Part shown: positions 1 to 64,000 of the stretch, piece by piece
How positions within the stretch are numbered: the first letter of the stretch is position 1
Layout of the letters: each line of letters opens with the position of its first letter
Sequence record: MK250019.1
Direction: 5' to 3' (one strand)
Length of the DNA stretch: 64,000 bases
Translations under genes and position numbers: made by a program
The notes under the pieces: generated by a model
The model's database searches: none
What the model was told of the DNA's origin: nothing
What the model saw: only the letters and a program-made list of their open reading frames with translations

Positions 1-1
1 C

Positions 2-3000
2 ACATTAAAAGGAGAGAAAGACAATCATATTTTTGTTAGTTATGAAACTATAAATTAGTTAATTGACTCTATAGATGATTCATTAGATGATTATGATACT
101 AGCTTAATATATATTCGTAAGGAAGTTATGAATAAACTTTCTGTTTTAGAAGATGAATAGACTAAATTATCAAATAAGGTTGATAACATCTTACCAGATA
201 TGCAACCAAAGTTTGATGAAATATATACAAAGTTAGAATCATTAGAATCAGCAGGAAAAGAATATACTGATACAAAAGTTAATGAATTAACTGAATATGT
301 TAATTCTTCTGTAATGGAAAAGATTAATAATTATGAAGGCACAATGTCTGATATGATATTAGATGCATCTTCTAAATTAGATAACATGCAGAAGGAATTT
401 GAATCAAAAGCGAAAGAAATTCTTAACAGAAGTGAAGATGTATATAATACTCTTGATGTTTCTCTTCGTAATTATGTTGATAATGAAATGTTGGGAATGC
501 AACAGTTTGTTCATTCTGAAACAACACAAGCAGTTATTGACATGAATGCAAAATATGCTGTTTTGAAAAAAGCAGTTGCATCTATAAATGCGTCAGTTAA
601 TGATGTAGATATTAAACATAACAAAAAGGAAACAGAATTAAATAGAACTATTGTTGAAACAGCAACACAATTAACAGAAGATTTATAGGTTGCTAATGTT
701 TCACTTATTAATTATATTAATCAATAGTCAGAATTATTTAATAAGAGAATCGATAAGAAGATTGATGAACTTGAATTTAATGTAAAATCTAAAAATATTG
801 ATTTAACAAATACAGTAGAAGAATATCAGCATAATATTAAAAATGATATTGCTGTATTCAATACATCTATGAGAACTTTTGTTAAATCAAGTCTTGCCAC
901 AGTTTAGACAGATGTAAATTCAAAGTATTCAGAATTAAAAACATATGTTACATCAAATGATGCATCTTTATTAAATTATGTTAATGCACTTGAAGTTGCA
1001 TAGAAGACATATATCAATAAGCATGATTCTGAAATTAAATCTTGGATTGCAACTGCTAATACTTCTTTATTTAATATTGTACGTTCAACTGATAGTAAGT
1101 TAAAGGATGATATTGATGCAATGGATTCACGTCATCAGGCAATGTATCGTTCAGTAGAATCAAGACTCGATAATCTTATTGATGATATTTCAACAGATCT
1201 TAATATCCTTGTTAATGAATATAATAAGGAAATTAAAAACTTTACACGTAAACATGTAAGCGATCTTGAAAATCAACTTAAAGTTCAAAATGTAAGTCTT
1301 GTAAATTATATTGACGATAAAGCACAGGAAGGGGTTAATGAAACTCGTTTACTCAATGCATCTCTTCGCACACAATTAAAGAATACTGTAAATTTACTTA
1401 ATACAAGTATTAACAATTCAATTCAATATACAGACGATGAAATTTCTAATTTGAAAACATATGTTGATAATGAAAATTCATCTATTATAACTTATGTTGA
1501 TAATCAAGATTCAAAAGTTAAGTTATATGCTGAATTAAAAGATAAAGAAGTAAAAAATTATATTGATGAATTAGAAGAGCAACTTAAGAAATATTCTAAT
1601 GAAGGAGATTCTTCTGTTGTTAATTATATTAAATTAACAAAAGATAATATTGAAGAGTTTGTTAAAAAACAGGATGAAGATACATTAAAGAAAGCATATA
1701 TTCATGATGATGAAATCAGAAATAATATGATTGCAGACTATAATGCATTTGTTCGTAAGCAAAAAGATATTGATGCATCTTTATTAAATTATGTTAAAAA
1801 TACAGATACTTCATTATTTAATTATATTAAGAATAGAGATGAACAAATAAAGAGATGGATTGCTATTGGTGATACGTCAATTTATAATTATTTCAAGTCT
1901 ATTAATACATCATTATTTAATTATGTAACAAAGAAAGATACCGATTTACAGAATACTATTGTAAATACAGGTACAAAGTTACAAAATGATATGGAAGTAT
2001 TCAAGACAAATGTTAATTCAAAGATTGATTCTGCGAATATTAATCTTGATAATAAGATGAATTCTTATAATACTTCAATGATGTCTTATATACAGTCTAA
2101 TGATGTTTCTATTATAAGTGCTGTTAACAGTAAAGATCATGATCTTGAAACAAAATTGAATAATGAAATTTCTAAAGTAAAAACACAATTAGAAACATAG
2201 GATTCATCAATTTTGAATTATGTATTAAATGCTGATTCATCTATTAAGAATAATATAGCTATTATTAATGACACTATTAATAATGAACTTAGAATTGATA
2301 TTAAGAAACTTAATACAAAAGTTGATGTAACAGAATCTTCTATTGTTAATTATATCAATACTAATGATCATAAATTAGGTTCTTATATTGATACAGAAAT
2401 TACTAAGGCTACAAATAATTGTAAAGCAAATGATTCATCTGTTGTTAATTTTATTAAGAAGGAAGATTCATCTATTGTTAATTATGTTAATGGTACAGTT
2501 AAGTAGGATTTACTTAATATGATTAATGATACAAATACATCAATTATTAATTATGTTGCTGCGAATTCTTCATTATTTAATTATATAACAAATAATGATA
2601 CATTACTTAAAGCTCTTATTGAAAGTAAAGACGGTTCTATTCTTAATTCATTAACATCTGCAGATGCTTCAATTATTAATTTAATAGAAAAATACAATAC
2701 AGAATTAACAAATAAAATTAATTCAAATGATTCTTCTATTAATTCAAAAGTTGATAAGTTCAATGCTTCTACATTTAGTCATTTTACATTACAAGATGCG
2801 AATATTCAAGCTAAATCAGATTTAGCAGATACATCTATTGTAAGTTATGTAGACTCACAATTTTCTGGATTTAATACAAGTATTAATCAATCAGTTTCAA
2901 ATATTAATAATAAGATTGATTCTGTAAAGAATGATCTTGAAAATACTATAGAAACAAATAATACTTCTATTGTTAATTATGTTAAAGCACATGATGCTGA

Positions 3001-6000
3001 TATTGAAAACATGATTACAACAAATAAGGAAGTTTATAACTATATTAATACACAAGATACATCTATTGTTAATTTTATTAAGAAACAAGATTCAGAACTT
3101 GATAATAAAATTGATATTGTAAACAGTAACCTTAATAATAAATTAGATACACAGAATGCAGAAATACGTCAGGAAGTTATCGATAAGGCAAATGAGGTTT
3201 ATTATACATTATCAAATAAGATAACAGATTTAAGTAATACTGTACATGATAATGATACTTCTATTCTTAATTATGTTAAAGCATCTGATACTGATTTAAA
3301 CAATAATTTATTACAGTTAGATACTAAACTTCATAATGAATTAGATAATAATAAGACAGAATTAAATAATACTATTAATTCAGCTATTACAGATTATGAA
3401 AATAAGAGAACTGATTTTGAAACTAATGTTAATAATGCTATAAGTGAATTTAAAACAGATGTTTCAACAAAATTCTCTTCATTCAATACAAAGCTTCATA
3501 ATGAAATGAATGAATTAATATCTAATGTTAATACAAGCATTAATGTTACAAATTCATCTACTATTAATTATCTTGAAAATGAAATTTCTAAAATTGATAA
3601 TAAAGTCAATAATTAGAATTCTTCATTATCAGTTGCATTTGAAAATTATAAAACAGCAACAGATACAATTCTTAATAATAAATTAGAAACAGTTAAATCA
3701 GATCTTGATAATACAATAAAAGATAAATTCACTGAAGTTGATATTACTCTTGACAAAGCAAAGACTGAATTAATTGCAACTAATGAAATATTTAAGAATG
3801 AAATTAATAATGATATTATTAATTTAAATACAGAAGTTGACAATAAATTAAATGATTTGAAATCATATGTTGATTCTGAAAATATCAGTCAGGATATTAA
3901 AAACGAAACACGTTATAATACTTTAAAGAATGATATTTCAACATTAGATAATCAAGTAAATACTCGTATTACTACACATGAGAAATTATGTGCAGCTGAT
4001 ATTGAAAATGCAAAAATTGAAATCAATAATAAGGTTAATACTGTTAATTCATCATTAGTAAGTTATATTGATAAGAATGATACTGAGATTAAACAGGAAT
4101 TTGCAAATAGATTAGCTGATTTAACAAATTATGTTAATACACAAGATGCCACATTAGATAGAAAGATTGATAAAGTTAATCATGATTTAACTGAAACAAT
4201 TACAGATGTAGATTTACGTGCAACTACCGGTATTAATAATCTTAGAACTGATATGAATTATGAGATAGATAGATTAGATAATAAGATCGATGCTACTGAA
4301 AGAAGTATTAGAACTGATTTTGAAACTGCAGATAATGCATTACGAGAAGAAATAACAAAGGTAAATCATGATATTCGTCAGGATATGAATTCTCGCGATG
4401 ATGATTTACAATAGCAAATAACTGATGTTAGCAAAGATCTTAAACAATTTGTTGTTGATTCATCTAATATGATTACAAAACATATTGCTAATGTTTCTTC
4501 TGATATTCATGATGTTATTTCTGATACATCTGCATTAATTTGGGGTTATATTGATAATACATCTGATGCAATTGTTAATTATGTTAAATTATTTGATACA
4601 TCACTTAAAAATTATTCTGATATAGAAGATAATAAATTAAAATTAAGAATTGAAAATGTTTCTTCTAAATTGATAGATGTAAGTAATGCATTAGATAAAC
4701 TCATGGGTACTGGTGATGTTACTACAGCTATAGATACATTTAAGGAAATTGAAGAATTCTTAAAAGCATACAGTAATAAAGATTCATTATCAGCATTATT
4801 AAAAACTAATTCAGATACTGATAAAGCATATGCAGATTCAATTTTAAAACGTTTTAAAGAATATATTGAGAATTATATATTAGACGGTTCTACTGATATT
4901 ATCAATAAGATATATAATACATCAAATGATATTGTTCACTTTATTTAGGATGTTTCAAATAAATTTAAGTCTTATATTGATATTCAAGACGGTAAATTAG
5001 ATGGAAAAATTACAGTATTAAGAACAGATCTTGATACTACAAATAGTAATATTACTGATTTAAAAGAATATGTTGATAATCAGGATGCAGCAATAAACAG
5101 AAAGATTACAACTTTATCAAATACAGTAGATCAAAATAAGACAGATATTAATCAGAAAGTTGATTTATTGAAAGATTATGTTAATAATGATGTTTCTAAT
5201 AAGATTGTTGCATATGTTAATAATGTTTCAAATAACATTGTTAAATATATTGATAATACATCTAATAAAATTGTTACATATGTAAATAATGTTTCTAATA
5301 AGATTGTAACTAAATTTGACACAGAAGTTGGAAGATTAGATACTCGTATTGATAATACCTCTGACTATATTGTTCATTATTTAAATGATACATCAGATGC
5401 TATTGTTGAATATATCAAAACAAGATCAAATACGCTTAACACTAAAATTGATAATGTTTCAGATTATATTGTTCATCAATTTAATGATGTTTCAGACGGT
5501 TTATATAAATTAATAACACTTAAGTATAATAATTTATCATCTTCTATTGGAGACACGATTAAGAAACATAATGAAGATATTTAGAATATTCAACGATATG
5601 TTAATCAATAGATTGCAGATACAACTGATACATTAAGACAAGAAATTAAAGTTGTATAGGATAATGTAACTGAAGTAGATAGAAAATATAATGAAAAGTT
5701 TGTTACTTTATATAATAAAGATCTTAAAGATGTTAATTCTTCTATCAGTAAGTTAAGACAAGATTTCGTTCAGGCTGATTATGATTCTAGTACATAGATT
5801 TATAATTATCTTAATGGTGACTTTAAAAATAGCATTACTAATAATATAAATAGTGTTAATAAAAAATTAACAGATTATATTAGAGATAATAATAAAGCTG
5901 TATCAGATCTTAATACTAAGGTTGACAATACTAAGACAGAAATAATGACTCATGTTAATGCAAGTTATATAGAAGTTACAGGTAAAATCAATTCTGTTAA

Positions 6001-7891
6001 TACAACATTAGCAAAAGATATTAATACAAAATATAATACATTAAATGATAAAATTACTTCTGTTAATAATACATTGACAGAAAAGATAAATACAAATTAT
6101 AATACATTAAATGATAGAATTACTTCTGTTAATAATACATTAACAAAGAGTATTGAAACAACAAATACTACTTTACAAGGTAATATTGATTCTGTTAATA
6201 ATAATCTTATTAAACGTATTGATTCATATAATTCATCATTAGCAAATTATACTGATGTTGAATCTACTAAATTATCAACTGCAATTAATAATGTAAATTC
6301 CACATTAACTTAGAAAATAACATCAGAAATTTCTACTGTAAATAGTTCTATTAAGGAGCTTAAAACATATGTAGATACTACATATTGGCAAAAGATTACA
6401 AATCATGTTGATACAAAAACATCTGAGTTATCACAACAGATTAAAACATTAGAAACAACAGTTAATAATAAGTTAAACGATAATTTTGTAAGTAATGATG
6501 ACCTTAATTCATTTGAATCAAAAATTAAACGTTATGTAGACGATCAGGATAAGTTGTATGATGGTTCTGTAAATGATTTATCAACAAGATTATCAACTAC
6601 TAATACAAATCTTAAAAATCTTAAGGATCAATTTACAGCATTAACATCAGAAAACGTAGACGGTACTATTAATACATACAAGGAAGTAGAAAAATTCTTA
6701 AAGAATATTAATGATACAACAACATTAGTTTAGTTATTAGCAACTAATAAACAAGAAGCTATTGATGCTGCTAATCAATATACAAATACAAGTATTAATA
6801 ACTTTAAGAATAATTATATTACACCATAGTTTAATTCATATAATAGTAAATTTGATGCTATTGACGGAAGTGTAAATAATATTGAATCTAAAGTTACAAA
6901 ATTAACATAGCAATCAAATACTTATTTAACTGCTATCACTGCTGCAACAACAACAGCATTAGGTGGTATTAAATTAGGTTATGTTGATTCTGAAAAGAAT
7001 GTTGCCGTAAGACTTTCGGAACAGAAAGCATATGTTACTCTTACAGATACTGCTATTAAGAAAGCACTTGGTTTCACACCAGCTGCACAAAATGCAAATG
7101 GAGAAGCATATACATTAACTGTTGCAAGTGATATTAAATTAGGTGGCATTAAAACAGGATATACTCCAACAGGTGCAAATGCAAGTAAGCAATTACCCGT
7201 TTCTGTTGATACAAACGGTGCCGCTTATGTAACACTTACAAATTCAGCTGTAACTGGAGCATATTCATATACATTACCAACTGCAAATCAATCTGAACTT
7301 GGTGGTATTAAAACAGGTTATAGAGATAATGGTAATAACATACATGTAAAGGTTGATGGTACAGGAAATGCATATGTAACACTTACTGAAACAGCAGTTA
7401 AAGGTGGATATAGTTATACATTACCAACTGCAGGTACTTCTACACTTGGTGGTATTTGTACAGGATTTAGTAATACTGGTTCAAAAGTAAAAGTTGATAT
7501 GAGTAGTAATAATGCTTATGTCGAGATTACAAAAGCTGCAATTACAAATGCGTTAGGTTATACTCCATCTCAACCAGTAACAGATGGAAATGGAAATCCA
7601 GTAGCTTATGTATTACCAACTGCAACTGGAAGTGTATTAGGTGGTATTAAAACCGGCTATACTTTATCAAAGAGTGGTACAACATTAAATGTACCTGTTA
7701 AAGTTGATGAACATGGTAATGCATATGTAAGTATAACATTAGCTGATTTAGAAGGTATAGGTACAATAACAACAAATAATATTGCTGGAAATGTTACTAC
7801 TATAATATAGTCTGATGAAGCATGGGTTACAAAACAATATTATGAAGGATTAACAGATAAAGGTAGTAAGACTTATTACATTTATGAATAA
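2..7891 (+). CDS. Giant coiled-coil virion fibre protein, at least 2,629 aa, 5'-truncated by the window edge, TAG=Gln
   Basis: All nine + ORF fragments from 200 to 7810 share one frame. The gaps I translated are interrupted only by TAG (about 20 in total), and the frame ends at TAA 7889-7891. It has more than 25 [DN]-[TS]-S-[ILV]-x-N-Y-[VI] and YVD coiled-coil motifs, and five C-terminal repeats of the type YTLPxAxxxxLGGIKTGY...VxVDxxGNAYVxLT. Confidence 0.85.
6032..6141 (+). repeat. 66-bp-period tandem duplication inside the fibre gene (22-aa unit)
   Basis: tataatacattaaatgata(a/g)aattacttctgttaataatacatt occurs at 6032 and 6098 with one mismatch. Confidence 0.9.
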
Positions 7892-7914
7892 TAATTCATT
7901 AATATTAAATAATA

Positions 7915-7949
7915 AAAGAGGTATAGAAATCAAAATTCTATACCTCTTT
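7915..7949. terminator. Bidirectional intrinsic terminator
   Basis: 14-bp perfect stem aaagaggtatagaa/ttctatacctcttt with A/T tracts, between convergent genes. Confidence 0.9.
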
Positions 7950-7953
7950 ATTT

Positions 7954-8301
7954 TTATTCTGTTTTTTTATTTCTTGTTCTTCTTGTTTTCTTTGGTTTAT
8001 TAATACCAAAGTCTTTTTCTATTTCATCTATAAAAGAATCTATTGATACTAATGCAGCAGGATCATCAATAAAAGGATCCAATTCTAACAGAAACTGTGC
8101 GAAATCGTTTCTATCTCGAAGAAATGCATTTAATCCTCTTCCTGAATCATAAACAAACTGAATTATAATATAACCGTCTGGATCATTAATAAAACTAAAA
8201 CCAATTGTTTGCTTTATATCAACAAATGTTTGCCCAACTCTTATAAATGATTTTAATTTTCTGTTTTTGAAAAATTCTTCATTTAATTCTAAATTATCCA
8301 T
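7954..8301 (-). CDS. Hypothetical protein (115 aa)
   Basis: Clean ORF ending in TAA, 2 bp downstream of the RNase H gene. Confidence 0.75.
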   Translation of the reverse strand: MDNLELNEEFFKNRKLKSFIRVGQTFVDIKQTIGFSFINDPDGYIIIQFVYDSGRGLNAFLRDRNDFAQFLLELDPFIDDPAALVSIDSFIDEIEKDFGINKPKKTRRTRNKKTE

Positions 8302-8303
8302 AA

Positions 8304-9503
8304 TTATTCAAATAATGCATTTGCTGTTTTTACTGTTCCATCTGTATTGATGTACTTATCCATTCCCTTAAAGATTTCTGCTTCAATTGCTTTCTTCTTA
8401 TCATATCCTTCATATTGTGTACCCTTAAGCAATACTTGTGATTTAAGATTCCAAAAGCTTTCAGATGGAATATCACCAATCATATAATCCAATGATTCTT
8501 TATAATCTTGTATATATTCAGGAAATAGTTTACTATTAAGTTCTACTAATACACGTTGACGCATTAATCGCTCACTGAAATCAATATCATTTATATCACG
8601 TTTACATACCTTCTCAAATACTGGTTTCAATTTATATTCAGAATCTACCAAATCCTGTACAGTGTTGATACCGATTATTTCACGTACTTTCTTTTCCTTA
8701 CCAGGAGTAATTCTTACTTTACGTCCATCTTTATACCAATTATAAAATGAAGGAACACAATCTCCATCATCACCACAGAAAATTTTATCAAGAACAACAT
8801 CATTAGGATTCTGTACAGATAATTCCATTATTGTATTTGCCTGAAGTAATTGTTTAATGTATGTTTTTGACATATCTTCATTTTCAAAGAAAATATCAAA
8901 ATTTGAATCCGCTGTATTGTACCATGTTTCAAATGATTCAGGAACATAAATATGTCTTTTACTTCCTTTTCCTTTACCTGTTGTATTATAGACAATACAA
9001 TATTGATGTGTTATAGGATTAAAATCAATAAGCTATCTAATATCAGCATCTGCACTTACTATAATAACATTATAATTTGGATATTTCTCAAAAACAATTT
9101 CTTTACACATTGCTGCAATATCATCTGCTTCACAATGTTCAACTTTAGCAACATGCATAGAATTTTTTGATAAGATCTTAAGAAGATCATCAGAACACTG
9201 AAATATATTATCCCAATTAATTGACTCTGATTTCTTTCTATTTGATTTATATCCAGGATTTAAATCATCTCCTGGTAATACATCTTTACGCCATGCATGC
9301 TGTGAATCTGTTGCGATAATTACATTTGTTGGCTTAAATATGTTAAGAATTGAACATACATCCGTTGTAAATTTATACATAAATGAACGTACATCTTCAA
9401 TTCTATTATAACCATTAACCTAACCATACAGACTATTCATAAATAATGATCTGAATAAAAGGTTAGACCAATCCAATACCAATAATACTTTTTTACTTTC
9501 CAT
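8304..9503 (-). CDS. rnh: T4-type RNase H / 5'-3' exonuclease (FEN family), 399 aa, 2 in-frame TAG
   Basis: Joins ORFs 9033-9380 and 8304-8873 and extends to ATG 9503. Motifs LLVLDWSNLLFRS, GYKSNR, EADD, SADADIR(TAG=Q)L and GDDGDCVP. Confidence 0.92.
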
Positions 9504-9530
9504 TTCTCTAAAATACGAAACTCGTTTTAT

Positions 9531-9559
9531 TTTATATAATTATTTATTAGTATTGTTTA
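9531..9559 (-). promoter_or_regulatory. Sigma70-like promoter (class II)
   Basis: TAAACA-N17-TATAAA upstream of rnh. Confidence 0.55.
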
Positions 9560-9586
9560 GATAAAGTCATTTTTATATAAGCAGTA

Positions 9587-10909
9587 TTATTGTTCAATGA
9601 TCTTATACCAATATAAATTATAATTTGATTTCTGTTGTTCAACTTTATTTGTAAATCCTTTTACAGCTAATGCATAAGATGCTTTAATAGTCAATTCAAA
9701 TATAGGAGTCTTATAAGATGATAAATTTGCTATGTTTTCTGATTCTATATTTGTAATATTAGTATCTTGAGTAATTATATGTGTTTCTTTTTGGTTTAAT
9801 TTTTTCCCTTCATCTGTATTATATAATATAGGAATATTCTTAGATGAAAAATTGTCATGATTTGAACCGGTAACAACATCTATTATTTGCTGTTTATCTG
9901 AATTATTATCATTTTCTTCATCTTTAACAGTTATCTAAACATTATAGAAAGGAACTATAAAAACAGAATCTGCATATGATGCTAGATCGTCTTCTTTAAT
10001 TTCTTGTCCATATATATTTGATATAAGAGATGTAAGTTGTTTTTTAAAGTCTTCTGTTAATTTTATATCAAAAATAGATTCCCATTTAATTAAACAACCT
10101 AATTTCTAATATAACATTATATCACATAATTTTAATGGTTGCTAATCATTTATAACATATTGATCTGTTTTTGATTTTAATTTGTCATCATTTATAAACA
10201 ATGTAGGCATATATTTATTATTGAAATAAACCTTTCTACAATAATCCAAATTTCCACTAGAGATAACAATATATAATTTACCAGACAGCAACTCCTAAAC
10301 AGTCGGCACATATGTTCCATCATATTCTACCGTTTCTGTTCTATCTTCTATTTCTTTATTTTTCTGTTCTTTATCATAATTAATATATTCATATCCTATT
10401 GGCATTATAGAATAACTGTTTTCACTACTATTATCAAAAAAATATAATCCTTTATAGTCATCCTATGCTATATATGAATCATTTAACGCCTTTAAATATT
10501 CATATCCATATTCTACAAAAATATCTTCTAATGATGCTTCATTTGCATTAGTTGCGAATACAGGATTAAGTACACATCCAGCAAACTGCATTGCATTATA
10601 TGTTTTACTTTCATTATTTGGATCTTTATATTTTTGAAAATACGTATAATCATAATAATTGTCATTTAATTCATTATTATCAAAATATGTTTCATTTTCT
10701 TTAACAATATATTCTTCTGCATTTATATCATGTCTATATGTACCATAATTTCGATAAAAATCATTATTTACTTGATGTTCATCTGATGCAATATCAGCAA
10801 CTTTTTTATTTTCAATATCATATGATAATCTATCATAACGTGAAAAATCAAATATATTAGTATATGTCCTTAATATTTTCTCATATTCATTATTAACAAT
10901 ATCTGCCAT
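9587..10909 (-). CDS. Hypothetical protein, 440 aa, 5 in-frame TAG, probably late/virion
   Basis: ORF 10463-10909 reads through TAGs at 10463, 10295, 10142, 10106 and 9935 (all checked in frame) to TAA 9587. Confidence 0.8.
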
Positions 10910-11007
10910 ATTTATATGTACGTATAAATATTTATAATATTTATTAAATGTATATTAACTATTTAAACAAATAAATATTTAAATCAATTTTAATACAATT
11001 TTATTAA

Positions 11008-12897
11008 ATGGAAACAACAAAAGATAGTAATAAACTTACAATATATAAAGGTAAATCAGAAGAATATGCATTTATTCCTTTAGATGTTTCTGAAAAAACT
11101 TATTATAACTTTACTAATGGTATTATTTATAATGATGGTAGTACATATATTAAAAATATAACGGCTGATACATCACTATATAATTTTATTAAAGCTAAAA
11201 TCATGGATGCTTCTGCAATTAGAGATCCTGATACTATAAGTATAACTAATGGAACATATAATATAAACGGATATTTAAGTAATAATATGTTAACACATAA
11301 CATAAAATTATATTATATTGAAAATTTTAAATATACATTGGATACATCACAATATACTAAAGGCGATGATGAAAATACAAACGTAGTAAATAGAGGAAAT
11401 ACTTATATGTTTACTATTATACCTAAATTAACAAAAGACGTCTCTGTACTTGAAGCATCTCAAAAGCCCGTTGAACCAGGAGGAGGATCTGGTGCTGGTG
11501 GAGGTGATACAAGTTCTGGTGAAACAGAAGATCCAAATAAAAAATATGATATTGTATTTAGTGTTGATGGAAATCAAACATTATCATTAACACGAGTAGG
11601 CACAACAAATAATTATAAATTAGGTGGAACTTTAGTTATTAAATATAATCAATCTGATAATTCTATTAAAGGCGATGTTGGAACAATTAGTACTATTACA
11701 AATAATAATAGTATTTATACATTTGTAATATATTTAGGTTCAGTTTCACAACCTTGTGTGATATAGAGAATTGATGGATATAATACAACATCAAAGTTAT
11801 GGGAAGGTAAAATTAATATAAATTTAGATGAAATGATACCTCATATTACATATACGTTATTAAGTCCCGGTAGTACAATAAGTTGTGAGTTACGTATGAA
11901 CATATCCAAAGATGTACCTATTTTTTCAAAGCATGGTTCTCGATTAAATTCATATATTGTAGAGAATGGGAATAGTTATGGTAAGGATAATTTTGGTTTA
12001 TATAAGTTTAAGTTAAACACTATTTCTGTTCCAAAAGCAGGTACAGCAAAAGCATATTTCTTATAGTCTTTAATAGGATAGTATGGAACCTGGGACCAAA
12101 CTGCATTAAATGTAATGAAAGTTAATAATATGTTTGGTTCGAGAACTAGTGGTATTTTTATTATTGTATCAGATGGCAAATATCTAAATTACGCTAATAT
12201 TTCTAGTAGTATTACGTCAAGCGTACCAAATTATTTAGTTGGTGATTTTAAATTAGCATCAACTGGTCATAATAGTATATTCACATCTCCGCTTAATAAT
12301 AATAATACCACTGTTGTGCTAGATGGTCCTCCGATATTTTTGTATGATGAAAGTAATAAGCAAACAAAAATAGACAAAACAAATGGTTATGAAACTGATA
12401 ATAATATATTTGATGAAACATATTTTAAACATAAGTCAGGAAATAAATTCCCTGTTCCTGCTAGTACAGAACGTAAAAAAAATATTATTAACTTAAATAA
12501 CTATAAATATCTTATGTATGAAAAGAGTTCTTCAAAACCGAATCATTATTGTGGTAAACAACTTACTAATGCAGATTTAAGTGCATATGAAGGAAAAACA
12601 TTTAATGTTGTATATGAAGTATGGACATATAAAATAAATTCAGATTTTTAGCCTTCTATAAATACACCCATAAAAAATAAAGATGGTGAACATATATTAA
12701 CATCTGTAAGTCCATCATATAATTTAAACTAGAAAATTGATAGAATTGATTGGGAAACAGGAGGAGGTGGAGGAACAACCATCAAACCAGTAAATACTAC
12801 ATATACTGCAACAGTAACACAGTATAAATTATATAGTTTTAAATTATCAAAAACAGATTCAACAACAGGTGTATATGAATATACATTTACAGATTAA
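11008..12897 (+). CDS. Multidomain beta-rich protein with Gly linkers, 629 aa, TAG=Gln, probably virion
   Basis: ORFs 11008, 11833 and 12115 share a frame and are separated only by TAG; the gene ends at TAA 12895. Contains linkers GGGSGAGGG and GGGGG. Confidence 0.8.
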
Positions 12898-12902
12898 ATA
12901 TA

Positions 12903-12940
12903 AAAGAGAGATAGAACTTAACAATATTCTATCTCTCTTT
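12903..12940. terminator. Bidirectional intrinsic terminator
   Basis: 14-bp stem aaagagagatagaa/ttctatctctcttt between convergent genes. Confidence 0.9.
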
Positions 12941-12944
12941 ATTT

Positions 12945-14792
12945 TTATGAAAATATTATATATTTAATTTTTATAGGAATTTCATTAGGATTATACACTA
13001 ATAAACTCTATAATAAGTTTTTAACTTTTAATTGTTTATCATCATCTTTACCAATTATCATATATCCATCTCCAATTCTTAACCATAAATCATTTGATGA
13101 TAAGTATTCCATATACTTATATAAACCTATTACACATTCTACTGACGTATCATCATGTGAATCAACAAATTTTACATTTGTTTTATTAGGATTATTTTCC
13201 CATAAATCATTATCTTCTGAATTTCTATTTGCATCTATATACATATCAGGATCATGATATTTTATAGGCTCATCATCAAAAACTCTTTTTTCTTGTGTTG
13301 CAGGTAATCTATAAAACTCATCATTTATATTCCAATCTGTGTCATATGCAGGTATATATAAATTATCAAAACTGTTTGTAAAACCATCATTTGATGAAAT
13401 ATCATTTAATGGTAAATTATCATAATCTTCTATATAAGCACGTTTCTCTTCTGGTATAAGTGCATTTATCTATACAGTAGCTAATGCTTTTTCAAATAAT
13501 GTTGCTTTCTTTTTTGATATAATATTACCTTCATAGTAATTACTTAATCTTTCAATTGATACAGGTACACATATTTCCAACTAATCTGCAACATGATTTA
13601 CCCATAATACATTTGAGTCATATTCTTCATCATTTGGCCAATTAGGAATTAATACAATACCACGCATTGCTCCATTAGGATATTTTACATTTCCTATACG
13701 TCTGTTTAAATCTTCATAACAATTAGATGGTCCAACCGAATTCATCATTTTAAATATAAAATCTTTAATAGCATCTAATATTTTAACTATATCATATATA
13801 TTATACAATGATAAAGGTTTTGTAAAATATTTCTAATAAATCTAAGGATATTTTTGTATTATAATATCATTGAATTTCTTTGAAAATATTAAAACACCAT
13901 TCTATTCAAAACATGGTAGAAAGAATCTTTTGATAACATCTATTTCATAAACAAATGTATTAAAATCATCTGTTATAGTATCACTCAATTTTAAAAACTC
14001 TCTGTAAATATCACAATTAATTTTATAATTATTAAGTTTAGAATTATCTGTTTTATCACCTATCAATCTAGGTTTATATTTTTCCAATAAACTTATAATG
14101 AAATCTTTTGTAATAACAGGTTCAACAAATGGAGAATCTTCAAATTCACCAATATCTCCTTTATTATTTTCATCATTTCTTAATATAGGAATAATCTTAA
14201 CATTCCTTACTATAAAATCATATCCTTCTTCCGTACTTTGAAAGTTTATATAGTCTATTTGCTTGTTAGAACTCTCTGTATCGTCATAACTTTTAATAGA
14301 TATAGAAACAGGTACCTTCAATTTATTTAATTGATTCTGGACCAAATTTACAAATGTTCCGTATGTTTCTCTCACTGTTTCACTCTCTACATGAACATTA
14401 CAAATTTTATTATTTTGTTTATATAAAATATCAAATCCTATATTACAATAACTTTCATAATCTTCTATAGATGAAATAATATCGCTTATTAAGAAAAACT
14501 GTGATTTATATGTTTCTCCGTATTCATTACCCTGTAAAAGATATGCGGAATGTGGTTGAAGTATTTTAGTTTCTACTGTATACTAAGTTATACCGGCAGC
14601 ATGTATAGTCGATAAATCAATAGATGCAAGAATATTTCCATTTGAATCTGTTATTTGTCCTTCTGAACCAGATATATCAAATGATGTATCCTTTTCATTT
14701 ATTGTTGATGTACATGCATAACCAGAATTTGCTACATTATTATTTTTTGAATATAATTGATAAAATAAATTTTTATTCTTTGTTGTTGCCAT
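12945..14792 (-). CDS. Hypothetical protein, 615 aa, TAG=Gln, probably structural
   Basis: Four - ORF fragments (13008, 13581, 13902, 14583) share a frame; the first TAA after the last fragment is at 12945. Confidence 0.78.
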
Positions 14793-14883
14793 TTCTGGTA
14801 TATAATTTACTTTCTATATTTATTAAAAAATGGAATCTATAACAATAATAGATCCCATTTTATTAACTATATAATTTTTATAA

Positions 14884-17800
14884 TTAAGCATTTCTGAAGA
14901 AACCATCGATTGTAGTATTCTTGAAATAGAAAGTAACTCTACCTTGTGTAGGTATATTATTACCATAATAATTATGATTTGTCTAACCTGGACGTAATGG
15001 ATGTTGAATACCTTTTTGCTGAGGTATAACTCTATTACCAGCTGTATGAGCAGGTTGCTATACATTATTATGTTGTTGAGTATTAGTTGACGTACCTGTA
15101 TTAGTTGTGATAAGATCTAATAATTCTCTAATACCATCAAATCTATTAAGAATTGCATTCTCATCAAGTCTATCAAATGAAGTCTTCATTCTATCAACTG
15201 CTACTGCAATATTATTAATCTTATTAGCAAATTGCTATAATGCATTATTACGTGCTTTTTCCTTATTAATAATTTCATCATCTAATGATTTTAATGCTCT
15301 ACGTGCAGCTTCAAGTTTAGTTGTATATATTTCGACTTTACTTGTAGTAACTTGTATCTATGCAGTAAATGTTTTTAACCTTGCAGTATATGTACGCATA
15401 GAACCAGAAGTAACATTCATATTTCTATTAATTTCTGGAGATGTTAATCTCTTTATATTATTAATAAACATATTTATATGTATTCCTAACTGTTTCTGGC
15501 GTTGCATTTCTCTTGACAGATAAATCATTTTCTTTGCAATCTCTAAATAAAGATCCATAAATTGTGATGTTCTCCTAAAATCAATACTATCTGATGCTTT
15601 TGAAACACCTATCATTTGTCGTTGCATTTTTGTTAATATATTACCAAAATTAGTAACTGCTGTAATAGGTTTAACTTTAGTATTAAATGATAATTGATTT
15701 ATTATTTTTCTATATACACCAACAACTTTATATACAGAAACTACAAATTTCTGTGCAATATCAGCAGATGGTTTTGAGGTTTCAAATATTTTACCACTTA
15801 TACTAAAATATGTAGCTAACTATGTTAATACAGATGTAAACTTAGATGCAACTTCATTTCCTTGTGATAAAACTTTACCCTTATCATCTGTCATTGCTGT
15901 TATTATTCTCTTAAGATTATCTACAGATGTTTTAATTGTTTTCATTACAGCATTGACTACTTTAGCGGTTGATTGAATTTTATTATATTTTTCCATATTT
16001 TCTTTTTTAGAAAGATTATTAGAAATAATAGTAATAAAATCAACAAATGCATTTGCAATGTTTTGAGATATTGTTCTTATGAATTTAGGTTGTAAACATA
16101 AATAATCCTTTGACTATGCAGTAGTTCCCTTTTTATTAGATGTTAATGATAAGAAAGGTTTTAATGTATTTGAAAAATCTTTTACTGCTTTCATAATAGG
16201 ATTAATAGTATTCTTTATAATATCTGCAATACTTTCCGCTTTCTCTATAAAACCTTCATTTGCAAAACTCTTTACAAGGTAATTTATAAATTCTACAAAC
16301 ATCCTACCTACTTCTCTTGCAGCGTTAGTAAATGCACCACGTTTTAATTTCTTCGTTATCGGTATTAATTTACCATCTTTATCTTTAACATAATGATCTA
16401 CATATACACCTGTTGCTAATTTAAGAATTGCATCAACATACTGACCAACTCCTTCCATAACAGGTCCAATAGAACCACCTATTGCATTTAATGCATCTTC
16501 CGTTTTATTCCCCCAGAATGAACCATGTCGTTCAAATACTGTTACTAATTGATCTACAAAATAAGAAAATGTTGTAGCAACAGAAATTGCTGCCATTATA
16601 AAATCAATTGGTGTCACTTTAGCAAGATGTGGTACAGTATAATTACCATCTTTATCTTTCATATAATAATCTGTATATGTACCCGTTGCTAATTTCATAA
16701 TAGCATCAACAAATTTACCTACACCTTCCATAATAGGCATAATAGAATCTTTCATTGCATCCATTGCCCATATCATATTAGGTTGTAATTGATTAAAAGA
16801 TTTTCCTAACTAAACAATGAAATCACCAAAACGTTCTGAAACAAATGTTGCAGATGTAGAAAATATAGAAGGATCTACCTATTCATATTCAGGTTTACCA
16901 TTTTTATCATAACCTGTTACAATCTACATAGTAGAAACTTTAATTACTGTATCAACAAATTTTGATACTGCATCCATAACAGGTTCCATTACCTAACCAA
17001 CAGTTGATATAGCAAACATTGCTTTAAATGACATCTTATCAAATGCATCACTTAACGACTATAAGAATATATTAAACTGAGATGAAATTGCAGTTGCTGC
17101 CTTACTAAAATCGGTAGCAGTTACTTTTCTAAATATAGGTTTCTTATTATTATCATAACCAATTATATATGTACCTGTTGCAACTTTCATCACAATATCG
17201 ACAAAAGTACTAACCTATTTCATAATAGGATCCATTACCTACATTAATAATGATATTCCTAATATTGATAATGCATCAAGTTTTTTAAAACCATCACTTA
17301 AACCTGTTAAAAATTCTGTAAATCCTTTTGTAACAGCAGAAGCTGCATCTGCAAATACAGTCGCAGGTAAATGTTCATACATAGGTTTACCATTATCATC
17401 ATAGCCAGCAATATAATTCATTGTTGCAACTTTCATAATAATATCAATGTAATCAGATATTGTTGTTAATATAGGACGTAATGCCATCGAAATTATTAAT
17501 GCCATTGCAGTTCCGTCAAAATCGCTAAATGCTTTAACAATTGCTTGCATTGAACCAAGAACACTATTAACATCATCTTTTGATTTGCCTAACATTATTT
17601 CTGAAAATGTTTGAATCATCTTTGAATCACAAATCTCTGTTATATATTTCATCTACATAACAGTTAATGTTAATACACCAAATACTGCCATAATAATAGG
17701 AGCAAATGCGCCAGCGGCAATTGCCTATGCCATTTGTATAGGGTTCGGTGCAGCAGCTTTTATAACATCATACATTACTTCATATAATGCTACCGCTGTT

Positions 17801-20800
17801 TTACCAGTCTCCCTCATTTTCTATTCATTCATTACCATAACAAGTGATAATGCTTTCATAAATAATACCATAACGCCTGATACAACTGTCATAATACCAC
17901 CTATTACAGTTAATACTGCACCACCAGCAATAATTAAAGGAAGTAATGGTGTTAACGCACCTATAGCAGTAAATACAGTTCCCATTATCGCGAATAATCC
18001 AATCATTGTTGCAGCACCTAAAAATACAGCACCACCTTTGTTCAAATCATCAACTTTCTTCGCTTCATATGCAAATAATAACAAAGTTGCGCCAGTAATA
18101 TCCATTAATACTCCTATCGCTGTCATAACAATACCGCCGATAATAGTATCTGGTAAGAATTGTTCTAACTTAGAAATACCAAACATTACTGCACCCATTA
18201 ATGCTAATGTTCCTATCATTGTAGCAGCACCTAAGAATACTGCACCGCCTTTATTTAATTCATCTATCTTCTTTGCTTCATAAGCAAATAATAAACATGC
18301 TGTTCCTGTAGCTAACATAACAACTGCAACAGCTGTCATAATAACTGCACCAATTGCTAATTCAACCGCAAACTTATCAGCAAATTTTCCTATCAAGAAT
18401 AATACGGCACCAAATATTGCAATAATACCTAACACAACACCTGCACCAATCAATGCTTCAGGCCACATTTTACCTATAGGAATCAATATATCTTTAGTAA
18501 TTAAGGAAATTCCCAATAAGATAAATGCCATAGCTGCAGTTGCTAATATAGCGTATCCTGCTTTTTTACCATCAACTTTAGATAATATATATGTACCAAA
18601 TATAAGAGCTGCGATAATGAATAATGTTATACCCATACCTATACCAGCTTCTTTACCATTCTAACCAATTGGTATTAATAAATCTTTTGTAATTAAAGCA
18701 ATACCCATATAGATAACAGCTAATACAACAGTTGCTGCTAAACTCCATAATGCATGTTTACCATTAATTTTTGATAACATATATACACCAAATATTAATC
18801 CTGCAACAATAAACATTGTTGCTATTGCACCTATCATTATATCACCAAAATTCTAACCAATCGGAACCAATATATCTTTAGATATTAATGCAATACCCAT
18901 ATAGATAACAGCAAGAATCGCAGTTGCTGCTAATCCACATAATGCACGTTTACCATTTACCTTATTTAATAATTGAACACCATATATTAAACCGCCTATT
19001 ATAGCAAGTGTTATAATTGCACCACCTATTACATCATCTGCTTTTTTACCTATAGGTATTAATAATGCTAATGATATAATTGAAACTAATGCAAAAATTA
19101 ATGATATTTTTAATAAATTAGATGCACCTTGCTCTATATCTTTATTTGCTTTAGCTATATATTTAACTGCAAAAATACCCAATGCTATAACTAATGAAAC
19201 AACAAGTCCACCTGTCATAACATCTCCTAAACTATTACCTATTGGTGCTAATAAAGTTGCAGATACCAAAGCAATTATAGCAAATACTCCTGCAATCTTT
19301 AACATTGCATTTGTTGATGCGTTAAGATTTTTAGAATCTATAGAAGATAATTTATTCACAAGATAAACTGAACCTGCAACAAATAATGTCAATATTCCTA
19401 ATGATGCTATAATTGTTTTAACACTATTATTCTTTACCGTTAATGCTAATAATAATAAAGACACAGACAATGACATTACCATTAAACCAATACCAGTTAA
19501 TACACCTTGAGCATATTTTAAACTTTTATCAAGTTTCTGATCTGATAAATCTTTTATTAGATTCTTAAATCCATTTACAGCAGATCTTAATATTAATAAA
19601 CTGACTACTACTGTACCAATACCAACTAATTTAGTTACTAACGATAATGCTATTAATATACTACCAATAGTTCCTATTGATATTGATAACATTTCTATAA
19701 TAGTGCTGGAATCTTTTACATCTTTTTTATTTAAATCTGTTACTAAATCTGTTACTGTAGTTTTCATGAATTTAATTAAATAACGAACAACAAGTACAGA
19801 TTCAACTATTGTTTTAAATGATGTAACCTTTATAGTTAATGCAATGAATATAACACCTAATAATAATGTACGCATTGCATTATTCCAAGCATCAAAAAAT
19901 CCAGATATTGCATTAACCTAGTCTGCATCCCAATTTTGAGTTAATATTGTATTAAAGAAATTAACTAATTTCTATGCACGTTTCTCTGTTAATGAACTTA
20001 CAGCGAATTTAAAGTTCAATACCTGCATTTTTTTAATGTCGAATAAAACAGTTAATATTGCAACCATACTGTTAACTGTTTTATATGCTTGCTCTTCCTT
20101 TGGTATTTTATTAACAAATGTTGCAAAGAAATCACCAAGTATTGTAGCAGTAACTTTATTTAATGTTCTAGCTAATTTAAAAACAGAAAATTTCTGTTTA
20201 GGATCTGCAAGTTTTACAAGAGGATCTAATATACCACCTAAATATTTTATGCTTTCATCTACTTTTAAATCACCTTTTAAATATTTAGAAATTGATGTTA
20301 TAAACTAACCTAATTGTCTACCTAATAACCAACCTCTAATAGGATTTAAATTGATTTTCATTTTAAATACATTAGAATCAACTAATTTAGATATACCACC
20401 CATTAAATCTCCTATTGGTTTAATAAGCTTTTCTATATCTTTCTATTTAGGATTTGCTTTACTGATAGAATTAATTAATGTGGTAATAAATTTACCCATT
20501 CGCTTTGCTGATTTTACATCGAGTCTATTAATATTTGCCTATAGTTTAATCATATCTATAGCAACTAAAGTTCCCAGAGTTTCAACAACCGCTTTTATAA
20601 TACCAACACTTTTACCTACCTATTTAGAATTCTATAATGTTAATCCCTAAATAAAATCAACAATATTCTTTGCACCTTCTGCATTTATTTCAGTCATCTT
20701 ATTAATAGCTTTCAAGAAACTATCAATATTATCAAATGTATCATTATCGACTTTAAGACTTGATAAAACAGTATTTACATTTCCTATAGATGTGGCAACT

Positions 20801-21048
20801 TTATTTAATACGTCATTATCTATTGATTCCATTGCAACTAGACCTTTTGATAATTTCTCTAACTATTCACCGACTGTTGCTGCTGATTCATCTTTAGCTG
20901 TCTCAACAATACCCTATAACAAACTTACTATAGTACTATCAGCTTTCTATTCAAGAGTTTCTTTCTTTTTCTCTTCATGCTGATTTACCATAGTATCAAG
21001 AATGTTAAAAATACCGTTAAGTGCTTCTTCAGAAGACATTTGTGCCAT
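14884..21048 (-). CDS. Tail tape-measure-like protein, 2,054 aa, more than 20 in-frame TAG
   Basis: Six - ORF fragments in one frame, from ATG 21048 to TAA 14884. Long Ala/Gly/Ile/Leu-rich hydrophobic helical repeats flanked by coiled-coil regions. Confidence 0.7.
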
Positions 21049-21070
21049 ATCGTTTTAAATCGTTTAATTT

Positions 21071-21436
21071 TTATTTAGATGTTGTTTTCTTTTTCTATAC
21101 AACATATTGGTTATGTTTTATCTATTTAACAGTATATATAATACCTGTTGTTTTATCATATAATGTTGAATATTCATATACATTATTATCATCACCATCT
21201 TTAATAGGTGTTTTTATCCATTTATTATATCCAGGTAATTTATCTGCTTTTGTTAATGAATCTAATTGTAAAATATCTAATGTATCATTTTTCATTGTTT
21301 TTACTGATTTAATAGAAACGGAATATGTAGAATCATTTGATTTATTGTTTCCTGTATTCTATTTTAAATCACAAGAATTAAATGAAAAAGTAAGGCTTAA
21401 TAAAGAGCCTAATAAAATATACTTCAAACTTTTCAT
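21071..21436 (-). CDS. Lipoprotein, 121 aa, 3 in-frame TAG (absent from the ORF track)
   Basis: MKSLKYILLGSLLSLTFSFNSC: signal peptide ending in a lipobox Cys; ends at TAA 21071. Confidence 0.75.
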
Positions 21437-21488
21437 AATTATTTAAATATTATTAGTTAAAATATTTAATATATTTATTAGTTATAAA

Positions 21489-21517
21489 TAGACAATATCA
21501 ATGTTTATAACTATAAT
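21489..21517 (+). promoter_or_regulatory. Sigma70-like promoter (class II)
   Basis: TAGACA-N17-TATAAT, 28 nt upstream of ATG 21545. Confidence 0.65.
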
Positions 21518-21544
21518 AAATTAAGTAAAATTATATATTCATAT

Positions 21545-22051
21545 ATGGGAAGAAAAAAGAAAGACAATAATGAAGATGTTGAAAAAATAAAAACACCTAA
21601 AGCTATTGGTCCATATGATATTATTTCTATGATGTGTACTAATTTTGAAGGATTCAATAAATTATCTGATACGATATTAGATAAAAATTTCTTTTTAATT
21701 AATAGAGTATTTAGTATTAAATATCCTTTACAAGGTGCATTATTTAATAAGAATACAATTAATACAGCAGGTGTAATTAAATCATGGGCAATGTTTATAT
21801 CAAGTAAAGAAGGATATGGACGTGTGCCTTATTTTGTTTATACAAAAGGTGCAAAAAAATCTGCTAACACATCATCAAAGACTGATAAAATAGATAAAGA
21901 ATTAATTAAGGAATATTGTAAACGTTATAAAATTAATCTCAAAGATTTTGAGACATTAAAATCTTTATATTATGATGAACTTATAGCAGATGTTAAACGA
22001 TATGAAAAATTAATTTCAATTAAAGAACAAGAAAAAAATATTTCAAAATAA
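21545..22051 (+). CDS. Hypothetical protein, possibly gp62-like clamp-loader small subunit
   Basis: Clean ORF. NFFLINRVFS and ELIKEY recall T4-like gp62, but this resemblance is from memory and weak. Confidence 0.4.
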   Translation: MGRKKKDNNEDVEKIKTPKAIGPYDIISMMCTNFEGFNKLSDTILDKNFFLINRVFSIKYPLQGALFNKNTINTAGVIKSWAMFISSKEGYGRVPYFVYTKGAKKSANTSSKTDKIDKELIKEYCKRYKINLKDFETLKSLYYDELIADVKRYEKLISIKEQEKNISK

Positions 22052-22067
22052 ATCATAATAAACAAAA

Positions 22068-22697
22068 ATGATGAAGATATACCCAGAAAAATTAGTGAAG
22101 TCAATACAAACAATAATTGACTCAGGTAAAGTAGAAATTTCTACATTCAATTCATATGATGAATTTATTCCAGAAATTAATTCATGTGAAATTCATATAA
22201 AGTTTACAAAGAATTCAAAGGGAGATCGTGAACCTATTATTATGGTTAATAATAGTGATATTACATCCCAATTTATCAATAGTTGGCGAACATCTGCTCC
22301 AGGTAAATTTATGTGTAAAGATTATCGTAAAGATAAAAAAGATTTTATTGGTAATACTTTATATCATGTAGTTAAATTTACATTAGATGGTGTTAAGATG
22401 CAAATGATGGTAAGGCTTCTTACTGAAATTACAGAAGATTGTACAGAATCTGATAGAAAAGAACTTATTAATGAATATGGTGATTTATCTATCAGTGGTA
22501 AGATCTTTTCTATTATTAAGATAATGCCAGATGATGGTAGAAATGGATGGAATTGTTGGGATCGATATAAATCACGTGATAATAATTACATTATTAATCT
22601 ATATGAAACAAATTCAGCTTATATTGATGAAGCAAACGATGACAATGACAATAATGAATGTGATGAAGATTCAAATGAATCTGAACCATTGTTTTAA
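22068..22697 (+). CDS. Hypothetical protein (209 aa, acidic tail)
   Basis: Clean ORF in a + operon. Confidence 0.75.
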   Translation: MMKIYPEKLVKSIQTIIDSGKVEISTFNSYDEFIPEINSCEIHIKFTKNSKGDREPIIMVNNSDITSQFINSWRTSAPGKFMCKDYRKDKKDFIGNTLYHVVKFTLDGVKMQMMVRLLTEITEDCTESDRKELINEYGDLSISGKIFSIIKIMPDDGRNGWNCWDRYKSRDNNYIINLYETNSAYIDEANDDNDNNECDEDSNESEPLF

Positions 22698-22699
22698 TA

Positions 22700-23755
22700 A
22701 TGATTAAGGATATAACACAAATAGGAAATAAACCTGTTAGTTTTATAAAGGAATTTATTAATAATTGTACGATAGAAGAAAAAATAGATACTCATTATGT
22801 CATTGTTGAGATAACATCTAAACAAACTATAACAATTAAAAAAGCAACAGGAAAAGTCGTTGATAGAGTTGACATGATACTTAATAATATGTGGAGTCAA
22901 CTTGTAACTGATTGGAATTTTATTAAACTTGCAAATCAAGATTTATTTAAAGAACATGTAGGTTATAATATATCAATGTTTTACTTCCCTAGTAATAAAC
23001 CTTTATTAACAGAATATCCTAATAATATTAAATATCTTATAGATAGAATTACATATAATGATGAAAATATTAATCCTGATTCATTTATTAATAAAATCAG
23101 ATTAAAAGACAAGTTTAATATATCGATTAAACATAATTTAAAAAAATTATTAACTAATGATAATATAATAAATCTTATTAAAAATATTAATGGTGATACA
23201 AAACTTAATTATGATTATAAGAATTTATTTTATGAGTTAATAGATAAATCTGACATATTAGCAAAAGAGCCAGAAGGATATATATTTAAATGGAAAAAAA
23301 ATCTTTATCAACTTATATTTAATAACAGAGAACGTATAAATCCAGAGAAAACACAATATGAATATTTGTTATGTGATTTTGTTTCTTACTGTAAAAGTAT
23401 AAAATATCAAGATAAGATTCATCATAGTTATGTAAAAACAGTATGTGCATTATTTAATGATTATATAATAAATTGGGAAGAACAGAATCATAATATTGAA
23501 AATAATATAGATATAAATAGTATTCAATCACCAACATTAGGAACATCATTTGATATGGGATATGAATATATACCTGATATTATAACAATGAATTTATGTA
23601 AATCTAATGAATTATATAAAAGTATATTTAAAGTATTATTAGCAAATCTCAGAAGAGGTAAAGATAATAGTAAATGTATATACATGAATAAGAAGCAAGT
23701 TGATGATTGGAATATTATAATGAAAAATATTAAGGTAAGAACTTTAACAATTTAA
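22700..23755 (+). CDS. Hypothetical protein (351 aa)
   Basis: Clean ORF in a + operon. Confidence 0.75.
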   Translation: MIKDITQIGNKPVSFIKEFINNCTIEEKIDTHYVIVEITSKQTITIKKATGKVVDRVDMILNNMWSQLVTDWNFIKLANQDLFKEHVGYNISMFYFPSNKPLLTEYPNNIKYLIDRITYNDENINPDSFINKIRLKDKFNISIKHNLKKLLTNDNIINLIKNINGDTKLNYDYKNLFYELIDKSDILAKEPEGYIFKWKKNLYQLIFNNRERINPEKTQYEYLLCDFVSYCKSIKYQDKIHHSYVKTVCALFNDYIINWEEQNHNIENNIDINSIQSPTLGTSFDMGYEYIPDIITMNLCKSNELYKSIFKVLLANLRRGKDNSKCIYMNKKQVDDWNIIMKNIKVRTLTI

Positions 23756-23795
23756 GTATTTAATAAATATATAAAGTTAAATGTTAAATTAGGTT

Positions 23796-24062
23796 ATGAC
23801 TAAAATTATTTATAATATTACAAGTACACATGTAAATCCAGAAATTCCTGGTGACAATATATAGATATGTAATGAAAAACCAGTTAAAGTTGAGAAAATT
23901 CCTGGTTGGATGCATATAGATCCTATTAATACATAGATAGATTTAGAATCAGTTGCATATCAATTATCTGATTATAAATTTACACCTGGATTTACTGTAA
24001 CAGTGGATGATTTACTTCATCCTAAACCATTAGATTATGAAGCAACACCTAAATTTAAATAA
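23796..24062 (+). CDS. Small hypothetical protein, 88 aa, 2 in-frame TAG (absent from the ORF track)
   Basis: ATG 23796 to TAA 24060, preceded by TAATAAATAT at 23761 and followed by a terminator. Confidence 0.65.
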
Positions 24063-24067
24063 TAAGA

Positions 24068-24100
24068 AAAGAGGAATAACACCATTTGTTATTCCTCTTT
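24068..24100. terminator. Bidirectional intrinsic terminator
   Basis: 13-bp stem aaagaggaataac/gttattcctcttt. Confidence 0.9.
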
Positions 24101-24104
24101 ATTT

Positions 24105-24386
24105 TTATAGTGACAAATTAATATTCATTAAATCAAATAATTTATTTAATTGATCTGTTGTTTGAACTTCTACTGAAGCAACAGTTTCCATATCATCATT
24201 TTGAATAATACAATTCCAATCTCTACCAATCATATTGGTATGACCATTATTAATTGTTATTGTAAATGTATGATTAATAGGACCTACTGTTTTTGTGAAA
24301 ACATCCATAGATTCAAAATCACCAAATCCACTATCATAATCATATTCAAAATTATGAAAGATTAATAAATCTTTTGTTATATCCAT
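24105..24386 (-). CDS. Hypothetical protein
   Basis: Clean ORF. Confidence 0.7.
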   Translation of the reverse strand: MDITKDLLIFHNFEYDYDSGFGDFESMDVFTKTVGPINHTFTITINNGHTNMIGRDWNCIIQNDDMETVASVEVQTTDQLNKLFDLMNINLSL

Positions 24387-24404
24387 TTTAAAATATATTT
24401 TTAA

Positions 24405-25256
24405 TTAAATATCTTCTTCATATGTATCATCATCCTCGTCATCATGACTATTTAATTTATCATATGAATCCATAATAGCTTGTAATACTTTTTTCCCTTC
24501 TGTAATATATTGTTCATCATAATGCCAGGATTGACCAGCATTTCTTGAATTACAAAAAGTTCCATTCAATAAAGCTAATGTATTAATAAAAGAACACCAC
24601 TCTATTGTAGCATCTGCAAATACATCCCAATTTACTACAGAATTATTATAAAATCCCATAGATCTTGGTAATGTAGATAACAAATTCCATGTATACATAT
24701 TTGGCATATAATCATGATATTTGTCATCTTGTAAATCTGCTTCAATCTTAATACGATCATTTACATTATAATCAAATATATTATCATATGTACCTATTTT
24801 ATGAAGAATTTCTTTCATTAAATCAATGTCATATGTCATTGATTTATATATTGAATACTTCTCATATATAACAGTATATTCATTCTGTTCAGTAGGTGCA
24901 TATCGAGCTTTACTTATTGTATCTAATTTTGTAAATAAATCTTTAACTGCATCTGGTTGTTCATCATATTTTTTATACTTATTCCAGTTATATAAAATAA
25001 TTTCTGTAATTTTGATGAAATCCATATTAAGTTTACCTTTAAGTATTCTTGTAGTTTCATCTTCATCGTAATCATCAAATACACCATAATCGCCCATAGA
25101 ACCTATAACAGGAATATGCATAGGAATTAATGGACTTTCCAAATAACAAGGAATATTTGAAACATTCTTATTTTTCTTACAAATAATAGCTACAGTTGTT
25201 TCACCTCGTTTTATAGGAACTCGTGAAAAAAATCCGGATACACAAAAATCACCCAT
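24405..25256 (-). CDS. Hypothetical protein (283 aa)
   Basis: Clean ORF. Confidence 0.75.
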   Translation of the reverse strand: MGDFCVSGFFSRVPIKRGETTVAIICKKNKNVSNIPCYLESPLIPMHIPVIGSMGDYGVFDDYDEDETTRILKGKLNMDFIKITEIILYNWNKYKKYDEQPDAVKDLFTKLDTISKARYAPTEQNEYTVIYEKYSIYKSMTYDIDLMKEILHKIGTYDNIFDYNVNDRIKIEADLQDDKYHDYMPNMYTWNLLSTLPRSMGFYNNSVVNWDVFADATIEWCSFINTLALLNGTFCNSRNAGQSWHYDEQYITEGKKVLQAIMDSYDKLNSHDDEDDDTYEEDI

Positions 25257-25257
25257 T

Positions 25258-25752
25258 TTATCCTATGTTTTTAATATAATTATTTAAAATATCAGTCCAT
25301 TTTTCATTATCTGCAATATTACAGATATATCGTATTGCACTAGAAAAACAATTTTCTAATGTATTAAAAGACAAATAAGATTCGCCTTCATTAACATGTT
25401 TTTCCCATAGCTGGTTTGCAACAGTGCTTACAGGAATAATAACATATGACCATTCCTTATTTTCTTTACTATATGTTGGTTGAATGATAAAACCCATATA
25501 TTTTTCAAACCAATCAATAACTTCAAAAACAGTAGGTGCTGGAATCCAATTTGCAGATGGATAAGTAATACCCCAATCAGAATTATGTGGTTCCAAATCT
25601 CCTGTATGCCATACACGTTCAGCAGTTGGGTTTTTAGGATCTCCTTTAACTGCTTTAATACCTACAGGTGCCTTTAAATATAAATCTTCAGTATATTCAT
25701 CAAAACCTAAGTTATTAAGAATTACTGATAAATTAAAATCAACATGTTTCAT
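25258..25752 (-). CDS. Hypothetical protein
   Basis: Clean ORF, coupled to its neighbours. Confidence 0.75.
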   Translation of the reverse strand: MKHVDFNLSVILNNLGFDEYTEDLYLKAPVGIKAVKGDPKNPTAERVWHTGDLEPHNSDWGITYPSANWIPAPTVFEVIDWFEKYMGFIIQPTYSKENKEWSYVIIPVSTVANQLWEKHVNEGESYLSFNTLENCFSSAIRYICNIADNEKWTDILNNYIKNIG

Positions 25753-25757
25753 TATCT

Positions 25758-26186
25758 TTATAATTTAATATCATCTGAATTTAATAATGTATTTCTCTTA
25801 TTATCAACAAGAATAAACCGTGCATTAATATATAACAGTTCATTCTTTAATTTTTGAACATCTTTTTTAGATGTATTTTCAAATATAATAAATTTATATG
25901 ACGAAAAATATTCTAATAGTTCTTCAAAAATATTTCTTAATTGTAACATATCACCAAAACGTTCAAAATTATTATAATAACGTTCATGTGGAATTGGTTT
26001 ATTATTACAAATATTTTCTACCAATTCTATAATTTCATCACATTTTTCAAATAACCTTAATATATCATCTTTTTTATCATTATTATGATATTCTGGTTTC
26101 TTTGAATATAAATTCCACATATGACTAAATATATAGCGATATATAGAAAATCTATTATTATAAAACGTTAAATCAATTCTTTCCAT
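25758..26186 (-). CDS. Hypothetical protein
   Basis: Clean ORF directly downstream of a class I promoter. Confidence 0.75.
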   Translation of the reverse strand: MERIDLTFYNNRFSIYRYIFSHMWNLYSKKPEYHNNDKKDDILRLFEKCDEIIELVENICNNKPIPHERYYNNFERFGDMLQLRNIFEELLEYFSSYKFIIFENTSKKDVQKLKNELLYINARFILVDNKRNTLLNSDDIKL

Positions 26187-26200
26187 TTATATATTTTATT

Positions 26201-26236
26201 AATACAAAGATACACATTTATTTTTAAATATAAAAA
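26201..26236 (-). promoter_or_regulatory. Bacteroidota-type (host RNAP) promoter, class I
   Basis: Minus strand TTTTTATATTT-N-TGTATCTTTGTATT contains the TAnnTTTG -7 consensus; one of six copies sharing an exact 14-mer. Confidence 0.8.
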
Positions 26237-26237
26237 T

Positions 26238-26678
26238 TTAACGTGCACGCATTACTTCAAAATATTGTTCAATTAACTTATTAATTAAAAGTTCATATGT
26301 AAATCCATAAGGATTGTTTGGACCAAATACTTTCATATCTGTTGGTGATATAGCATATTGTAATTTCGTATCACCTATTTTTACTTTATTAATATTATCT
26401 TCTGTCAATGGAATATCACTTATATAACTAAATAATCGTATAGTATAAGATTTAAATACAGGAGATAAAAAAATCTTCGCATATAGATATGGTGTAGATG
26501 GTGAATTTAATTTATATACATATGTTTTACCTGCCCAATCATCATATGTAAATAACCATTGTAAAGGATATACATCTTTAAATTCTGGTAATATATCTAT
26601 ATTCGAAACTGATTTAGTTACAATTTCTGGATCTAATTTTGGTTTACCTTTATTTAATAGTTTATCTATTATTTTCAT
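26238..26678 (-). CDS. Hypothetical protein
   Basis: Clean ORF. Confidence 0.75.
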   Translation of the reverse strand: MKIIDKLLNKGKPKLDPEIVTKSVSNIDILPEFKDVYPLQWLFTYDDWAGKTYVYKLNSPSTPYLYAKIFLSPVFKSYTIRLFSYISDIPLTEDNINKVKIGDTKLQYAISPTDMKVFGPNNPYGFTYELLINKLIEQYFEVMRAR

Positions 26679-26682
26679 ATAA

Positions 26683-27345
26683 TTATTCTATAATTTTTAA
26701 ATCATCTGGTATATAACAATCACTACCTAAATATTTGATATATTCTTTAACTGGTTTCTTTACTTTTTTCCAATATGGTAATTTATCATCTTTACTTTGA
26801 TAATAGATATAACTATCAAAATATGTTATTTCCTCTATTTTACCATCATGTTCAACTTTACATGTTTTATAATTATCTTCATCGAAATAGCTTGCAAGAT
26901 CCATCCATACTAATAAATCTTCTAATATCATTATTGAAAATGGTATAGTAATATATGCTGTATTCGTTGTTTTCTTTTCATATATAATATTTCCCATATT
27001 ATCCTTTGAAACTGTTAATCCTTTATAATCGCCTGTAATTTGCCAATTCGGATTATCAATAAAGTATTGTAATAAAAATTCTAATGGTTTTCTTTCTTCA
27101 GGAATTATAGAATAATCTATTGATAAATTATATTCACCAAATCTTAAATTATCTGCTATGCATTGTCTTACATCAATTACTAAACGTTTTCTTTGTTCTT
27201 TATTAAAATTATCAAATTCATATTTTGCTATATTTAATGCATGTTGATGTGCAGCAATAGTATGTCTACCTATTGCATATCTATATGACATCCATACTAA
27301 ATCTTCATGATATGCATTTAAATATTCATCTTTCTATTTTTTCAT
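26683..27345 (-). CDS. Hypothetical protein; probable start at 27345 with TAG at codon 4
   Basis: In-frame upstream ATG gives MKK(Q)KDEYLNAYHEDLVWMSYRY; the alternative start is 27291. Confidence 0.65.
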
Positions 27346-27355
27346 ATAAAATAAA

Positions 27356-27393
27356 AAAGTCTGTTTATATTTTATACAATATAAACAGACTTT
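27356..27393. terminator. Intrinsic terminator downstream of clpP
   Basis: 15-bp stem aaagtctgtttatat/atataaacagacttt. Confidence 0.85.
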
Positions 27394-27400
27394 AGTTTTA

Positions 27401-28090
27401 TTATTTACTAGTTAATATCTTATCAATCATACCCTTTGTTCCGTATGATTTAGCCTCTTCTGAACTCATCCAAAAATCTCTATCAGCATCTTTCTTAATT
27501 CGAGAAAGTGTTTGTCCTGAATGTGTAGATATAATATCATATAATTCATTCTTAAGTCTATTAACTTCTTTACATGTAATCTCAATATCACTAGCTTGCG
27601 TATGTGGTCCTGTAGACGACATTGGTTGGTGGATCATCACACGTGAATGTTTCAATGCGCATCGCTTTCCTTCTGCACCTGCACATAACAAGATACTCGC
27701 CATACTTGCAGCCATTCCAGCACAAATAGTTGAAACATCTGGTCGTATAAGTTGCATAGTATCATAAATCTCAAGTCCTGAATAAACATCACCACCTGGA
27801 GAATTTATATACAGATATATATCTGCCTTTTTATCTGTTGTGTCAAGATATAACAGTTGAGATGCAATAATATTTGCACTATCTGGTGTTACTGGATTAC
27901 CAAGAAAAATAATTCTATCCATCATTAATCTTGAAAAAACATCCATCTGTGAAACATTAAGTTGACGCTCTTCAAGAATTGTAGGATTCTGATAACCATT
28001 ATAAACACCAGATTTATTAATATAATCATGTAAGTATAAACTACTTACACCATTTGAAATCATAAACTTTTCAAAATCTGTTTTTACCAT
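27401..28090 (-). CDS. clpP: ATP-dependent Clp protease proteolytic subunit (host-like)
   Basis: DVFSRLMMDRIIFLG, YINSPGG, AASMAS (Ser), MIHQP (His), RDFWMS (Asp). Confidence 0.95.
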   Translation of the reverse strand: MVKTDFEKFMISNGVSSLYLHDYINKSGVYNGYQNPTILEERQLNVSQMDVFSRLMMDRIIFLGNPVTPDSANIIASQLLYLDTTDKKADIYLYINSPGGDVYSGLEIYDTMQLIRPDVSTICAGMAASMASILLCAGAEGKRCALKHSRVMIHQPMSSTGPHTQASDIEITCKEVNRLKNELYDIISTHSGQTLSRIKKDADRDFWMSSEEAKSYGTKGMIDKILTSK

Positions 28091-28581
28091 ATATTTTTAT
28101 ATTTCTTTCTATAACAATTTTTCAATAATGATGTTACGTGAATATTAGGATAATCACAATGATTATTAGGATTTGTTTCTGTATATATATCAGGATAAGA
28201 ATCTAATATAAATTTAACAACACCTTGTGACCTTGAAATTCCTGCTGAACAATGAACATAAATATCTTTACCTAAATTTCTTTCTATGAAATTAAATAAT
28301 TCATATGCTTGCTCATCTGATAAACCTTTAATTGATTTAGCATATTCAGTTTCCTCTTCTGAAATATCATTTCCATATGCATATGTTAAATCATAATCAG
28401 TAATATCATAGAAATCTAAATTAATAACATTTTCTGCTGAATTAAATATATGATATTCATCTGAAACATTTGGTTCACATATAGAAATTATAGCTACATT
28501 ATTTGGTAAAGTGCGATTATTCCAATTATTCTTTTCCATTAATTTTTTAAATCCATTGAAGGATTCACACCATATCTTCAT
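28084..28581 (-). CDS. Protein-tyrosine / dual-specificity phosphatase-like protein
   Basis: CX5R P-loop VHCSAGISRS. Confidence 0.85.
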   Translation of the reverse strand: MKIWCESFNGFKKLMEKNNWNNRTLPNNVAIISICEPNVSDEYHIFNSAENVINLDFYDITDYDLTYAYGNDISEEETEYAKSIKGLSDEQAYELFNFIERNLGKDIYVHCSAGISRSQGVVKFILDSYPDIYTETNPNNHCDYPNIHVTSLLKNCYRKKYKNIW

Positions 28582-29185
28582 ACTCTTTTATTTGTTTTTC
28601 AATTAACGTACATTCATCCTGATATTTCTTTACAGTTTCTAATATATTATTAATCTGCTTTTTCTTTTTATCTAATTTCTGATTCAAATGTCTAATAATA
28701 AGTTTTTTAATATCTACATAATCCGCAAAAATATTTAAAACTGCATTTCTAAATTGAATTGCACGCTGTAAAATTTCAGATATTTTTGTGTCTGTAATAT
28801 CACAACAAAATATATATGGTAACTTATCATTTAATTCATCACATGTTGACATAAATTTAGATATACAACATGATAATGCTAAATGTAACATAGAAGGTTC
28901 ATATGTTTTTGGTTCATTATCATCTTTATTTGAATCATCTATAATATCATCAAAGAAATCATTAAGCTGATAAAAAATATCTAAACATAAATCTTCTGAA
29001 TCATATATATAATCTCCTAATGTTATATTATAATCCATATAATAATCAGGAATATTTGTTAATATATCACAGTTATAACTACCAAATATATCTAATAAAA
29101 TTTTTGGATACCTTTCAGTTCCTTCTGTTTTACATAAATCAGAAAACTGTTTATATAAAGTTTTTAAATCATCATAACTTACCAT
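28565..29185 (-). CDS. Hypothetical protein
   Basis: Clean ORF with C-terminal coiled coil. Confidence 0.7.
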   Translation of the reverse strand: MVSYDDLKTLYKQFSDLCKTEGTERYPKILLDIFGSYNCDILTNIPDYYMDYNITLGDYIYDSEDLCLDIFYQLNDFFDDIIDDSNKDDNEPKTYEPSMLHLALSCCISKFMSTCDELNDKLPYIFCCDITDTKISEILQRAIQFRNAVLNIFADYVDIKKLIIRHLNQKLDKKKKQINNILETVKKYQDECTLIEKQIKEYEDMV

Positions 29186-29188
29186 AAT

Positions 29189-29884
29189 TTACTTCAATTT
29201 ATCTTTAAGATTAATTAATGTATTATTTACATTCATTGTAAAATGAAAAATTGCTTCTTTTGCACATTTATTAATATAATTATACAAATCAGTTTTTGTA
29301 ATAAAATCCATAGATTCTTCTGAATTCATCCATGACTTTGTAATAACTGCATCATGATTGCTTATAAATTTATATTCAATATGATCCCAATTATCACCGC
29401 ATAATCTGAACTCATCATAATTTATCCACACTCTATTCATTTTAATATCTACTGACTTTAACATGATATATGTTTCATCAAAATCAAAATAGTTATCATC
29501 ATATGAATTATCACCTTGTGTTATATTCTGATAAAAGATACAATTAACATCTCTTATTACTTTACCAGTATCAATATAATTATGAAGAATATAATCTCTT
29601 AATTCTATATTGTACTTTGATGAAAAATCAGTAACAGGACATTCATTTGCAATATACTCTAAACGATATAATGGTATATATCTAATATCTTCATTATTCA
29701 CATTCAAATAACGTCGTTTTACTAGTTTAAATGTATATGTATTTTTACCTATTTGAATTGTTACTTCTTCTTTTGCACAAAAATCTTGATATGTATGTAA
29801 TTTATTAAGTAGTAACTTTATATAATTAGTTACCATTTCATTTCCAAGATTATCTATAGGAATTTCATAATATTCGTATTTCAT
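29189..29884 (-). CDS. Hypothetical protein
   Basis: Clean ORF. Confidence 0.7.
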   Translation of the reverse strand: MKYEYYEIPIDNLGNEMVTNYIKLLLNKLHTYQDFCAKEEVTIQIGKNTYTFKLVKRRYLNVNNEDIRYIPLYRLEYIANECPVTDFSSKYNIELRDYILHNYIDTGKVIRDVNCIFYQNITQGDNSYDDNYFDFDETYIMLKSVDIKMNRVWINYDEFRLCGDNWDHIEYKFISNHDAVITKSWMNSEESMDFITKTDLYNYINKCAKEAIFHFTMNVNNTLINLKDKLK

Positions 29885-29961
29885 ATAACTAACTTAATTT
29901 AATAATTAAACAAAAATAGAGATTAAGAATTTATAAACAATCTTAATATCTATATAATTCT

Positions 29962-30165
29962 TTACTTATTACTTGATGAACGAATAGGAAATAGTAATCG
30001 TGAAACTGCCATCAAACACATTGCATGAATATATGTAATCTTTGGAAGACCAAAAACAAATGGCATTACATAATTCCAGCAAATCATAAAAAAGATTGCA
30101 CCAATTATAATACAAATAATTGAAATAATTACGATTCCTACAAGTTCAAATAAATGTTCCTTCAT
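29962..30165 (-). CDS. Small membrane protein
   Basis: 67 aa with two hydrophobic segments. Confidence 0.7.
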   Translation of the reverse strand: MKEHLFELVGIVIISIICIIIGAIFFMICWNYVMPFVFGLPKITYIHAMCLMAVSRLLFPIRSSSNK

Positions 30166-30273
30166 ATTACTTATTATTTTTGTTTATTATTTGTTTTATT
30201 ACTTAATAAACAATATAAAATAGAGGATATAATTTCTCTTTTATATCGTTTTTTAGCATATCTACCTTTTGAT

Positions 30274-30513
30274 TTAACTAAGGTTTCTTGTTTCATTTTT
30301 CTCATTATTATTGTAATAATTTATTAAATCAGCTTTCATTTCTTTACGAAACTGAGTATCTCTCTTTCTATTTCTAATTACTCGATCTTCTGCAATTTCA
30401 CAATTATAACGTCTCCATTTATTTAAAATAGAACGTTTATACTTAGGTTTAATTTTACCTTTATTGTCATGCATATAATCATACGCAGCTTGCTCTTTAA
30501 AATTATTACTCAT
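30274..30513 (-). CDS. Small basic hypothetical protein
   Basis: Clean ORF. Confidence 0.6.
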   Translation of the reverse strand: MSNNFKEQAAYDYMHDNKGKIKPKYKRSILNKWRRYNCEIAEDRVIRNRKRDTQFRKEMKADLINYYNNNEKNETRNLS

Positions 30514-30544
30514 TGTATCTTATATATAATTTTAGTAATGTCAG

Positions 30545-31330
30545 AAAAAGAAAAAATTAAACTTCATAAATTTGCGTTTCAAAAATTTGCTGCTACTTAC
30601 CAAATCTACAAATATGAAGTTTAATCATTTGTATTAATCTATACTGCAGAAAAATTATTATAGTATAAGTTTCATTGTAATTGAACTTTACAACTATAGT
30701 GATAATCCACTTATACCTTCTTTTACTCTAAAGACTTTTATATGCAACTTCGACATATGTAATTTATCTACATACCGTTTACATTAAAGTTACTTTATTT
30801 CATCATGCTTTTATAACCATATTCACAACCCTCTGTATATCACCGATTCATTTCTTTTCATATAGAAATCAGGGTCTTTAAGCCTCACTGTCATTGGCTA
30901 TAACTATTATCCTCAAGCACTACCAGATAAAGTCTTTTTGTTTTTATGGTGCATCTCTCATGCCTCCTTTTATCATAAAACAAACAAAACTAGTAAGACA
31001 AATAACGTTTCTTACAACTCCTACGAATTTAACTCCAAAATTAAGATACATCTCTTAATATTAAGTTGGACACTTAAATTAAGTGGATAAAGTTGTACGA
31101 CTTGAAAATATAATCACCAAAAGAATAATAATATTTTCTCAGACTTTATCATAAACGATTCACTAAATTCTTTTATGGAACTTATTTCTAATTAAATGAG
31201 GACTCATTTAAAATAGGTTCTCCCGAAACATGCGGTTTATCCATACTCATTTAAAACTTTAAATAAGCGTTGTTTATAGCACTCATCAGAATTTATTATG
31301 TATTAACATTTATAACACATCATTTGTATT
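30545..31330 (-). ncRNA. Candidate large structured ncRNA C (about 780 nt), family unidentified
   Basis: No ORF in the track between 30514 and 31501. Many helices, e.g. gataaagtct 30926-35 with agactttatc 31141-50, taaatgag/ctcattta, gtataagt/acttatac. A terminal hairpin aaacttcata...tatgaagttt is followed by a U-tract. Promoters and a boxA-like leader lie upstream. Confidence 0.6.
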
Positions 31331-31346
31331 TAATTATTCTATATAA

Positions 31347-31375
31347 CTTATATAGATATAAACACAAATTGTTTA
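31347..31375 (-). promoter_or_regulatory. Sigma70-like promoter (class II) upstream of ncRNA C
   Basis: TAAACA-N17-TATAAG. Confidence 0.45.
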
Positions 31376-31432
31376 ATAATCTAATAAACAAAATTATTAA
31401 TATTATGTTATCTTAATGTTAATTAAGAAAAA

Positions 31433-31444
31433 ATTTCAAAGAAC
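31433..31444 (-). promoter_or_regulatory. boxA-like antitermination element
   Basis: GTTCTTTGAAAT, identical to 37495-37506; resembles the bacterial rRNA-operon boxA. Confidence 0.5.
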
Positions 31445-31461
31445 ACTTTGTTTTTAATAAC

Positions 31462-31497
31462 AATACAAAGATACACATTATTTTTGAATTAAAAAAA
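31462..31497 (-). promoter_or_regulatory. Bacteroidota-type promoter, class I (points into the ORF-free region)
   Basis: Exact AATACAAAGATACA 14-mer plus the A-tract seen in the other copies. Confidence 0.8.
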
Positions 31498-31522
31498 TAT
31501 ATTGAAGAAAAAATTAATATTT

Positions 31523-32350
31523 TTATTGAACCCATGCAGATGCATATCCATTTTCTACTTTTATAATAAGGACTTCACCATTCAACCATGTATGTTCAAG
31601 ATCATAACCTTCATCTTCACTTTGCATATCTTTATACTTAGTAAGAATAAAGTTTGTAATCTCTTCAATACTTCCCTTATGATATTCAGATGTATTCAAT
31701 AATTTCAAATAATCAACATACTCTCTTGCATTCTTCATACAAGAATCAATATCCTTAAAACATGTAGTATCTATATATTCATTATTTCTATTAATAATAG
31801 ATGCAACAACACCATTAGCTAACAATTTAGAGATATTAGTAATATCCTCAAGTTTTTCGAGTTTTTCAAATTCATATTTTAACATATGTTCTGAATCACT
31901 ATCTCTATAACGTTTAATATTAAGAGTTACTGAATTCCACGTATCTACCCATGTTTTAATTGCATCTTCAATATATCCACCAAAATCATTATCACCAAAT
32001 TCAAAGGTAATCATGAAACTCTTATCAATAATATTATTATCACTAAGTTCATATGGATCACCTTTAAATTTATGTCCTTGATATAAACCATCCAAATAAG
32101 CAGTTGATATAAGATTATTAATATCTGACATTAAAGAAGGCATGAATGTTTCTTTTTTATCTTCTGATATATCATCAAGTACAATAGATGTATCAATAAT
32201 AGCTTCTATATGCTTCTTGTTATCTTTGATATATTGATTTGCAAAATCAACAAACTTCTTTCCGTATACATCAATATTCATCTTATTTACACCCTCTGCT
32301 AAAGTTTCATTAAGATTTTCTAATTCTTTCTTTATATCTACTTTTTCCAT
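31523..32350 (-). CDS. Hypothetical protein (275 aa)
   Basis: Clean ORF. Confidence 0.75.
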   Translation of the reverse strand: MEKVDIKKELENLNETLAEGVNKMNIDVYGKKFVDFANQYIKDNKKHIEAIIDTSIVLDDISEDKKETFMPSLMSDINNLISTAYLDGLYQGHKFKGDPYELSDNNIIDKSFMITFEFGDNDFGGYIEDAIKTWVDTWNSVTLNIKRYRDSDSEHMLKYEFEKLEKLEDITNISKLLANGVVASIINRNNEYIDTTCFKDIDSCMKNAREYVDYLKLLNTSEYHKGSIEEITNFILTKYKDMQSEDEGYDLEHTWLNGEVLIIKVENGYASAWVQ

Positions 32351-32369
32351 AATAAATTTTATTTAAATA

Positions 32370-33305
32370 TTACATTGATCCATCATTTGGCTGCAAACAC
32401 ATAATACCATGTTCTCTCCACATTTTTACTACTTTTGAAGAATCTTCCAAAACAAATAATACATTATAATATGGTTCAATAAATGTTTTATATAGGTTAT
32501 ACTTACAATCTGGGCCCTTTGTAAAATTCTTATATGGTCTCATCATAACCATATCTACATCACCATCCAAATTATTTTTTAACCATGTTTCAGTTGCTTT
32601 TCGTATATCAGGTGTATCTTCTCTACCTGTTAAAATAATAACTTTTACATTATCATCTTTAATATACTTATTAACTAACTTACAAATTTGTTCACATGGT
32701 ACATCATTTGTCATTGTATCAGAAGCGCCATTACCATAAAATGGTCTACCTTGCAAATTAAAACAAAGTGTTGCATCCATATCTACAAGAATACAATCTT
32801 TCTTATCCTTATCATATGGAACAAAACTATTATATTGCTTCTTATTAAGCTCTGTTGCTATAAAATTTCTATATTGACTATATGTTCTCTTAATAACAGA
32901 TTCTCCAATTGGATTTGTTCTCATTGAATCTCGCCTAATACACTCTTCAACTGAAACATCAAAGAAATCTTTAAATACAAGTTCATATTGATATTTAGTA
33001 TGTGTATTATTATAATTATCAATTCTATCCTGCATTTCTTTCCATCCCTTTGGATTAAGGTTCATATTATCCATAATAATATTTAAACCATTTTCCATTG
33101 ATGATTTAAAAAATGCATCAGTCATTTCTTTAATAATGTTTAATTTTTCTCTTTTCTCTACCCAATACTGTCCAAACATATTTCTAAGAGAATCCCAATT
33201 AATTCTAATTCGTTCTGTTGGTTTTTCCTTTGCCCATTGTTCTGCATAAGTTGACTTTCCAGAAGCTTGAATTCCCCTTGTTAATATAATTTCTCTTTTT
33301 TCCAT
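32370..33305 (-). CDS. pseT: Polynucleotide 5'-kinase / 3'-phosphatase (T4 PseT-like)
   Basis: N-terminal P-loop GIQASGKST, DSLRNM, C-terminal HAD motif DMDATL and LED. Confidence 0.9.
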   Translation of the reverse strand: MEKREIILTRGIQASGKSTYAEQWAKEKPTERIRINWDSLRNMFGQYWVEKREKLNIIKEMTDAFFKSSMENGLNIIMDNMNLNPKGWKEMQDRIDNYNNTHTKYQYELVFKDFFDVSVEECIRRDSMRTNPIGESVIKRTYSQYRNFIATELNKKQYNSFVPYDKDKKDCILVDMDATLCFNLQGRPFYGNGASDTMTNDVPCEQICKLVNKYIKDDNVKVIILTGREDTPDIRKATETWLKNNLDGDVDMVMMRPYKNFTKGPDCKYNLYKTFIEPYYNVLFVLEDSSKVVKMWREHGIMCLQPNDGSM

Positions 33306-33323
33306 TATTCTTTTTATTTCTAT

Positions 33324-33863
33324 TTAAAATTCATAACCAATACCAATATACCAATTGTATTTTGTATATGTACCTTGGATATTTACATGATTAATATTAA
33401 ATACTACAGCGGCACCATAATCAAGTCCTTCTACTTTTTCATCGATATTAAACTTATTATGAATACCATTACGGTCACAACTCCAATTATAACCATCTGT
33501 TGTACCAGTTGCATCATATGCATAACCTACCATAGGAATAATTCGCAACCAATTAGTTACAGGAACCTGATAACCAAGATGACATGTTATCGCTTTATCA
33601 TCATCCCAAACATCTACATCTACATCACTTCCATGCATACTAGGCCAACCGCCAAAATCAGCATATACACCTTTAATAGTTGTACTTACCAAAAATTCCT
33701 GTAAACCAAGATCCTGTGAACAACCAATACCTCCAAAATGTATAGCCATATTAAATGTATTATTTGCTTTCTTAAATACATCTTTATATGAATTTTGTGC
33801 CATAACATTATTAACACATACAAATGAAAGCAATACAGTCAGCATTATAATAATTTTCTTCAT
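33324..33863 (-). CDS. Outer-membrane beta-barrel protein
   Basis: Sec signal peptide (..VMA/QN), alternating beta-strand pattern and C-terminal YIGIGYEF BAM-type signal. Confidence 0.8.
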   Translation of the reverse strand: MKKIIIMLTVLLSFVCVNNVMAQNSYKDVFKKANNTFNMAIHFGGIGCSQDLGLQEFLVSTTIKGVYADFGGWPSMHGSDVDVDVWDDDKAITCHLGYQVPVTNWLRIIPMVGYAYDATGTTDGYNWSCDRNGIHNKFNIDEKVEGLDYGAAVVFNINHVNIQGTYTKYNWYIGIGYEF

Positions 33864-33905
33864 AATTTTTATTTTTAATAATTAAACTTATTGTTCTTTA
33901 TTTAC

Positions 33906-33940
33906 AATACAAAGATACATATATTTTTCCTAAATAAAAA
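33906..33940 (-). promoter_or_regulatory. Bacteroidota-type promoter, class I
   Basis: Exact 14-mer copy upstream of the OMP gene. Confidence 0.8.
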
Positions 33941-33967
33941 ACATAAATCTAATTATTTTCCTAAAAA

Positions 33968-34180
33968 TTATTCATTATCCATTGACATCCCTATAGTTGC
34001 ATTTCTCATACAATCTAAATAACCTTTCGTATATAATGATTTCATATGTTCATGTAACTTCTTTAATTTATCCGGTATATCTGTTTCTATATCTTCTGAA
34101 ATTTTATCATCACCAAATAAAGATATAAGTGAAACTCTTGATTTATAATCAGCAATATTTTTTAATTTTTCTATATTCAT
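33968..34180 (-). CDS. Hypothetical protein
   Basis: Clean ORF. Confidence 0.65.
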   Translation of the reverse strand: MNIEKLKNIADYKSRVSLISLFGDDKISEDIETDIPDKLKKLHEHMKSLYTKGYLDCMRNATIGMSMDNE

Positions 34181-34191
34181 ATTTTAAATCA

Positions 34192-34887
34192 TTATAAGTT
34201 AGATAAGACTAAACCTAAACAATATTCGTTATTAATATCACAAATAAATTTATTAAGTTGACCTTTTAACATTTCAGTGTTTATTTCAAATTCTTCTAAT
34301 ATCTCTTTTTCTTTCTTTATAGTATTAATATCTGTTTCTTTCAAATAACTATAAGTATCTTTAGTCTTAAAATTAATATTAGATATTGTATCATTTCTGA
34401 TAGAATTTATAATTAACATTACAGATAACTCATATGTATTTTCATTTAATGCTGAACCATGATAACCACATATACCTTTATTTTTCAGTTCAAAAAATAC
34501 AGGGCCATAACAGTATTTTCCTTCATGTACAATAGTTCCCAATGATTTCAAACCAAATGTCTTACATATATTAAACTTCTTATCAAGATAATCATTAAAT
34601 AATTTATTAATAAACATCATCTGATATGAAATAAAGGTATCAGCATTTAATTCTAATTTAAAATGTGTCTTATCTAAAATATCATACATTAAATCTTGTA
34701 TATTCATATCACCTAATTCTTCTTTATATAAAGATGATAAACACATATATAATCTATGTAATGTTTCTTTAATATCATAATTAATATGAACATTTTTCAA
34801 TTTATTTTCATAATAATTTAGAATTGATTTATTAATTAATGTTGCTGCATTATCAATAAAATATTTTCTATTTTCATCATATGTCAT
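34192..34887 (-). CDS. Hypothetical protein
   Basis: Clean ORF. Confidence 0.7.
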   Translation of the reverse strand: MTYDENRKYFIDNAATLINKSILNYYENKLKNVHINYDIKETLHRLYMCLSSLYKEELGDMNIQDLMYDILDKTHFKLELNADTFISYQMMFINKLFNDYLDKKFNICKTFGLKSLGTIVHEGKYCYGPVFFELKNKGICGYHGSALNENTYELSVMLIINSIRNDTISNINFKTKDTYSYLKETDINTIKKEKEILEEFEINTEMLKGQLNKFICDINNEYCLGLVLSNL

Positions 34888-34900
34888 ATAATTTAAAAAA

Positions 34901-35098
34901 TTATTTTTCTTTCATTCGTCTTAAGATATGTTTAGGTTCTGTATAATAAAAATAATCTTTTGTATTATCATCGATAATATTAAGATTGTATAATGCTTGT
35001 GAAAACCTTATATCTTTATATGTAGTGAGATATTTCTTCAGTATATCTAATATTTCCATATTAGCCTTATATCTCTCAAATGTTTCTTTATCTTCCAT
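34901..35098 (-). CDS. Hypothetical protein
   Basis: Clean ORF containing RFSQAL. Confidence 0.65.
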   Translation of the reverse strand: MEDKETFERYKANMEILDILKKYLTTYKDIRFSQALYNLNIIDDNTKDYFYYTEPKHILRRMKEK

Positions 35099-35140
35099 TT
35101 AAAATAACGGATTAATTTTTATTTCATCTGTTTTAGAATA

Positions 35141-35497
35141 TTAAGTTACATTTAATCTCAATGTTTCATTTAACCATTCTGCAATTAAATGTCTATGACA
35201 AAATTCATCTGGTTTTTCAAAACAACATAATGCGCAGTCATTTCCATTAGATATAAATTTAATTCTATCTACAAATATAGATGGATCTTTAAATAAAGAT
35301 AAAACTTCATTTTTATATCGTTTTCTGAATTCCTGATGATTAGATCTACAGTTATTTAATATATCAGGTGTAGGAGCAATTGCTATTAAATTAGGTCCAT
35401 GAAAATCTTTTGGTGGATAACAGCATATTCCTATTGGAACTATATTATTCTCTTTTAATTTCTTTAGATTTCCAAAATAACTCGTATATATCTTCAT
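35141..35497 (-). CDS. DUF488-like protein
   Basis: IYTSYF, LCCFEKPDEFCHRHLIAEWL. Confidence 0.7.
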   Translation of the reverse strand: MKIYTSYFGNLKKLKENNIVPIGICCYPPKDFHGPNLIAIAPTPDILNNCRSNHQEFRKRYKNEVLSLFKDPSIFVDRIKFISNGNDCALCCFEKPDEFCHRHLIAEWLNETLRLNVT

Positions 35498-35500
35498 ATA

Positions 35501-35716
35501 TTATTTAAAAATATCTTCTAATTTTTTATATTCATCTTTTGATATATCATATTTAACAACTGAAGATGAATGAGCAGAACTCAAAGTATTACAAGTATCT
35601 ATATGGTAAGAATTATCATATCTATCAAGATAAAAACGTACTATACATGAAATATTAATATAACCGGCACTTTTTGTATATATAAATTTTGTCTTATTAT
35701 TCTTCAACTTTATCAT
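35501..35716 (-). CDS. Hypothetical protein
   Basis: Clean ORF. Confidence 0.6.
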   Translation of the reverse strand: MIKLKNNKTKFIYTKSAGYINISCIVRFYLDRYDNSYHIDTCNTLSSAHSSSVVKYDISKDEYKKLEDIFK

Positions 35717-35776
35717 AGTATAAAAACATTATTATATATTTTTTATATAATATTAAATTGATTTTGTTTAATATAA

Positions 35777-36100
35777 ATGGCAGGTTTTGTATATCTTATT
35801 TGTAACCCTGATTAGAATTGTTATAAAATCGGAGTAACAAGGGATTTAGCATAGAAACGATTAAAATAGTTATAGACAGGAAATTCATCAAAATTACATA
35901 TAGTTCATTCTGTATATAGTGAATATCCATTTAGGTTAGAATCTATGTTACATAAAACATTTGATTCAAAACGTTCTGAAGGTGAATGGTTTAATTTAGA
36001 ATAGAAGGATGTAATTAATTTTAAAGATATATGTAATGAAAAAATTAATATTATTAATATTATGAAAGATAATCCATTCTTTAATAAAGATTTAAAATGA
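35777..36100 (+). CDS. T5orf172/MUG113-like GIY-YIG-superfamily protein, 107 aa, 5 in-frame TAG (absent from the ORF track)
   Basis: GFVYLI...YKIGVT...KRLK(TAG)L(TAG)TGN...ESMLHKTF...GEWF; ends at TGA 36098. Confidence 0.88.
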
Positions 36101-36102
36101 AT

Positions 36103-36140
36103 AAAGGTGATATAAGAATTCAATAACTTATATCACCTTT
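36103..36140. terminator. Bidirectional intrinsic terminator
   Basis: 14-bp stem aaaggtgatataag/cttatatcaccttt between convergent genes. Confidence 0.9.
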
Positions 36141-36145
36141 ATTTT

Positions 36146-36412
36146 TTACTTGTTTAATTCTTTATTTAATTCAATCATTTCATCTTCAGGTAATTCATGT
36201 AAATTAATGAAATTATCTATATCTAATAATCCATATTTCAGCATATATGCAATTGTCATTCTTACTGCATAATCTGCTACATCATATGTAGATGCAATTT
36301 CCATATTAGATAAATCTGGATTTTGTAATGTTATTGTTGAAATATTATCTGATAAATCATTAATTGCATCCTTTAATGAATTTATCTGGTTATTTGTTAA
36401 TGTATTACTCAT
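36146..36412 (-). CDS. Hypothetical protein
   Basis: Clean ORF. Confidence 0.7.
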   Translation of the reverse strand: MSNTLTNNQINSLKDAINDLSDNISTITLQNPDLSNMEIASTYDVADYAVRMTIAYMLKYGLLDIDNFINLHELPEDEMIELNKELNK

Positions 36413-36436
36413 TTTATTTTTTATTATAATTTAAAT

Positions 36437-36475
36437 AAAAAAGATGTTATTAAATTGTGAAAATTTAATAACATC
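36437..36475 (-). terminator. Intrinsic terminator closing the ncRNA A/B unit
   Basis: 13-bp stem gatgttattaaat/atttaataacatc followed by a U6 tract on the minus strand. Confidence 0.8.
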
Positions 36476-36529
36476 AAGAACTTATGAAAAACTGCTTAAA
36501 AATATTCTATTCTTTTTATGGAATATGTT

Positions 36530-36945
36530 TTAGATTTTTGTACAAACATAAGGTTCTGCCCCTTATGATTCATTTTAACGTTTGCTCGTTATAATGAATG
36601 TTCATACTGAACTTTGTTATGTCCATGAGGACAAATGGCTGAGAACTTGACCAACACCGACTCTCTATGCTGTAACGTTGGAGTTACATGTTCACACAAC
36701 TCTTATTTCTAAGAGGTAGAGAGCATACCCACGACTTTTGTGAAAAATCGTAAACTCTTACTTGATAGGTTTCATAGAAATTCATTTCATACCAACTTCC
36801 TTGGAAGGATTCAATATGTCCCCACATTTAGCACGATACTACTTTTACTATTCTCATGTCTTTCCTTGCGGTACTCGAATCATGTCTACATATTTCAGTA
36901 GAATAAGGGTATTTTAACCACCAAGTGTCGCACACTTTTGCTTTT
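36530..36945 (-). ncRNA. Candidate structured ncRNA B (about 410 nt), family unidentified
   Basis: About 40% GC in 36601-36720. Nested hairpins include ctctta-GAAA-taagag, cc-GCAA-gg, ctctcta/tagagag, tgtaac/gttaca, cataagg/ccttatg and ctac-TGAAATAT-gtag. No ORF. Confidence 0.7.
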
Positions 36946-37009
36946 GTATAATTTATATACTTAAATAATGTAATCCTAATATTATTATTCTTTATATATT
37001 ATATTTGAT

Positions 37010-37510
37010 TAGACTTGAAAGACGAGGTGCGACCAATAGCATTTCTTCCTTTTGAGAAGAATCCACTAAATCGCCTTTCTGAATTTACATTGCACCATAC
37101 AATCATAATTCTACTCTTATAACTTAACTACATATTTCAGTAGTAATCTTACCATTTCTGAACAAGTTACCAGCTTGCATGGATTATTTGGTTTATAATC
37201 CATATAAGATTCATTATAACAATTAATATCAGCACTGGGAATTGGTATTCCGATCACCGAATATCCATAAACATAAACCTATTGTATTACTACTCACATC
37301 AGTTGTATATTTCACTTCCAATGTATTTGAACTTCATCTCAGAAAGTTTTCCCTTGATTTCCCATTCAAACAGGTTATTTATGTTTGGTTTTCTGTAGAA
37401 TGCTCATTATTCATAAACATCAACCAACATGTCTACTGTTGATTTTTATTACATCACTGCTTTATCCTTAACTCCACCGAAACCATGGATTCATATTTCA
37501 AAGAACTCAT
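37010..37510 (-). ncRNA. Candidate structured ncRNA A (about 500 nt), family unidentified
   Basis: Hairpins atggatta/taatccat, ttcttc/gaagaa, tattc/gaata and ctac-TGAAATAT-gtag. Begins with the boxA-like element, downstream of a promoter. Confidence 0.62.
37495..37506 (-). promoter_or_regulatory. boxA-like antitermination element
   Basis: GTTCTTTGAAAT, identical to 31433-31444. Confidence 0.5.
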
Positions 37511-37546
37511 TTAAAATGAAATAATCTTCAAATTAAATTGTTATTA

Positions 37547-37575
37547 TTTATATAACCTATAATTTAAAAAGTCTA
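37547..37575 (-). promoter_or_regulatory. Sigma70-like promoter (class II) for the ncRNA A/B unit
   Basis: TAGACT-N17-TATAAA, about 40 nt upstream of the boxA-like element. Confidence 0.6.
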
Positions 37576-37764
37576 TATTTTAATCAAAAAATATTTTATT
37601 TTTTTAATTACTTTATTAACTATATGTGTCTTTATCTTCTTTTAATTAATAAAATATGATTTAATTAAAAACTTAATAATTTAGATTATCAATATGTTTC
37701 AAATTTAAATATTATATATGATAATAGAATAATTGTCTATATTTTATAGAAAAAATTTAAAAAA

Positions 37765-37941
37765 TTATTTTAAACAATATTCTAAATCAAAAATAAAACT
37801 CCCTAATAATTCAATTTTATGTCTAATAAGTTCTGCTTCAAAATTAAATTTATGTTCTGAACAAAATGATAATTCAGATAATAATTTATTTCTTTCAGTT
37901 TTCCACTTATTTATTAAATCATCTTTAGATAACTCTTCCAT
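37765..37941 (-). CDS. Small hypothetical protein (58 aa, below the track cutoff)
   Basis: MEELSKDDLINKWKTERNKLL...EYCLK-TAA, co-oriented with its neighbours. Confidence 0.6.
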   Translation of the reverse strand: MEELSKDDLINKWKTERNKLLSELSFCSEHKFNFEAELIRHKIELLGSFIFDLEYCLK

Positions 37942-37966
37942 AATACATTTTCTTCAATTTATTTCA

Positions 37967-38242
37967 TTATTTAATTGTAACTTTGATTTTTGAATCAGTT
38001 ACTTTGCCATTAACAACAGTATTTATAGTATCAATAGAAATAGAATCAAGGCTCTTAATAAACATATTAGGTATCTTTACAATTGTATCTACACTATCTC
38101 TTATCTGAATTGAATCTTTAGTAATATTAATAGTATCATGAATAGGTTTATTATCTGTTACATATCTTGGATTAATCCAAAAATACTGAATAGCAACACC
38201 TACAATAATTCCTATAATAAATGTCCAAAAAATATGTTTCAT
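37967..38242 (-). CDS. Membrane-anchored hypothetical protein
   Basis: N-terminal TM helix followed by a DTI/DSI beta-rich region. Confidence 0.7.
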   Translation of the reverse strand: MKHIFWTFIIGIIVGVAIQYFWINPRYVTDNKPIHDTINITKDSIQIRDSVDTIVKIPNMFIKSLDSISIDTINTVVNGKVTDSKIKVTIK

Positions 38243-38262
38243 TTTATATTATAAATTAAAAA

Positions 38263-38472
38263 TTAAACTTTATTTATTAAATCAACTAAATCATTATATG
38301 TTATCTCTTCATATTTTGTTTTATTTCTACTAATAAAAATAGGTTTATTTAATGATATATTAACATCTTTTAATATCTCATTCTTATCATTCTCTAAAAC
38401 ATACCAATGTGTTTGTTTATCTAATATTTTTCCAGATCTAGTCTGCCCTAATCCCAACCGTACTATTGTCAT
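38263..38472 (-). CDS. Hypothetical protein
   Basis: Clean ORF. Confidence 0.65.
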   Translation of the reverse strand: MTIVRLGLGQTRSGKILDKQTHWYVLENDKNEILKDVNISLNKPIFISRNKTKYEEITYNDLVDLINKV

Positions 38473-38599
38473 ATGAATATAATATTTAATATATTTTTAA
38501 TATTTGAAAAAATCTACCTTCAAAAAAGAAAGAACCAAAGAAAAATAATTTTTAATCAATATTTAATTAGATTTATAAATTAAATTTTTTACATATATT

Positions 38600-38960
38600 A
38601 TATATAAATCTATCACAANNNNNNNNNNNNNNNNNNNNNNNNNNNNNNTGTTTTACCAAAAAGTCTACATTTATCTTAATTATTTTTTAATCGGATTAAA
38701 AAATAATTTATAACTAATTAATAATCAATAGATTAAATAAAATATTTTTCATATATATAAATTAATATAAAATAAAAATTCAGATCTAATTATCAAAAAT
38801 TAAATCTGAATTTAACTAATATAAAAAATTTAAATATTATATATAATATCTATCTCAANNNNNNNNNNNNNNNNNNNNNNNNNNNNNNNGTTTTGAGAAA
38901 AAGTCTACATTTTTACAAAATATTTTTAATAAATTCTAAAAATAATTTATAACTAATTGA
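38600..38960. repeat. Degenerate 240-bp-period direct repeat in an extremely AT-rich intergenic region, each copy containing an N-run
   Basis: tctatc(a/t)caa-Ns-ttt...aaaaagtctacattt...aaaaataatttataactaatt occurs at about 38608 and 38848. Confidence 0.65.
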
Positions 38961-38967
38961 TATATAA

Positions 38968-39678
38968 TTATTTAAGGTATTCCATTACATCATTAAATGC
39001 TTTATTATATTCATCTTCTGATGAACTCTCTAATTTTTCATAATATATACGTTCCTGTAATATCTCTTTAATATCTGCATATTCTCGTTTAATATTATAT
39101 ACAGGTTCACCATCAGACCAAGTCTTAACAATAACTCGAGTAATATCTAAATATCCTTTATATACATTATCTAACCCATGAATTTTAATATATTCATATA
39201 TTGGCATAAATGTTTCTTTTATCAATGATTCTTCATCATCTTTTGAAAGATTCAATTCTTTAATTTGATTTAGTTTTTCTGTATATTCTGCTTTATGAAA
39301 TTTAAGCCTTAATGTTCGATAATGTATATATGATGTCGGAACAACAGGAACAATATTTGTTTCAGGAAAATCTGAACATAAAGGATAAACTTGATCTAAT
39401 ACCCAAATAATATATATGTTATTTACATTAAATTGATATAGATTATAAGATTGACGTTTATCATTACTTAGTTCCCATAGTTCTTCACTATATGGCATTA
39501 CTGCAATATAAGTTTCATTCCATATAGGATTATCTAATTTATCGATATGAATACTTCGTTCATTCGATCTATCTTTATTGATACAATATAATTTTACATC
39601 ATCAGGAACAAGAATTTTATCTACATATGAATCATATGCAAATCTCCAAATTTTATATTCTTTATAGTTTTTATTCAT
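38968..39678 (-). CDS. Hypothetical protein
   Basis: Clean ORF. Confidence 0.75.
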   Translation of the reverse strand: MNKNYKEYKIWRFAYDSYVDKILVPDDVKLYCINKDRSNERSIHIDKLDNPIWNETYIAVMPYSEELWELSNDKRQSYNLYQFNVNNIYIIWVLDQVYPLCSDFPETNIVPVVPTSYIHYRTLRLKFHKAEYTEKLNQIKELNLSKDDEESLIKETFMPIYEYIKIHGLDNVYKGYLDITRVIVKTWSDGEPVYNIKREYADIKEILQERIYYEKLESSSEDEYNKAFNDVMEYLK

Positions 39679-39698
39679 TTTATAGAAATGTTAAATGA

Positions 39699-40058
39699 TT
39701 ATCTTCCAATAGCATCATCATCGCCCCATCTGTTTTTAATAACATATCCGTTTTTATCTACAAAACAATTTGCAAATTTAAGTAATTGTAAATATGTTAT
39801 ATTATTGGTATCACATGGTAATGAACCATATATTACATAATTACCAGGTTTCATTTCTTCTACAATATTACCATATGTTTCTGGATATTTTGGATATGAT
39901 GCGGTTTTCTTAGCAAATGCAATATTCAATTCAAGAATATGAAGCTTTAATTCAGTATTTATATTATCTATTGAATCTATTTTAATAATATTATTCATTT
40001 TATTATTAATTAAAATAATTATAGAAAAAATCGAGAAAAATGATATAAAAATACTCAA
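39699..40058 (-). CDS. Hypothetical protein (start uncertain, possibly the internal MNNIIK)
   Basis: Clean ORF. Confidence 0.65.
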   Translation of the reverse strand: MSIFISFFSIFSIIILINNKMNNIIKIDSIDNINTELKLHILELNIAFAKKTASYPKYPETYGNIVEEMKPGNYVIYGSLPCDTNNITYLQLLKFANCFVDKNGYVIKNRWGDDDAIGR

Positions 40059-40154
40059 ATTTTCTCAATTTTTCTTATGTTTTTGATAGTATTTTTCAAA
40101 CCAGTAGAAGTATACTGTAATACTTTAAAATATTCGTTTTAAGTATCTAAAACA

Positions 40155-40802
40155 TTACTTTGTAGAACTGTTAAATTCTGCTCTAACTTTCTCAATTGCA
40201 TCACACATATTCACCTTCTTACCAGTAGTACGATCTATCTTTGTACAATCGTCATTATTATTACTGCCATAAATAGATACATATACATCATATGCCTCAG
40301 GAAATTCATCTTTCAACTTATTCAATGTTGTAATGTTATTCAATACACAAAGAACTTCTTTGGACCATTTATTGATTTTATATGCATCCAATATAATTTC
40401 ACGACATTCTGCATACAACTTAGGATAATGAATCTCTAAATATGTTGCAAGTGGATGATTATCTGATGAATAACCATTATGAACATTGAAATTATTATAA
40501 AAGTTATTCAGAAGTTTTGATAATTTAAATGCAGGTGCAGAATAATATCTGAAATTACTATCCAATTCGTTACTTCTAAAAAAGTTATAACCATACATGT
40601 TATATTCTCTTGCATTCACATATTGAGGATACTTATCATAAAGATCTTTTACTTCTGTTGGAACTTCATTCCAAAGTGCATCTTCAATCTCCTTTGAAAT
40701 CTTTTCAACTCGATCATCAATTTCCTTACGACGTCTCATAGTCTCCATTCTACGTGAAATAGTCTGACGCTCATCTTTTGTTAATTTCTTATATGCTACC
40801 AT
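40155..40802 (-). CDS. Hypothetical protein
   Basis: Clean ORF. Confidence 0.75.
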   Translation of the reverse strand: MVAYKKLTKDERQTISRRMETMRRRKEIDDRVEKISKEIEDALWNEVPTEVKDLYDKYPQYVNAREYNMYGYNFFRSNELDSNFRYYSAPAFKLSKLLNNFYNNFNVHNGYSSDNHPLATYLEIHYPKLYAECREIILDAYKINKWSKEVLCVLNNITTLNKLKDEFPEAYDVYVSIYGSNNNDDCTKIDRTTGKKVNMCDAIEKVRAEFNSSTK

Positions 40803-40827
40803 TTTATCTAATTTTTAAAAATATTTG

Positions 40828-41430
40828 TTAAACCTTTGTTCTTTTCTTATTATATGGATCATTCCAAATTCCTTTAATAATAAGTTTATCAATATCAATA
40901 TTAAACTTATTTGCAATATCTTCAAGTGAAATCATATTAGCTGAATCAGATTCTTTATCTGCTTTAATCTTCTTTCTAAGAATCTTTTCAGTTTCTTTAC
41001 GATAATACTCTGCATCACCTGGACTATCAAATAACTTAATATCAAAATTAGTTAAATCTGTAACTTCATTTATATTCAAAAATTGAAGTTCACTATATAT
41101 TGATAAACCAGATGTATATCTTATATGAGACCATGCAATATCGAACATTTCTTTTGCAGTTTCAACATAATGATACTTATCATTAAAAGATGTATTAAGA
41201 CTAAACAATACATAACAACCTTCACTTGAATTATTATAAATCATCAATGGAAATACATAATTCATTTGAACTTTCTTATCATGTTCACATATACCACATC
41301 CCCATATAATTTTTGAATAAGGGAAAATATCATTATTATTTGGCGAACCAATTGCATAATGACGATATGTAAAATCATCATTAATAAGATACTTATCTAA
41401 GTCTTTAATATCTTTAATATTATTAAACAT
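40828..41430 (-). CDS. Hypothetical protein, paralogue of 41501-42136
   Basis: Shared L(D/N)KYL, AEYYRK/AETYRK and EDIANKFNI/KEIADALGV motifs. Confidence 0.7.
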   Translation of the reverse strand: MFNNIKDIKDLDKYLINDDFTYRHYAIGSPNNNDIFPYSKIIWGCGICEHDKKVQMNYVFPLMIYNNSSEGCYVLFSLNTSFNDKYHYVETAKEMFDIAWSHIRYTSGLSIYSELQFLNINEVTDLTNFDIKLFDSPGDAEYYRKETEKILRKKIKADKESDSANMISLEDIANKFNIDIDKLIIKGIWNDPYNKKRTKV

Positions 41431-41500
41431 ATAATTCTTCTTTTATATTAAAACTTTTTTAACTCTTATTAGTATAATAATTACTAATGTGTCTTGTTAT

Positions 41501-42136
41501 TTAAATATGGTCAGCAGAATCAAATAATACATTCATATTTTCAATTGAATCAATTATCTTGAAATTAGACGTTTCAACTCCTAATGCATCTGCGATCTCT
41601 TTAATTGTAAAATAACCTTCTTTTGCTTTTTTAATAGCATTACGTGTATATTCTTCAAATGACTTGCGGTATGTTTCAGCAATATCAAATGAGCTAAAAA
41701 TTTTAGCGGGATAATTTTTTGTAAAAAATACGTCAGAAAAATCACATGAATATACACGAGGTGTAAAGAATGTACGAATTGTCTTCTTATTCTTACTAAG
41801 ACTAGAAGGATATATACATTCCAAAACACGTTTTGGAATTGCATGCATATGATAGTATGGAGTATTAATACAATTATAATACTTAACAATAAGTATAGGT
41901 ATAATATAATTATTAACAATACGGTTATTTCTCTTTAAAATAATCGTATACCAGCAAATATTATAATCTTCTCCTAATTTAGGAGTAGATACATCAATAC
42001 TATTATTAATAATTTTTTCTGCAATATCTTTATCAGTAAGATACTTATTTAATTCTTCGAAAGAATTAATAGCAGATGCAGATGCATTAATTAATGTATT
42101 ATGTGACTCTGATAAGTAATTTTTATTTGATTTCAT
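41501..42136 (-). CDS. Hypothetical protein, paralogue of 40828-41430
   Basis: Same shared motifs; first gene downstream of a class I promoter. Confidence 0.7.
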   Translation of the reverse strand: MKSNKNYLSESHNTLINASASAINSFEELNKYLTDKDIAEKIINNSIDVSTPKLGEDYNICWYTIILKRNNRIVNNYIIPILIVKYYNCINTPYYHMHAIPKRVLECIYPSSLSKNKKTIRTFFTPRVYSCDFSDVFFTKNYPAKIFSSFDIAETYRKSFEEYTRNAIKKAKEGYFTIKEIADALGVETSNFKIIDSIENMNVLFDSADHI

Positions 42137-42169
42137 ATTCTTTAAATTTTTAATTGTTTATTATTTTAT

Positions 42170-42205
42170 AATACAAAGATACATATTTTATTCCAAATAA
42201 AAAAA
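42170..42205 (-). promoter_or_regulatory. Bacteroidota-type promoter, class I
   Basis: Exact 14-mer copy. Confidence 0.8.
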
Positions 42206-42249
42206 TGTCTACAAGAATATATTTCAATTCTCATAGACATATAATTATA

Positions 42250-43425
42250 TTAATATATTACTAATCTTACTGTGTTCATTACTTTTCCACCTGGTGTTTT
42301 GAATGTAATAATAGCATAATTATATTCATAACCGTCCCATTCACATTCACGGTCTTCACCATATCCATTATAACGGTCACCATCTTCCAACTTATATTTA
42401 AATTCAATAGTTGCTTTCCAATTTGGCTTCTTTATAGATTGTAATGTTGTTTTATAATCCTTACATTTTTTTGCATCATGCGCAAGTAATCGTAATCCAT
42501 ATCTTTCAAAAATTTGACCACGTTTTCCTGCAACACTTTCTGCTGATACTGTTGTTATTTCTAATGGTTTACATTTCAATACATTAACAATATACTTATT
42601 CAATGATTCAAATTCCTTACAAGGTTTTGAAATATAATGAATAATATCGACATATGTACTACGTTCGCTTCTTAACCACCCGCTAGGACTATGTATCTCT
42701 GTTTTTTGTATATATCCTGGAACATCCGCCTTATAAAGATCATATCTATAAATATCTTCCTCTAATTGATCTACATCACCGTTAGGATAAAATTTAGATA
42801 ATACTTTTTCATTCTTAAAATAAAAATCAACAATATTAATTTCAATTACTGGTGATTTTTTTGATTTCTGCTCAGTAATTTCTTTCTTTATAAGTTTTTT
42901 TAATATACCAACTTTATCATTTGATGATATACGAGGTTTTGATGTAGTTCTTGTATTACTAATTGTATTTGATGAACTGTATGTATTCATACTTTTATCA
43001 GTAATACCAAAATCTTTTAATGTAATAGTACCTCCAATTTTAGTATTAACCCAATTAATAACGTTATTTGCATCTGCTGTATTACGTCTAAATAAATTAG
43101 TAAATGCTTCAATAGTTGCATTATCACGCTTAGGCATTTTTGCTTCAGCTTCACCAACAAAAGTCCAGATTAATTTAGGATTACCAAATGAAGCAAGTTT
43201 ACATTTTCTACCTTGTTTAATAATACGTAGAACATATGATTGTTTTTGTGTTTCATCAACTAAATACAAATAATATACTGGATAACCAGTAGTACCATTA
43301 GCAATAAGTTTTATAATACTACCTCTGTAAGGTATATCATTAAAACTTGCAATATTTTCAAAATTAAACTTAACAACTTTTTGTTCAGTTGTTGAAAGTG
43401 CTTCGAATAATCTATTAAATTTCAT
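42250..43425 (-). CDS. Hypothetical protein (391 aa)
   Basis: Clean ORF; N-terminus MKFNRLFEAL. Confidence 0.75.
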   Translation of the reverse strand: MKFNRLFEALSTTEQKVVKFNFENIASFNDIPYRGSIIKLIANGTTGYPVYYLYLVDETQKQSYVLRIIKQGRKCKLASFGNPKLIWTFVGEAEAKMPKRDNATIEAFTNLFRRNTADANNVINWVNTKIGGTITLKDFGITDKSMNTYSSSNTISNTRTTSKPRISSNDKVGILKKLIKKEITEQKSKKSPVIEINIVDFYFKNEKVLSKFYPNGDVDQLEEDIYRYDLYKADVPGYIQKTEIHSPSGWLRSERSTYVDIIHYISKPCKEFESLNKYIVNVLKCKPLEITTVSAESVAGKRGQIFERYGLRLLAHDAKKCKDYKTTLQSIKKPNWKATIEFKYKLEDGDRYNGYGEDRECEWDGYEYNYAIITFKTPGGKVMNTVRLVIY

Positions 43426-43454
43426 TATTAAAAATATTTTAATGTTTAATATAT

Positions 43455-44153
43455 TTATTTTCTACGAATTGCTCTAATTGGTAATGATGATAACATATCA
43501 TATATAGTTATACCAACATTATTTGCATTTAATATTTTATATCCATAATTAAAATCATATCCATCATACTCAGTAGAACTCCAGAAACATGCATCTGTTT
43601 TATCCTGTACTTTCTTTCCTTTAATATAACCTGTTGAAGGAATAATTATGAATTTATTAGGATTTTTTAATGATGAAACTTTAAATGCAATACCATTTCT
43701 TCCTACTCGTATTTGTGATACATCTGTATTATTAATTAATTCTTCAATATCTTTTTTAGAAGGTATATCCCAACTGGTTCCTAATATAAATTCAGGAACT
43801 GAATTATATTTTATTGTTTTATTTTTTAAACGACTATATAATAACTCTACATAAGAATCCCAGTTAATACCAGCTGCACTATCTAGTGAAATTTTATCTA
43901 ATGTAAATCCTTTTCGTCTAAAATAACCTCCTGTTTTTGTTGGTCTAGTTGCTCCGATATTTCTATCACACCATAAGTTTCCTGATGGTAAATCTAAATC
44001 AATAGCTTCATATTCAATTTTATCTTTTCCTATAGTTACACCTGTTACTTTTTCGGCAAATACCGTATCTATGGAATCTTTATCTGATGCTAAAATATTA
44101 TCAGTTTCTTCATCAAATAAAGATTCCATAAGTATTTTTATATTTTTATTCAT
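43455..44153 (-). CDS. Bacteroidota 'DLGLPSG..W' domain protein (DUF1566 / C-type-lectin-fold-like) with an acidic leader
   Basis: YEAIDLDLPSGNLWCDRNIGA, WDIPS..DIEEL, IIPSTGY, FWSST and C-terminal LPIRAIR. Confidence 0.7.
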   Translation of the reverse strand: MNKNIKILMESLFDEETDNILASDKDSIDTVFAEKVTGVTIGKDKIEYEAIDLDLPSGNLWCDRNIGATRPTKTGGYFRRKGFTLDKISLDSAAGINWDSYVELLYSRLKNKTIKYNSVPEFILGTSWDIPSKKDIEELINNTDVSQIRVGRNGIAFKVSSLKNPNKFIIIPSTGYIKGKKVQDKTDACFWSSTEYDGYDFNYGYKILNANNVGITIYDMLSSLPIRAIRRK

Positions 44154-44183
44154 TAATACTATATTAATATTTAAAATATTTAT

Positions 44184-45329
44184 TTAATAATAACGCCCAT
44201 ATTTGCCACTTGGCTTATCTAATGTAAACTCATTTGTTATAACCCAATATGAAATGCCGACATTATAACATAGTATAATAATAAGAATTGCGATATACCA
44301 ACCAATACTTAATTCTATACTTAGATAATTAAAATCATTAAATTCTTTTCTATGCCAATTTTTATCAATTTGTGTATCTAACCATTCAGCATAATCTTTG
44401 AAATTAATATCAGGATGTTTTATAAAATAATCTCTTGTTTTAACTTCAAGCATAGGTTCATCACTCCACGAGAATGGATTACACCAAATAACTGTATTAT
44501 TTTTCACACCGAGACACACGACAAATTCATTTTTATTTCCACCTTGCCAATATGCTTTTTGCATTTCCGCAACTTCTAATGAAGGATTATTAAAGCATAG
44601 AATAAAAACATGTATTTGATTTTTTGGACCTCTATAACCATTTAAATATCGTACTGCATCAATATCAGTATCAGTCGCAGTGAAACCAAGAATAGGATTT
44701 TGATCATTATTTTTAATTTCTGGATAATCAAATAACTTATTTTCCTTAATTTCTTCTTCACTCATATTTCCGTATTTGAATATAGAATATGATGAAGCTT
44801 TAACTTTATTTTGATATAAATGTGTCCACGTTACAGGATAAGAGTTTTCTCTTGTTCTGTTCCATGATGTAACATATGCATCGCCATCTTTTGATCTATA
44901 TGATCTATGCATATCTTTAAAAACAGCTGGCATATTTAATTTATAACAAATTAATTTATATTCATCTTCAGATACATCATTTGTTTCACCTGTTACTGTT
45001 TCATATACATATCGTTTAGGATGATAACGCCGTTCCGGAACTACATATGTTTCTGTACGAGTTTTACCTTTACCACATGAAACCGTTCTTGTATGTGTTA
45101 CCATAACAGTTTCATCCCAATCTTCATAATATGTTATTTTACTTACCAAATCACTTAAATATTCTTTATCTAATGATGATATATAAACAAATGAATATTT
45201 AAGAGCAAAAAATAACAATATTGAAGGAACAAGTACAACTACATATTCCCAAAGTGCTGTTTTTTCTCTGAATTTAAATGCAAGTATTCCCACTGTAACA
45301 ATAGGAATTAAAAAGATTAATATTTCCAT
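44184..45329 (-). CDS. Membrane protein (381 aa; two N-terminal and one C-terminal TM segment)
   Basis: Hydrophobic termini; clean ORF. Confidence 0.75.
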   Translation of the reverse strand: MEILIFLIPIVTVGILAFKFREKTALWEYVVVLVPSILLFFALKYSFVYISSLDKEYLSDLVSKITYYEDWDETVMVTHTRTVSCGKGKTRTETYVVPERRYHPKRYVYETVTGETNDVSEDEYKLICYKLNMPAVFKDMHRSYRSKDGDAYVTSWNRTRENSYPVTWTHLYQNKVKASSYSIFKYGNMSEEEIKENKLFDYPEIKNNDQNPILGFTATDTDIDAVRYLNGYRGPKNQIHVFILCFNNPSLEVAEMQKAYWQGGNKNEFVVCLGVKNNTVIWCNPFSWSDEPMLEVKTRDYFIKHPDINFKDYAEWLDTQIDKNWHRKEFNDFNYLSIELSIGWYIAILIIILCYNVGISYWVITNEFTLDKPSGKYGRYY

Positions 45330-45365
45330 ATTTAATTAATACTATTTACTGATATTCATATTTAT

Positions 45366-45401
45366 AATACAAAGATACATTTTTATTATTAAATAAAAAA
45401 A
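45366..45401 (-). promoter_or_regulatory. Bacteroidota-type promoter, class I
   Basis: Exact 14-mer copy. Confidence 0.8.
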
Positions 45402-45423
45402 TCTTGAAGATTTTACATTATCT

Positions 45424-45876
45424 TCAAGATTTCTCATATTTCTTTTTTAATTGTTCATATAATTTACGTTCATTATCTTCATTTTCTTTTTTATTCTTTT
45501 CCTCGATATATGTTTTGAATCTATTATAACGTTTATCACGCTCTTTATAATAGTCATCTCCATTTTTCAGAAAGTCTTCAAGTTGTTTTGCTGTTAAACC
45601 TCGCGTTGAATAATCATCATGCTCACCTCTTCCATAATAATCATCCCACTCAATATAATATAACCCATTAAATTTAGATATTTCAATATATGTTATATTA
45701 CAAGATTCTACATCTACATCATCATTACAGAATGAATGAAGAAACTGCTTATATGATTTTTTACTTGTAAATTCTTTTATAAACTTCTGTTTATATTCTT
45801 TGTATTTCTGTAATGAATTATTGTATTCTTTTTCTATTTCATTAAATTTCTCAAATGAAAAATTAGTATTATCCAT
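45424..45876 (-). CDS. Hypothetical protein, tandem paralogue of 45966-46412
   Basis: MDNTNFSF...ERKLYEQLKKKYEKS. Confidence 0.8.
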   Translation of the reverse strand: MDNTNFSFEKFNEIEKEYNNSLQKYKEYKQKFIKEFTSKKSYKQFLHSFCNDDVDVESCNITYIEISKFNGLYYIEWDDYYGRGEHDDYSTRGLTAKQLEDFLKNGDDYYKERDKRYNRFKTYIEEKNKKENEDNERKLYEQLKKKYEKS

Positions 45877-45879
45877 ATT

Positions 45880-45936
45880 TTAATAAATTTTAGTAAAATT
45901 ATTATAAAAATCTTATGCATATCTTACAAAATATGG
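45880..45936 (-). pseudogene. Relic copy of the 3' end of gene 46415-46948
   Basis: Closely matches 46415-46471; PYFVRHAEDFYDNFTKIY becomes PYFVRYA*DFYNNFTKIY. Confidence 0.7.
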
Positions 45937-45965
45937 AAAAAACCTTTAAAGACGTTGTATTATCT

Positions 45966-46412
45966 TCAAGATTTCTCATATTTCTTTTTCAAACGTTCAT
46001 ATAATTCTCTTTCTTCTTTATCTGGATCTATATATTCATTATTTTTTGCATTTTGAATACGTTCATAACGTTCTTTAACTTTCTCATAATATTCATCTCC
46101 ATTTTTGAAAAAGTCATCAATCTGCTTTATTGTTAAAGGTTTAGTCATGAATGATTCAGTTTCACCAAGGAAAGAATCATCCCATTGAATATAAAATATA
46201 TCACCGTATCTTAATAACTGAATAAATGAAATATTTTGATTAAATACATCTATATCTTTATCATCTCTATGTTTATTCAAGAAATATTTATATGATTTCA
46301 TATTCTCAAATGCAACACTAAAAGATTTTATATGTTCATTATATTTACGTAAGATGTCTGCAAATTTATCATCATCTTCTACATACTGCTTAAATGAAAA
46401 AGTATTATCCAT
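45966..46412 (-). CDS. Hypothetical protein, tandem paralogue of 45424-45876
   Basis: MDNTFSF...ERELYERLKKKYEKS. Confidence 0.8.
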   Translation of the reverse strand: MDNTFSFKQYVEDDDKFADILRKYNEHIKSFSVAFENMKSYKYFLNKHRDDKDIDVFNQNISFIQLLRYGDIFYIQWDDSFLGETESFMTKPLTIKQIDDFFKNGDEYYEKVKERYERIQNAKNNEYIDPDKEERELYERLKKKYEKS

Positions 46413-46414
46413 AA

Positions 46415-46948
46415 TTAATAAATTTTTGTAAAATTATCATAAAAATCTTCTGCATGTCTTACAAAATATGGTCCATCTGGACAATCATCATATAATGCTT
46501 TATAAAGAATAAGATTATTATTTTTTCGCCAATAATAATTATTTCTTTCTATATATTCGCCATCAATACAATCAGGTTCAATATCAAGATCTTTAAATAA
46601 AATATTTTCTTGAATAACCTCATATTCTCGATGATCAAAATCTTTTGCATTATTGTATATATAATGTCCTATACCCGTTTTTGATTCACATATATGTTCA
46701 GTAGTATACCAAAAATCATTAAAATCATAATGTTCATCTGGAACTTTATCTTTATTCATATATTGTTTTTCAACATGCAATTTTGTTACTGTACATTTTG
46801 CATAACTTCCAAACCAACATATTTCAAATATTGTTTCATTATAGAATTCATATATGTTTAATATTCTTTTTGGTTCAACTAGTAAAGGAAATTCTTTACA
46901 TTTATGAAATATATAATCTCCAATTTTTAATTCATTGAATGTTTTCAT
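46415..46948 (-). CDS. Hypothetical protein with a C-terminal DUF1653-like segment
   Basis: ILYKALY...YFVR..EDF. Confidence 0.6.
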   Translation of the reverse strand: MKTFNELKIGDYIFHKCKEFPLLVEPKRILNIYEFYNETIFEICWFGSYAKCTVTKLHVEKQYMNKDKVPDEHYDFNDFWYTTEHICESKTGIGHYIYNNAKDFDHREYEVIQENILFKDLDIEPDCIDGEYIERNNYYWRKNNNLILYKALYDDCPDGPYFVRHAEDFYDNFTKIY

Positions 46949-46952
46949 ATTA

Positions 46953-47633
46953 TTAACTTATAATAGATAAAATATTTTCTATTTGATTAAATAAACTTTC
47001 TTGGTGTTCATCAATTAATTTTAATGAATATGATAATTTCATATCTTTCCATGAATCCATAAGAAATTTAATATGGTTTCCTAAAAATAATTTCCAATCA
47101 TTAATACGTAATTCATCTTTTAGACCTATTGCGCATTGTGTAAAATAATCGGATGAAAATGAAACGAGTATATCACATTCTCTTAATATACGTTGATATA
47201 AATTAAGTTTATCATCTTCTATAACATATGGATAACATGTTGCTATGATATTATCATGAACAATTTCTTTAATTCGTTCAACTGTATCTATATCATTAGG
47301 GAATTCTCTTGTAAAATAATCTTCCATAATTTTACATGCATTACTTACATTTATATCATCTGTAAATCTTCCTGCACTATGATTAAAATCATGAAATATT
47401 GCAGATACAAGCAAAATATATAAACCTTCTGAATCTAATTTAAATTCATAATCATCTTTTTGACTTTCCTCATATATACAACATATATGATACATCATTG
47501 ATAATGTATGATTAGCATTATGATATGGATTAGAAAGTGTTATACAGTTATTAACATAAAAAGAAAATATTTTCTTTAAATTATCATTTCCATTAATGAA
47601 ATTAAATACTTTATTATAATCTATATTAATCAT
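46953..47633 (-). CDS. HD-domain phosphohydrolase (PDEase-like)
   Basis: PYHNANH, LLVSAIFHDFNH, RECDIL. Confidence 0.8.
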   Translation of the reverse strand: MINIDYNKVFNFINGNDNLKKIFSFYVNNCITLSNPYHNANHTLSMMYHICCIYEESQKDDYEFKLDSEGLYILLVSAIFHDFNHSAGRFTDDINVSNACKIMEDYFTREFPNDIDTVERIKEIVHDNIIATCYPYVIEDDKLNLYQRILRECDILVSFSSDYFTQCAIGLKDELRINDWKLFLGNHIKFLMDSWKDMKLSYSLKLIDEHQESLFNQIENILSIIS

Positions 47634-47682
47634 TTTTAAATTTATTTTTTAACTTATATTTTCTTATATATGTATGAATATA

Positions 47683-47720
47683 AAAAGTCCTGATTAACAT
47701 TCGAATTAATCAGGACTTTT
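47683..47720. terminator. Intrinsic terminator
   Basis: 15-bp stem aaaagtcctgattaa/ttaatcaggactttt downstream of the prohead protease gene. Confidence 0.9.
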
Positions 47721-47753
47721 ATATATATTTAACATAATTTTATTTAATATTAA

Positions 47754-49508
47754 TTAAATATTATCATATGTTTGCTCAAGAATCTTTGCATAATCCATAT
47801 GGTAACCAAGTGGATGTTCTGATTCCTGTACAGGTTTCATAATAGGTTTTTGTGCAACTTTATAACGACGAACGAATTCTTCATTCATTACTCGCTGTGC
47901 TTCTCTTGTACGAAGACCTGTTTTCTCCCAGAATTCATCTACATCTTGTTTATTTTCGAGAACCCAGTAACGAGCCATATTTTCAATTGCATCCTGCTCT
48001 TGAAGTGGTGCTTTTGTATAAAGTTCAATATCTTTAGGATCTGCTAATCTTAACCAGTTTTTGAGAACACGTTTTTCTGCAAGTAGAGGAACATTCCATT
48101 GATTGTTAATATCTTCTATCTTATAGATATTATGTTCAACTACATATTTCATACACTTCTTTTTCTGTGTAGGTTTAAGAGCTGCAAATTTAGCAAAATT
48201 TTCAGGAGATAATGAAATAGAGAATGGATAACGTGAAACAATTTGTTCTTTAATACTTTCTTTCTTTTCAAGATTATCAAGGAGATCCTGGAATTCTTCC
48301 ATATCTTTTTCCGTTTTTGCTGCAATTCTTTCTGCTTTTTCTGTAGATGTTTTTGAGTCTTCATCAGCTGGAACTGCATCATCTGCATCATCATTTGCAG
48401 TATCTGTATCAGAAACATCTTCTGAATCATCTGACTTATCTGCATCACCATCATCGGCTTTATCTTCATCTGACTGTCCTTCAATGTCGATAATATCCGC
48501 ACGTTTTTCATCTTTATCATCACTGTCTTCATCAGATGATTCACCATCAGCATCTTCTGATGTAATATCAAGAATTAAGGCACGCTTCTTCTGTTTCTCT
48601 TCATCTGTTGGTTCTGACTTATTATCATCTGTAGATGCATTTGTATCATTATCCTTATTATCATCTGATTTATCATCTTTACTATTACTATTAGATGATG
48701 AATTATCTGCACCATCAGGTGTTACATCGGCTTCAGGTAATTTGAATTCTTCTTCATCTTCCTCAAGTAATGGTTTAGATAAATCTTTTAAGTTAACTGG
48801 CTTGTTTTTCATTTCCATACATTTTTCATTAATTGGTGCTTCTTGCTCTAATTCATTAACAGTAACGCCTTCCATAAGAACTTTATATTTCTTATTAGTT
48901 GTTTCTTTCTGTGATTTTTGAGCAGAAACAGATTCATTAAGATATGACATAGTATTTACACCAAGTGATTCATTGATTCTATCAAGACGTGCTTCTGCAA
49001 AACCTGGTGTACATACAATATCATAAGTGAATATTTGAGCGATTTCAACTTCATGTGTTTTTTCATCTACATCACCAGCAGCACGAGAAGATACAAATAA
49101 AGGATAACCAGCTTCAACTAATTCCTGGGCGATTTTACCGTTTGGCGTATCAAGGATTTCAAGTTTTCCCATTACATTATGGTTTTCCTGATCATACCAA
49201 AGATCTGTAATTTTATGAGAGGCTTCTTTTAATTGAATATCAAAACGTCCTTCAGGATGATCTAATTCACCAAGAATTGAACCACTTTGTTTAATCATTT
49301 CACGTAAATATCCAAGATGACGTAAAACTTCCTTTTCAGGATAACTTCTATTGTTTCTGTTAATTACAACATGTCCAGGTACAGAGCATGCAGTAAAAAC
49401 ACCAGAGAATATATATTTCTTATTATTTGGTGTACTGTCAAAGGCTTCATTAAGAGTAAGAGGCTGCAATGACTTACTTTTTATCATTAATTTACTATTC
49501 TTTGTCAT
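47754..49508 (-). CDS. T4 gp21-like prohead core protease with a long acidic, scaffold-like C-terminal extension
   Basis: NRNNRSYP, LGELDHP, ASHKIT, GKLEILDTPNG, VSSRAAG, TYDIVCTPGF, followed by an Asp/Ser-rich low-complexity region. Confidence 0.9.
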   Translation of the reverse strand: MTKNSKLMIKSKSLQPLTLNEAFDSTPNNKKYIFSGVFTACSVPGHVVINRNNRSYPEKEVLRHLGYLREMIKQSGSILGELDHPEGRFDIQLKEASHKITDLWYDQENHNVMGKLEILDTPNGKIAQELVEAGYPLFVSSRAAGDVDEKTHEVEIAQIFTYDIVCTPGFAEARLDRINESLGVNTMSYLNESVSAQKSQKETTNKKYKVLMEGVTVNELEQEAPINEKCMEMKNKPVNLKDLSKPLLEEDEEEFKLPEADVTPDGADNSSSNSNSKDDKSDDNKDNDTNASTDDNKSEPTDEEKQKKRALILDITSEDADGESSDEDSDDKDEKRADIIDIEGQSDEDKADDGDADKSDDSEDVSDTDTANDDADDAVPADEDSKTSTEKAERIAAKTEKDMEEFQDLLDNLEKKESIKEQIVSRYPFSISLSPENFAKFAALKPTQKKKCMKYVVEHNIYKIEDINNQWNVPLLAEKRVLKNWLRLADPKDIELYTKAPLQEQDAIENMARYWVLENKQDVDEFWEKTGLRTREAQRVMNEEFVRRYKVAQKPIMKPVQESEHPLGYHMDYAKILEQTYDNI

Positions 49509-49720
49509 ATAAACAAAATAATTCTTATTTTTATTATTTATTCATTCTATATATTTATTAAAAATGCAATTTAAAATAAATATTTAAATATGATATAACT
49601 ATAATGAATAAAAATATAAAACATTTATTAGAATATATTGTTAACGAAGAAAAAATATATATAAAAGAGAACAGAAATAGTTAAATTCTTCAACTAAATA
49701 AAAAGTAAATGGATAACTTA

Positions 49721-50332
49721 TCATCGAGATAAGTTATCCATTTTTTGTTTACAATTATCAAATATGTTTTTAAGTTTTGTACAAAATGAATCAATATCAT
49801 CAGGTGAATATCCATTAAAGGTAATTTCCCATAAAACTTCAGCAATAATTGTATTTTTATTGAAATTCTTTAAGGTATCTGGGTGAATATTCAAATACAA
49901 AACATTACACCAATCCATAAGATCTATTGCATAACTAACATCTCTTTCTTTAATAAAACCAGATACATTGATATATTCATCATGATTTCCTAAATATTCA
50001 TCAATTACTGTATTTAAACATATGTACATATTAAATGATGGTTTAATAGGCTTCATATTAGTTAAAATTTGAAATGCTTGTTTATAACCATCAATATTTT
50101 TCTTTTCATCATGATGATGTACATACATTGCATTCATAATATCATTAAATGATGAATTCATTATTAATTCCTTAAAAGAAATAGTACGATCATTATTTCT
50201 TTTTGGACATGTATTTAATGTATTCAATGGTCTAATGTTATTTAGAGTCGGTTGAATTAAGTTGTATTTACAACCATGATGAGAACAATTCTTACACCAA
50301 ATTTTCCCAATTTTACAATAATTCTTACTCAT
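49721..50332 (-). CDS. Hypothetical protein (possibly DUF6557-like)
   Basis: YAIDLMDW...IIAEVLWEITFNG; the family call is from memory. Confidence 0.55.
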   Translation of the reverse strand: MSKNYCKIGKIWCKNCSHHGCKYNLIQPTLNNIRPLNTLNTCPKRNNDRTISFKELIMNSSFNDIMNAMYVHHHDEKKNIDGYKQAFQILTNMKPIKPSFNMYICLNTVIDEYLGNHDEYINVSGFIKERDVSYAIDLMDWCNVLYLNIHPDTLKNFNKNTIIAEVLWEITFNGYSPDDIDSFCTKLKNIFDNCKQKMDNLSR

Positions 50333-50484
50333 AATTATTATTTTTTATTCACCTTATTTAAATATTCTTGTTTCATACACATATCAATATATTCATCTTC
50401 TAACATACCTCCGATGAAATCACAAAAACATTCTTTAAATTTTATGAAAAACTTTTTCATATAAATATTAATTTTAATTATAAC

Positions 50485-50520
50485 AATACAAAGATACATA
50501 ATTATTTTTAAATAAAAAAA
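50485..50520 (-). promoter_or_regulatory. Bacteroidota-type promoter, class I
   Basis: Exact 14-mer copy. Confidence 0.8.
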
Positions 50521-50581
50521 TAGTTTAATGTAAATTTTATAATAAAACTATATTTTTTTAGAAAAATATCAAATATTTATA

Positions 50582-51967
50582 TTAATGCTTATTTATTTTT
50601 ATTTTATTTGAAATTGTTATCATTGCATTTTTCCCTTTTATAGATAACACACGTTTAGTCTGATTATTTAATACTTTAGGCGCTGTATATTCATCAAATG
50701 ATTTTATACTTTTACCGTCATCTGTTATATATTCTTGTGGTAAAAGTACGTAAATAGTATCAATATATATACTATTCTTATAAATAATGTAAGATATTAT
50801 TATTCCTAAATCATTTTCTGCACGTATAGGATCATTTATTGAATTTGATATATTTTTCTTCTATATAATTTTTATTTGTGTTTTATATGTCTAATTATCT
50901 AACGTAATAGTACCATCATATATTCTCTAACCATTTTTTGCTTGCTCTATATTATCCTGTCCATATAATTTAGCATTTATATCATTTAAAGACTTACTTA
51001 TACATTTTATAATAGCATCTTCTACCATTAGTCCAGCATACTAACCTAAATGTTTATATAATTTATATGATTCACTATTATCTACATATGGTATATCACA
51101 TGATAATTGTATATTTTTAATAAGTGGTATGCTGTCTTTTTCCATTTTTTGCATTAAATTAAATAATACATCTGATAATTTTGCATATTGTTCAGCATTA
51201 ACATCGTTAGTAATAGTAGTTTCATTGATAACACCCTCATATATAAGTTTAATATCATTACTTGTTAATTTATGATAAGATTCTTTAATCGATATAGGTT
51301 CAACTCTACTAGAAAAATCTTCGATACATTGTTTTGTATCAAATTCTATATTTCTACCAAGTCCTCTTAATTTATTAAGGTCTTTTTCCTTATCTAATAT
51401 ACCATCTTTAACCAATTGTTTAAATGCATACATATCATCTGATATAAAAGTTTTACCACCTTTCTTCCATTCATCTGTATATGTTTCAGATTTATGATCA
51501 TATTTAGGATCACAATTACCAAATAAACGTTTTACGTCTTTTCTGTATGCATTTCCTTTTTCTGGTATATAACATCTGAATTGTTTACCATCATAATATA
51601 CCATAATACATATAGGACATTCCCAGTCACCACCAGCATACATAATAATATATGGACATCCTTTTACTGTTCTAAGACTACCACTGATTTCAAAATTTTC
51701 CCAATCTGGTTTAATATCTTTAAAGTCTTTATGAATAGTAGATTTATCATCATAATATGATTGTCTGACTGCACGTGGTAAAGTTGCAATAATTTTATTT
51801 GATGCATTTGTATTGTTTATTTTATCAACTGTATATTCGTCATCTTTACAAACATTTAATATAAATGCTTTAGCTTTTTCAACAAACTAAGTTTCACTTA
51901 GTTTTGCAATTTTTCTACCACCTTTTCTTAATTTTATATTGTTATATAATGAATAATATTTACTCAT
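50582..51967 (-). CDS. Hypothetical protein, 461 aa, 5 in-frame TAG
   Basis: ORF 51041-51643 extends upstream to ATG 51967 and downstream to TAA 50582, crossing only TAG. Contains internal IKES/IYEG/INET motifs. Confidence 0.8.
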
Positions 51968-51969
51968 AA

Positions 51970-53355
51970 TTAATTTTGTTTAATTTTATTAATCTCATTA
52001 TTAATGTTTAACAAGAATTTCTTAAATTCATTGATATTCCATCCTGTATATGAATTAAACTCTTCATATTTAATATCTAACGATAATAATTCTCGTTTAA
52101 TATAATATTCTATATTAGTATTATCTACAATTTCTTTTATATCGTATAAGTCATTAACAACTTTATTTTTTATAAGAATTTTCATTGGTGGAAATCCGTC
52201 TCCTTTGTTAACATTATCTTCTGAAACTTCTGAACATATATCATATAATAATTCAAATTCACTGTATGTTAATACATCTATTGTTAATAAATCTTCATTT
52301 TGATATGTATCTGGATCCTATCCTTCTAATGTGATAATATCTTCTAAATCCATAAAATAATCATCATCTGTTAAATGATTAATTGCATCAATATCGATGT
52401 TTACTCTATATATTTTAGGATAATAATGGTTATCCCCACCATCACCATATTCAAATTCACCTACATCAAACTGTTCTGTACTTCTATCAAATCCAAGTTT
52501 TAAGAAATCCCATTCATCCAATACTCTTGCAGATTTATGTTCTTTCTATGTTTTTGTACCTGTATCATACAGATCAAAATAACCGTTTTTAAATGAACGT
52601 AAATCAATTAATGATAAATCCTAATTAAATGATGTACAACCATATAGTAAATAACTTATATCCATATTTTTTGTTATATTCCATTTCTATATAGGCTAAT
52701 TGAATTTTCTACAATTATAAAACATATATGATAAATTTTCAGCACTAGATATATCCCAATTACTTATATCCTAATTAAATGATGAACACCCATAAAACAT
52801 AGAATCAAATCTTGTAACTTTACTTACATTCCAATTACTAATATTGCTGTTGAACGTTGAACATTCATAAAACATATTTACCATTGATGTTACTTTAGAT
52901 GTATCCCATTTACTTAAATCACAAATATCTTTACATCCGTTAAATGTACCAACCATGGATGTTACATGTGATGTATCCCAATCTGAAACATCCCAAAATA
53001 TATACTGTCTGTTAAATGTACCCACATTAAATAATTGGTCTAACATTGTAACATTAGAAATATCAAGCCAATTTAAATTAAAAGCATCAACTTTATCTTT
53101 ATATAATTGTTGTTTTATATCTGCTATTATATGAACCAATTCACTAAAATCTTTTACTTTATATTTAAATGCATCCTAACATACTAATTCTAAATCATCA
53201 TCAGATACAACCATACCTTTTAATAATTGTTCATGTATTTTTTTAGCATCATCTTCTAATAAATCATTAGTCATACTTATGTTATCATCATTAAATAATT
53301 CATCATCGTCATCATCAAATAACGATTCTAATAATTTCTTTATTTCTTTAATCAT
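51970..53355 (-). CDS. BspA-like / DUF285 leucine-rich-repeat protein, 461 aa, TAG=Gln
   Basis: Three fragments share one frame. Repeats W[DN]xSxVTxMxxMFxxCxxFN(TAG=Q)[DP]; acidic leader MIKEIKKLLESLFDDDDE. Confidence 0.88.
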
Positions 53356-53382
53356 AAAAATAATATGTGTATTTTTTAATAA

Positions 53383-53709
53383 TTACCAATGATAACCTAA
53401 TTCTGCACCCATTGCAGCTAATACAAGTCTCGATGTTAGTAAATTTCCTAATGTACCTTTTTCATCTATACCTAAACATTTACATATAGCTTTCATAATA
53501 CTCTACCCAATTGTTGATGAAACTGCACTTCCCAATAATGCTGTAAATAAACCTTCATCTACTATATCATCTAAAGGAACACCTTCTTTTTTTGCAATTT
53601 CATTTGCTTCAACAATATAATCATATACTTTTTTACTATCCATTATTTGCTTAGGTGTATAATTACTTAAATCAATACCTTCAAATAAATTATTATATTT
53701 TTCACTCAT
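53383..53709 (-). CDS. Small hydrophobic protein, 108 aa, 1 in-frame TAG
   Basis: Reads through TAG 53503 to TAA 53383. Confidence 0.75.
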
Positions 53710-53845
53710 AATAGTTATTATTTTAGTTAGCTTATTTTAAGATATTTATTTTTAATAATAAATAAGTTAAATAAATAATAAAAAGATAATTCAACTATAT
53801 GAATTGTTTTTATAAAAGTAAAAAATAATTTTCGAAAATTATAAT

Positions 53846-55096
53846 ATGAAAAAAACAACAAAAACTGTAAATAGCATGAGAAGTCAGAAAGCACTTTATA
53901 ATGCTATTATGGAATCAGTAACTCCTCAGATTGCTAGATTAGTAAAAGAAGCGGAGGAAGCAGATGATGAAGACAAAGCATCTGATGATGTAAAGGATGC
54001 AGAGAAAAATGAATCAAATGATGTTGATGAAGCAGCACTTAATGAACTTTTTGGTTTTGGTTCATCTGTACAGAAACCAGAGAAAGCATTATCTCTTGAA
54101 AATTCTGATGATGAAAATGCAGATTTATTTATTGCATGGTGTGCATACTATATGTCTAAATGTAGTAATGACGCAAAGAAAGGAATGGATGCATTTTTTA
54201 AAGCTTCTGGTGATGTTATTAAGAAAGCACCTATGATGATTGTAAAAGGTATTCTTAAGTTAATGTCAGGTGCAATTAAAGGTTCTGTATTTGGTGTAAG
54301 TACAGTTGCAGCTGTTGTTCTTGGTAGTATCTCTATGTTGGTACGTTTAATAGTTTCTGGTGTAGAAAAAGCAAAGGAAGCACTTGCACAATTATATAAA
54401 ACAATTAGTCAAGGTATTACTACATTCTATAAGAATTTTACTGGTGGTGCAGAGAAGATGGCATAGGATTCATCAGATAAATTAACTGTATGGCTTGGTG
54501 TTATTTCTGGTGCACTTATGGCATGTGCAAATAAGGTTCAAGGTGCAGTTGAAACATTAGGTAATTTCTTTAAACAAGTTCTTGCAGATGCAAAGGCAAA
54601 GAAAGATGGAGCTGTTCTTCTTGTGAAGACATGGTTACAGGCGAAATCAGAAGCAGTTAAATCATGGATTACTGAAACCGGTGGTGAGATTCGTAAGACT
54701 GTTATTGAAGCATGGAATGCAATGGATAAGAAAGTTCGTAATGCATATGATAAAGTTGCAAAGAAACTTGAAGACTGGATGAATGATATTAAGGAATTAG
54801 TTCAGGAAATCGGTACAAAAATTTCTGATGCTGCAGATAAAGCAAAGGATGTTGTTATTGATAAGAAAGATAAGGCACTTGTATGGGGTATTCAGAAAGG
54901 TGTTAAGGGACTTTCAAAGAATTATACAGAAGATCAAGTTGTAGCACTTGTTCGTAAATGTTATAATGAGTCTGTTGTACCTAATACAAGAACCGGTAAT
55001 ATTGTTATCAATGAAGCATATTTACATGCAAAAGGTTCTAGAGCACGTGTACTTTATGAAAGAAAACAAGCACGTCGTGGAAAACTTTTAAAATGA
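53846..55096 (+). CDS. Amphipathic helical protein, 416 aa, 1 in-frame TAG (possible internal virion / ejection protein)
   Basis: ORFs 53846 and 54518 are in frame and separated by a single TAG; ends at TGA. Central hydrophobic segment. Confidence 0.75.
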
Positions 55097-55117
55097 TTTT
55101 AATTAATATATAATGAA

Positions 55118-55152
55118 AAAGAGATAAATCTATCGAATAGATTTATCTCTTT
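55118..55152. terminator. Bidirectional intrinsic terminator
   Basis: 15-bp stem aaagagataaatcta/tagatttatctcttt. Confidence 0.9.
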
Positions 55153-55157
55153 ATTTT

Positions 55158-55385
55158 TTATAATGTAAATGTAGAATATTGTTGTATTGTGTCTACAGTT
55201 TGTTGTGCAACTGGAATTTTATATTTAATCAATAATTCAATTAATTGTCGTTGTGTCAATTCAATTTTATCAGATTTAACATAAACATATTCTGTACGAA
55301 CACCTGTTTTGCTTAAATCAATAGGTTTGCACTTTTTATCTTCCGTATCAATACTTTTAATATTACTGAAATCAATCGAAATCAT
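55158..55385 (-). CDS. Hypothetical protein
   Basis: Clean ORF. Confidence 0.65.
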   Translation of the reverse strand: MISIDFSNIKSIDTEDKKCKPIDLSKTGVRTEYVYVKSDKIELTQRQLIELLIKYKIPVAQQTVDTIQQYSTFTL

Positions 55386-55414
55386 ATATAAACTAATTAT
55401 TTTTAATTATTTAT

Positions 55415-55690
55415 TTATGCAGATTCTCTCATTTGCCTTTCTTTATTCCAACGCTCAAATTCCCTATTTAATTTTTTAACAGACGCTGGTGATTTACCAA
55501 ATTTTAAGTCTCTAATAAATAATGGTAATTTCTTTTCAGCATCTTCTTTTATCTGTTTTTTATGAAGTCTATTTTCTCGTAGAATCCCTGCATGAATTAA
55601 ACCATTATAATGCTTTTTACTTCGGACAATAGATTCATCAATAACTTTCTTTTTATTAGAAATTACTTTTCGATTAAAAACTTTTCTCAT
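55415..55690 (-). CDS. Basic hypothetical protein
   Basis: Clean ORF with IDES and MRES motifs. Confidence 0.65.
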   Translation of the reverse strand: MRKVFNRKVISNKKKVIDESIVRSKKHYNGLIHAGILRENRLHKKQIKEDAEKKLPLFIRDLKFGKSPASVKKLNREFERWNKERQMRESA

Positions 55691-55693
55691 ATT

Positions 55694-55918
55694 TTAATAA
55701 GGATCAATTTTTATATATTTAGATAACATTTTATTTAAATCTAAATATGGTTCTATATCAATATAATTACTTTTATTTTTAAAATTATTTTGTAATTTTT
55801 GTTTTAGTTTTTCTTTCTCTTTTTCTGATATATAATTGTTATATGAGTCATTAAGTATTTTATAAATAAGGTCTATTAACTTATTAATGTTATTATTCTT
55901 TTCTCTGAATTTAATCAT
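55694..55918 (-). CDS. Small protein with MIKF-type N-terminus
   Basis: MIKFREKNN. Confidence 0.65.
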   Translation of the reverse strand: MIKFREKNNNINKLIDLIYKILNDSYNNYISEKEKEKLKQKLQNNFKNKSNYIDIEPYLDLNKMLSKYIKIDPY

Positions 55919-55920
55919 AA

Positions 55921-56490
55921 TTATTTAAAAACTTTAAATAAACCCATAAATTTCTTTTGCTTCATCTTTTCAATTTCTTGTTTAAGATCTGTATTTTCAT
56001 TTTCAAGTTCTTTATTTTTCTTCTTAATGTCGATATAAAGATTTTCAATTTGTTCAAGATCTTGCTTATAATAATTGAATGCATTTTGATGTTCTTCTTT
56101 ATTACAATGATTTATACATTTAACAAACATTTCAATAAGGAGAACAGATGATTCTTTTTGCAAATCTACTAACATTGCATTTTTTCTATCAATGTCATTA
56201 TCGAAATCGAGACCTTCATATTCTTGTGTTTTCTTTGCAAGAATTGCAGTTGATCTTATTTGATATTCATTAAATAAATCTTGAATAAATTTTCTGATAC
56301 TATTAATTATATCTATTTCTTCTTTTGTTTTACCTTCAAGATCTTTTGCATCCCAATTAATTTGAGAACATACATTTTCAGGATTTGTGCCAGCTTCTTT
56401 AATTGCATCAAGTTCTTCCTGTATGTTACTTAATTCATTTTGAAATAATGATTTAATAATTTTATCTCGCTTTGTACTTAAATTTTCCAT
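55921..56490 (-). CDS. Coiled-coil hypothetical protein
   Basis: Clean ORF. Confidence 0.7.
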   Translation of the reverse strand: MENLSTKRDKIIKSLFQNELSNIQEELDAIKEAGTNPENVCSQINWDAKDLEGKTKEEIDIINSIRKFIQDLFNEYQIRSTAILAKKTQEYEGLDFDNDIDRKNAMLVDLQKESSVLLIEMFVKCINHCNKEEHQNAFNYYKQDLEQIENLYIDIKKKNKELENENTDLKQEIEKMKQKKFMGLFKVFK

Positions 56491-56549
56491 CTTATAATTA
56501 TTTACTATTATATAAATTATATAATTATTTTCTTAATATGTTTATTTTT

Positions 56550-56945
56550 TTATTCTGTTAATTCATAATATGTCAATACTTTACAATATCCACAATCCCA
56601 TGAATCATAATAAAATCCATTTATACATGCTACTACATGTCCTCTTAAATTTAATAAAAAATGACCATTATTATGTTGTTTAACAAATTCACTTACTGTT
56701 AAACGATGTTGTCCTTTATGCAGTTTTCCAAATGAACGTTTAATATAACCATGATTCTTTAACCAAAGTTCTATAATTTTCCATTCATTTGGCATTCGTT
56801 TCTTCTTTCTACCTAAATCACAAAGTTCATCATAACATGTTATCCAATCTCTATCAGTCAATTTCATCATTGCACGTATTGCACAATCATCTGCATTCTT
56901 CTTTTGTGATTCAAATTTTATATAACGGTCATTCATAATAAACAA
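56550..56945 (-). CDS. Hypothetical protein with a papain-like Cys/His/Asp motif pattern
   Basis: DDCAIRA...GHVVACI.G.YYDSWD. Confidence 0.55.
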   Translation of the reverse strand: MFIMNDRYIKFESQKKNADDCAIRAMMKLTDRDWITCYDELCDLGRKKKRMPNEWKIIELWLKNHGYIKRSFGKLHKGQHRLTVSEFVKQHNNGHFLLNLRGHVVACINGFYYDSWDCGYCKVLTYYELTE

Positions 56946-57024
56946 TATAAATTTATATAATAATATATTAAACTATTTCTTAAAACGATAAAATCTGGAA
57001 ACACACCATTCCCAGATTTTACTA

Positions 57025-57978
57025 TTACATATCATATTCATGTTTCTTATCTAATTCAGAATCGATTACTTTATAAAAGTCATATATATATTGATTAAAA
57101 TAATCATTAAAGAAATTATATATTTTCTTTGCAGTTATCTTATCATTTCTTGTTAATTTATAATCGAACCTTTTTATCTTTTCAATATAATCTTTATCAA
57201 TTCCAAAATCTCTTACATTCAATTTTGTTAAGAAATAACCTAAATAAAATACAGGTCTTATTTCGTTAGGATCTTCATCTATAAAATGGAATAAAAAGAA
57301 ATAAAATAAATTATAATAATTAGAATCAATAAAATTATTAATTAATGTACATACACGTTTAAATCCATGATTACCGTAACATATTAAATCAATCTGCTGT
57401 TGTGTTAACGCATTTACTTTATTTTGTATACATTCAATTCTATTCAATTTTTCTGATGGAGATAATAATGATAACATTCTTGTAGCAAATAAAAAATCTA
57501 CAGATGATATATCAATATCATTTTTCAAATAATGTACAAGTGTTATATTATCTTTTATATATACTCTATGTGTTAAACAGAATTCTAAATAAAATAATTG
57601 AGTTCTTAGATAATGTTTATATTTGTTAATATCTGTAGATACATAATGTACATTTATAAAAATATACATACCATCATCATTTAATTTAATATCTACATAT
57701 TGATAATCATTTTCATCATAATAATGAACATATATAGGAACAGTATCACCATTTTGTGTCATACAACCATATATGGCATACATACTTTCTGAATTCAATT
57801 CATATTTAATTGATAACTCAAATTCATGTTCAAAATTTTCTTCTATTGCAATATCAATAGCTTCATCTGCAATTTTTGTATGAATTAAAGAGCATTTTGA
57901 ATAAAATTCTTTTAATGAATTATATCTATATGTAGGAATTATTTCTCGTATTTTATTTACAATACATTTATTAAACAT
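57025..57978 (-). CDS. Hypothetical protein (317 aa)
   Basis: Clean ORF. Confidence 0.7.
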   Translation of the reverse strand: MFNKCIVNKIREIIPTYRYNSLKEFYSKCSLIHTKIADEAIDIAIEENFEHEFELSIKYELNSESMYAIYGCMTQNGDTVPIYVHYYDENDYQYVDIKLNDDGMYIFINVHYVSTDINKYKHYLRTQLFYLEFCLTHRVYIKDNITLVHYLKNDIDISSVDFLFATRMLSLLSPSEKLNRIECIQNKVNALTQQQIDLICYGNHGFKRVCTLINNFIDSNYYNLFYFFLFHFIDEDPNEIRPVFYLGYFLTKLNVRDFGIDKDYIEKIKRFDYKLTRNDKITAKKIYNFFNDYFNQYIYDFYKVIDSELDKKHEYDM

Positions 57979-58015
57979 TGTATTAACTAATGTTATTTAA
58001 TATATTTATTAATAA

Positions 58016-58234
58016 TTACTTATATCTATATGAAATACGTCCCTTTGTCAAATCATATGGAGACATCTCTACCTTTACCTTATCTCCAGTAATAAGTTTA
58101 ATATAATTCATTCTAAGTTTACCAGCAAGTACACAACTAATTTCAAATCCGTTTTCTAACTCTACTTTGAACCTTGTACTTGGAAGACATTCTGTAATAA
58201 TGCCATTCATTTCTAACGCTTTTTCTTTTGCCAT
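58016..58234 (-). CDS. infA: Translation initiation factor IF-1
   Basis: [24 protein letters not shown]...[34 protein letters not shown]. Confidence 0.96.
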
Positions 58235-58252
58235 GTTAAATTATCAATTTTA

Positions 58253-58447
58253 TTATTCATATGAGAAATAAACATTATGAGTTTTATACTCATCATTCTC
58301 ATCAAATACAGATATATTTATCTTATTTCCTTTAATACGTTTAATAAACAACTTTATAATATCTTTAAACGTTAATTCTATACCTTCAATATAAGGACCT
58401 TTTTCTGAAATCCTTTTTTCTACAATAAGTTTGTTTTGTAAATCCAT
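58253..58447 (-). CDS. Hypothetical protein
   Basis: Clean ORF. Confidence 0.6.
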   Translation of the reverse strand: MDLQNKLIVEKRISEKGPYIEGIELTFKDIIKLFIKRIKGNKINISVFDENDEYKTHNVYFSYE

Positions 58448-58464
58448 AATAATTATAAATAGTT

Positions 58465-58683
58465 TTATGAAGAAATTTTACGTAATTTATTAATTTGACA
58501 ATTAGTATTTTTTTGAATATCTGTTAGCCGTTCTTGTCCATATATATTTAAACCATGTTTATGAATATTAAAACATATATATAAATTTAAAATATTATTA
58601 TTAAGCGTTTCTATATTTTGTTCTAATATATCTAATCTTTCTTGAACATGTTTTACCTTCGTTTTTTTCTTAAATTTAATCAT
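58465..58683 (-). CDS. MIKFK / coiled-coil / HxH family member
   Basis: MIKFKKK...FNIHKHG. Confidence 0.75.
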   Translation of the reverse strand: MIKFKKKTKVKHVQERLDILEQNIETLNNNILNLYICFNIHKHGLNIYGQERLTDIQKNTNCQINKLRKISS

Positions 58684-58685
58684 AA

Positions 58686-58883
58686 TTAGAGCATTGGGCT
58701 TCCTGTCACATATTTTGTATAAATTCTATGTTTATGCTTATTAAATTTATTACGTAAATATTCATAATTTTTAATTATATCTTCTTGTGTATCAGTTAAG
58801 TTCTTTAATGAATCTAATATATTATCCATAGAATTTTCTATAACAGATATACGATCTTTTTTCTTTTCTTTAAATTTAATCAT
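58686..58883 (-). CDS. MIKFK / coiled-coil / HxH family member
   Basis: MIKFKEK...FNKHKHR. Confidence 0.75.
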   Translation of the reverse strand: MIKFKEKKKDRISVIENSMDNILDSLKNLTDTQEDIIKNYEYLRNKFNKHKHRIYTKYVTGSPML

Positions 58884-59097
58884 ATGATATTAATTTATGA
58901 AAACTAATGTGTTGTTGCATTGCTTTTTCTGATATATGACTTTTTGTATAATGATTATGATTCAAACAAAATTGTCTTAATGAATCCGTATTATGATCTA
59001 ATGCTTTAATGTTAGAATCATATGAATTAATTAAACTAATGAATTTGTTATATTCATCTATTGTTAATTCTTTTTTCTTTTCCTTAAATCTAATCAT
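58876..59097 (-). CDS. MIKFK / coiled-coil / HxH family member (start moved to 59097)
   Basis: MIRFKEK...LNHNHY; the start is adjacent to the stop of the upstream gene. Confidence 0.75.
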   Translation of the reverse strand: MIRFKEKKKELTIDEYNKFISLINSYDSNIKALDHNTDSLRQFCLNHNHYTKSHISEKAMQQHISFHKLISYD

Positions 59098-59098
59098 A

Positions 59099-59332
59099 TT
59101 ACATTTTATATTCAACCTTTTCATCTGTTCTATGTGAACATGTTTCAATCATACCACACTCAACAATATGTGAATGCCTGTTATATGCTGTTTTAAACCT
59201 TGTAAGATCTAAATATATCTTTTTAATTTTATCTTTTATTTGTTTTTGATCATTCATGATATTATCTAAAAACTCATAAATATCAGATAATTCATCTCTA
59301 ATAGGTTTATCTTTCTTTTTAAATTTAATCAT
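59099..59332 (-). CDS. MIKFK / coiled-coil / HxH family member
   Basis: MIKFKKK...YNRHSHI. Confidence 0.75.
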   Translation of the reverse strand: MIKFKKKDKPIRDELSDIYEFLDNIMNDQKQIKDKIKKIYLDLTRFKTAYNRHSHIVECGMIETCSHRTDEKVEYKM

Positions 59333-59363
59333 TATTAAAATTAAATTATAATTATAATTAAAA

Positions 59364-59864
59364 TTATCGAGTAATAGAAATATTCAAATCATCAAATACA
59401 TTCTGATCTGCAAGAAGAATCCATCTATATTTTCCGTCAGCTAAACCACATTTTCCAACAATACAATTATCAGATGCATAGATATAGTAATATTGCTCTC
59501 CTATACCTCTTGTTCCATATGATTTAATCCATTTTGACTCATCTATAAATTTATCAATATCAAAGATTTTTGTAACATTCTTATTATAATTACCAAATAT
59601 ACAATACCAATTATAATCGTCATATTTCTCATCTATGACTTTTAATTTCATTTCCTTAATAACATCTAGTATTTTACTAAAAAGTGTCTTAGAAATGAAA
59701 TCTGATGCCTTATATCGAGGATATTTATTAACAAGACTATTATCATTCATTGACGTAACAAATACTTTCCAGTTAACTGGATTAAAACAACTCTTTGCTT
59801 GCTCCTCTCTTTTATTTGTTGTCTCAAATAATATATTCATCGTATCTCTTATCTCTTTATTCAT
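59364..59864 (-). CDS. Hypothetical protein
   Basis: Clean ORF. Confidence 0.7.
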   Translation of the reverse strand: MNKEIRDTMNILFETTNKREEQAKSCFNPVNWKVFVTSMNDNSLVNKYPRYKASDFISKTLFSKILDVIKEMKLKVIDEKYDDYNWYCIFGNYNKNVTKIFDIDKFIDESKWIKSYGTRGIGEQYYYIYASDNCIVGKCGLADGKYRWILLADQNVFDDLNISITR

Positions 59865-59917
59865 CTATATAATTATAGTAATATTTAAATTAATTATTAT
59901 AATAATTAAAAATAAAA

Positions 59918-59947
59918 AAGTCTATAACCATATAAAGTTATAGACTT
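59918..59947. terminator. Intrinsic terminator
   Basis: 11-bp stem aagtctataac/gttatagactt with an A-tract (U-tract on the minus strand). Confidence 0.8.
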
Positions 59948-59954
59948 AAATTTA

Positions 59955-60968
59955 TTATGCTTGTTTTTTATTTAATGCATAAAAATAATTCTTTAATTCA
60001 GAAAATGAAAAGAATTCTAAATAATTTAAACCATGTTTTTCTGCTATTTCTCTTTTCATAATATCTCTAGTTGTCCAAACATTAATAGCTGAAATATAAT
60101 AATCTTTTTCTTTCGATCTCTTTTTCCATAAATTTAATTTCTTAATGTCGTCGGGATTATTTTTATCAAAACCATGTTTACCATGTGTCCAATGAAAATT
60201 ACATTCAATATATAAATCATTATCTGCAATATAAAAATCACAAGCAAAAGGATATTCTTCTGATTTATATTGTCTTTTAATATCAGTATATATTGTTTTT
60301 AAAAGTTCATATACTTTATCTTCTTCCTTTGAACATGTATGTGTTTTATGTTTCGTTTTAGATTCATGTATTTTGTCTATTGTTGATTGTAATTGTGTAG
60401 TNNNNNNNNNNNNNNNNNNNNNNNNNNNNNNNNCTTTTCTTTTTTCTTTTATAACTTCACATTTACCAACATTATCAACACCATACTTTTCTAGTACAGT
60501 TTCTTTACGTTTTTCCTTTACATAGTCACTGGCTAATGCCATTTCAGTACCATAACGTTCTAAATTCGTGGCTTTAATTTTATCCCATACTTTCTATGAT
60601 TTTGCAGGATTATCTACACCATAACGTTCAATATTTGTTTTCTTTATCTTTTCTTTAACACTTTCTAATTGAAATGGATTTGCAACTCCATATTTTTTAA
60701 TCATAGATTGCTTTTTCAGACCATATATACATTTAGAATTACCACAACTTTTGTGATATTTATAACCGTCACGTTTACATGGTTTTCCACAAATATGACA
60801 TCTTGGTACATCATTAGTATCATTTAATATACATAACAGTTTATCGATAATATCCATATCAGATTTATCGATAAACTGTGTATTTAAATATTCAATAATA
60901 TTAACAGGTATCTTATTTTTATTTAATGAATGCTCCTTATAATACTATTTTATATATTCATTATTCAT
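59955..60968 (-). CDS. Putative homing endonuclease: Cys-rich Zn finger, KYGVxNP repeats and a C-terminal PD-(D/E)XK (Vsr/DUF559-like) nuclease; 337 aa, 2 in-frame TAG
   Basis: Joins 60594-60857 and 59955-60542 via TAG 60594 and extends to ATG 60968. CHICGKPC...CGNSKC, [KR]YGVxN repeats, CDFYI..DLYIECNFHWTHG. Contains an N-run at 60402-60433. Confidence 0.78.
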
Positions 60969-60976
60969 AATGTTAT

Positions 60977-62524
60977 TTATGCACTTTGTTTTCTATGTTC
61001 AAGAATATGCTTTAATTCTTCATATTCTGTATTAGCTATTTTCTTATCCATTTTTGCTGCTTTTCGCAATGCAAAATAATGTGTAAGAATAGCAGGAACC
61101 ACAGCATTTGGATCTTTTTTATAAACAGCACCCGAACATGTTTTAATTTCATCAGATTTTGGTATATAATTCTCATCTTTAAATAAAAATGATTCTGGAG
61201 AAATCTGGAACTGCCTCATGATACTCGGATATAGGGAAGCGAAATCCAGTCCACCTATGTATTTGAAGATACCGGGTCTAGTAGGCCATACAAAAGCGCC
61301 CTGATAATCTCCATCTGAATTGTCTGTTTTTTTATAAGATTTCTCTGGTATTACTTTATAATTTGGATACACAAAGTTACACATTACGACATGTGTAGGT
61401 TGAATTGTTGAGAATGCAACATTTAATTCAAGTCTGAGTTCACATGCGAGCATATACCAGATTTCAGCAGTTTTTAGGAATTTATCGATATGTTCTACCA
61501 ATATTGTATCGATGCAATTATAAAATACATATTCTTTGAAATGTTCTTCATAGAATTCTTTGAATCCCCAAGGGTGATTAACTTTTTTGATGCCTAATGC
61601 TTTTTCTGCAACGAAGTCAAGTGTATTATTTTCTTTAGGTTGAATTGTCATATCCCATGTTTTATATACGAGTAAGTAGTCATATATAATTTTGTGCATT
61701 GGGACTTTAACATTAATTGTTTTACCTCCAGCGCGTGGTGTAATTTTAAAGTTTGTAAATGTTCTGGTAGGAGATATTCTTTCAATATCAATATTATTGA
61801 TTTTGCATCTATTATAGATATATAACCAGTCGAATCCAAGGAAATTCCAACCAGACATTGCAGTAATTGGTGTGATGAAGTCTATGAAGTCTTCAAGCAT
61901 TTCTCTTTCAGTAGGGAAATATCTGAATTCGAATTTATATCCTTTAGTTATATGGGTACCATTATTTTTTTCTGAATATTGTTCTATTTGTTCTTGAACC
62001 CAAATTTTTTCTTCTTCTGTTAGATTTTTCCTGGACCAAATAATTGTTTGTGGAAATTTGGTCATTGATATTGTATTGATTCTTGTAGATGCTTCTTCTG
62101 GATCAGGAAAACCATCTTCAGAAACTTCTGTTTCAATATCGCACCACCATGTTGGCGGAATATTCATTTCAAATAATGGGTCAACTGCTTTTCCGAATGA
62201 ATTTAGAATTTCATTTATACGAAGTTCTGGAAGTTTATCTACAGGATTTCTTCTAACCCATTTATTATCATATGATTTCCATTGATGCATAACAGGAGTT
62301 CCATCTGGATTGAACTTATATTGTTTTGTTGCAAAATCATATTCTTGAAATGGTTTATCTGCATTTGCTTTATTTGTATATTTCCATTCGAACATTGATT
62401 CTTTAGGAACAGGATATTGTAAAAATTTAACATCTCCTTTTTTATCTACATATGAAACAAGTAATTTCTTAGTAGGTGTTCCATCTGGTAATATAAAATC
62501 TATCTATTCTTTATTAATAATCAT
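60977..62524 (-). CDS. Family B DNA polymerase, N-terminal subunit only (exonuclease and motif A), 515 aa, TAG at codon 7
   Basis: ExoI CDIETE, ExoII GWNFLGFD, ExoIII YNCID, motif A DFASLYPSIM. Ends at TAA shortly after LRKAAK, without motif B or C. Confidence 0.9.
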
Positions 62525-62579
62525 ACTTATATTAATGATATATTTTGCTAATAATTATAGTAAGTTAATCAGTATAAGT

Positions 62580-63188
62580 TTAGATTACTTTACTGATTAA
62601 CTTAAGTTTTAATGCTTCATCTGCTGTTATTACCCAGTCTTTTTTCTTATCATAAATATCATCAAGATCTGCTTTTGTAATTGCTGTTTCTTTCATGAAT
62701 AAATCAAATATCATATCATTTAATCGTTTTGCTTCTTTAACAGAATCTTCAAGTTCTGCGACTTTACCAACAGCAAGAGATGAAACCGTATGAATCATAA
62801 ATGTTGTATTTTTATATGCAAATCGTTGTTCATATGGAACTGAGAGAAGAATAAATGTCCCAGCAGATAAGCATGCACCAACTGCATATATATTAACTTT
62901 ACAATGGTTATTAAGATTTCTTAACATATCATGTATAGCCCAACCATCATAACATGCGCCACCAAAAGTATTAAGATATACATTTACATCAGGCGGAATA
63001 ATTTTTTCCTTTAACTTTTGATTAAATGTATCTTCTAATATTTTGGTATTTTCTTTTATTATTTTATTATCTTTTATTATTAAGTTATTACAAAATTTAA
63101 CAGTATCAAATGATGTATCATTATTTATATCATCATTAATATAAAATACTCTGTCAGATAAATTGAATGTTTGTAATTCGTTTGTCAT
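62580..63188 (-). CDS. Divergent ClpP-family (S14) protease
   Basis: DRVFYI, YLNTFGG, CLSAG (Ser), FMIHTV (His), KDWVITADEA. Confidence 0.85.
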   Translation of the reverse strand: MTNELQTFNLSDRVFYINDDINNDTSFDTVKFCNNLIIKDNKIIKENTKILEDTFNQKLKEKIIPPDVNVYLNTFGGACYDGWAIHDMLRNLNNHCKVNIYAVGACLSAGTFILLSVPYEQRFAYKNTTFMIHTVSSLAVGKVAELEDSVKEAKRLNDMIFDLFMKETAITKADLDDIYDKKKDWVITADEALKLKLISKVI

Positions 63189-63218
63189 CTAATTTATTAT
63201 TATAATTTAACTTTAAAT

Positions 63219-63247
63219 GTTATATAACAGAAATTAACTTTTGTTTG
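63219..63247 (-). promoter_or_regulatory. Sigma70-like promoter (class II)
   Basis: CAAACA-N17-TATAAC upstream of the clpP-like / polB / endonuclease cluster. Confidence 0.55.
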
Positions 63248-63254
63248 AAATAAA

Positions 63255-63286
63255 AAAGGATATTACATTGTTGTGTAATATCCTTT
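63255..63286. terminator. Intrinsic terminator
   Basis: 13-bp stem aaaggatattaca/tgtaatatccttt. Confidence 0.88.
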
Positions 63287-63300
63287 AATATATTAATTTT

Positions 63301-63906
63301 TTATCTTCTACCACCAAAATGTCCTGTTCCTCTATTATTTGATGGGAAATGTCCTTGTGTTACTCTCGTTGAACTTCTTCTGGAACCAAAACCATTAGGT
63401 CTCCTATTAGATGGTTGACTATTAAAATTTGGTCTTCGATCCATTGGTGGACGTTGCTGATTTCCAAATGATGGTCTATAATTTGGTTTACCATAATTAA
63501 ATGGTGGTCGACTATCATGTGGTTTTCCATAATTTGGATTTCTATATGGTCTCATTGGTGGACGTTTAAATTCATAATCACGTGGACCAGGTCTCATATA
63601 ATGTCTATAACCCGGATTATAATGATATACATATCCATGAGGTCTGCAATAATGAGATGGATAGAAATACCAATAATTATTATATCTATATGGATAATAA
63701 TATATACCTCTATATAAATAGTAACTTAAAACATTATCAATATAATATGGTGTTCCATATCTAACAACTGTTGAAAATGTAACAGATGGTGTTGTATATG
63801 TATCATCATATTCATATGGTGATTGTGCAGATGCATATGTAGTTGAACAAGATGCAAATGTAATTACAGTAATTAGCAGAATCAAAAAATATTTAATCTT
63901 ATTCAT
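63301..63906 (-). CDS. Lipoprotein with a Tyr-rich middle and Pro/Arg/Gly-rich disordered tail
   Basis: MNKIKYFLILLITVITFASC: signal peptide ending in a lipobox Cys. Confidence 0.8.
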   Translation of the reverse strand: MNKIKYFLILLITVITFASCSTTYASAQSPYEYDDTYTTPSVTFSTVVRYGTPYYIDNVLSYYLYRGIYYYPYRYNNYWYFYPSHYCRPHGYVYHYNPGYRHYMRPGPRDYEFKRPPMRPYRNPNYGKPHDSRPPFNYGKPNYRPSFGNQQRPPMDRRPNFNSQPSNRRPNGFGSRRSSTRVTQGHFPSNNRGTGHFGGRR

Positions 63907-64000
63907 ATCTTTAAAATTTTTAATATTTATATATTAGTATATGTAAAAATGCTATTGGTAAATTCATATTTGTTAATATGAAATACCATATATTTTTATA

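What the first reader, a model, noticed from the sequence alone, without database searches (positions are those of the whole stretch)
2..62524. TAG is reassigned to Gln, shown by three independent conserved motifs
Long frames are broken only by TAG, and I found no gene that needs TAG as its stop. TAG sits at family-conserved Gln positions: RNase H SADADIR-Q-L (9033), T5orf172 RLK-Q-L-Q-TGN (about 35867-35875) and DUF285 FN-Q in three repeats (52771, about 52696, 52621). This matches code 15 as known for Lak megaphages and some crAss-like phages. At least 15 genes are split, truncated or missing in the supplied track.
Basis: partly seen in the sequence, partly recalled or inferred. Interest (0 to 1): 0.75.

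Follow-up and report, generated by a model that had tools for sequence, protein, structure and literature searches.

The report
Lak megaphage reads TAG as glutamine

Summary
Observation confirmed, interpretation supported, not new. The window is 100% identical to Prevotella phage Lak-A2 (MK250019.1, record position = window position + 62000). Reading TAG as sense raises coding density from 70.7% to 90.1%. Reading TGA as sense gives 69.4% and TAA as sense 77.8%. Seventeen ORFs carry 97 in-frame TAGs and no in-frame TAA or TGA. All 71 ORFs end in TAA (65) or TGA (6).

All three motif coordinates are exact. The RNase H/FEN TAG at 9033-9035 aligns to Gln in 51 of 51 homologues and in T4 RNase H (DGDFTQL). 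The T5orf172 TAG at 35873-35875 aligns to Gln in 30 of 30 homologues; three homologue genes were read, and there it is CAA or CAG. In DUF285, Gln is only the commonest residue at the FN-x position, not a conserved one.

Against Lak-B and Lak-C orthologues, Gln codons, mostly CAA, are by far the commonest partners of TAG. Elsewhere the genome encodes two tRNA-CUA genes closest to the phage's own tRNA-Gln. It also encodes a TAG-free RF2, and no RF1, GlnRS or PylS.

The N runs keep the record's length. Two are intergenic and one lies in frame inside a homing endonuclease gene. Devoto 2019 and Crisci 2021 reported all of the main points.

The parts
128..7891 (+). ORF of 2587 aa with 19 in-frame TAG (open from base 2). 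Weak tape-measure-like PHROG matches.
   Evidence: open orthologues in Lak-A1, Lak-B3 and Lak-C1
8304..9503 (-). T4 RNase H / FEN-type 5'-3' exonuclease, 399 aa, 2 TAG. The TAG at 9033-9035 sits at the invariant Gln of D-x-D-x-x-Q-L.
9587..10909 (-). ORF of 440 aa with 5 TAG, function unknown
11008..12897 (+). ORF of 629 aa with 5 TAG, function unknown
12945..14792 (-). ORF of 615 aa with 7 TAG, function unknown
14884..21048 (-). ORF of 2054 aa with 29 in-frame TAG and no in-frame TAA or TGA
21071..21436 (-). ORF of 121 aa with 3 TAG. The last TAG is 7 codons before the TAA.
23781..24062 (+). ORF of 93 aa with 3 TAG
24105..50332 (-). 26-kb block of about 37 minus-strand genes compatible with the standard code. 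It holds 147 CAA/CAG and 1 TAG, and that TAG is at codon 4 of an extended ORF, probably upstream of the real start at 27291. The block includes a ClpP-like protease, a polynucleotide kinase, a phosphohydrolase and a prohead-protease-like gene.
   Evidence: Fisher p = 2e-14
35777..36100 (+). T5orf172 / GIY-YIG-like gene of 107 aa. All five Gln-type codons are TAG, with no CAA or CAG. It is the only plus-strand gene inside the TAG-free block. The TAG at 35873-35875 is the invariant Gln of LQTGN.
38619..38889 (.). Two N runs (38619-38648 and 38859-38889) in two copies of an intergenic direct repeat spaced 240 nt apart. No gene crosses them.
   Evidence: offset argument
50582..51967 (-). Neighbouring ORF of the same length as the DUF285 protein, 461 aa, 5 TAG; no PHROG match, kinship not tested
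51970..53355 (-). DUF285 (PF03382) repeat protein, 461 aa, 7 TAG. Three of them follow FN, at 52771, 52696 and 52621.
53383..53709 (-). ORF of 108 aa with 1 TAG
53846..55096 (+). ORF of 416 aa with 1 TAG joining two code-11 fragments. Weak tape-measure-like matches.
56550..57041 (-). ORF of 163 aa (phrog_3754) with 1 TAG
59955..60968 (-). Homing endonuclease (phrog_3339), 337 aa, 2 TAG. It holds the N run 60402-60433, which is in frame.
60977..62524 (-). N-terminal piece of a family B DNA polymerase, 515 aa, with a TAG at codon 7 inside a stretch that the Lak-B match also covers

Best explanation
The window is part of Prevotella megaphage Lak-A2, which uses genetic code 15: TAG is a sense codon for glutamine, and TAA and TGA are the only terminators.

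Shown here:
- TAG lies in frame in 17 genes and never ends one.
- It exchanges with CAA and CAG in orthologues.
- It sits at invariant Gln columns of two unrelated families.
- The phage genome, outside the window, encodes two tRNAs with anticodon CUA whose nearest relatives among its own tRNAs are tRNA-Gln.
- The phage also encodes release factor 2, which does not recognise UAG, in a TAG-free gene. It has no RF1.

Inferred:
- The CUA tRNAs are charged with Gln by the host's GlnRS, because the phage has neither GlnRS nor PylS.
- They outcompete host RF1 at UAG.
- Because TAG is absent from a 26-kb block and concentrated in other modules, TAG-bearing genes can be made in full length only after the phage's suppressor tRNAs have accumulated. 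This is the 'code switch' timing model published by Borges et al.
For: Identity with MK250019.1.

Density 70.7% against 90.1%, with TGA-sense and TAA-sense controls.

In-frame stop census (0 TAA, 0 TGA against 19 and 29 TAG).

Gln at TAG columns: exonuclease 51 of 51 and T4 RNase H. T5orf172 30 of 30, with CAA/CAG in table-11 homologues.

Lak-B and Lak-C codon partners of TAG, and the likelihood ranking with Gln first by 91 and 30 log units.

tRNA-CUA x2 at record 143.9-144.9 kb, nearest to tRNA-Gln(CUG/UUG) at 56-59% identity, one of them (73 nt) sharing U1, G2, G3, G10 and A73 with those tRNA-Gln.

RF2 at 406 bits (cut-off 370) with no in-frame stop; the best RF1-model match is the same gene and falls below cut-off.

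No GlnRS or PylS.

TAG-free block, Fisher p = 2e-14.

Literature: Devoto 2019 (PMC6784885) reports code 15, the CTA tRNA, RF2 and TAG-free regions for A1 and A2. Crisci 2021 (PMC8346664) reports Gln at 75-85% of aligned TAG positions.
Against: There is no protein-level evidence for Lak. [quoted passage not shown]

At variable columns TAG aligns with many residues: Lys, Glu, Asn and Ser.

The second tRNA-CUA is almost as close to tRNA-Lys (55%) as to tRNA-Gln (56%).

Charging by host GlnRS and the timing model are inference. The TAG-free block holds two protease genes of the head-maturation type, while replication genes carry TAG. A simple rule of 'late structural genes use TAG' therefore does not describe this window.
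Confidence: 0.95

Rival explanations
1. TAG is a conditional codon. Early in infection host RF1 still stops at it. Only after the phage's tRNA-CUA and RF2 are expressed is it read as Gln, so recoding serves as a timer for TAG-bearing genes. This refines the best explanation rather than replacing it.
For: The distribution is strongly bimodal: 96 TAG against 286 CAA/CAG in some genes, and 1 against 147 in the 26-kb block. RF2 has no in-frame TAG. The model is published for recoded phages including Lak (bioRxiv 10.1101/2021.08.26.457843).
Against: No expression timing data were available here. In this window TAG-bearing genes include RNase H, the DNA polymerase piece and homing endonucleases, while the TAG-free block includes protease genes of the head-maturation type. 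Devoto 2019 saw transcripts from both kinds of region in all samples.
Confidence: 0.5
2. TAG is a sense codon for an amino acid other than Gln, for example pyrrolysine (the label ARAGORN gives to CUA tRNAs), Glu, Lys, Leu or Tyr.
For: ARAGORN names the two CUA tRNAs 'tRNA-Pyl'. At variable columns Lys, Glu, Asn and Ser are frequent opposite TAG.
Against: Two invariant columns are Gln in 51 of 51 and 30 of 30 homologues. The likelihood puts Gln ahead of Glu by 91 log units. There is no PylS. The CUA tRNAs resemble the phage's tRNA-Gln.
Confidence: 0.02
3. The TAG-interrupted frames are pseudogenes, assembly errors or chance ORFs, and TAG is an ordinary stop.
For: None beyond the fact that code 11 gives fragments.
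Against: ORFs of 2587 and 2054 codons have no TAA or TGA (1e-75 and 1e-60 by composition). The same ORFs are open in Lak-A1, Lak-B3 and Lak-C1 at 64-98% protein identity, with 24, 57 and 67 TAGs kept in place. HMM matches run through TAG sites.
Confidence: 0.01
4. The phage's tRNA with anticodon UUA also takes part, either by reading UAG through wobble or by causing some read-through of UAA.
For: One tRNA-UUA lies at record 211338-211409. Crisci 2021 found such a tRNA in 51 of 51 Lak genomes.
Against: 65 of 71 ORFs end at TAA. Making TAA sense gives only 77.8% density and 29 strand switches. Crisci 2021 found no other sign of TAA recoding.
Confidence: 0.1

Closest known systems
Prevotella phage Lak-A2 itself (MK250019.1; Devoto et al. 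2019, Nat Microbiol, PMC6784885)
   Same: The sequence is identical. That paper reports for A1 and A2 a coding density below 70% under code 11, TAG read as Gln (code 15), a CTA suppressor tRNA, RF2, and regions longer than 5 kb without TAG. I reproduced all of these.
   Different: Nothing in kind. Added here are codon-level counts for this window, the Gln column in T4 RNase H, and a check that homologue genes use CAA or CAG at the T5orf172 column.
Expanded Lak clade (Crisci et al. 2021, iScience, PMC8346664)
   Same: Gln is the aligned residue at 75-85% of TAG positions. There are 1-2 tRNA-CUA copies, and a universal tRNA-UUA without evidence of TAA recoding. This matches.
   Different: My Lak-B and Lak-C comparison gives lower Gln shares (42-46% of non-identical partners), because it counts all aligned positions, variable ones included.
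TAG-recoded crAss-like phages (Peters et al. 2022, PMC9523058; Borges et al. preprint 10.1101/2021.08.26.457843)
   Same: They use the same code 15, carry suppressor tRNAs, and have standard-code and recoded modules.
   Different: In crAss-like phages the reassignment is proven by peptides; for Lak it is not. In crAss-like phages the recoded genes form one structural and lysis unit. In Lak they are scattered and include replication genes (this window).

Membership tests
Genetic code 15 (TAG = Gln) phage | In-frame TAG, and only TAG, interrupts otherwise long conserved frames; density is restored when TAG is sense | tested here: met
   Density 70.7% rises to 90.1%; the TGA-sense and TAA-sense controls do not restore it. 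The two giant ORFs have 0 TAA and 0 TGA against 19 and 29 TAG.
Genetic code 15 (TAG = Gln) phage | TAG columns align with Gln in homologues that use the standard code | tested here: met
   51 of 51 (exonuclease), 30 of 30 (T5orf172 LQTGN), and T4 RNase H. Homologue genes carry CAA or CAG there. The DUF285 sites show only a plurality of Gln.
Genetic code 15 (TAG = Gln) phage | TAG is not used as a terminator | tested here: met
   71 of 71 ORFs end in TAA or TGA, and 54 of them end independently of the code chosen. One 7-codon tail is ambiguous.
Genetic code 15 (TAG = Gln) phage | Suppressor tRNA with anticodon CUA | tested here: met
   None in the window. Two in the genome at record 143.9-144.9 kb.
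Genetic code 15 (TAG = Gln) phage | Release-factor set fitting the code (RF2 present, RF1 absent in the phage) | tested here: met
   RF2 scores 406 bits, over cut-off, with no in-frame stop. The RF1 model hits the same gene below cut-off.
Genetic code 15 (TAG = Gln) phage | Peptides with Gln at TAG positions | not testable with these tools
   No proteomic data were at hand. Published only for crAss-like phages.
Lak megaphages (proposed 'Grandevirales', 'Lakviridae') | Sequence identity to a Lak genome | tested here: met
   100% over window 1-21500 and 40000-60000 to MK250019.1. Taxonomy from PMC11165621.
T4 RNase H / FEN 5'-3' exonuclease (ORF 8304-9503) | Acidic metal-site motifs, including D-x-D-x-x-Q-L | tested here: met
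   phrog_107 at 6e-22. A profile match to 1TFR at 7e-19 aligns SADADIR-TAG-L with SSDGDFTQL. D11, E125, D127, D128, D152 and D154 are invariant.
T5orf172 (PF10544) (ORF 35777-36100) | YKIG-T ... LQTGN core | tested here: met
   Eight PHROG matches. Homologues carry PF10544 and PF13455. Y16, K17, I18, G19 and T21 are invariant.
DUF285 (PF03382) (ORF 51970-53355) | Tandem repeats of about 25 residues with an F-N-x ... W-d-v-S core | tested here: met
   PF03382 is recorded on near-identical proteins. tblastn matches the '26-residue repeat' proteins of standard-code phages.

The most novel reading that the evidence does not exclude
TAG in Lak may be more than a uniformly reassigned codon. It may act as a gate that keeps particular genes silent until the phage's tRNA-CUA is present, and this gate may cover selfish nucleases and replication genes as well as virion genes.

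In this window the lone T5orf172 nuclease-like gene writes all five of its Gln codons as TAG, although it sits inside a 26-kb TAG-free block. A Lak-like relative has CAA at three of those sites and TAG at one. The homing endonuclease beside the split DNA polymerase also carries TAG. No experiment on Lak has yet tested either the reassignment or its timing.
Probability: 0.15. Interest if true: 0.45.

Novelty: already known. Interest (0 to 1): 0.12.

Why it matters
For annotation it matters a great deal. Under code 11 about a fifth of this window is lost (70.7% against 90.1% coding density), and the giant virion-type genes, RNase H, the DNA polymerase piece and the DUF285 proteins are shattered, so the track should be recomputed with code 15.

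As biology it adds nothing new. The reassignment, the suppressor tRNA, RF2 and the TAG-free regions were published for this genome in 2019 and extended in 2021. What remains open is direct peptide proof in Lak and the purpose of the patchy TAG use.

Tried and rejected
- No whole genome is held for the window. I reached the record through a locus instead.
- ARAGORN found no tRNA in the window, and Rfam at gathering threshold found nothing in it.
- Single-sequence PDB searches with the exonuclease and with the DUF285 part found nothing. A profile of homologues was needed.
- The word-index search with the DUF285 region listed only Lak orthologues of about 95-98% identity. Some at least of these collections read TAG as Gln, so I did not use the orthologues as evidence. 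I used standard-code phage homologues instead.
- For the same reason I checked the T5orf172 homologues at the DNA level. The 64% homologue is Lak-like and needs TAG = Q, while two distant ones translate by table 11.
- One call failed on a frame slip of mine and was corrected.
- GlnRS and PylS searches in the phage genome were blank.
- PHROG annotation left most TAG-free genes without a function. I therefore could not test an 'early versus late' labelling of the two kinds of module.
- I did not use the reads tools, the structure tools or the complex tool. Nothing in the question needed them.
Full report
**What the window is.** The window has 25% G+C and three N runs. A tblastn search with its DNA polymerase piece and two megablast searches place it in Prevotella phage Lak-A2, MK250019.1, a 541,299-bp circular genome assembled from a human stool metagenome in Bangladesh. 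Window 1-21500 matches record 62001-83500, and window 40000-60000 matches record 102000-122000, both at 100%. Window 60980-62524 matches record 122980-124524. Lak-A1 is 98%, Lak-C1 93% and Lak-B 79-80% identical over the parts that align.

**The N runs, tested first.** The offset of 62000 is the same before, between and after the N runs. Each run therefore replaces as many letters as the record holds at that place, and the frames on both sides are continuous. I did not read those letters in any copy.

The runs at 38619-38648 and 38859-38889 sit in the intergenic stretch 38497-38967. They lie at the same place in two copies of a direct repeat spaced 240 nt apart, and no ORF crosses them.

The run at 60402-60433 sits inside ORF 59955-60968 on the minus strand. 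One continuous match to a homing-endonuclease family (phrog_3339, residues 6-257) runs across it, so the frame is kept.

**The observation.** With TAG read as sense, 71 non-overlapping ATG-ORFs of at least 60 aa cover 90.1% of the window. Code 11 gives 70.7%. As controls, TGA as sense gives 69.4% and TAA as sense gives 77.8%, the latter with 29 strand switches, a sign of spurious frames in A+T-rich DNA. In 1-21500 the density rises from 53% to 97%.

Seventeen ORFs hold 97 in-frame TAGs. The 2587-codon ORF has 0 TAA, 19 TAG and 0 TGA in frame, while its other frames hold 105 and 327 TAA. The 2054-codon ORF has 0/29/0. By base composition the absence of TAA and TGA has a probability of 1e-75 and 1e-60.

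All 71 ORFs end in TAA (65) or TGA (6). For the 54 ORFs without any TAG this does not depend on the code assumed.

**Which residue TAG encodes.** I translated TAG as X so that the query carried no bias.

*Exonuclease.* ORF 8304-9503 matches phrog_107. An exhaustive HMMER search gave 730 relatives. In an alignment with 51 of them (23-51% identity), the column of TAG-157 is Gln in 51 of 51. TAG-28 lies in a variable, gapped column. A profile of that alignment finds T4 RNase H (1TFR, E = 7e-19) and aligns SADADIR-TAG-L with SSDGDFTQL.

*T5orf172.* For ORF 35777-36100, TAG-33 is Gln in 30 of 30 homologues (LQTGN). The other four TAGs lie in variable columns where Gln is among the common residues. 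Because databases may have translated Lak relatives with code 15 already, I checked the DNA. The 64% homologue is indeed Lak-like and needs TAG = Q. Two distant homologues translate by table 11 and carry CAA and CAG at that column. The Lak-like relative has CAA at three of the window's five TAG sites.

*DUF285.* Here the claim is weaker. In five standard-code phages (Aeromonas D6, Sphingomonas PAU, Klebsiella N1M2, Synechococcus ACG-2014f, Shewanella SXP01) the residue after F/L-N is Gln in about a third of repeats, with Gly and Ser next. At the three aligned columns Gln is the commonest residue (7 of 22, 11 of 21, 5 of 16) but is not conserved.

*Lak orthologues.* As an independent test I aligned the eight genes of 1-21500 codon by codon with their orthologues in Lak-B3, Lak-C1 and Lak-A1. 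Opposite TAG, apart from TAG itself, stand Gln codons in 37 of 88 cases (Lak-B) and 11 of 24 cases (Lak-C). Most are CAA, which is two base changes away from TAG. Next come Lys and Glu (10 each). With substitution frequencies taken from the same alignments, Gln is the best reading by 91 and 30 log-likelihood units.

**The machinery.** The window has no tRNA. The Lak-A2 record has 33 tRNA matches. ARAGORN finds two tRNAs with anticodon CUA at record 143.9-144.9 kb, about 18-19 kb past the window's end. It also finds one with anticodon UUA at record 211338-211409.

Among the phage's own tRNAs, the nearest relatives of the CUA tRNAs are tRNA-Gln(CUG) and tRNA-Gln(UUG), at 56-59% identity. The 73-nt CUA tRNA shares U1, G2, G3, G10 and A73 with them. 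For the second CUA tRNA, tRNA-Lys is almost as near.

The record encodes RF2 (406 bits, cut-off 370) in a frame of 382 codons without any stop. It has no RF1, since the RF1 model only hits the same gene below its cut-off. It has no GlnRS and no PylS. Charging by the host's GlnRS is therefore an inference, not a result.

**Distribution of TAG.** TAG makes up 96 of 382 Gln-type codons in 34 genes, but 1 of 148 in the 37 minus-strand genes of 24105-50332 (Fisher p = 2e-14). That one TAG is at codon 4 of an ORF that has a good ATG 18 codons further on.

The TAG-free block holds a ClpP-like protease, a polynucleotide kinase, a phosphohydrolase and a prohead-protease-like gene. Most of its genes have no PHROG match.

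TAG-bearing genes include the two giant ORFs, RNase H, the DNA polymerase piece, a homing endonuclease and the DUF285 protein with its equal-length neighbour at 50582-51967.

**What is known.** Devoto et al. 2019 (PMC6784885) report the following for Lak-A1 and Lak-A2: coding density below 70% under code 11, TAG probably read as Gln (code 15, confirmed with FACIL), large regions without TAG, a CTA suppressor tRNA and RF2. Crisci et al. 2021 (PMC8346664) aligned TAG positions and found Gln in 75-85% of cases. They also found 1-2 CUA tRNAs in 38 of 51 genomes, and a UUA tRNA in all 51 without evidence of TAA recoding.

Borges et al. (bioRxiv 10.1101/2021.08.26.457843) propose the code-switch timing model. 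They note that in Lak the recoded modules are scattered and include replication genes. Peptide proof of code 15 exists for two crAss-like phages only (PMC9523058). [quoted passage not shown]

**Verdict.** One of the three motifs (DUF285) and the first of the two T5orf172 sites are weaker than stated. The finding is already known for this exact genome. Its practical value is that the annotation track must be redone with code 15.

Noticed in passing
window 60977-62524 (-) and 59955-60968 (-); record MK250019.1 345517-345759 (+) and 346772-347575 (+): The family B DNA polymerase is in pieces. The window holds profile positions 113-503, ending after motif A, and a homing endonuclease follows directly. 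Positions 497-569 and 580-840 lie more than 220 kb away on the other strand, about 1 kb apart from each other. The terms 'DNA polymerase' and 'homing endonuclease' do not occur in the main text of Devoto 2019, nor 'DNA polymerase' in that of the 2024 taxonomy paper.
   Followed up: partly
window 35777-36100 (+): The T5orf172 gene writes all five of its Gln-type codons as TAG, with no CAA or CAG. It is the only plus-strand gene inside the 26-kb TAG-free minus-strand block. A Lak-like relative (64% identity, same neighbours) has CAA at three of these sites, TAG at one and CGT at one.
   Followed up: partly
record MK250019.1 211338-211409 (-), outside the window: A tRNA with anticodon UUA, cognate to the stop codon TAA, although TAA ends 65 of 71 ORFs here. 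Its nearest relative among the phage tRNAs is tRNA-Lys(UUU) at 64%. Its presence in all Lak genomes is published, and its role is unexplained.
   Followed up: partly
window 38497-38967: A+T-rich intergenic stretch of 470 nt with two copies of a direct repeat spaced 240 nt apart. Each copy carries one of the masked N runs at the same relative place. Other stretches without an ORF of 60 aa or more lie at 30514-31522 and 36413-37966, and Rfam finds nothing in them. Devoto 2019 mentions large, highly expressed intergenic regions.
   Followed up: partly
window 21500-46000: This part aligns poorly or not at all with Lak-A1, although the flanks are 98% identical. Lak-A1 matches only from window 45938 onwards, and Lak-C1 matches 40000-50519. 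The TAG-free block therefore seems to be a variable or exchanged region among close Lak genomes.
   Followed up: no
window 27401-28090 (-) and 47754-49508 (-): Two different protease genes of the head-maturation type (a ClpP-like one, phrog_94, and phrog_207) lie in the TAG-free block. The published rule is that structural genes lie mostly in TAG-rich regions.
   Followed up: no

What the first reader, a model, noticed from the sequence alone, without database searches (positions are those of the whole stretch)
24105..50520. TAG use follows promoter class, consistent with the code switch acting as an infection timer
Almost all minus-strand genes at 24.1-35.7 kb and 38-50.3 kb, the blocks carrying the six Bacteroidota-type promoters, are intact under the standard code; the exception is 26683-27345. 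Replication genes behind sigma70-like promoters carry 1-2 TAGs (rnh, polB, endonuclease). Structural-type genes carry many (fibre about 20, tape measure more than 20). Several genes have a TAG within the first 8 codons (26683-27345 at codon 4, polB at codon 7, endonuclease at codon 8), which would abort them immediately before the switch. Late-gene bias of recoded codons has been described; the three-tier pattern and N-terminal gate codons are my inference.
Basis: partly seen in the sequence, partly recalled or inferred. Interest (0 to 1): 0.68.

Follow-up and report, generated by a model that had tools for sequence, protein, structure and literature searches.

The report
Promoter class predicts TAG use in Lak megaphage
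In this giant gut phage, which reads the stop codon TAG as glutamine late in infection, genes behind a host-type promoter avoid TAG, genes behind a second promoter-like motif are full of it, and several core genes carry one TAG near their start, which gives the published 'code switch as timer' idea concrete sequence handles but is not a new kind of system.

Summary
The window is bases 62001-126000 of Prevotella phage Lak-A2 (MK250019.1), a known TAG-to-Gln recoded megaphage. The TAG-free minus-strand block is real: 40 ORFs, 7,200 codons, 1 TAG against about 57 expected.

It occurs 54 times in Lak-A2 and 56 times in Lak-B2. The first gene behind it is TAG-free in 45 of 47 cases in each genome. 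The two Lak-A2 exceptions carry their TAG near the C-terminus; in one the Lak-B2 orthologue ends there, so TAG probably serves as its stop.

A second motif, ATAAATA 20-35 nt before the ATG (like the T4 late promoter), precedes TAG-rich genes. TAG makes up 0.33 of Gln codons there, against 0.011 behind the first motif (Fisher p about 1e-19).

The proposed sigma70-like class is not supported.

N-terminal TAGs are partly supported. In genes with a single TAG, that TAG lies in the first decile in 15 of 35 (KS p=4e-6; Lak-B2 12 of 28). No other codon shows this. Carriers include polB, gp32, NrdD, an Mre11-like protein, HSP90 and the major capsid protein.

The timer idea itself is published (Borges et al.). 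I found the promoter link and the gate-codon pattern in none of the four papers I read. No expression data exist.

The parts
24105..35716 (-). TAG-free gene block I. It includes ClpP 27401-28090, a phosphatase-like ORF 28084-28581, polynucleotide kinase/phosphatase 32370-33305 and DUF488 35141-35497. Most ORFs match no family.
   Evidence: ORFs are identical under both codes except 26683-27345. Pfam hits.
37765..50499 (-). TAG-free gene block II, mostly of unknown function. It includes DUF6557 49721-50332.
   Evidence: Blocks I and II together: 40 ORFs, 1 TAG against 57 expected.
26205..26212 (-). P1 promoter-like motif, core TATCTTTG preceded by TG and a T-run. It lies 18 nt upstream of the ATG of 25758-26186.
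31466..31473 (-). P1 motif with no ORF for 950 nt downstream. It heads the conserved ORF-free stretch 30514-31465.
33910..33917 (-). P1 motif 46 nt upstream of the ATG of 33324-33863.
42174..42181 (-). P1 motif 37 nt upstream of the ATG of 41501-42136.
45370..45377 (-). P1 motif 40 nt upstream of the ATG of 44184-45329.
50489..50496 (-). P1 motif upstream of a short ORF and of 49721-50332. It marks the upstream end of block II.
26683..27345 (-). The one TAG-bearing gene inside the block (220 codons, no family). The TAG is codon 4, at 27334-27336. The ATG follows a conserved terminator hairpin plus T-run (about 27353-27393) and no P1 motif.
   Evidence: The TAG is kept in Lak-A1 and Lak-C1, and in Lak-B2 at codon 6 after a 6-nt insertion.
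47754..49508 (-). T4 gp21-like prohead protease (Peptidase_S77). It has 0 TAG in Lak-A2 and 6 TAGs in Lak-B2. ATAAATA at 49535-49541 lies 26 nt before the ATG.
   Evidence: A pig metatranscriptome contig covers 47754-49524.
60977..62524 (-). N-terminal fragment of a split family-B DNA polymerase. Its single TAG is codon 7, at 62504-62506.
   Evidence: Pfam PF03104 and PF00136 positions 28-154. The TAG is conserved in Lak-B2 and in five IMG/VR relatives while neighbouring codons change, several of them synonymously. The next in-frame ATG is codon 44.
59955..60968 (-). Homing endonuclease directly behind the polB fragment, with TAGs at codons 8 and 125. It contains N run 60402-60433.
   Evidence: PHROG homing/HNH endonuclease hits on both sides of the N run in one frame. 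No orthologue at this place in Lak-B2.
8304..9503 (-). 5'-3' exonuclease / RNase H-like gene with TAGs at codons 28 and 157. ATAAATA lies 37 nt before the ATG.
2..7891 (+). Window part of a 2,698-codon tape-measure-like gene with 22 TAGs. Its true start is upstream of the window, so the 'codon 11' TAG is not N-terminal.
14884..21048 (-). A 2,054-codon ORF with 29 TAGs and no family match.
10929..10977 (.). Divergent ATAAATA (P2) motifs, at 10929-10935 and 10938-10944 on the minus strand and 10971-10977 on the plus strand. They serve the TAG-bearing genes 9587-10909 and 11008-12897.
14817..14823 (-). P2 motif 24 nt before the ATG of 12945-14792 (7 TAGs).
38619..38889 (.). Two masked N runs (38619-38648 and 38859-38889) inside a 495-nt ORF-free gap.

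Best explanation
The window is part of the Lak-A2 megaphage, which decodes TAG as glutamine once its own suppressor tRNAs (anticodon CUA) and release factor 2 are at work.

Transcription class and codon class coincide in this genome.
- About 54 copies of a conserved host-type promoter (P1) head short units whose genes avoid TAG. P1 is a T-run followed by TGTATCTTTG, whose last eight bases fit the Bacteroidota -7 box TAnnTTTG. These genes can be translated with the host's standard code.
- The P1-headed units include a sigma factor, RF2, a CCA-adding enzyme and an RNA-ligase-like gene. A polynucleotide kinase/phosphatase lies in the same TAG-free block.
- A second motif (P2), ATAAATA 20-35 nt before the start codon, resembles the T4 late promoter. 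It heads genes in which a third of glutamine codons are TAG.
- I infer that host RNA polymerase reads P1 first, and that a phage sigma factor then redirects it to P2.

The lock looks binary: zero TAGs, or at least one. Several core replication genes and the major capsid protein carry exactly one TAG within their first 20 codons. There it would abort translation cheaply before the switch. The number of further TAGs more likely reflects relaxed selection in large, low-copy proteins than a third timing tier.

Shown: the motifs, their positions, the TAG statistics and their conservation. Inferred: promoter function, the order of expression and the gating role.
For: Identity and code:
- The window is Lak-A2.
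- The genome has two tRNA-CUA genes and an RF2 gene.
- 231 Lak-A2 TAG codons align with CAA or CAG in Lak-B2.

P1 motif:
- 54 copies in Lak-A2 and 56 in Lak-B2, with none in a Markov shuffle at the same score.
- 53 of 54 point at a co-oriented gene. The median distance to the ATG is 37 nt.
- 32 copies sit at orthologous genes in both genomes.

TAG load of the first gene behind each motif:
- Behind P1 in Lak-A2: 45 of 47 TAG-free, 2 TAGs in 8,234 codons, TAG/Gln 0.011. Lak-B2: 45 of 47, TAG/Gln 0.009.
- Behind P2 in Lak-A2: 20 of 98 TAG-free, 451 TAGs in 43,235 codons, TAG/Gln 0.33. Lak-B2: 24 of 102, TAG/Gln 0.35.
- Fisher p=3e-19 for Lak-A2 and 5e-18 for Lak-B2.
- TAG density rises with gene order behind P1: 1.3, 1.9, 5.1 and 8.1 per 1,000 codons.
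- The two Lak-A2 P1 exceptions have their TAG near the C-terminus. In one (record 220077-221219) the Lak-B2 orthologue ends there; in the other it does not.

Selection:
- Gln codons of TAG-free genes are TAG in Lak-B2 in 1.3% of cases, against 14.5% in TAG-bearing genes (p=2e-48). This holds although TAG-free genes are the more diverged set.

P2 position: 99 of 149 intergenic ATAAATA copies lie 20-34 nt before an ATG.

Early content:
- RF2 is TAG-free and is the third gene behind a P1. A sigma70-family gene (regions 2 and 4) is TAG-free and second behind a P1. A second sigma gene has 4 TAGs and a P2.
- P1 also heads a CCA-adding enzyme, an RNA-ligase-like gene, FolD and a NadR-like gene.
- The suppressor tRNAs lie directly behind a TAG-free operon.

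Gate codons:
- Single-TAG genes with aligned N-termini have the TAG in the first decile in 15 of 35 (KS p=4e-6). Lak-B2 gives 12 of 28 (p=8e-5).
- Among all codons, TAG ranks first for 'the only copy lies in the first 20 codons': 14 observed against 2.9 expected in Lak-A2, and 8 against 2.0 in Lak-B2. CAA scores 0.44-fold (Lak-A2) and CAG 0.26-fold (Lak-B2).
- The segments before the next in-frame ATG evolve like coding DNA. Differences at codon positions 1/2/3 are 97/61/245.
- Carriers are polB, an Mre11-like phosphoesterase, HSP90, NrdD (the TAG lies inside the ATP-cone domain), a PD-(D/E)XK nuclease, gp32 and the major capsid protein.
Against: - There are no transcript 5' ends and no time course. 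The only RNA data are assembled contigs, which cannot show starts.
- P1 lacks a canonical -33 TTTG at 19-21 nt. The full Bacteroidota pattern is not enriched in the window: 2 hits against 6.5 expected.
- 118 TAG-free genes with an upstream gap of 40 nt or more carry neither motif.
- 16-25 TAG-free genes carry P2, for example the prohead protease.
- I could not identify the promoter of the suppressor tRNAs.
- N-terminal TAGs are no better conserved than N-terminal CAA/CAG codons: 54% against 69%. Conservation therefore does not prove selection for a gate.
- Genes whose start is fixed by P2 spacing show no N-terminal excess: 7 observed against 7-8.5 expected.
- Part of the raw excess comes from ORFs whose starts are probably called too far upstream.
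Confidence: 0.6

Rival explanations
1. Cost model without timing. TAG is decoded slowly or incompletely, so selection removes it from highly expressed genes. It tolerates TAG only where failure is cheap, in the first codons or in large low-copy proteins. The promoter link then arises because promoter class tracks expression level.
For: - The major capsid protein has 1 TAG in 661 codons.
- The prohead protease has 0 TAGs although it carries P2.
- The highest TAG loads are in giant ORFs.
- N-terminal TAGs are not better conserved than N-terminal CAA/CAG.
Against: - TAG-free genes are mostly small genes of unknown function clustered behind one promoter motif, not obvious high-expression genes.
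- Genes with more than 2 TAGs show no positional gradient.
- Other rare codons, including CAG, are not N-terminally enriched.
- RF2, a sigma factor and a CCA-adding enzyme sit in P1-headed TAG-free units, and the suppressor tRNAs lie behind a TAG-free operon. This fits timing.
Confidence: 0.22
2. The N-terminal TAGs are an annotation artefact. Reading TAG as sense lets ORFs run upstream to a false ATG, and the true starts lie behind the TAG.
For: - The excess is largest in genes whose start is not supported by an orthologue: 17 observed against 8-9 expected.
- The excess is absent in P2-anchored genes.
- In some cases an ATG follows the TAG closely, for example at record 534184.
- My own calls over-extended the short ORF at 50338-50499.
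Against: - In 12 of 18 low-TAG cases the next possible start lies at least 20 codons behind the TAG, or there is none at all.
- Pfam domains begin before that next start. The NrdD ATP-cone spans residues 1-85 with the TAG at codon 16, and Metallophos begins at residue 16.
- The upstream segments show a coding pattern of substitutions.
- polB codons around the TAG change while the TAG stays.
Confidence: 0.1
3. The TAG-free blocks are recent imports from standard-code genomes that have not yet picked up TAG codons.
For: The TAG-free DNA holds host-like genes: ClpP, formate-THF ligase and FolD.
Against: - G+C content is the same as in the rest of the window.
- The same phage-specific motif heads 54 units.
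- The genes and their TAG-free state are shared by Lak-A2 and Lak-B2 at 68% median identity.
- Gln-to-TAG exchange is 11-fold rarer there than in TAG-bearing genes.
Confidence: 0.04
4. One reading: Bacteroidota-type promoters give zero TAGs, sigma70-like promoters give 1-2 TAGs in replication genes, and late structural promoters give many.
For: - Replication genes do carry 1-2 TAGs: polB, rnh, gp32, NrdD, the Mre11-like gene and DnaB.
- There are 58 single-TAG genes against 21 with two TAGs.
Against: - No sigma70-like motif separates the classes.
- Low-TAG genes carry P2 in 30-42% of cases.
- The capsid protein belongs to the low-TAG set.
- The A-rich box conserved upstream of polB is neither TATAAT nor TTGACA.
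Confidence: 0.1

Closest known systems
Stop-codon recoding as a regulator of late and lytic genes in gut phages (Borges et al., bioRxiv 10.1101/2021.08.26.457843; Lak phages in Devoto et al. 2019, PMC6784885, and Crisci et al. 2021, PMC8346664)
   Same: Same organism group and same idea. Early genes and the switch machinery are compatible with the standard code, structural and lysis genes carry in-frame TAGs, and suppressor tRNA-CUA and RF2 are encoded by the phage.
   Different: Those papers have no occurrence of 'promoter', and Borges et al. has none of 'N-termin'. New here:
- two discrete upstream motifs that predict TAG status;
- the single N-terminal TAG pattern;
- TAG probably used as a real stop in some early genes.
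Bacteroidota housekeeping promoter (-33 TTTG, -7 TAnnTTTG; from my own knowledge of Bayley, Rocha and Smith 2000, not read here)
   Same: The invariant TATCTTFG-type core, TATCTTTG, fits TAnnTTTG. The motif lies 21-58 nt before start codons and also heads tRNA-containing stretches.
   Different: The upstream element is a T-run. Where a TTTG is present, it lies about 12 nt from the core rather than 19-21 nt. The core is far more uniform than host promoters, which suggests a phage-specific optimum.
T4 late promoter TATAAATA, read by host polymerase with the phage sigma gp55 (from my own knowledge)
   Same: A short A/T box, ATAAATA, at a fixed short distance before late-type genes, in a phage with T4-like core genes: gp23, gp21, gp20, gp32, polB.
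   Different: The base before the box is mostly A or G rather than T. I searched for no gp55 homologue. The phage encodes sigma70-family proteins instead. Promoter function is untested.
Amber-codon gating in synthetic biology (amber codons placed early in essential genes for biocontainment; from my own knowledge)
   Same: One early amber codon makes expression depend on a suppressor tRNA.
   Different: Here the pattern would be natural, conserved between clades, and used for timing.

Membership tests
TAG-to-Gln recoded phage with code switch (genetic code 15) | Many genes are open only if TAG is read as sense | tested here: met
   210 of 578 genes carry 1,280 in-frame TAGs.
TAG-to-Gln recoded phage with code switch (genetic code 15) | TAG aligns with glutamine codons in relatives | tested here: met
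   231 Lak-A2 TAG codons align with CAA or CAG in Lak-B2. Crisci et al. report Gln in 75-85% of informative positions.
TAG-to-Gln recoded phage with code switch (genetic code 15) | Phage-encoded suppressor tRNA(CUA) and RF2 | tested here: met
   two tRNA-CUA genes at record c144866-144938 and c145771-145845, outside the window. RF2 with no in-frame TAG.
TAG-to-Gln recoded phage with code switch (genetic code 15) | Switch machinery and early genes are readable in the standard code | tested here: met
TAG-to-Gln recoded phage with code switch (genetic code 15) | TAG-bearing genes are translated later than TAG-free genes | not testable with these tools
   Only assembled contigs of RNA libraries were available.
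Bacteroidota sigma-A type promoter | -7 box TAnnTTTG | tested here: met
   TATCTTTG is invariant in 54 sites.
Bacteroidota sigma-A type promoter | -33 TTTG 19-21 nt upstream of the -7 box | tested here: not met
   the full pattern has 2 hits against 6.5 expected; a T-run, or a TTTG at about 12 nt, stands there instead.
Bacteroidota sigma-A type promoter | Transcription start a few nt downstream, and use by host holoenzyme | not testable with these tools
   No reads with 5' ends.
T4-type late promoter | TATAAATA box at -10 of late genes | tested here: inconclusive
   ATAAATA peaks 20-34 nt before the ATG. The preceding base is A or G more often than T. One RNA-library contig ends 10 nt downstream of a box.
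T4-type late promoter | gp55/gp33-type late transcription factors | not tested
   I searched only for sigma70 region 2, which found three sigma-like genes.
sigma70-type promoter (TTGACA, 17 nt, TATAAT) as a separate class for replication genes | Motif enriched upstream of low-TAG genes | tested here: not met
   TATAAT is present in 34-47% of all classes. TTGACA is present in 0-1%.

The most novel reading that the evidence does not exclude
Lak phages use a two-key developmental lock. The first key is promoter class. The second is a single, positively selected amber 'gate' codon within the first 20 codons of core replication genes and the major capsid gene.

TAG itself would have a time-dependent meaning. 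It is probably a true stop for some early genes and is read as glutamine later. The gate would be placed N-terminally so that pre-switch translation aborts after a few residues.
Probability: 0.4. Interest if true: 0.8.

Novelty: new variant of a known kind. Interest (0 to 1): 0.6.

Why it matters
The idea that phages use a change of genetic code to time their late genes has so far rested on where recoded codons lie relative to gene function.

Two short motifs now predict almost perfectly whether a Lak gene avoids or uses TAG. This gives defined promoters to test in vitro or in Bacteroides or Prevotella reporters, and it names candidate phage sigma factors.

It also gives a short list of single-TAG genes in which one codon change should uncouple expression from the switch. 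That list includes polB, gp32, NrdD and the capsid protein.

The motifs improve annotation of these uncultured 540-kb genomes. They help place gene starts and transcription units, and they flag early genes that may end at TAG.

Tried and rejected
- The full Bacteroidota pattern (TTTG, 17-23 nt, TAnnTTTG) and plain TAnnTTTG are not enriched in the window: 2 hits against 6.5 expected, and 100 against 124. Only the specific TATCTTTG form matters.
- A softened weight matrix found only two convincing P1 variants, TATCGTTG and TAATTTTG.
- A k-mer search for a third motif, upstream of TAG-free genes without P1 and of TAG genes without P2, gave only terminator-hairpin words such as AGACTTTTTAT and no positioned box.
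- sigma70 motifs are not class-specific.
- Rfam found nothing in the whole window at gathering score, and nothing in 30300-31550 at E up to 1.
- No tRNA lies in the window.
I rebuilt the genome from the public record outside the window only.
- More distant polB relatives: the IMG/VR scan returned only relatives at 89% identity or more.
- RNA evidence: all runs are kept as contigs only, so starts, strand and level cannot be read.
- Conservation as a test of gate selection: N-terminal TAG is conserved in 54% and N-terminal CAA/CAG in 69%, so this test does not discriminate.
- Protein-level alignment misplaced the TAG of 26683-27345, reporting AAA in Lak-B2. The DNA alignment shows that the TAG is kept.
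- The sheath family PF04984 was not found.

Full report
IDENTITY AND SCOPE

The window matches Prevotella phage Lak-A2 (MK250019.1, 541,299 bp) at 100% identity, and window position x equals record position x+62000. G+C content is 25%.

I therefore fetched the record outside the window only and joined it to the window with the window's N runs left in place. I also fetched Lak-B2 (MK250021.1) as a second clade. Its orthologues share a median 72% amino-acid identity with Lak-A2.

Reading TAG as a sense codon is justified by the genome itself:
- ORFs merge under TAG=Q.
- There are two tRNA genes with anticodon CUA and an RF2 gene.
- 231 Lak-A2 TAG codons align with CAA or CAG in Lak-B2.
- All of this was already published for Lak.

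ASSEMBLY GAPS

Window 38000-60401 maps in register to record 100000-122401, so the two N runs inside the finding replace letters one for one. They lie in a 495-nt stretch with no ORF of 60 aa or more.

The third run (60402-60433) lies inside the homing-endonuclease ORF. The frame on both sides gives endonuclease hits. I looked up none of the masked letters.

THE OBSERVATION

Gene calls are my own. I took the longest ORF with TAA and TGA as the only stops, then applied a codon-usage score and overlap resolution. This gave 578 genes in Lak-A2. Of these, 368 have no TAG. The genome holds 1,280 TAG, 2,580 CAA and 1,084 CAG codons.

The minus-strand block at window 24105-50499 holds 40 ORFs, 7,200 codons and 150 CAA+CAG codons, but one TAG. 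The genome rate predicts 57 (P=8e-24). It is the longest such stretch in the genome.

The gene labels are only partly supported.

The block contains ClpP, a polynucleotide kinase/phosphatase, a DUF488 protein and many ORFs with no family.

PROMOTER CLASS ONE (P1)

The six "Bacteroidota promoters" are six TATCTTTG octamers, all on the minus strand. Genome-wide, this octamer preceded by TG occurs 54 times. Nearly all copies are intergenic and sit in a longer conserved motif: a T-run, an A-rich spacer, RTG, TATCTTTG, then TATTGT.
- A Markov shuffle of the genome gives no hit at the scores these sites reach.
- 53 of 54 sites point at a co-oriented gene. The median distance to the ATG is 37 nt.
- Five co-oriented sites have no ORF within 150 nt. 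Two lie next to the tRNA array (record 418122 and 418236). One lies about 730 nt upstream of a tRNA-Tyr gene (record 488865). One heads a conserved 0.95-kb ORF-free stretch in the window.
- Lak-B2 has 56 copies. 32 orthologous genes carry the motif in both genomes. The 15 discordant genes are TAG-free in both genomes, except one Lak-A2 gene with a C-terminal TAG.

PROMOTER CLASS TWO (P2)

A k-mer comparison of upstream regions of TAG-bearing genes gave ATAAATA, mostly preceded by A or G. Of 149 intergenic copies, 99 lie 20-34 nt before the called ATG. They often follow a hairpin and T-run. The box resembles the T4 late promoter TATAAATA (my own knowledge).

THE LINK BETWEEN PROMOTER CLASS AND TAG USE

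First gene behind P1:
- Lak-A2: 45 of 47 TAG-free, 2 TAGs in 8,234 codons, TAG/(TAG+CAA+CAG) = 0.011.
- Lak-B2: 45 of 47 TAG-free, ratio 0.009.

First gene behind P2:
- Lak-A2: 20 of 98 TAG-free, 451 TAGs in 43,235 codons, ratio 0.33.
- Lak-B2: 24 of 102 TAG-free, ratio 0.35.

Fisher tests give p=3e-19 for Lak-A2 and 5e-18 for Lak-B2. TAG density rises with the ordinal position of the gene behind P1: 1.3, 1.9, 5.1 and 8.1 per 1,000 codons. This suggests short units.

The two P1 "exceptions" in Lak-A2 have their TAG at codon 56 of 58 and at codon 358 of 380. In the second case the Lak-B2 orthologue ends at that point, so TAG probably acts there as a real stop. In the first case the Lak-B2 protein runs on past that position.

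The TAG-free state is maintained by selection. Gln codons of TAG-free genes are TAG in Lak-B2 in 1.3% of cases, against 14.5% for TAG-bearing genes (p=2e-48). This holds although TAG-free genes are the more diverged set.

One apparent counter-example fits the rule. The prohead protease (47754-49508) has a P2 motif and no TAG in Lak-A2, but six TAGs in Lak-B2.

WHAT P1 DRIVES

- RF2 is TAG-free and is the third gene behind a P1.
- A sigma70-family gene with regions 2 and 4 is TAG-free and second behind a P1. A second sigma gene has four TAGs and a P2.
- P1 also heads a CCA-adding enzyme, an RNA-ligase-like gene, FolD and a NadR-like gene.
- The two suppressor tRNAs lie directly behind a TAG-free operon that includes formate-THF ligase. 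A GIY-YIG endonuclease gene with 10 TAGs lies between them. I could not find their promoter.

This is the layout the published model predicts.

THE PROPOSED MIDDLE TIER

TATAAT is found upstream of 34-47% of genes in all three TAG classes. TTGACA is found upstream of 0-1%. The TACTATAAT before polB is not conserved in Lak-B2, whereas a different A-rich box is.

Low-TAG genes carry P2 in 30-42% of cases. That lies between TAG-free genes (9-13%) and TAG-rich genes (61-62%).

I found no third positioned motif. A sigma70-like class is therefore not supported.

N-TERMINAL TAGS

With longest-ORF starts, 33 genes have their first TAG within 8 codons, against 21-24 expected. Part of this excess is an artefact:
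- It is absent in genes whose ATG is fixed by P2 spacing (7 observed against 7-8.5 expected).
- It is strongest in genes with no orthologue support for the start.

A real core remains:
- In genes with 1-2 TAGs whose N-termini align one to one between the two genomes, the first TAG lies within 20 codons in 15 genes against about 6 expected (Lak-A2), and in 23 against about 8 (Lak-B2). Genes with more than two TAGs show no excess.
- For single-TAG genes, 15 of 35 (Lak-A2) and 12 of 28 (Lak-B2) have the TAG in the first decile (KS p=4e-6 and 8e-5).
- I repeated the test for every codon. TAG ranks first of 50-53 codons: 14 observed against 2.9 expected in Lak-A2, and 8 against 2.0 in Lak-B2. The synonymous codons are depleted (CAA 0.44-fold in Lak-A2, CAG 0.26-fold in Lak-B2). 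A general rare-codon ramp therefore does not explain it.
- The segments between the called start and the next in-frame ATG evolve like coding DNA. Differences at codon positions 1/2/3 are 97/61/245, against 447/259/1211 in the gene bodies.
- In 12 of 18 cases the next possible start lies at least 20 codons behind the TAG, or there is none.
- 13 of 18 are TAG in Lak-B2 as well.

The carriers are:
- an Mre11-like phosphoesterase (codon 9);
- HSP90 (codon 11);
- NrdD (codon 16, inside the ATP-cone domain);
- a PD-(D/E)XK nuclease (codon 14);
- gp32 (codon 18);
- the gp23-like major capsid protein (codon 11, its only TAG in 661 codons);
- the polB fragment in the window (codon 7).

The polB TAG is kept in Lak-B2 and in five IMG/VR relatives while neighbouring codons change, several of them synonymously. 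The TAG of 26683-27345 is kept in Lak-A1, Lak-C1 and Lak-B2, in the last at codon 6 after a 6-nt insertion. That gene follows a conserved terminator and has no P1.

One caution applies. N-terminal TAGs are no better conserved than N-terminal CAA/CAG codons (54% against 69%). Conservation alone therefore does not show selection for a gate.

INTERPRETATION

Most likely, host polymerase reads P1 units first. Their products can be made with the host code and include a sigma factor and RF2. The suppressor tRNAs lie nearby behind TAG-free genes. Transcription then moves to P2 units, whose messages need the new code.

The lock appears binary. One TAG is enough, and in highly used genes it sits near the start, where abortive translation costs least. 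TAG load beyond the first codon more likely reflects relaxed selection in large low-copy proteins.

Promoter function, the order of expression and the gating role are all inferences.

The main rival is a pure cost model without timing. I rate it lower for three reasons. TAG status follows a promoter motif rather than any sign of expression level. Multi-TAG genes show no positional gradient. No other rare codon behaves like TAG.

RNA DATA

Twenty-two public runs were listed for the window stretch, but all are kept as assembled contigs.

In one pig metatranscriptome, a contig of depth 236 covers 47754-49524. Neighbouring contigs have depths of 16-35. The contig's end lies 10 nt downstream of the P2 box at 49535-49541. 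Contigs cannot prove a start or exclude DNA, so this is only suggestive.

NOVELTY

The recoding, its late-gene bias and the timer model are published. In the four papers I read, the word "promoter" appears only once, for a T7 cloning promoter, and "N-terminal" never refers to codon position. My searches cover open-access text only.

The promoter-to-codon coupling, the ATAAATA class, the single N-terminal TAG pattern and the use of TAG as a probable stop in early genes are refinements of a known system, not a new kind.

Noticed in passing
window 30514-31465 (minus strand): A 0.95-kb stretch with no ORF, directly downstream of a P1 motif. It is about 80% identical to Lak-B2 over 1,187 nt and has locally G+C-richer segments. 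It may be a long non-coding RNA. Rfam has no match.
   Followed up: partly
window 60977-62524, and record 345475-346287 and 346643-347617 (L007): The family-B DNA polymerase is split. The window holds only the exonuclease domain and the first third of the polymerase domain. A homing endonuclease follows it in Lak-A2 but not in Lak-B2. Two further pieces lie about 222 kb away and are TAG-free.
   Followed up: partly
record 220077-221219, 258235-258726 and 318701-319030 (L004-L006): Otherwise TAG-free genes have a lone TAG at or near the position where the Lak-B2 orthologue ends. TAG therefore seems to serve as a real stop codon there. After the switch these proteins would be extended by 1-22 residues. 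Other lone C-terminal TAGs (for example record 167937-168113 and 134215-134541) lack this orthologue support.
   Followed up: partly
window 58016-58234, and 58465-59332: A TAG-free IF-1 homologue (Pfam eIF-1a, E=1e-21). Next to it is a run of four small paralogous ORFs that all begin MIKFK.
   Followed up: partly
window 27401-28090 and 62580-63188: Two ClpP-like protease genes in one window, both TAG-free in Lak-A2. The Lak-B2 orthologue of the second has a TAG at codon 6.
   Followed up: no
L003:18866-19845 (record 144866-145845): The two suppressor tRNA-CUA genes are separated by a GIY-YIG homing endonuclease gene with 10 TAGs. A tmRNA gene lies 2 kb further on, and a tRNA with anticodon UUA lies at record c211337-211409.
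   Followed up: partly
window 36413-37764: A 1.35-kb stretch without a credible ORF, lying between the two TAG-free blocks. Content unknown.
   Followed up: no
window 38556-38952: The two masked N runs are 240 nt apart, and their flanks translate to similar short peptides. They may mark two copies of a repeat. I did not examine them further because the letters are masked.
   Followed up: no
window 27353-27393 and 47640-47700, and many other intergenic sites: A family of similar terminator hairpins, with the stem words AAAGTCT and AGACTTTTTT, recurs between genes and dominates k-mer enrichment upstream of motif-less genes.
   Followed up: no
window 34192-34887: This gene is TAG-free in Lak-A2. 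Its Lak-B2 orthologue (43% identity) has a single TAG at codon 5, which is another N-terminal singleton.
   Followed up: no

What the first reader, a model, noticed from the sequence alone, without database searches (positions are those of the whole stretch)
30545..31497. Second ORF-free unit (candidate ncRNA C, about 780 nt) with its own promoters and the same leader
This is a roughly 1-kb gap in an otherwise tightly packed genome. One of the six conserved host-type promoters (31462) points directly into it. Next come the identical 12-mer GTTCTTTGAAAT (31433-44) and a sigma70-like promoter. The region has long-range helices (gataaagtct 30926-35 with agactttatc 31141-50, enclosing about 200 nt) and ends in a long hairpin plus U-tract at about 30545-30625. 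Two promoter types would allow expression both early and later in infection.
Basis: partly seen in the sequence, partly recalled or inferred. Interest (0 to 1): 0.8.

Follow-up and report, generated by a model that had tools for sequence, protein, structure and literature searches.

The report
Conserved large noncoding RNA in Lak megaphage
The 1-kb gene-free gap in this gut megaphage (Prevotella phage Lak-A2) most likely encodes a large, abundant, evolutionarily conserved structured RNA that matches no known RNA family, adding a new example to the few large phage RNAs whose functions are still unknown.

Summary
The window is Prevotella phage Lak-A2. The gap 30514-31522 is real and has no credible ORF under code 11 or 15. 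It is one of only three gaps of 450 nt or more in 64 kb.

On the minus strand it holds, in order:
- one of six copies of a conserved promoter motif with a Bacteroidota-type -7 box;
- a fast-evolving ~120-200 nt leader;
- a ~655-nt core (31315-30660);
- a long hairpin plus U-tract (30623-30545).

The core is 85% identical between Lak-A and Lak-B, against 60-69% for three neighbouring genes. Its indels are not multiples of three. An RNAalifold structure over four lineages has 148 pairs, 11 of them with compensatory changes. Held-out lineages keep the pairs on the minus strand only. In two metatranscriptome runs, contigs over the core are 10-100 times deeper than those over most flanking genes. 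Devoto et al. had already reported highly expressed Lak intergenic regions.

No Rfam family matches, and each genome carries one copy.

Function is unknown. I favour a stand-alone, trans-acting RNA, possibly partnered with the small basic protein encoded just downstream.

The parts
31458..31475 (-). Conserved promoter motif TGTATCTTTGTATTGTTA. It contains TATCTTTG (31473-31466), which fits the Bacteroidota -7 box TAnnTTTG, and it is preceded by a conserved T-rich/A-rich stretch up to about 31500. The inferred transcription start is about 31460.
   Evidence: Six copies in the window against 0.56 expected, and more than 30 copies in a sister genome. The other five window copies sit 10-38 nt upstream of ATG codons of minus-strand genes. 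The consensus comparison rests on my own knowledge of Bacteroides promoters. The start site is inferred, not mapped.
31433..31450 (-). Small 5' hairpin CAAAG-UGUU-CUUUG (31450-31437). Alternatively GTTCTTTG is a second -7-like box, 21 nt downstream of the TTTG at 31469-31466.
   Evidence: Helix 1 keeps pairing in all 16 sequences that have it, through C-G to U-G and A-U to G-U changes in Lak-B. It is thermodynamically weak at -3.1 kcal/mol, z -0.16. The only other exact copy of the 12-mer lies in the other ORF-free unit, at 37495-37506.
31316..31432 (-). Fast-evolving 5' leader between the promoter and the conserved core.
   Evidence: It is 67% identical between Lak-A2 and Lak-B2. It is replaced by an unrelated, ~90-nt-longer sequence in the L016/L047/L048/L050 variants and shortened in L024. 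Metatranscriptome and DNA contigs break at 31317 for this reason.
30660..31315 (-). Conserved core of the RNA, about 655 nt and about 20 helices.
   Evidence: It is 85.4% identical between Lak-A2 and Lak-B2, against 59.8% for the upstream 275-aa gene. Indels of 1, 1, 2, 17, 1, 9, 2, 1, 2 and 2 nt fall within it. RNAalifold pairs are 99.9% kept. There is no Rfam match. Contig depth in RNA libraries X4 and X6 peaks here.
31245..31268 (-). Hairpin H4, GCUUAUUUA/UAAAUGAGU.
   Evidence: Two pairs change on both sides, with pair types U-A, A-U, C-G and U-G across lineages.
31071..31085 (-). Hairpin H9, CACUUA-AUU-UAAGUG.
   Evidence: A-U changes to G-C in L024, and U-A changes to U-G in Lak-B.
30984..31024 (-). 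Hairpin H11, GUAGGAGUUGUAAGA/UCUUACUAGUUUUGU.
   Evidence: G-C changes to C-G in Lak-B, and three further pairs are kept through one-sided changes.
30948..30967 (-). Hairpin H13, GGAGGCAU-GAGAG-AUGCACC, with a GNRA-like loop.
   Evidence: One pair runs through C-G, U-G and U-A across lineages. The loop reads GAGAG, GAAAG or GUGAG, which always fits G-N-R-A. The loop reading is my inference.
30795..30983 (-). Central multi-helix domain (H12-H18) and the most conserved part of the RNA. It includes GAGGCUUAAAGACCCUGAUUUCUA and GUGAUAUACAGAGGGUUGU, both invariant or nearly so.
   Evidence: Mean column identity is 96% over 11 distinct sequences. An extra helix, GCUU (30917-30914) with AAGC, changes to GGUU with AACC in Lak-B. 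Covariance model R1 of this domain finds exactly one significant copy (E about 1e-42 to 1e-49) in each of three phage genome records, besides one chance-level hit at E 0.1.
30663..30716 (-). 3' domain hairpins H19 and H20, GUAUAAGU...ACUUAUAC enclosing GUUGUAA/UUACAAU.
   Evidence: G-C changes to A-U in L024 (H19) and in L025 (H20).
30545..30623 (-). Long 3' hairpin (30623-30558) with a conserved apical loop GUAAGUAGCAG, followed by the U-tract AAUUUUUUCUUUUU. It is an intrinsic-terminator-like end of the RNA.
   Evidence: It folds at -18.1 kcal/mol (z -2.65) in Lak-A2 and -18.4 (z -4.31) in Lak-B2. Four stem pairs change on both sides between A and B. The consensus terminator scan did not flag it because the stem is G+C-poor and the loop is long.
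30274..30513 (-). Gene for a 79-aa basic protein (pI 9.85), starting 31 nt after the U-tract. It is a possible partner of the RNA or is co-transcribed with it.
   Evidence: It follows the RNA in every lineage where the downstream sequence is known. It is 85.9% identical in nucleotides between A2 and B2. Homologues exist only down to 78% identity. The model is mostly one long helix, with pLDDT 71. One lineage (L060) has the gene without the RNA directly upstream.

Best explanation
The gap is a single-copy gene for a large structured noncoding RNA of Lak megaphages.

Host RNA polymerase starts at a Bacteroidota-type promoter, at about 31460 on the minus strand. It transcribes a poorly conserved leader and then a ~655-nt multi-helix core (31315-30660). 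Most transcripts stop at a long hairpin plus U-tract (30623-30545). Some read through into the genes for a 79-aa basic protein and a 67-aa membrane protein.

The RNA accumulates to high levels in infected Prevotella and acts in trans through its folded shape. I think a scaffold or decoy is most likely, perhaps bound by the small basic helical protein encoded just downstream.

Shown here: there is no coding capacity, sequence is conserved beyond most neighbouring genes, base pairs covary in a strand-specific way, each genome has one copy, and no known RNA family matches.

Suggested but not proven: high abundance in RNA libraries.

Inferred: the start site, termination, trans action and the protein partnership.
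For: 1. No ORF under code 11 or 15. The longest antisense open frame shows 19 of 21 changed codons as nonsynonymous, with differences spread 9/10/9 over codon positions. Core indels are mostly not multiples of three.
2. The core is 85.4% identical between Lak-A2 and Lak-B2. The 275-aa, 231-aa and 67-aa genes are 59.8%, 66.5% and 69.1% identical. Devoto et al. give 61-65% ANI for A against B over the ~70-kb region they aligned.
3. Over 17 distinct copies in four lineages, RNAalifold gives 148 pairs with 99.9% of cells paired. Eleven pairs change on both sides, against 6.0 +/- 1.3 in shuffles (0 of 500) and none in any slid control.
4. When a lineage is held out, changed pairs on the minus strand are kept/broken 7/3 (L024) and 6/2 (L025). 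On the plus strand the figures are 2/10 and 3/6. Fisher p = 0.004. This fixes the RNA sense as the minus strand, the same strand as the promoter and the U-tract.
5. The promoter motif is repeated six times. In the other five copies it drives protein genes with short leaders.
6. In metatranscriptome runs X4 and X6, contigs over 30612-31366 have depth 110-3800. Over most flanking genes the depth is 2-37. The first ~500 nt downstream (30008-30611, holding the 79-aa and 67-aa genes) are intermediate. Runs X2 and X7 are flat.
7. [quoted passage not shown]
8. No Rfam family matches, even at E up to 10. Each of three phage genome records holds one significant copy.
Against: - The core's minimum free energy is no better than dinucleotide shuffles: z -1.17 in Lak-A2 and -1.61 in Lak-B2. 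A coding control gives -3.18.
- Only four lineages exist, at 78-92% pairwise identity. Compensatory events therefore number about a dozen, and the long-range helices (H2, H12) are invariant and untested.
- The consensus structure was derived from the same alignment on which the pairs were counted.
- The expression evidence comes from Logan contigs, which give one depth figure per contig, carry no strand and show no ends.
- A protein gene starts only 31 nt after the U-tract and has no recognisable promoter of its own, which also fits a cis-acting leader.
- The RNA was found only in a narrow Lak subclade. Phages with more distant homologues of the neighbouring 275-aa gene lack it.
Confidence: 0.6

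Rival explanations
1. The region is a very long cis-acting 5' leader (an attenuator or riboswitch-like sensor) of the operon that begins with the 79-aa gene. The structured core senses a signal, and the 3' hairpin plus U-tract is the expression platform that sets read-through.
For: The 79-aa ORF starts 31 nt after the U-tract and has no promoter motif of its own. The RNA is followed by this gene in all four lineages. In X4 and X6, contigs over 30008-30611 are deeper (about 17-129) than contigs over most other flanking genes (about 2-37), but shallower than the core. That pattern fits partial termination.
Against: A 655-nt core with about 20 helices is several times larger than any known leader or riboswitch (own knowledge). 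The 120-200 nt nearest the promoter, and the linker just before the hairpin, are the least conserved parts. No alternative antiterminator pairing was evident. In lineage L060, a 78%-identical homologue of the small protein sits 38 nt behind another gene with no such leader.
Confidence: 0.22
2. The region is a decayed gene or neutral spacer. It looks conserved only because the segment was recently exchanged between Lak lineages by recombination.
For: Devoto et al. describe extensive recent recombination, though among Lak-B genomes. The core's folding energy is not better than shuffles.
Against: Conservation is patchy on a helix scale. Invariant blocks alternate with variable hairpins and small indels, which does not fit a uniformly young segment. 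Substitutions in predicted stems keep pairing and do so on one strand only. No lineage has an ORF here. Depth in RNA libraries is high.
Confidence: 0.05
3. The region is a DNA-level element, such as a replication origin, a packaging site or a protein-binding array, rather than an RNA gene.
For: It is an AT-rich, ORF-free region with inverted repeats. Both strands of the whole gap fold better than shuffles.
Against: The cumulative GC skew shows no inflection here. There are no repeat arrays beyond the promoter motif. G-U-mediated conservation of pairs is specific to one strand, which a DNA element would not show. The region is over-represented in RNA libraries but flat in DNA-like ones.
Confidence: 0.04
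4. The region encodes one or more small proteins, or a protein read in an unrecognised genetic code.
For: Stop-free stretches of 68-100 codons exist on the plus strand in every lineage.
Against: Those frames lack ATG starts and are broken by frameshifting indels between lineages. Their substitutions are 19 of 21 nonsynonymous with no third-position bias. They lie on the strand opposite to the promoter and to all neighbouring genes.
Confidence: 0.03

Closest known systems
GOLLD RNA (Rfam RF01998)
   Same: It is a large phage or prophage noncoding RNA of unknown function, often more than 800 nt, and its expression rises during lytic growth. It has a well-conserved 3' part and a less conserved 5' part (PMC12286853). 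Here too a variable 5' leader precedes a conserved core.
   Different: The covariance model gives no match even at E up to 10. GOLLD usually lies near tRNA islands, whereas ARAGORN finds no tRNA in this 64-kb window. The hosts also differ: Lactobacillales, Actinomycetota and marine bacteria against Prevotella. Oligomeric cage formation was not tested here.
ROOL RNA (Rfam RF03087)
   Same: It is a large ornate phage or prophage RNA, reported to be as abundant as 16S rRNA, with no known protein partner or function (PMC12286853; PMC5737381). Size and abundance are comparable here.
   Different: The covariance model gives no match. This RNA is not near tRNAs. No pseudoknots have been established here. 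Its distribution is very narrow, limited to one Lak subclade.
OLE RNA with its protein partners (Rfam RF01071)
   Same: It is a large structured RNA of about 600 nt that works as a ribonucleoprotein with small proteins encoded next to it (own knowledge, and PMC12286853). The adjacency of a small basic protein gene here is analogous.
   Different: The covariance model gives no match. OLE is a chromosomal RNA of extremophilic Firmicutes, not a phage RNA. The partnership here is only inferred from gene order, and one lineage has the protein gene without the RNA next to it.
[quoted passage not shown] 2019; bioRxiv 10.1101/356790)
   Same: This is the same genome family and the same phenomenon: regions of up to ~1.5 kb without genes or tRNAs, some among the most highly expressed parts of Lak-A1/A2 in metatranscriptomes. 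This gap is very probably one of them.
   Different: The text I could read gives no coordinates, boundaries, strand, structure, conservation analysis or family assignment. The figures are not held, so I could not confirm that this particular gap is among those shown.
Riboswitch or attenuator leaders
   Same: The order is promoter, structured RNA, hairpin plus U-tract, then a gene on the same strand.
   Different: The core is several times larger than known leaders. No Rfam cis-regulatory family matches, and no alternative pairing was identified.

Membership tests
GOLLD / ROOL / OLE / HEARO / raiA and all other Rfam 15 families | A match to the family covariance model at or near the gathering score. 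| tested here: not met
   The whole window has 0 matches at gathering thresholds. At E up to 10, the region 30400-31600 gives only two chance-level hits, mir-737 at 19.8 bits and SNORD82 at 15.8 bits.
GOLLD / ROOL | Frequent location beside tRNA genes or tRNA islands in phages. | tested here: not met
   ARAGORN finds no tRNA or tmRNA in the 64-kb window. Intron-containing Lak tRNAs might escape ARAGORN.
Conserved structured noncoding RNA (generic) | Base pairs are maintained by compensatory and wobble substitutions across homologues, more than controls give. | tested here: met
   Eleven pairs and 34 cells change on both sides, against 6.0 and 8.2 in shuffles (0 of 500) and 0 in slid controls. 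Held-out lineages keep 13 of 18 changed pairs on the minus strand and 5 of 21 on the plus strand. Power is limited by having only four lineages.
Conserved structured noncoding RNA (generic) | Folding energy lower than that of dinucleotide shuffles. | tested here: not met
   The core gives z -1.17 (Lak-A2) and -1.61 (Lak-B2), and a coding control gives -3.18. Only the whole gap, with the leader palindromes and the terminator, gives z -3.05. This measure is known to discriminate poorly (own knowledge).
Protein-coding gene (including code 15, TAG=Q) | An open frame conserved across homologues, with codon-periodic and mostly synonymous substitution. | tested here: not met
   There is no ORF of 55 aa or more. 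Indels shift the frame. In the best antisense frame, 19 of 21 changed codons are nonsynonymous, with differences spread 9/10/9 by codon position.
Bacteroidota primary-sigma promoter | A -7 box TAnnTTTG, with a -33 TTTG about 19-21 bp upstream (own knowledge of the Bacteroides consensus). | tested here: inconclusive
   TATCTTTG at 31473-31466 fits the -7 box exactly and is conserved in six copies that precede genes. Its -33 region is T-rich but has no TTTG. A second candidate has the TTTG 21 nt upstream of GTTCTTTG but lacks the TA. No 5' ends were mapped.
   Twelve sites were found against 11.5 +/- 3.0 in shuffles.
Intrinsic terminator | A stable hairpin directly followed by a U-tract on the transcribed strand. 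| tested here: met
   The hairpin 30623-30558 (-18.1 kcal/mol, z -2.65) is followed by AAUUUUUUCUUUUU. Lak-B2 has the same architecture, with four compensatory stem pairs. The simple consensus scan does not report it because the stem is G+C-poor and the loop is long. Termination itself was not measured.
Self-splicing intron (group I or II) | Interrupts a gene whose exons join into one frame, with the conserved catalytic core present. | tested here: not met
   The flanking ORFs are complete and separate. Homologues of the 275-aa protein have the same length in phages without the element. There are no Rfam intron matches.
Riboswitch or attenuator leader | A cis position upstream of the regulated gene, with mutually exclusive terminator and antiterminator folds. 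| tested here: inconclusive
   The cis position is met, since the gene starts 31 nt after the U-tract. No alternative fold was identified. The protein gene exists without the leader in L060.

The most novel reading that the evidence does not exclude
This is the founding member of a new class of large 'ornate' phage RNAs, specific to gut megaphages that infect Prevotella. Like ROOL and GOLLD, it would be among the most abundant RNAs in the infected cell and would work through an elaborate tertiary or quaternary architecture. That could be a homo-oligomeric assembly, or a ribonucleoprotein with the adjacent 79-aa basic helical protein, that captures a host component such as ribosomes, an RNA-binding protein or a defence factor. 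Together with the second conserved ORF-free unit at 36413-37966, it would mean that Lak megaphages devote several kilobases and much of their transcription to structured RNAs.
Probability: 0.3. Interest if true: 0.8.

Novelty: new variant of a known kind. Interest (0 to 1): 0.62.

Why it matters
Only a few large structured RNAs (over 500 nt) of unknown function are known in bacteria and phages, namely OLE, GOLLD, ROOL and HEARO. Recent cryo-EM work showed that some of them form unprecedented RNA-only cages.

A new, unrelated ~0.65-kb conserved core from a human- and animal-gut megaphage would widen that class to Bacteroidota phages. It also gives a concrete, bounded sequence for structure determination and for transcript mapping.

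It would further explain part of an observation left open in the original Lak paper, the highly expressed gene-free regions. And it gives a handle on how half-megabase phages take over Prevotella, a dominant gut genus for which no Lak culture system exists.

Tried and rejected
SEARCHES FOR MORE DISTANT HOMOLOGUES
- Three exact-pattern scans of IMG/VR, one of JGI metagenomes and one of GTDB genomes returned only Lak-A-like or Lak-B-like copies, or chance 17-20-mers (L038, L039, L057-L059).
- Walking from homologues of the 275-aa neighbour added two lineages, L024 and L025. Phages whose homologues fall between 36% and 89% identity carry other genes at this position and no RNA.
- Walking from the 79-aa protein added only the 3' end of the L025 lineage, plus one RNA-less context (L060).
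- Covariance model R1 found no paralogue or distant copy in the window, in 23 loci or in four phage genome records.

FAILED OR UNINFORMATIVE CALLS
- The genome search on 'own' and on ENA loci was not possible.
- My first hand-typed dot-bracket string had the wrong length.
- My own shuffle script timed out, so I used strand folding instead.
- The first paper search was badly worded and useless. One paper reading had too many terms.
- Loci L024 and L025 were briefly masked in my scripts by alignment rows with the same names. This was corrected.

THE 79-AA PROTEIN
- It has no PHROG or NCBIfam family.
- The Atlas returns only its own cluster.
- The AlphaFold model is a single long helix at pLDDT 71. 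That is too featureless for a fold search, so I ran none and did not attempt a complex prediction.

REJECTED READINGS
- A hammerhead ribozyme, suggested by the CUGAUGAG at 31288-31281. There is no Rfam hit, and I saw no GAAA core after the adjacent stem.
- RNase P-like, suggested by GAGGCUUAAAGACCC. There is no Rfam hit.
- An intron, a replication origin and a coding gene, as set out under the rival explanations.
Full report
IDENTITY OF THE WINDOW
The window is 100% identical to Prevotella phage Lak-A2 (MK250019.1); window position equals record position minus 62000. It is 98-99% identical to Lak-A1 and Lak-C1. The query stretch, window 29800-32400, aligns with the baboon Lak-B genomes at about 73%. 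G+C is about 25%, and nearly all genes around the finding lie on the minus strand. Lak phages read TAG as glutamine (Devoto et al. 2019), so I checked every coding question under tables 11 and 15.

THE GAP
The minus-strand ORFs 31523-32350 (275 aa) and 30274-30513 (79 aa) leave 1009 nt between them. That stretch has no ORF of 55 aa or more in any frame under either code. With ATG-started ORFs of 70 aa or more under code 15, the 64-kb window holds only three gaps of 450 nt or more: this one, 36413-37966 and 38243-38967. The 'tightly packed genome with a 1-kb hole' is therefore correct.

ANATOMY ON THE MINUS STRAND
- Promoter. The 18-mer TGTATCTTTGTATTGTTA (31475-31458) occurs six times in the window, always on the minus strand, against 0.56 expected. 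With its T-rich upstream flank it recurs more than 30 times in a sister genome. It contains TATCTTTG, an exact fit to the Bacteroides -7 box TAnnTTTG (own knowledge of that consensus). In the other five window copies an ATG follows within 10-38 nt, so the motif is a working promoter for ordinary genes. Here it faces about 945 nt without an ORF.
- The 12-mer. It is the 3' arm of a small hairpin, CAAAG-UGUU-CUUUG, whose pairs survive in Lak-B through C-G to U-G and A-U to G-U changes. The hairpin is weak at -3.1 kcal/mol. GTTCTTTG could also be a second -7-like box, because a TTTG sits 21 nt upstream. I cannot decide between these readings without 5'-end mapping.
- Copies of the 12-mer. It has only one other exact copy in the window, at 37495-37506 on the minus strand. 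That copy lies inside the other large ORF-free unit. The count with one mismatch allowed is not above chance.
- Sigma70-type sites are at chance level, 12 found against 11.5 expected. The idea of 'two promoter types' has no support.
- Leader. A fast-evolving leader follows (31432-31316). It is 67% identical between A and B, is replaced wholesale in the L016-type variants and is shortened in L024.
- Core. The conserved core runs from 31315 to 30660.
- 3' end. After a short variable linker comes a long hairpin (30623-30558; -18.1 kcal/mol, z -2.65) with a conserved apical loop, then AAUUUUUUCUUUUU. Lak-B2 has the same architecture (-18.4 kcal/mol, z -4.31) with different stem letters.
- Downstream gene. 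The 79-aa ORF starts 31 nt after the U-tract.

HOMOLOGUES
I collected 28 copies, 17 of them distinct, in four lineages:
- lineage A: the window, Lak-A1, Lak-C1, and IMG/VR and ENA contigs;
- L025: 88-91% identical to A;
- L024: 83-90% identical to A;
- lineage B: about 80% identical to A.

Scans of IMG/VR, JGI metagenomes and GTDB genomes with invariant 17-22-mers gave nothing outside these lineages except chance matches. Phages whose 275-aa homologues fall between 36% and 89% identity carry other genes at this position. They give no blastn, nhmmer or covariance-model match. A covariance model of the central domain finds exactly one significant copy in each of three phage genome records, one of which is rated complete, besides one chance-level hit at E 0.1. 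The element is thus a single-copy feature of a narrow Lak subclade.

NOT CODING
Indels between A2 and B2 inside the core are 1, 1, 2, 17, 1, 9, 2, 1, 2 and 2 nt. Stop-free stretches of 68-100 codons exist on the plus strand. They shift frame between lineages. In the best one (30894-31058), 19 of 21 changed codons are nonsynonymous, and the differences fall 9/10/9 on the three codon positions.

CONSERVATION
A2 against B2:
- core: 85.4%
- 275-aa gene: 59.8%
- 231-aa gene: 66.5%
- 67-aa gene: 69.1%
- polynucleotide kinase gene: 79.9%
- 79-aa gene: 85.9%
Devoto et al. give 61-65% ANI between B and A1 over the ~70-kb region they aligned. Within the core, invariant blocks of 20-25 nt alternate with variable hairpins. 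This is the usual pattern of a structured RNA.

STRUCTURE
- RNAalifold on the 17 sequences gives 148 pairs in 22 helices, with 99.9% of cells paired. Eleven pairs have changes on both sides. About 19 pairs are kept through one-sided wobble changes. Only 2 cells are broken.
- Shuffling partners among sequences gives 6.0 +/- 1.3 such pairs (0 of 500 reach 11). Sliding the partners by 1-3 columns gives none.
- Because the structure was derived from the same alignment, I also held out each lineage in turn. On the minus strand, changed pairs are kept/broken 7/3 (L024), 6/2 (L025) and 22/31 (B, where the training set is shallow). On the plus strand the figures are 2/10, 3/6 and 11/30. Fisher p is 0.004 for the first two lineages and 0.007 for all three.
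- A structure from Lak-A2 alone gives the same asymmetry: 30 of 69 changed pairs kept in B2 on the minus strand, against 11 of 53 on the plus strand.
- The best-supported helices are H4, H9, H11, H13, H19, H20 and the 3' hairpin H21/H22. An extra helix also covaries, GCUU/AAGC changing to GGUU/AACC in B.
- The H13 loop reads GAGAG, GAAAG or GUGAG, which always fits G-N-R-A.
- The long-range helices H2 and H12 never vary, so they remain untested.

A NEGATIVE RESULT
The whole gap folds better than shuffles on both strands (z -3.05 and -4.72). The conserved core alone does not (z -1.17 in A2, -1.61 in B2). A 656-nt piece of the neighbouring coding gene scores -3.18. I give this little weight, because the statistic evidently does not separate RNA genes from coding sequence in this AT-rich genome. 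It does mean that the case rests on comparative evidence.

EXPRESSION
- Devoto et al. wrote that, even with code 15, regions of up to ~1.5 kb encode neither proteins nor tRNAs. [quoted passage not shown] The text gives no coordinates or analysis.
- Logan contigs of public runs hold the stretch. In two metatranscriptome runs from different studies, contigs over 30612-31366 have depths of 374-3800 (X4) and 110-248 (X6). Depths are about 2-37 over most flanking genes and about 17-129 over 30008-30611, the first ~500 nt downstream, which holds the 79-aa and 67-aa genes.
- X7 (labelled RNA) and X2 (probably DNA) are flat at about 10-17.
- Contig depth is one figure per contig and carries no strand or end information. 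This is suggestive, not proof. The gradient fits strong transcription of the RNA with partial read-through.

NEIGHBOURHOOD
- Two genes upstream is a T4-type polynucleotide kinase/phosphatase (phrog_505, E 2e-59).
- Five genes downstream is ClpP.
- The 275-aa, 79-aa and most other neighbours have no family.
- The 79-aa protein is basic (pI 9.85, 20 K+R), is predicted to be mostly one long helix (pLDDT 71), and has homologues only down to 78% identity.
- It follows the RNA in every lineage. One lineage (L060) has it behind a different gene with no RNA within 3 kb.
- A partnership with the RNA is therefore a hypothesis from gene order, not a finding.

COMPARISON WITH KNOWN SYSTEMS
- No Rfam 15 family matches at gathering thresholds over the window, or at E up to 10 over the region. 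That excludes membership of GOLLD, ROOL, OLE, HEARO, RNase P, tmRNA, 6S, introns and riboswitch families as currently modelled.
- In kind it resembles GOLLD and ROOL: large phage RNAs, abundant, of unknown function, recently shown to form RNA-only cages (PMC12286853; PMC5737381).
- Unlike them it is not near tRNAs, infects a different host phylum and has a very narrow distribution.
- I found no paper that characterises this RNA.

VERDICT
This is a real, conserved, probably abundant structured noncoding RNA of about 0.9 kb with a 655-nt core, on the minus strand. I put about 0.85 on 'a functional RNA element'. I put about 0.6 on the fuller statement that it is a stand-alone, trans-acting RNA rather than a cis leader, which I rate at about 0.22. 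It is a new family within a known kind of element.

Noticed in passing
window 36413-37966: A second, larger ORF-free unit (1554 nt under code 15) lies 5 kb away. It is 84% identical between Lak-A2 and all nine Lak-B genomes, with a ~640-nt insertion in B. It carries the only other exact copy of GTTCTTTGAAAT (37495-37506, minus strand). It shares no sequence with the RNA studied here apart from that 12-mer. It is probably another conserved noncoding RNA.
   Followed up: partly
L001:1148-2281 (Lak-A1), inserted at window ~30307-30320; also in L003/L015/L018 (IMG/VR 3300045988_158995 and _163103): Lak-A1 and some relatives carry a ~1.5-kb insertion that Lak-A2 lacks. It lies at the 3' end of the small basic protein gene and shortens that protein to 70 aa. 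It encodes a 377-aa TnpB RNA-guided endonuclease (NCBIfam IS200_TnpB, E 6e-114) whose frame contains 17 TAG codons read as glutamine. This is a recoded mobile element inside a recoded phage.
   Followed up: partly
window 31316-31432 versus L016:4940-5140 and L047, L048, L050: The leader between the promoter and the conserved core exists in two unrelated versions within lineage A. The longer version contains an 18-codon ATG-started frame. Assemblies break here at 31317 because the two strains are mixed.
   Followed up: no
window 26197-26214, 33902-33919, 42166-42183, 45362-45379, 50481-50498 (all minus strand): These are five further copies of the promoter motif TGTATCTTTGTATTRTWA. Each is preceded by a T7-8 run and an A-rich stretch and followed within 10-38 nt by a start codon. 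The same ~50-nt module recurs more than 30 times in a sister genome. It is a genome-wide promoter class with a Bacteroidota-type -7 box.
   Followed up: partly
window 32370-33305 (minus strand): A T4-type polynucleotide kinase/3'-phosphatase (phrog_505, E 2e-59; Pfam AAA_33 + HAD_PNKP on homologues) lies two genes upstream of the RNA. It is an RNA-repair enzyme in a phage whose tRNAs are reported to carry introns. No link to the RNA was tested.
   Followed up: no
window 24000-36000: Genes around the RNA contain almost no in-frame TAG codons (the 'odd' counts are 0 for nearly all long ORFs). ORFs from about 50582 onward use TAG=Q heavily (5-7 codons per gene). The RNA therefore sits in a standard-code block of the genome, presumably one expressed earlier.
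   Followed up: no

What the first reader, a model, noticed from the sequence alone, without database searches (positions are those of the whole stretch)
31433..37506. Identical boxA-like 12-mer at the 5' end of both ncRNA loci: possible use of host rRNA antitermination
GTTCTTTGAAAT occurs at 31433-44 and 37495-506, each time within about 50 nt downstream of a promoter and upstream of a long non-coding RNA. I noticed no other copy in the window. It resembles the boxA of bacterial rRNA leaders (E. coli TGCTCTTTAACA), which recruits NusB/NusE so that untranslated RNA escapes Rho termination and folds. Inference: the phage transcribes its large ncRNAs through the host rRNA antitermination complex.
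Basis: partly seen in the sequence, partly recalled or inferred. Interest (0 to 1): 0.72.

Follow-up and report, generated by a model that had tools for sequence, protein, structure and literature searches.

The report
Megaphage copies host rRNA boxA signal
A 541-kb gut phage of Prevotella carries copies of its host's ribosomal-RNA 'boxA' anti-termination signal in front of its two large non-coding RNAs and its tRNA array, which suggests that it borrows the host's rRNA transcription machinery to make its own untranslated RNAs.

Summary
The window is Prevotella phage Lak-A2 (MK250019.1, positions 62001-126000). GTTCTTTGAAAT is present, on the minus strand, at 31444-31433 and 37506-37495. Each copy heads a stretch of about 0.9-1.1 kb with no ORF, also when TAG is read as Q.

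A shared 12-mer between these two AT-rich regions is not significant by itself: 50% of shuffles give one. The outside evidence is what carries the case.
- Every Prevotellaceae rrn leader examined has an invariant GAGTTCTTTGAAA[G/A] 37-57 nt after a TAnnTTTG promoter. Every 16S-23S spacer has G[A/T]TCTTTGACATATTG.
- Lak-A2 has only five matches to G[AT]TCTTTGA[AC]A in 541 kb. All are non-coding (0.2 expected there) and all are in sense orientation.
- The five sites are the two ncRNA leaders, two tandem promoters in front of the main tRNA array, and one inside that array. One promoter copy is spacer-type and matches host spacers over 18 nt.
- All five sites are conserved in Lak-B and in a complete IMG/VR Lak genome; further IMG/VR Lak contigs keep both ncRNA sites. 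An unrelated 735-kb phage has the motif in its tRNA array.
- The phage has no NusB, NusG or S10 gene. The host genomes have NusB and Rho.
- Metatranscriptome contigs show ncRNA2 far above its neighbours.

Function has not been tested.

The parts
31433..31444 (-). boxA-like element 1 (GTTCTTTGAAAT), leader type, in the first ~30 nt of the ncRNA1 transcription unit
   Evidence: Conserved in Lak-B3 and IMG/VR Lak contigs; GATCTTTGAAAT in Lak-B2. 11/11 identical to the Prevotellaceae rrn leader core.
31452..31499 (-). Canonical Lak promoter block; Bacteroidetes-type -7 element TATCTTTG at 31473-31466, T-rich -33 region upstream
   Evidence: The block recurs at 40 further places in Lak-A2. 47 copies were scored; 38 are followed by an ORF within 150 nt.
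30545..31432 (-). ncRNA1 body. A variable AT-rich leader (about 31432-31260) is followed by conserved islands. It ends in a long AT-rich hairpin (30624-30557) plus a T-run (30556-30545).
   Evidence: No ORF. 80% identity to Lak-B, with islands of 90-98%. The hairpin was read. Expression of this locus was not tested here.
37495..37506 (-). boxA-like element 2 (GAGTTCTTTGAAAT), directly abutting the conserved ncRNA2 body
   Evidence: Invariant in 8 Lak sequences. Contained in an RNA-library contig, 36670-37598. Words of the leader are found in RNA libraries of 4 studies.
37547..37575 (-). Putative proximal promoter of ncRNA2: sigma70-like TAGACT-17-TATAAA inside the conserved motif AATATAGACTTTTTAAATTAT
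   Evidence: Conserved between Lak-A and Lak-B. Similar motifs occur at three other genome sites. Lak-A1 keeps it, with a 233-nt insertion downstream. Function unproven; the sigma70 scan is not enriched over shuffles.
37711..37739 (-). Putative distal promoter of ncRNA2: TAGACA-17-TATAAT (11/12 to the sigma70 consensus)
   Evidence: sequence. Unproven.
37011..37493 (-). ncRNA2 domain 1, a conserved and structured RNA. The 5' end of the abundant RNA species in one gut metatranscriptome is at 37493, 2 nt after boxA.
   Evidence: Contig 37008-37493 at depth 228 against 7 or less for the neighbouring genes. Compensatory pairs between Lak-A and Lak-B. MFE z-score -1.9.
36944..37010 (-). Variable AT-rich linker between the two ncRNA2 domains. 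It contains 36983, the partner of the back-joint seen in run X15.
36538..36943 (-). ncRNA2 domain 2, almost invariant between Lak-A and Lak-B
   Evidence: Alignment A3. MFE z-score -3.2. RNA contig 36591-37037 at depth 440.
36435..36475 (-). Terminator-like hairpin (36475-36443) plus T-run at the 3' end of the ncRNA2 unit
   Evidence: Sequence. The helix is kept through compensatory changes in Lak-B (columns 1045-1081).

Best explanation
The 12-mer is a phage copy of the host's rRNA-operon boxA, the RNA signal that loads NusB-S10 (NusE) onto RNA polymerase.

Lak-A2 places it on the transcribed strand just after the promoters of its untranslated transcription units. There are five sites:
- ncRNA1 (window 31444-31433);
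- ncRNA2 (window 37506-37495);
- two tandem promoters in front of the main tRNA and tRNA-intron array (record 418208 and 418098);
- one more inside that array, after tRNA-Ile (record 413386).

The inferred mechanism is as follows. Host RNA polymerase starts at the phage promoter. The nascent boxA RNA binds host NusB-S10. With NusG, NusA and accessory factors, this converts the polymerase into the fast, termination-resistant, RNA-chaperoning form that normally makes rRNA. Long ribosome-free phage RNAs are then completed and folded. At ncRNA2 the boxA-bearing leader appears to be removed afterwards, as in rRNA maturation.

Shown here: motif identity with the host leader and spacer boxA, its distribution, its orientation, its conservation, the lack of phage NusB, NusG and S10 genes, and the high abundance of ncRNA2.

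Inferred: Nus-factor binding and any effect on termination, elongation or folding.
For: (a) Host match. 13/13 Prevotellaceae rrn leaders first examined, and nearly all in a wider set, carry GAGTTCTTTGAAA[G/A]. In 12 of the 13 it lies 37-57 nt after a TAnnTTTG promoter (102 nt in one), and 108-260 nt before 16S. 9/9 spacers carry GATCTTTGACATATTG.

(b) The phage has both types. The leader type occurs at record 93433, 99495 and 418087. A spacer type, AGTTCTTTGACATATTGA, occurs at 418198; it is identical over 18 nt to the spacers of Hallella bergensis and Prevotella ihumii. The 15-mer TCTTTGACATATTGA is expected 0.005-0.01 times per genome.

(c) Distribution. There are 5 matches to G[AT]TCTTTGA[AC]A in 541 kb. 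All are outside ORFs (0.2 expected there) and all are in the sense of local transcription. Of 47 canonical promoters, the 3 followed by boxA are all among the 9 with no ORF within 150 nt (Fisher p=0.005).

(d) The tandem promoters with boxA point into the tRNA array.

(e) Conservation. Lak-B2 keeps all five sites, and a complete 553-kb IMG/VR Lak genome has exactly five on one strand. Six IMG/VR contigs keep both ncRNA sites, even where the ncRNA1 leader is rearranged. Lak-A1 has a 233-nt insertion upstream of ncRNA2, yet boxA stays in place.

(f) Independent case. The 735-kb phage LR756501 has three sense copies at its tRNA array. One follows a TAATTTTG -7 element and precedes a tRNA-like gene. 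One matches the host leader at 20/21 positions.

(g) No Pfam NusB, NusG or S10 match in Lak-A2. NusB and Rho are present in three host-genus genomes.

(h) Literature. The gamma-proteobacterial boxA consensus is GYTCTTTAANA (PMC5725501). The B. subtilis rrn boxA-like AUGAUCUUUGAAA binds NusB by NMR, and boxA also serves suhB and CRISPR operons (PMC13753749).

(i) Expression. RNA-library contigs over ncRNA2 have depth 66-440, against 0-7 for flanking genes, and one contig includes boxA and 92 nt upstream of it. The authors who first described Lak reported highly expressed large intergenic regions.
Against: - There is no biochemical or genetic test. Even the host motif is called boxA only by position and by similarity to tested boxA elements of other phyla.
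- Transcription start sites are not mapped. The contigs used cannot show RNA ends or strand.
- In run X15 the abundant ncRNA2 species starts at 37493, just after the motif. The motif could therefore lie upstream of a start site rather than in a processed leader.
- Both ncRNAs are C-poor (C/G 0.57 and 0.68) with no C>G bubble, so they are poor classical Rho substrates.
- Several other GC-rich non-coding gaps and tRNA clusters of Lak-A2 lack the motif.
- No boxB or boxC equivalents were identified.
- Local folds do not show that the motif is held single-stranded.
Confidence: 0.68

Rival explanations
1. The motif works on DNA as part of a promoter. GTTCTTTG would be a degenerate Bacteroidetes -7 element (TAnnTTTG), with a TTTG about 25 nt upstream serving as the -33 element. 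The abundant RNA would then start just downstream of it.
For: A TTTG lies 25-26 nt upstream of the motif's own TTTG at both window sites. The abundant ncRNA2 contig in run X15 ends at 37493, 5 nt after that TTTG.
Against: - The -7 'TA', invariant in the 47 canonical phage promoters and in the host rrn promoters, is absent.
- Spacing to the upstream TTTG varies (25, 26, 27 and 31 nt).
- In the hosts the same motif lies 37-57 nt (102 in one) downstream of the rrn promoter, and again in the 16S-23S spacer.
- The X1 RNA contig runs through the motif to 37598, and leader words occur in RNA libraries of four studies.
Confidence: 0.08
2. The motif is mainly an RNA-processing signal, and not a Nus-loading site. 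It would be one strand of a leader-trailer helix, or a nuclease site that defines the mature 5' end of the RNAs.
For: The abundant species starts 2 nt after the motif in run X15. RNAalifold pairs 37509-37498 with 36650-36640 near the end of domain 2.
Against: - That helix is invariant, so it has no covariation support.
- At ncRNA1 and at the tRNA-array promoters the motif lies far from any conserved RNA body.
- This reading does not explain the identity with both host boxA types.
- It is not exclusive of the best explanation. In rRNA, boxA loading and leader processing coexist.
Confidence: 0.1
3. The motif is a decoy. Very abundant boxA-bearing phage RNAs soak up host NusB-S10 and so starve host rRNA synthesis (host shut-off).
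For: These loci are among the most expressed phage regions. The sequence is identical to the host boxA.
Against: In run X15 the abundant RNA lacks the motif; no contig covers 37494-37600 there. Only five copies per genome exist, each at the head of a transcription unit. That fits a cis signal better than a sponge.
Confidence: 0.07
4. The motif is chance, or a functionless relic of DNA captured from a host rrn operon.
For: A shared 12-mer between two AT-rich 1-1.4-kb regions arises in half of shuffles. The degenerate motif is expected about 3 times per genome overall.
Against: - All five copies are non-coding and in sense orientation.
- They are conserved at five homologous sites between Lak clades that the first describers put at only 61-65% identity over a ~70-kb alignment, and in a second phage lineage.
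- No host similarity extends beyond the motif and its immediate flank.
Confidence: 0.03

Closest known systems
boxA of bacterial rrn operons and the rRNA antitermination complex (NusB-S10/NusE, NusG, NusA, SuhB, S4)
   Same: - The core sequence is the same: the 11-nt core is identical to the host-genus leader boxA, matches the gamma-proteobacterial GYTCTTTAANA at 10/11, and matches the NusB-binding B. subtilis GAUCUUUGAAA at 10-11/11.
- It lies on the transcribed strand soon after the promoter of an untranslated, structured RNA.
- It has tandem promoters, and a second copy further inside the operon after a tRNA.
- The leader is apparently removed from the mature RNA.
   Different: - It is encoded by a phage and drives RNAs that are not rRNA (two unclassified ncRNAs of about 1 kb, and a tRNA array).
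- At the canonical phage promoters it lies closer to the promoter: 21-27 nt after the -7 element, against 37-57 nt in the host.
- No boxB or boxC partner is recognisable.
- Function is untested.
Phage lambda nut sites (boxA + boxB) with N protein
   Same: A phage uses a boxA RNA element and host Nus factors to make polymerase resistant to termination.
   Different: - By my own recollection, not checked here, lambda's boxA departs from the rrn consensus and needs the phage N protein bound to the boxB hairpin. It acts on mRNA operons.
- Lak carries consensus, host-type boxA in front of non-coding units.
- No N-like protein or boxB was identified. A 4-bp hairpin follows the ncRNA2 boxA, but it is not a tested equivalent.
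boxA upstream of CRISPR arrays and suhB in gamma-proteobacteria
   Same: boxA is recruited outside rrn operons, including for a long untranslated transcript (cited in PMC13753749; PMC5725501).
   Different: Those are host loci in Proteobacteria. Here the loci are phage ncRNA and tRNA units in a Bacteroidota system.

Membership tests
boxA (Nus-factor loading signal of rrn type) | Sequence fits the boxA consensus of the organism whose Nus factors would read it | tested here: met
   The phage GTTCTTTGAAA equals the leader core in 13/13 rrn leaders first examined and in most of a wider set. The phage AGTTCTTTGACATATTGA equals the spacer boxA of two Prevotellaceae species over 18 nt. It matches GYTCTTTAANA at 10/11 and the B. 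subtilis NusB-binding consensus.
boxA (Nus-factor loading signal of rrn type) | Lies on the transcribed strand, downstream of the promoter, in the 5' leader | tested here: inconclusive
   Orientation is right at all 5 sites. Three sites lie 21-27 nt after a canonical -7 element. An RNA-library contig spans the ncRNA2 copy, and leader words occur in RNA libraries. No transcription start site is mapped, and contigs cannot show strand or ends.
boxA (Nus-factor loading signal of rrn type) | Precedes long untranslated RNA | tested here: met
   None of the 5 copies lies in an ORF. Four head stretches without ORFs (ncRNA1, ncRNA2, and the tandem promoters of the tRNA array); the fifth lies inside the array and in Lak-A2 is followed directly by a 272-aa TAG-rich ORF that Lak-B2 lacks. 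Promoter contingency: p=0.005.
boxA (Nus-factor loading signal of rrn type) | The host has the reading factors, and the phage does not bring its own | tested here: met
   NusB and Rho domains are found in 3 Segatella/Prevotella genomes. No NusB, NusG or S10 match in Lak-A2.
boxA (Nus-factor loading signal of rrn type) | Binds NusB-S10 | not testable with these tools
   Needs EMSA, ITC or NMR with host proteins and RNA oligonucleotides.
boxA (Nus-factor loading signal of rrn type) | Mutation abolishes antitermination or processivity of the downstream unit | not testable with these tools
   Needs a reporter assay in a Bacteroidota host.
Lambda-type nut site | boxB hairpin next to boxA, bound by a phage N-like protein | tested here: inconclusive
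   A 4-bp hairpin (CCAU...GUGG) lies 8 nt after the ncRNA2 boxA; one extra pair covaries at its base. No such hairpin is seen at the other sites. No search for an N-like protein was possible.

The most novel reading that the evidence does not exclude
Lak megaphages, and at least one other huge phage with the same boxA core (LR756501, host not determined here), may run an rRNA-operon-like expression system. It would comprise tandem promoters, host-identical leader-type and spacer-type boxA, a multi-domain transcript and leader removal. This would capture the host rRNA antitermination and chaperone complex to produce very abundant structured RNAs of unknown function and their tRNA sets, possibly in competition with host ribosome synthesis. 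The first 511 nt of ncRNA2 may in addition be released as a separate, perhaps circular, RNA that starts 2 nt after boxA.
Probability: 0.2. Interest if true: 0.8.

Novelty: new variant of a known kind. Interest (0 to 1): 0.64.

Why it matters
boxA-dependent Nus antitermination is known for rRNA operons, for lambda (with N), and for a few host loci such as suhB and CRISPR arrays. A phage that places unmodified host-type boxA in front of its own non-coding RNAs and tRNA array would be a new way of taking over the host transcription apparatus.

It would give a mechanism for the 'highly expressed large intergenic regions' reported when Lak phages were first described.

It also yields three practical things. 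It defines the leader and spacer boxA of Prevotellaceae from sequence. It gives a simple rule for finding untranslated transcription units in huge phage genomes. It offers a sequence clue to host phylum. The idea can be tested directly with short RNAs and recombinant NusB-S10, although Lak phages are uncultivated.

Tried and rejected
- **Rfam.** No match at gathering thresholds over the whole window. At E<=1 over 30000-38000 the only hit is a chance mir-5 match at 36088-36149.
- **tRNAs.** ARAGORN finds none in the window.
- **Alternative genetic code.** With TAG=Q both regions stay free of ORFs.
- **Paralogy of ncRNA1 and ncRNA2.** There is no significant similarity except the 3' terminator and next-gene region. 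The shared 13-mer ATTTTAAATGAGT is at chance level.
- **Bulk capture of a host rrn spacer.** The phage tRNA-Ile flank and a Segatella copri spacer share nothing beyond boxA.
- **Phage-encoded Nus factors or RtcB.** None found.
- **Local RNA folds around each boxA.** z-scores range from -1.2 to +0.9, so they say nothing about accessibility.
- **Sigma70 promoter scan.** Not enriched over shuffles.
- **Intrinsic-terminator scan.** It misses the AT-rich hairpins at the 3' ends; these were read by eye.
- **BLAST of the host leader against the phage collection.** Most hits are chance matches in coding sequence. One is a probable host rrn fragment filed as a phage (MT837047). Only LR756501/LR756503 was informative.
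- **Count of the 11-mer in three host genomes.** 10-13 copies, against 6-10 for the reversed control, so the bare 11-mer is not specific in a 4-Mb genome.
- **Consensus fold of ncRNA1.** Weak; no structure is claimed.
- **Literature.** Searches found no report of rrn-type boxA in phage ncRNA or tRNA units, and no description of a Bacteroidota boxA.

Full report
**Identity of the window.** Both regions match Prevotella phage Lak-A2 (MK250019.1; 541,299 bp, circular; human faeces, Bangladesh) at 100%. Window position equals record position minus 62,000. A run of 93 N in the window (about 38619-38711) was left untouched. The whole record was fetched as loci L009-L036 for genome-wide counts.

**The observation.** GTTCTTTGAAAT is on the minus strand at 31444-31433 and 37506-37495. 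The only near copy in the window, ATTCTTTGAAAT at 61531 (+), lies antisense inside a 515-aa ORF. All neighbouring ORFs are on the minus strand. The stretches downstream of the two copies (31432 down to about 30545, and 37494 down to about 36435) have no ORF of 50 aa or more. This holds under table 11 and with TAG read as Q, the code reported for Lak phages. Rfam and ARAGORN find nothing there.

A shared 12-mer between these two AT-rich regions is not remarkable in itself. 149 of 300 dinucleotide-preserving shuffles share at least one. The case therefore rests on other evidence.

**Promoter context.** Copy 1 lies 21 nt downstream of TATCTTTG (31473-31466). This is the -7 element (TAnnTTTG, the Bacteroidetes type by my own knowledge) of a block of about 48 nt that recurs all over the genome. 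I scored 47 copies. 38 of them are followed within 150 nt by an ATG opening an ORF of 40 aa or more.

Only three copies are followed by the motif: the one in the window, and two tandem copies 110 nt apart at record 418244 and 418130. All three are among the nine promoters without an ORF (Fisher p=0.005).

The tandem pair points into a region of about 1 kb of structured non-coding sequence, intron-bearing tRNA genes and endonuclease-like ORFs, and then the main tRNA array (415789 down to 403833, all on the same strand).

Copy 2 has no canonical block upstream. It has a motif conserved between Lak-A and Lak-B that reads as TAGACT-17-TATAAA (37575-37547), and a second one, TAGACA-17-TATAAT (37739-37711). 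Related motifs occur at three other genome sites. These promoters are unproven.

**Genome-wide distribution.** The pattern G[AT]TCTTTGA[AC]A has five matches in Lak-A2 on both strands together, at record 93434, 99496, 413376, 418088 and 418198. All are on the minus strand, in the sense of local transcription. All lie outside the ORFs of 80 aa or more that cover 88% of the genome. Markov models of order 1-3 expect 2.7-3.2 matches in the genome but only 0.2 in the 65 kb of non-coding sequence. The exact 12-mer is expected 0.035-0.045 times there and occurs three times.

The fifth site (413386-413376) lies inside the tRNA array, 72 nt after tRNA-Ile(GAT). In Lak-A2 it is followed directly by the start codon of a 272-aa ORF that has 14 TAG codons and no Pfam match. 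Lak-B2 has no such ORF at this point, so it may be an insertion.

The motif is not universal. Of 32 ORF-free gaps of 450 nt or more, it heads the two longest tRNA-less ones and the main tRNA array. Other GC-rich gaps and the tRNA cluster at 31-35 kb lack it.

**The host comparison, which is the decisive test.** A scan of bacterial genomes with a 16S word brought in many Prevotellaceae rrn loci. All 13 leaders first examined carry the invariant GAGTTCTTTGAAA followed by G or A. The species were Segatella copri (four strains), Prevotella bivia, P. denticola, P. lacticifex, three Prevotella sp. genomes (two of them labelled MAGs), Leyella, Xylanibacter and Segatella cerevisiae. The motif lies 37-57 nt (102 nt in one case) after a TAnnTTTG promoter and 108-260 nt before 16S. 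All nine 16S-23S spacers carry GATCTTTGACATATTG. A wider pass confirmed both motifs.

This arrangement, one copy in the leader and one in the spacer, is that of boxA in E. coli rrn operons. The core fits the gamma-proteobacterial consensus GYTCTTTAANA at 10 of 11 positions (PMC5725501). It also fits the B. subtilis rrn boxA-like consensus AUGAUCUUUGAAA, which binds NusB by NMR (PMC13753749).

The phage copies at 93434, 99496 and 418088 are leader type; at ncRNA2 the match extends to GAGTTCTTTGAAA. The copy at 418198 is spacer type. AGTTCTTTGACATATTGA is identical over 18 nt to the spacers of Hallella bergensis and Prevotella ihumii. Its 15-nt core is expected 0.005-0.01 times per genome.

**Conservation.**
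- Lak-B genomes are only 61-65% identical to Lak-A1 over the ~70-kb region its describers aligned, which was not checked against this window. They keep the motif at all five homologous sites: both ncRNA leaders (Lak-B2 has GATCTTTGAAAT at ncRNA1), both tandem promoters, and after tRNA-Ile.
- A complete 553,716-bp IMG/VR Lak genome has exactly five matches, all on one strand and in the same layout.
- Six IMG/VR contigs keep both ncRNA copies, including one in which the ncRNA1 leader is otherwise replaced.
- Lak-A1 has a 233-nt insertion between the putative ncRNA2 promoter and the motif, which stays attached to the RNA body.
- A very different 735-kb phage (LR756501) has three sense copies within 3 kb at its tRNA array. 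One comes directly after a TAATTTTG -7 element and before a tRNA-like gene. Another comes after tRNA-Ile(GAT) and matches the host leader at 20 of 21 positions. Its remaining matches were either inside coding sequence (two) or not examined (two).

**Factors.** Lak-A2 has no Pfam NusB, NusG-N or S10 match. Three Segatella/Prevotella genomes each have NusB and Rho. The phage would therefore depend on host factors.

**What the motif precedes.**
- ncRNA2 is 93% identical column-wise across eight Lak sequences. Its 3' domain (36943-36538) is almost invariant.
- 24 of 314 predicted pairs change on both sides and stay paired. MFE z-scores are -1.9 for the 5' half and -3.2 for the 3' half.
- It has two conserved domains, joined by a variable AT-rich linker (37010-36944), and ends in a hairpin plus T-run (36475-36435).
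- ncRNA1 is 80% identical to Lak-B, with islands of 90-98%, but has no convincing consensus fold. The two RNAs are not paralogues.

**Expression.** The describers of Lak reported that large intergenic regions of up to 1.5 kb are among the most expressed parts of the genome. They do not mention boxA or antitermination. Here, contigs of two metatranscriptomic runs lie on ncRNA2 with little or nothing on the neighbouring genes:
- Run X1 (wastewater): 36670-37598 at depth 66, against about 0 for the neighbours.
- Run X15 (animal gut): 36591-37037 at depth 440 and 37008-37493 at depth 228, against 7 or less.
- Two DNA-like runs cover everything evenly.

The X1 contig includes the motif and 92 nt upstream of it. 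Sampled words of 37494-37600 occur in RNA libraries of four studies, although only seven words were sampled. In X15 the abundant species stops at 37493, 2 nt after the motif, and the contig continues into 36983 (a 'goes back 511' joint). Contigs cannot prove RNA ends, strand or level.

**Interpretation.** The motif is a host-type boxA placed at the head of the phage's untranslated transcription units. The most likely mechanism is that the nascent RNA loads host NusB-S10 and converts the polymerase into the rRNA-type antitermination complex. That complex is Rho-resistant and fast, and acts as an RNA chaperone (established for E. coli; see PMC13753749 and PMC5725501). At ncRNA2 the leader would then be trimmed away.

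Both RNAs are C-poor, with C/G of 0.57 and 0.68 and no C>G stretch. Speed and co-transcriptional folding may therefore matter more than protection from Rho.

**Rivals.**
- A promoter-element reading is disfavoured by the missing 'TA', the variable spacing, the position of the host motif, and RNA contigs that run through the motif.
- A pure processing-signal reading does not explain the sites that lie far from any RNA body.
- A Nus-factor decoy fits poorly with loss of the motif from the abundant species.
- Chance or relic is excluded by distribution and conservation.

**Novelty.** Literature searches found no report of rrn-type boxA in front of phage ncRNA or tRNA units, and no description of the Bacteroidota boxA. 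I rate it a new variant of a known kind. The signal and machinery are known, and phage use of boxA is known from lambda. Direct use of unmodified host boxA for non-coding phage units is not.

Noticed in passing
window 36983-37493 (minus strand): In gut metatranscriptome run X15 one contig (depth 228) runs 37008-37493 and then continues at 36983-37037 ('goes back 511', with 4 nt shared at the joint). No such joint appears in the two DNA-like runs. It could be a 511-nt circular RNA made of ncRNA2 domain 1, a reverse-transcriptase template switch at a true RNA 5' end, or a tandem duplication in that strain. The phage has no RtcB match.
   Followed up: partly
window 26213, 31474, 33918, 42182, 45378, 50497 (all minus strand); about 47 copies in the whole Lak-A2 genome: A promoter block of about 48 nt (T-run, TTTG or TTTA, about 12 nt, then GTATCTTTGTATTGTWA) recurs throughout the genome. 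It usually lies 20-40 nt before a start codon. It looks like the main host-polymerase (Bacteroidetes -33/-7 type) promoter class of the phage.
   Followed up: yes
window 37547-37582 and 37711-37745 (minus strand); also Lak-A2 record 135848(-), 221313(-), 290410(+): A second conserved motif, AATATAGAC(T/A)TTTTAA...TATA(T)AAATAAT, reads as a sigma70-like -35/-10 pair. It could be a promoter class for a phage-encoded sigma factor. Two copies lie in tandem before ncRNA2.
   Followed up: partly
window 37498-37509 with 36640-36650 (minus strand): RNAalifold pairs the boxA region of ncRNA2 with TCAAGTTCTCA near the end of domain 2, like an rRNA leader-trailer helix. All positions are invariant, so there is no covariation evidence.
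   Followed up: no
Lak-A1 locus L167:354-586, inserted at about window 37548-37554: Lak-A1 has a 233-nt AT-rich insertion in the ncRNA2 leader, just after the putative -10 element (which becomes a perfect TATAAT). The insertion lies upstream of boxA.
   Followed up: partly
L008 (Lak-A2 record 411000-421000), especially 415800-418090: Downstream of the tandem boxA promoters lie tRNA-like halves and intron-interrupted tRNAs that ARAGORN and Rfam miss. There are also two ORFs with 9 and 14 in-frame TAG codons: a 311-aa zinc-ribbon-like ORF with a weak DUF7487 hit, and a 272-aa ORF with no Pfam hit. These are probably homing-endonuclease-type insertions. Lak-B2 lacks the ORF after tRNA-Ile.
   Followed up: partly
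L181 (LR756501.1 180000-194000): A 735-kb uncultured phage has three sense boxA copies at its tRNA array. Two of them are each followed by a small ORF (123 and 131 aa) and not by a tRNA, so boxA may also serve short coding inserts inside RNA operons.
   Followed up: partly
window 31204-31216 and 37507-37519 (minus strand): The 13-mer ATTTTAAATGAGT is shared by the two regions. At ncRNA2 it lies immediately 5' of boxA. It is not conserved in Lak-B and is at chance level.
   Followed up: yes
phage collection record MT837047.1 (7,874 bp, 'Bacteriophage sp.'): It matches the Segatella copri rrn leader at 100% over 52 nt. It is probably a host rrn fragment filed as a phage.
   Followed up: no
window 38619-38711: A run of 93 N (masked or a gap) in an AT-rich intergenic stretch.
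   Followed up: no
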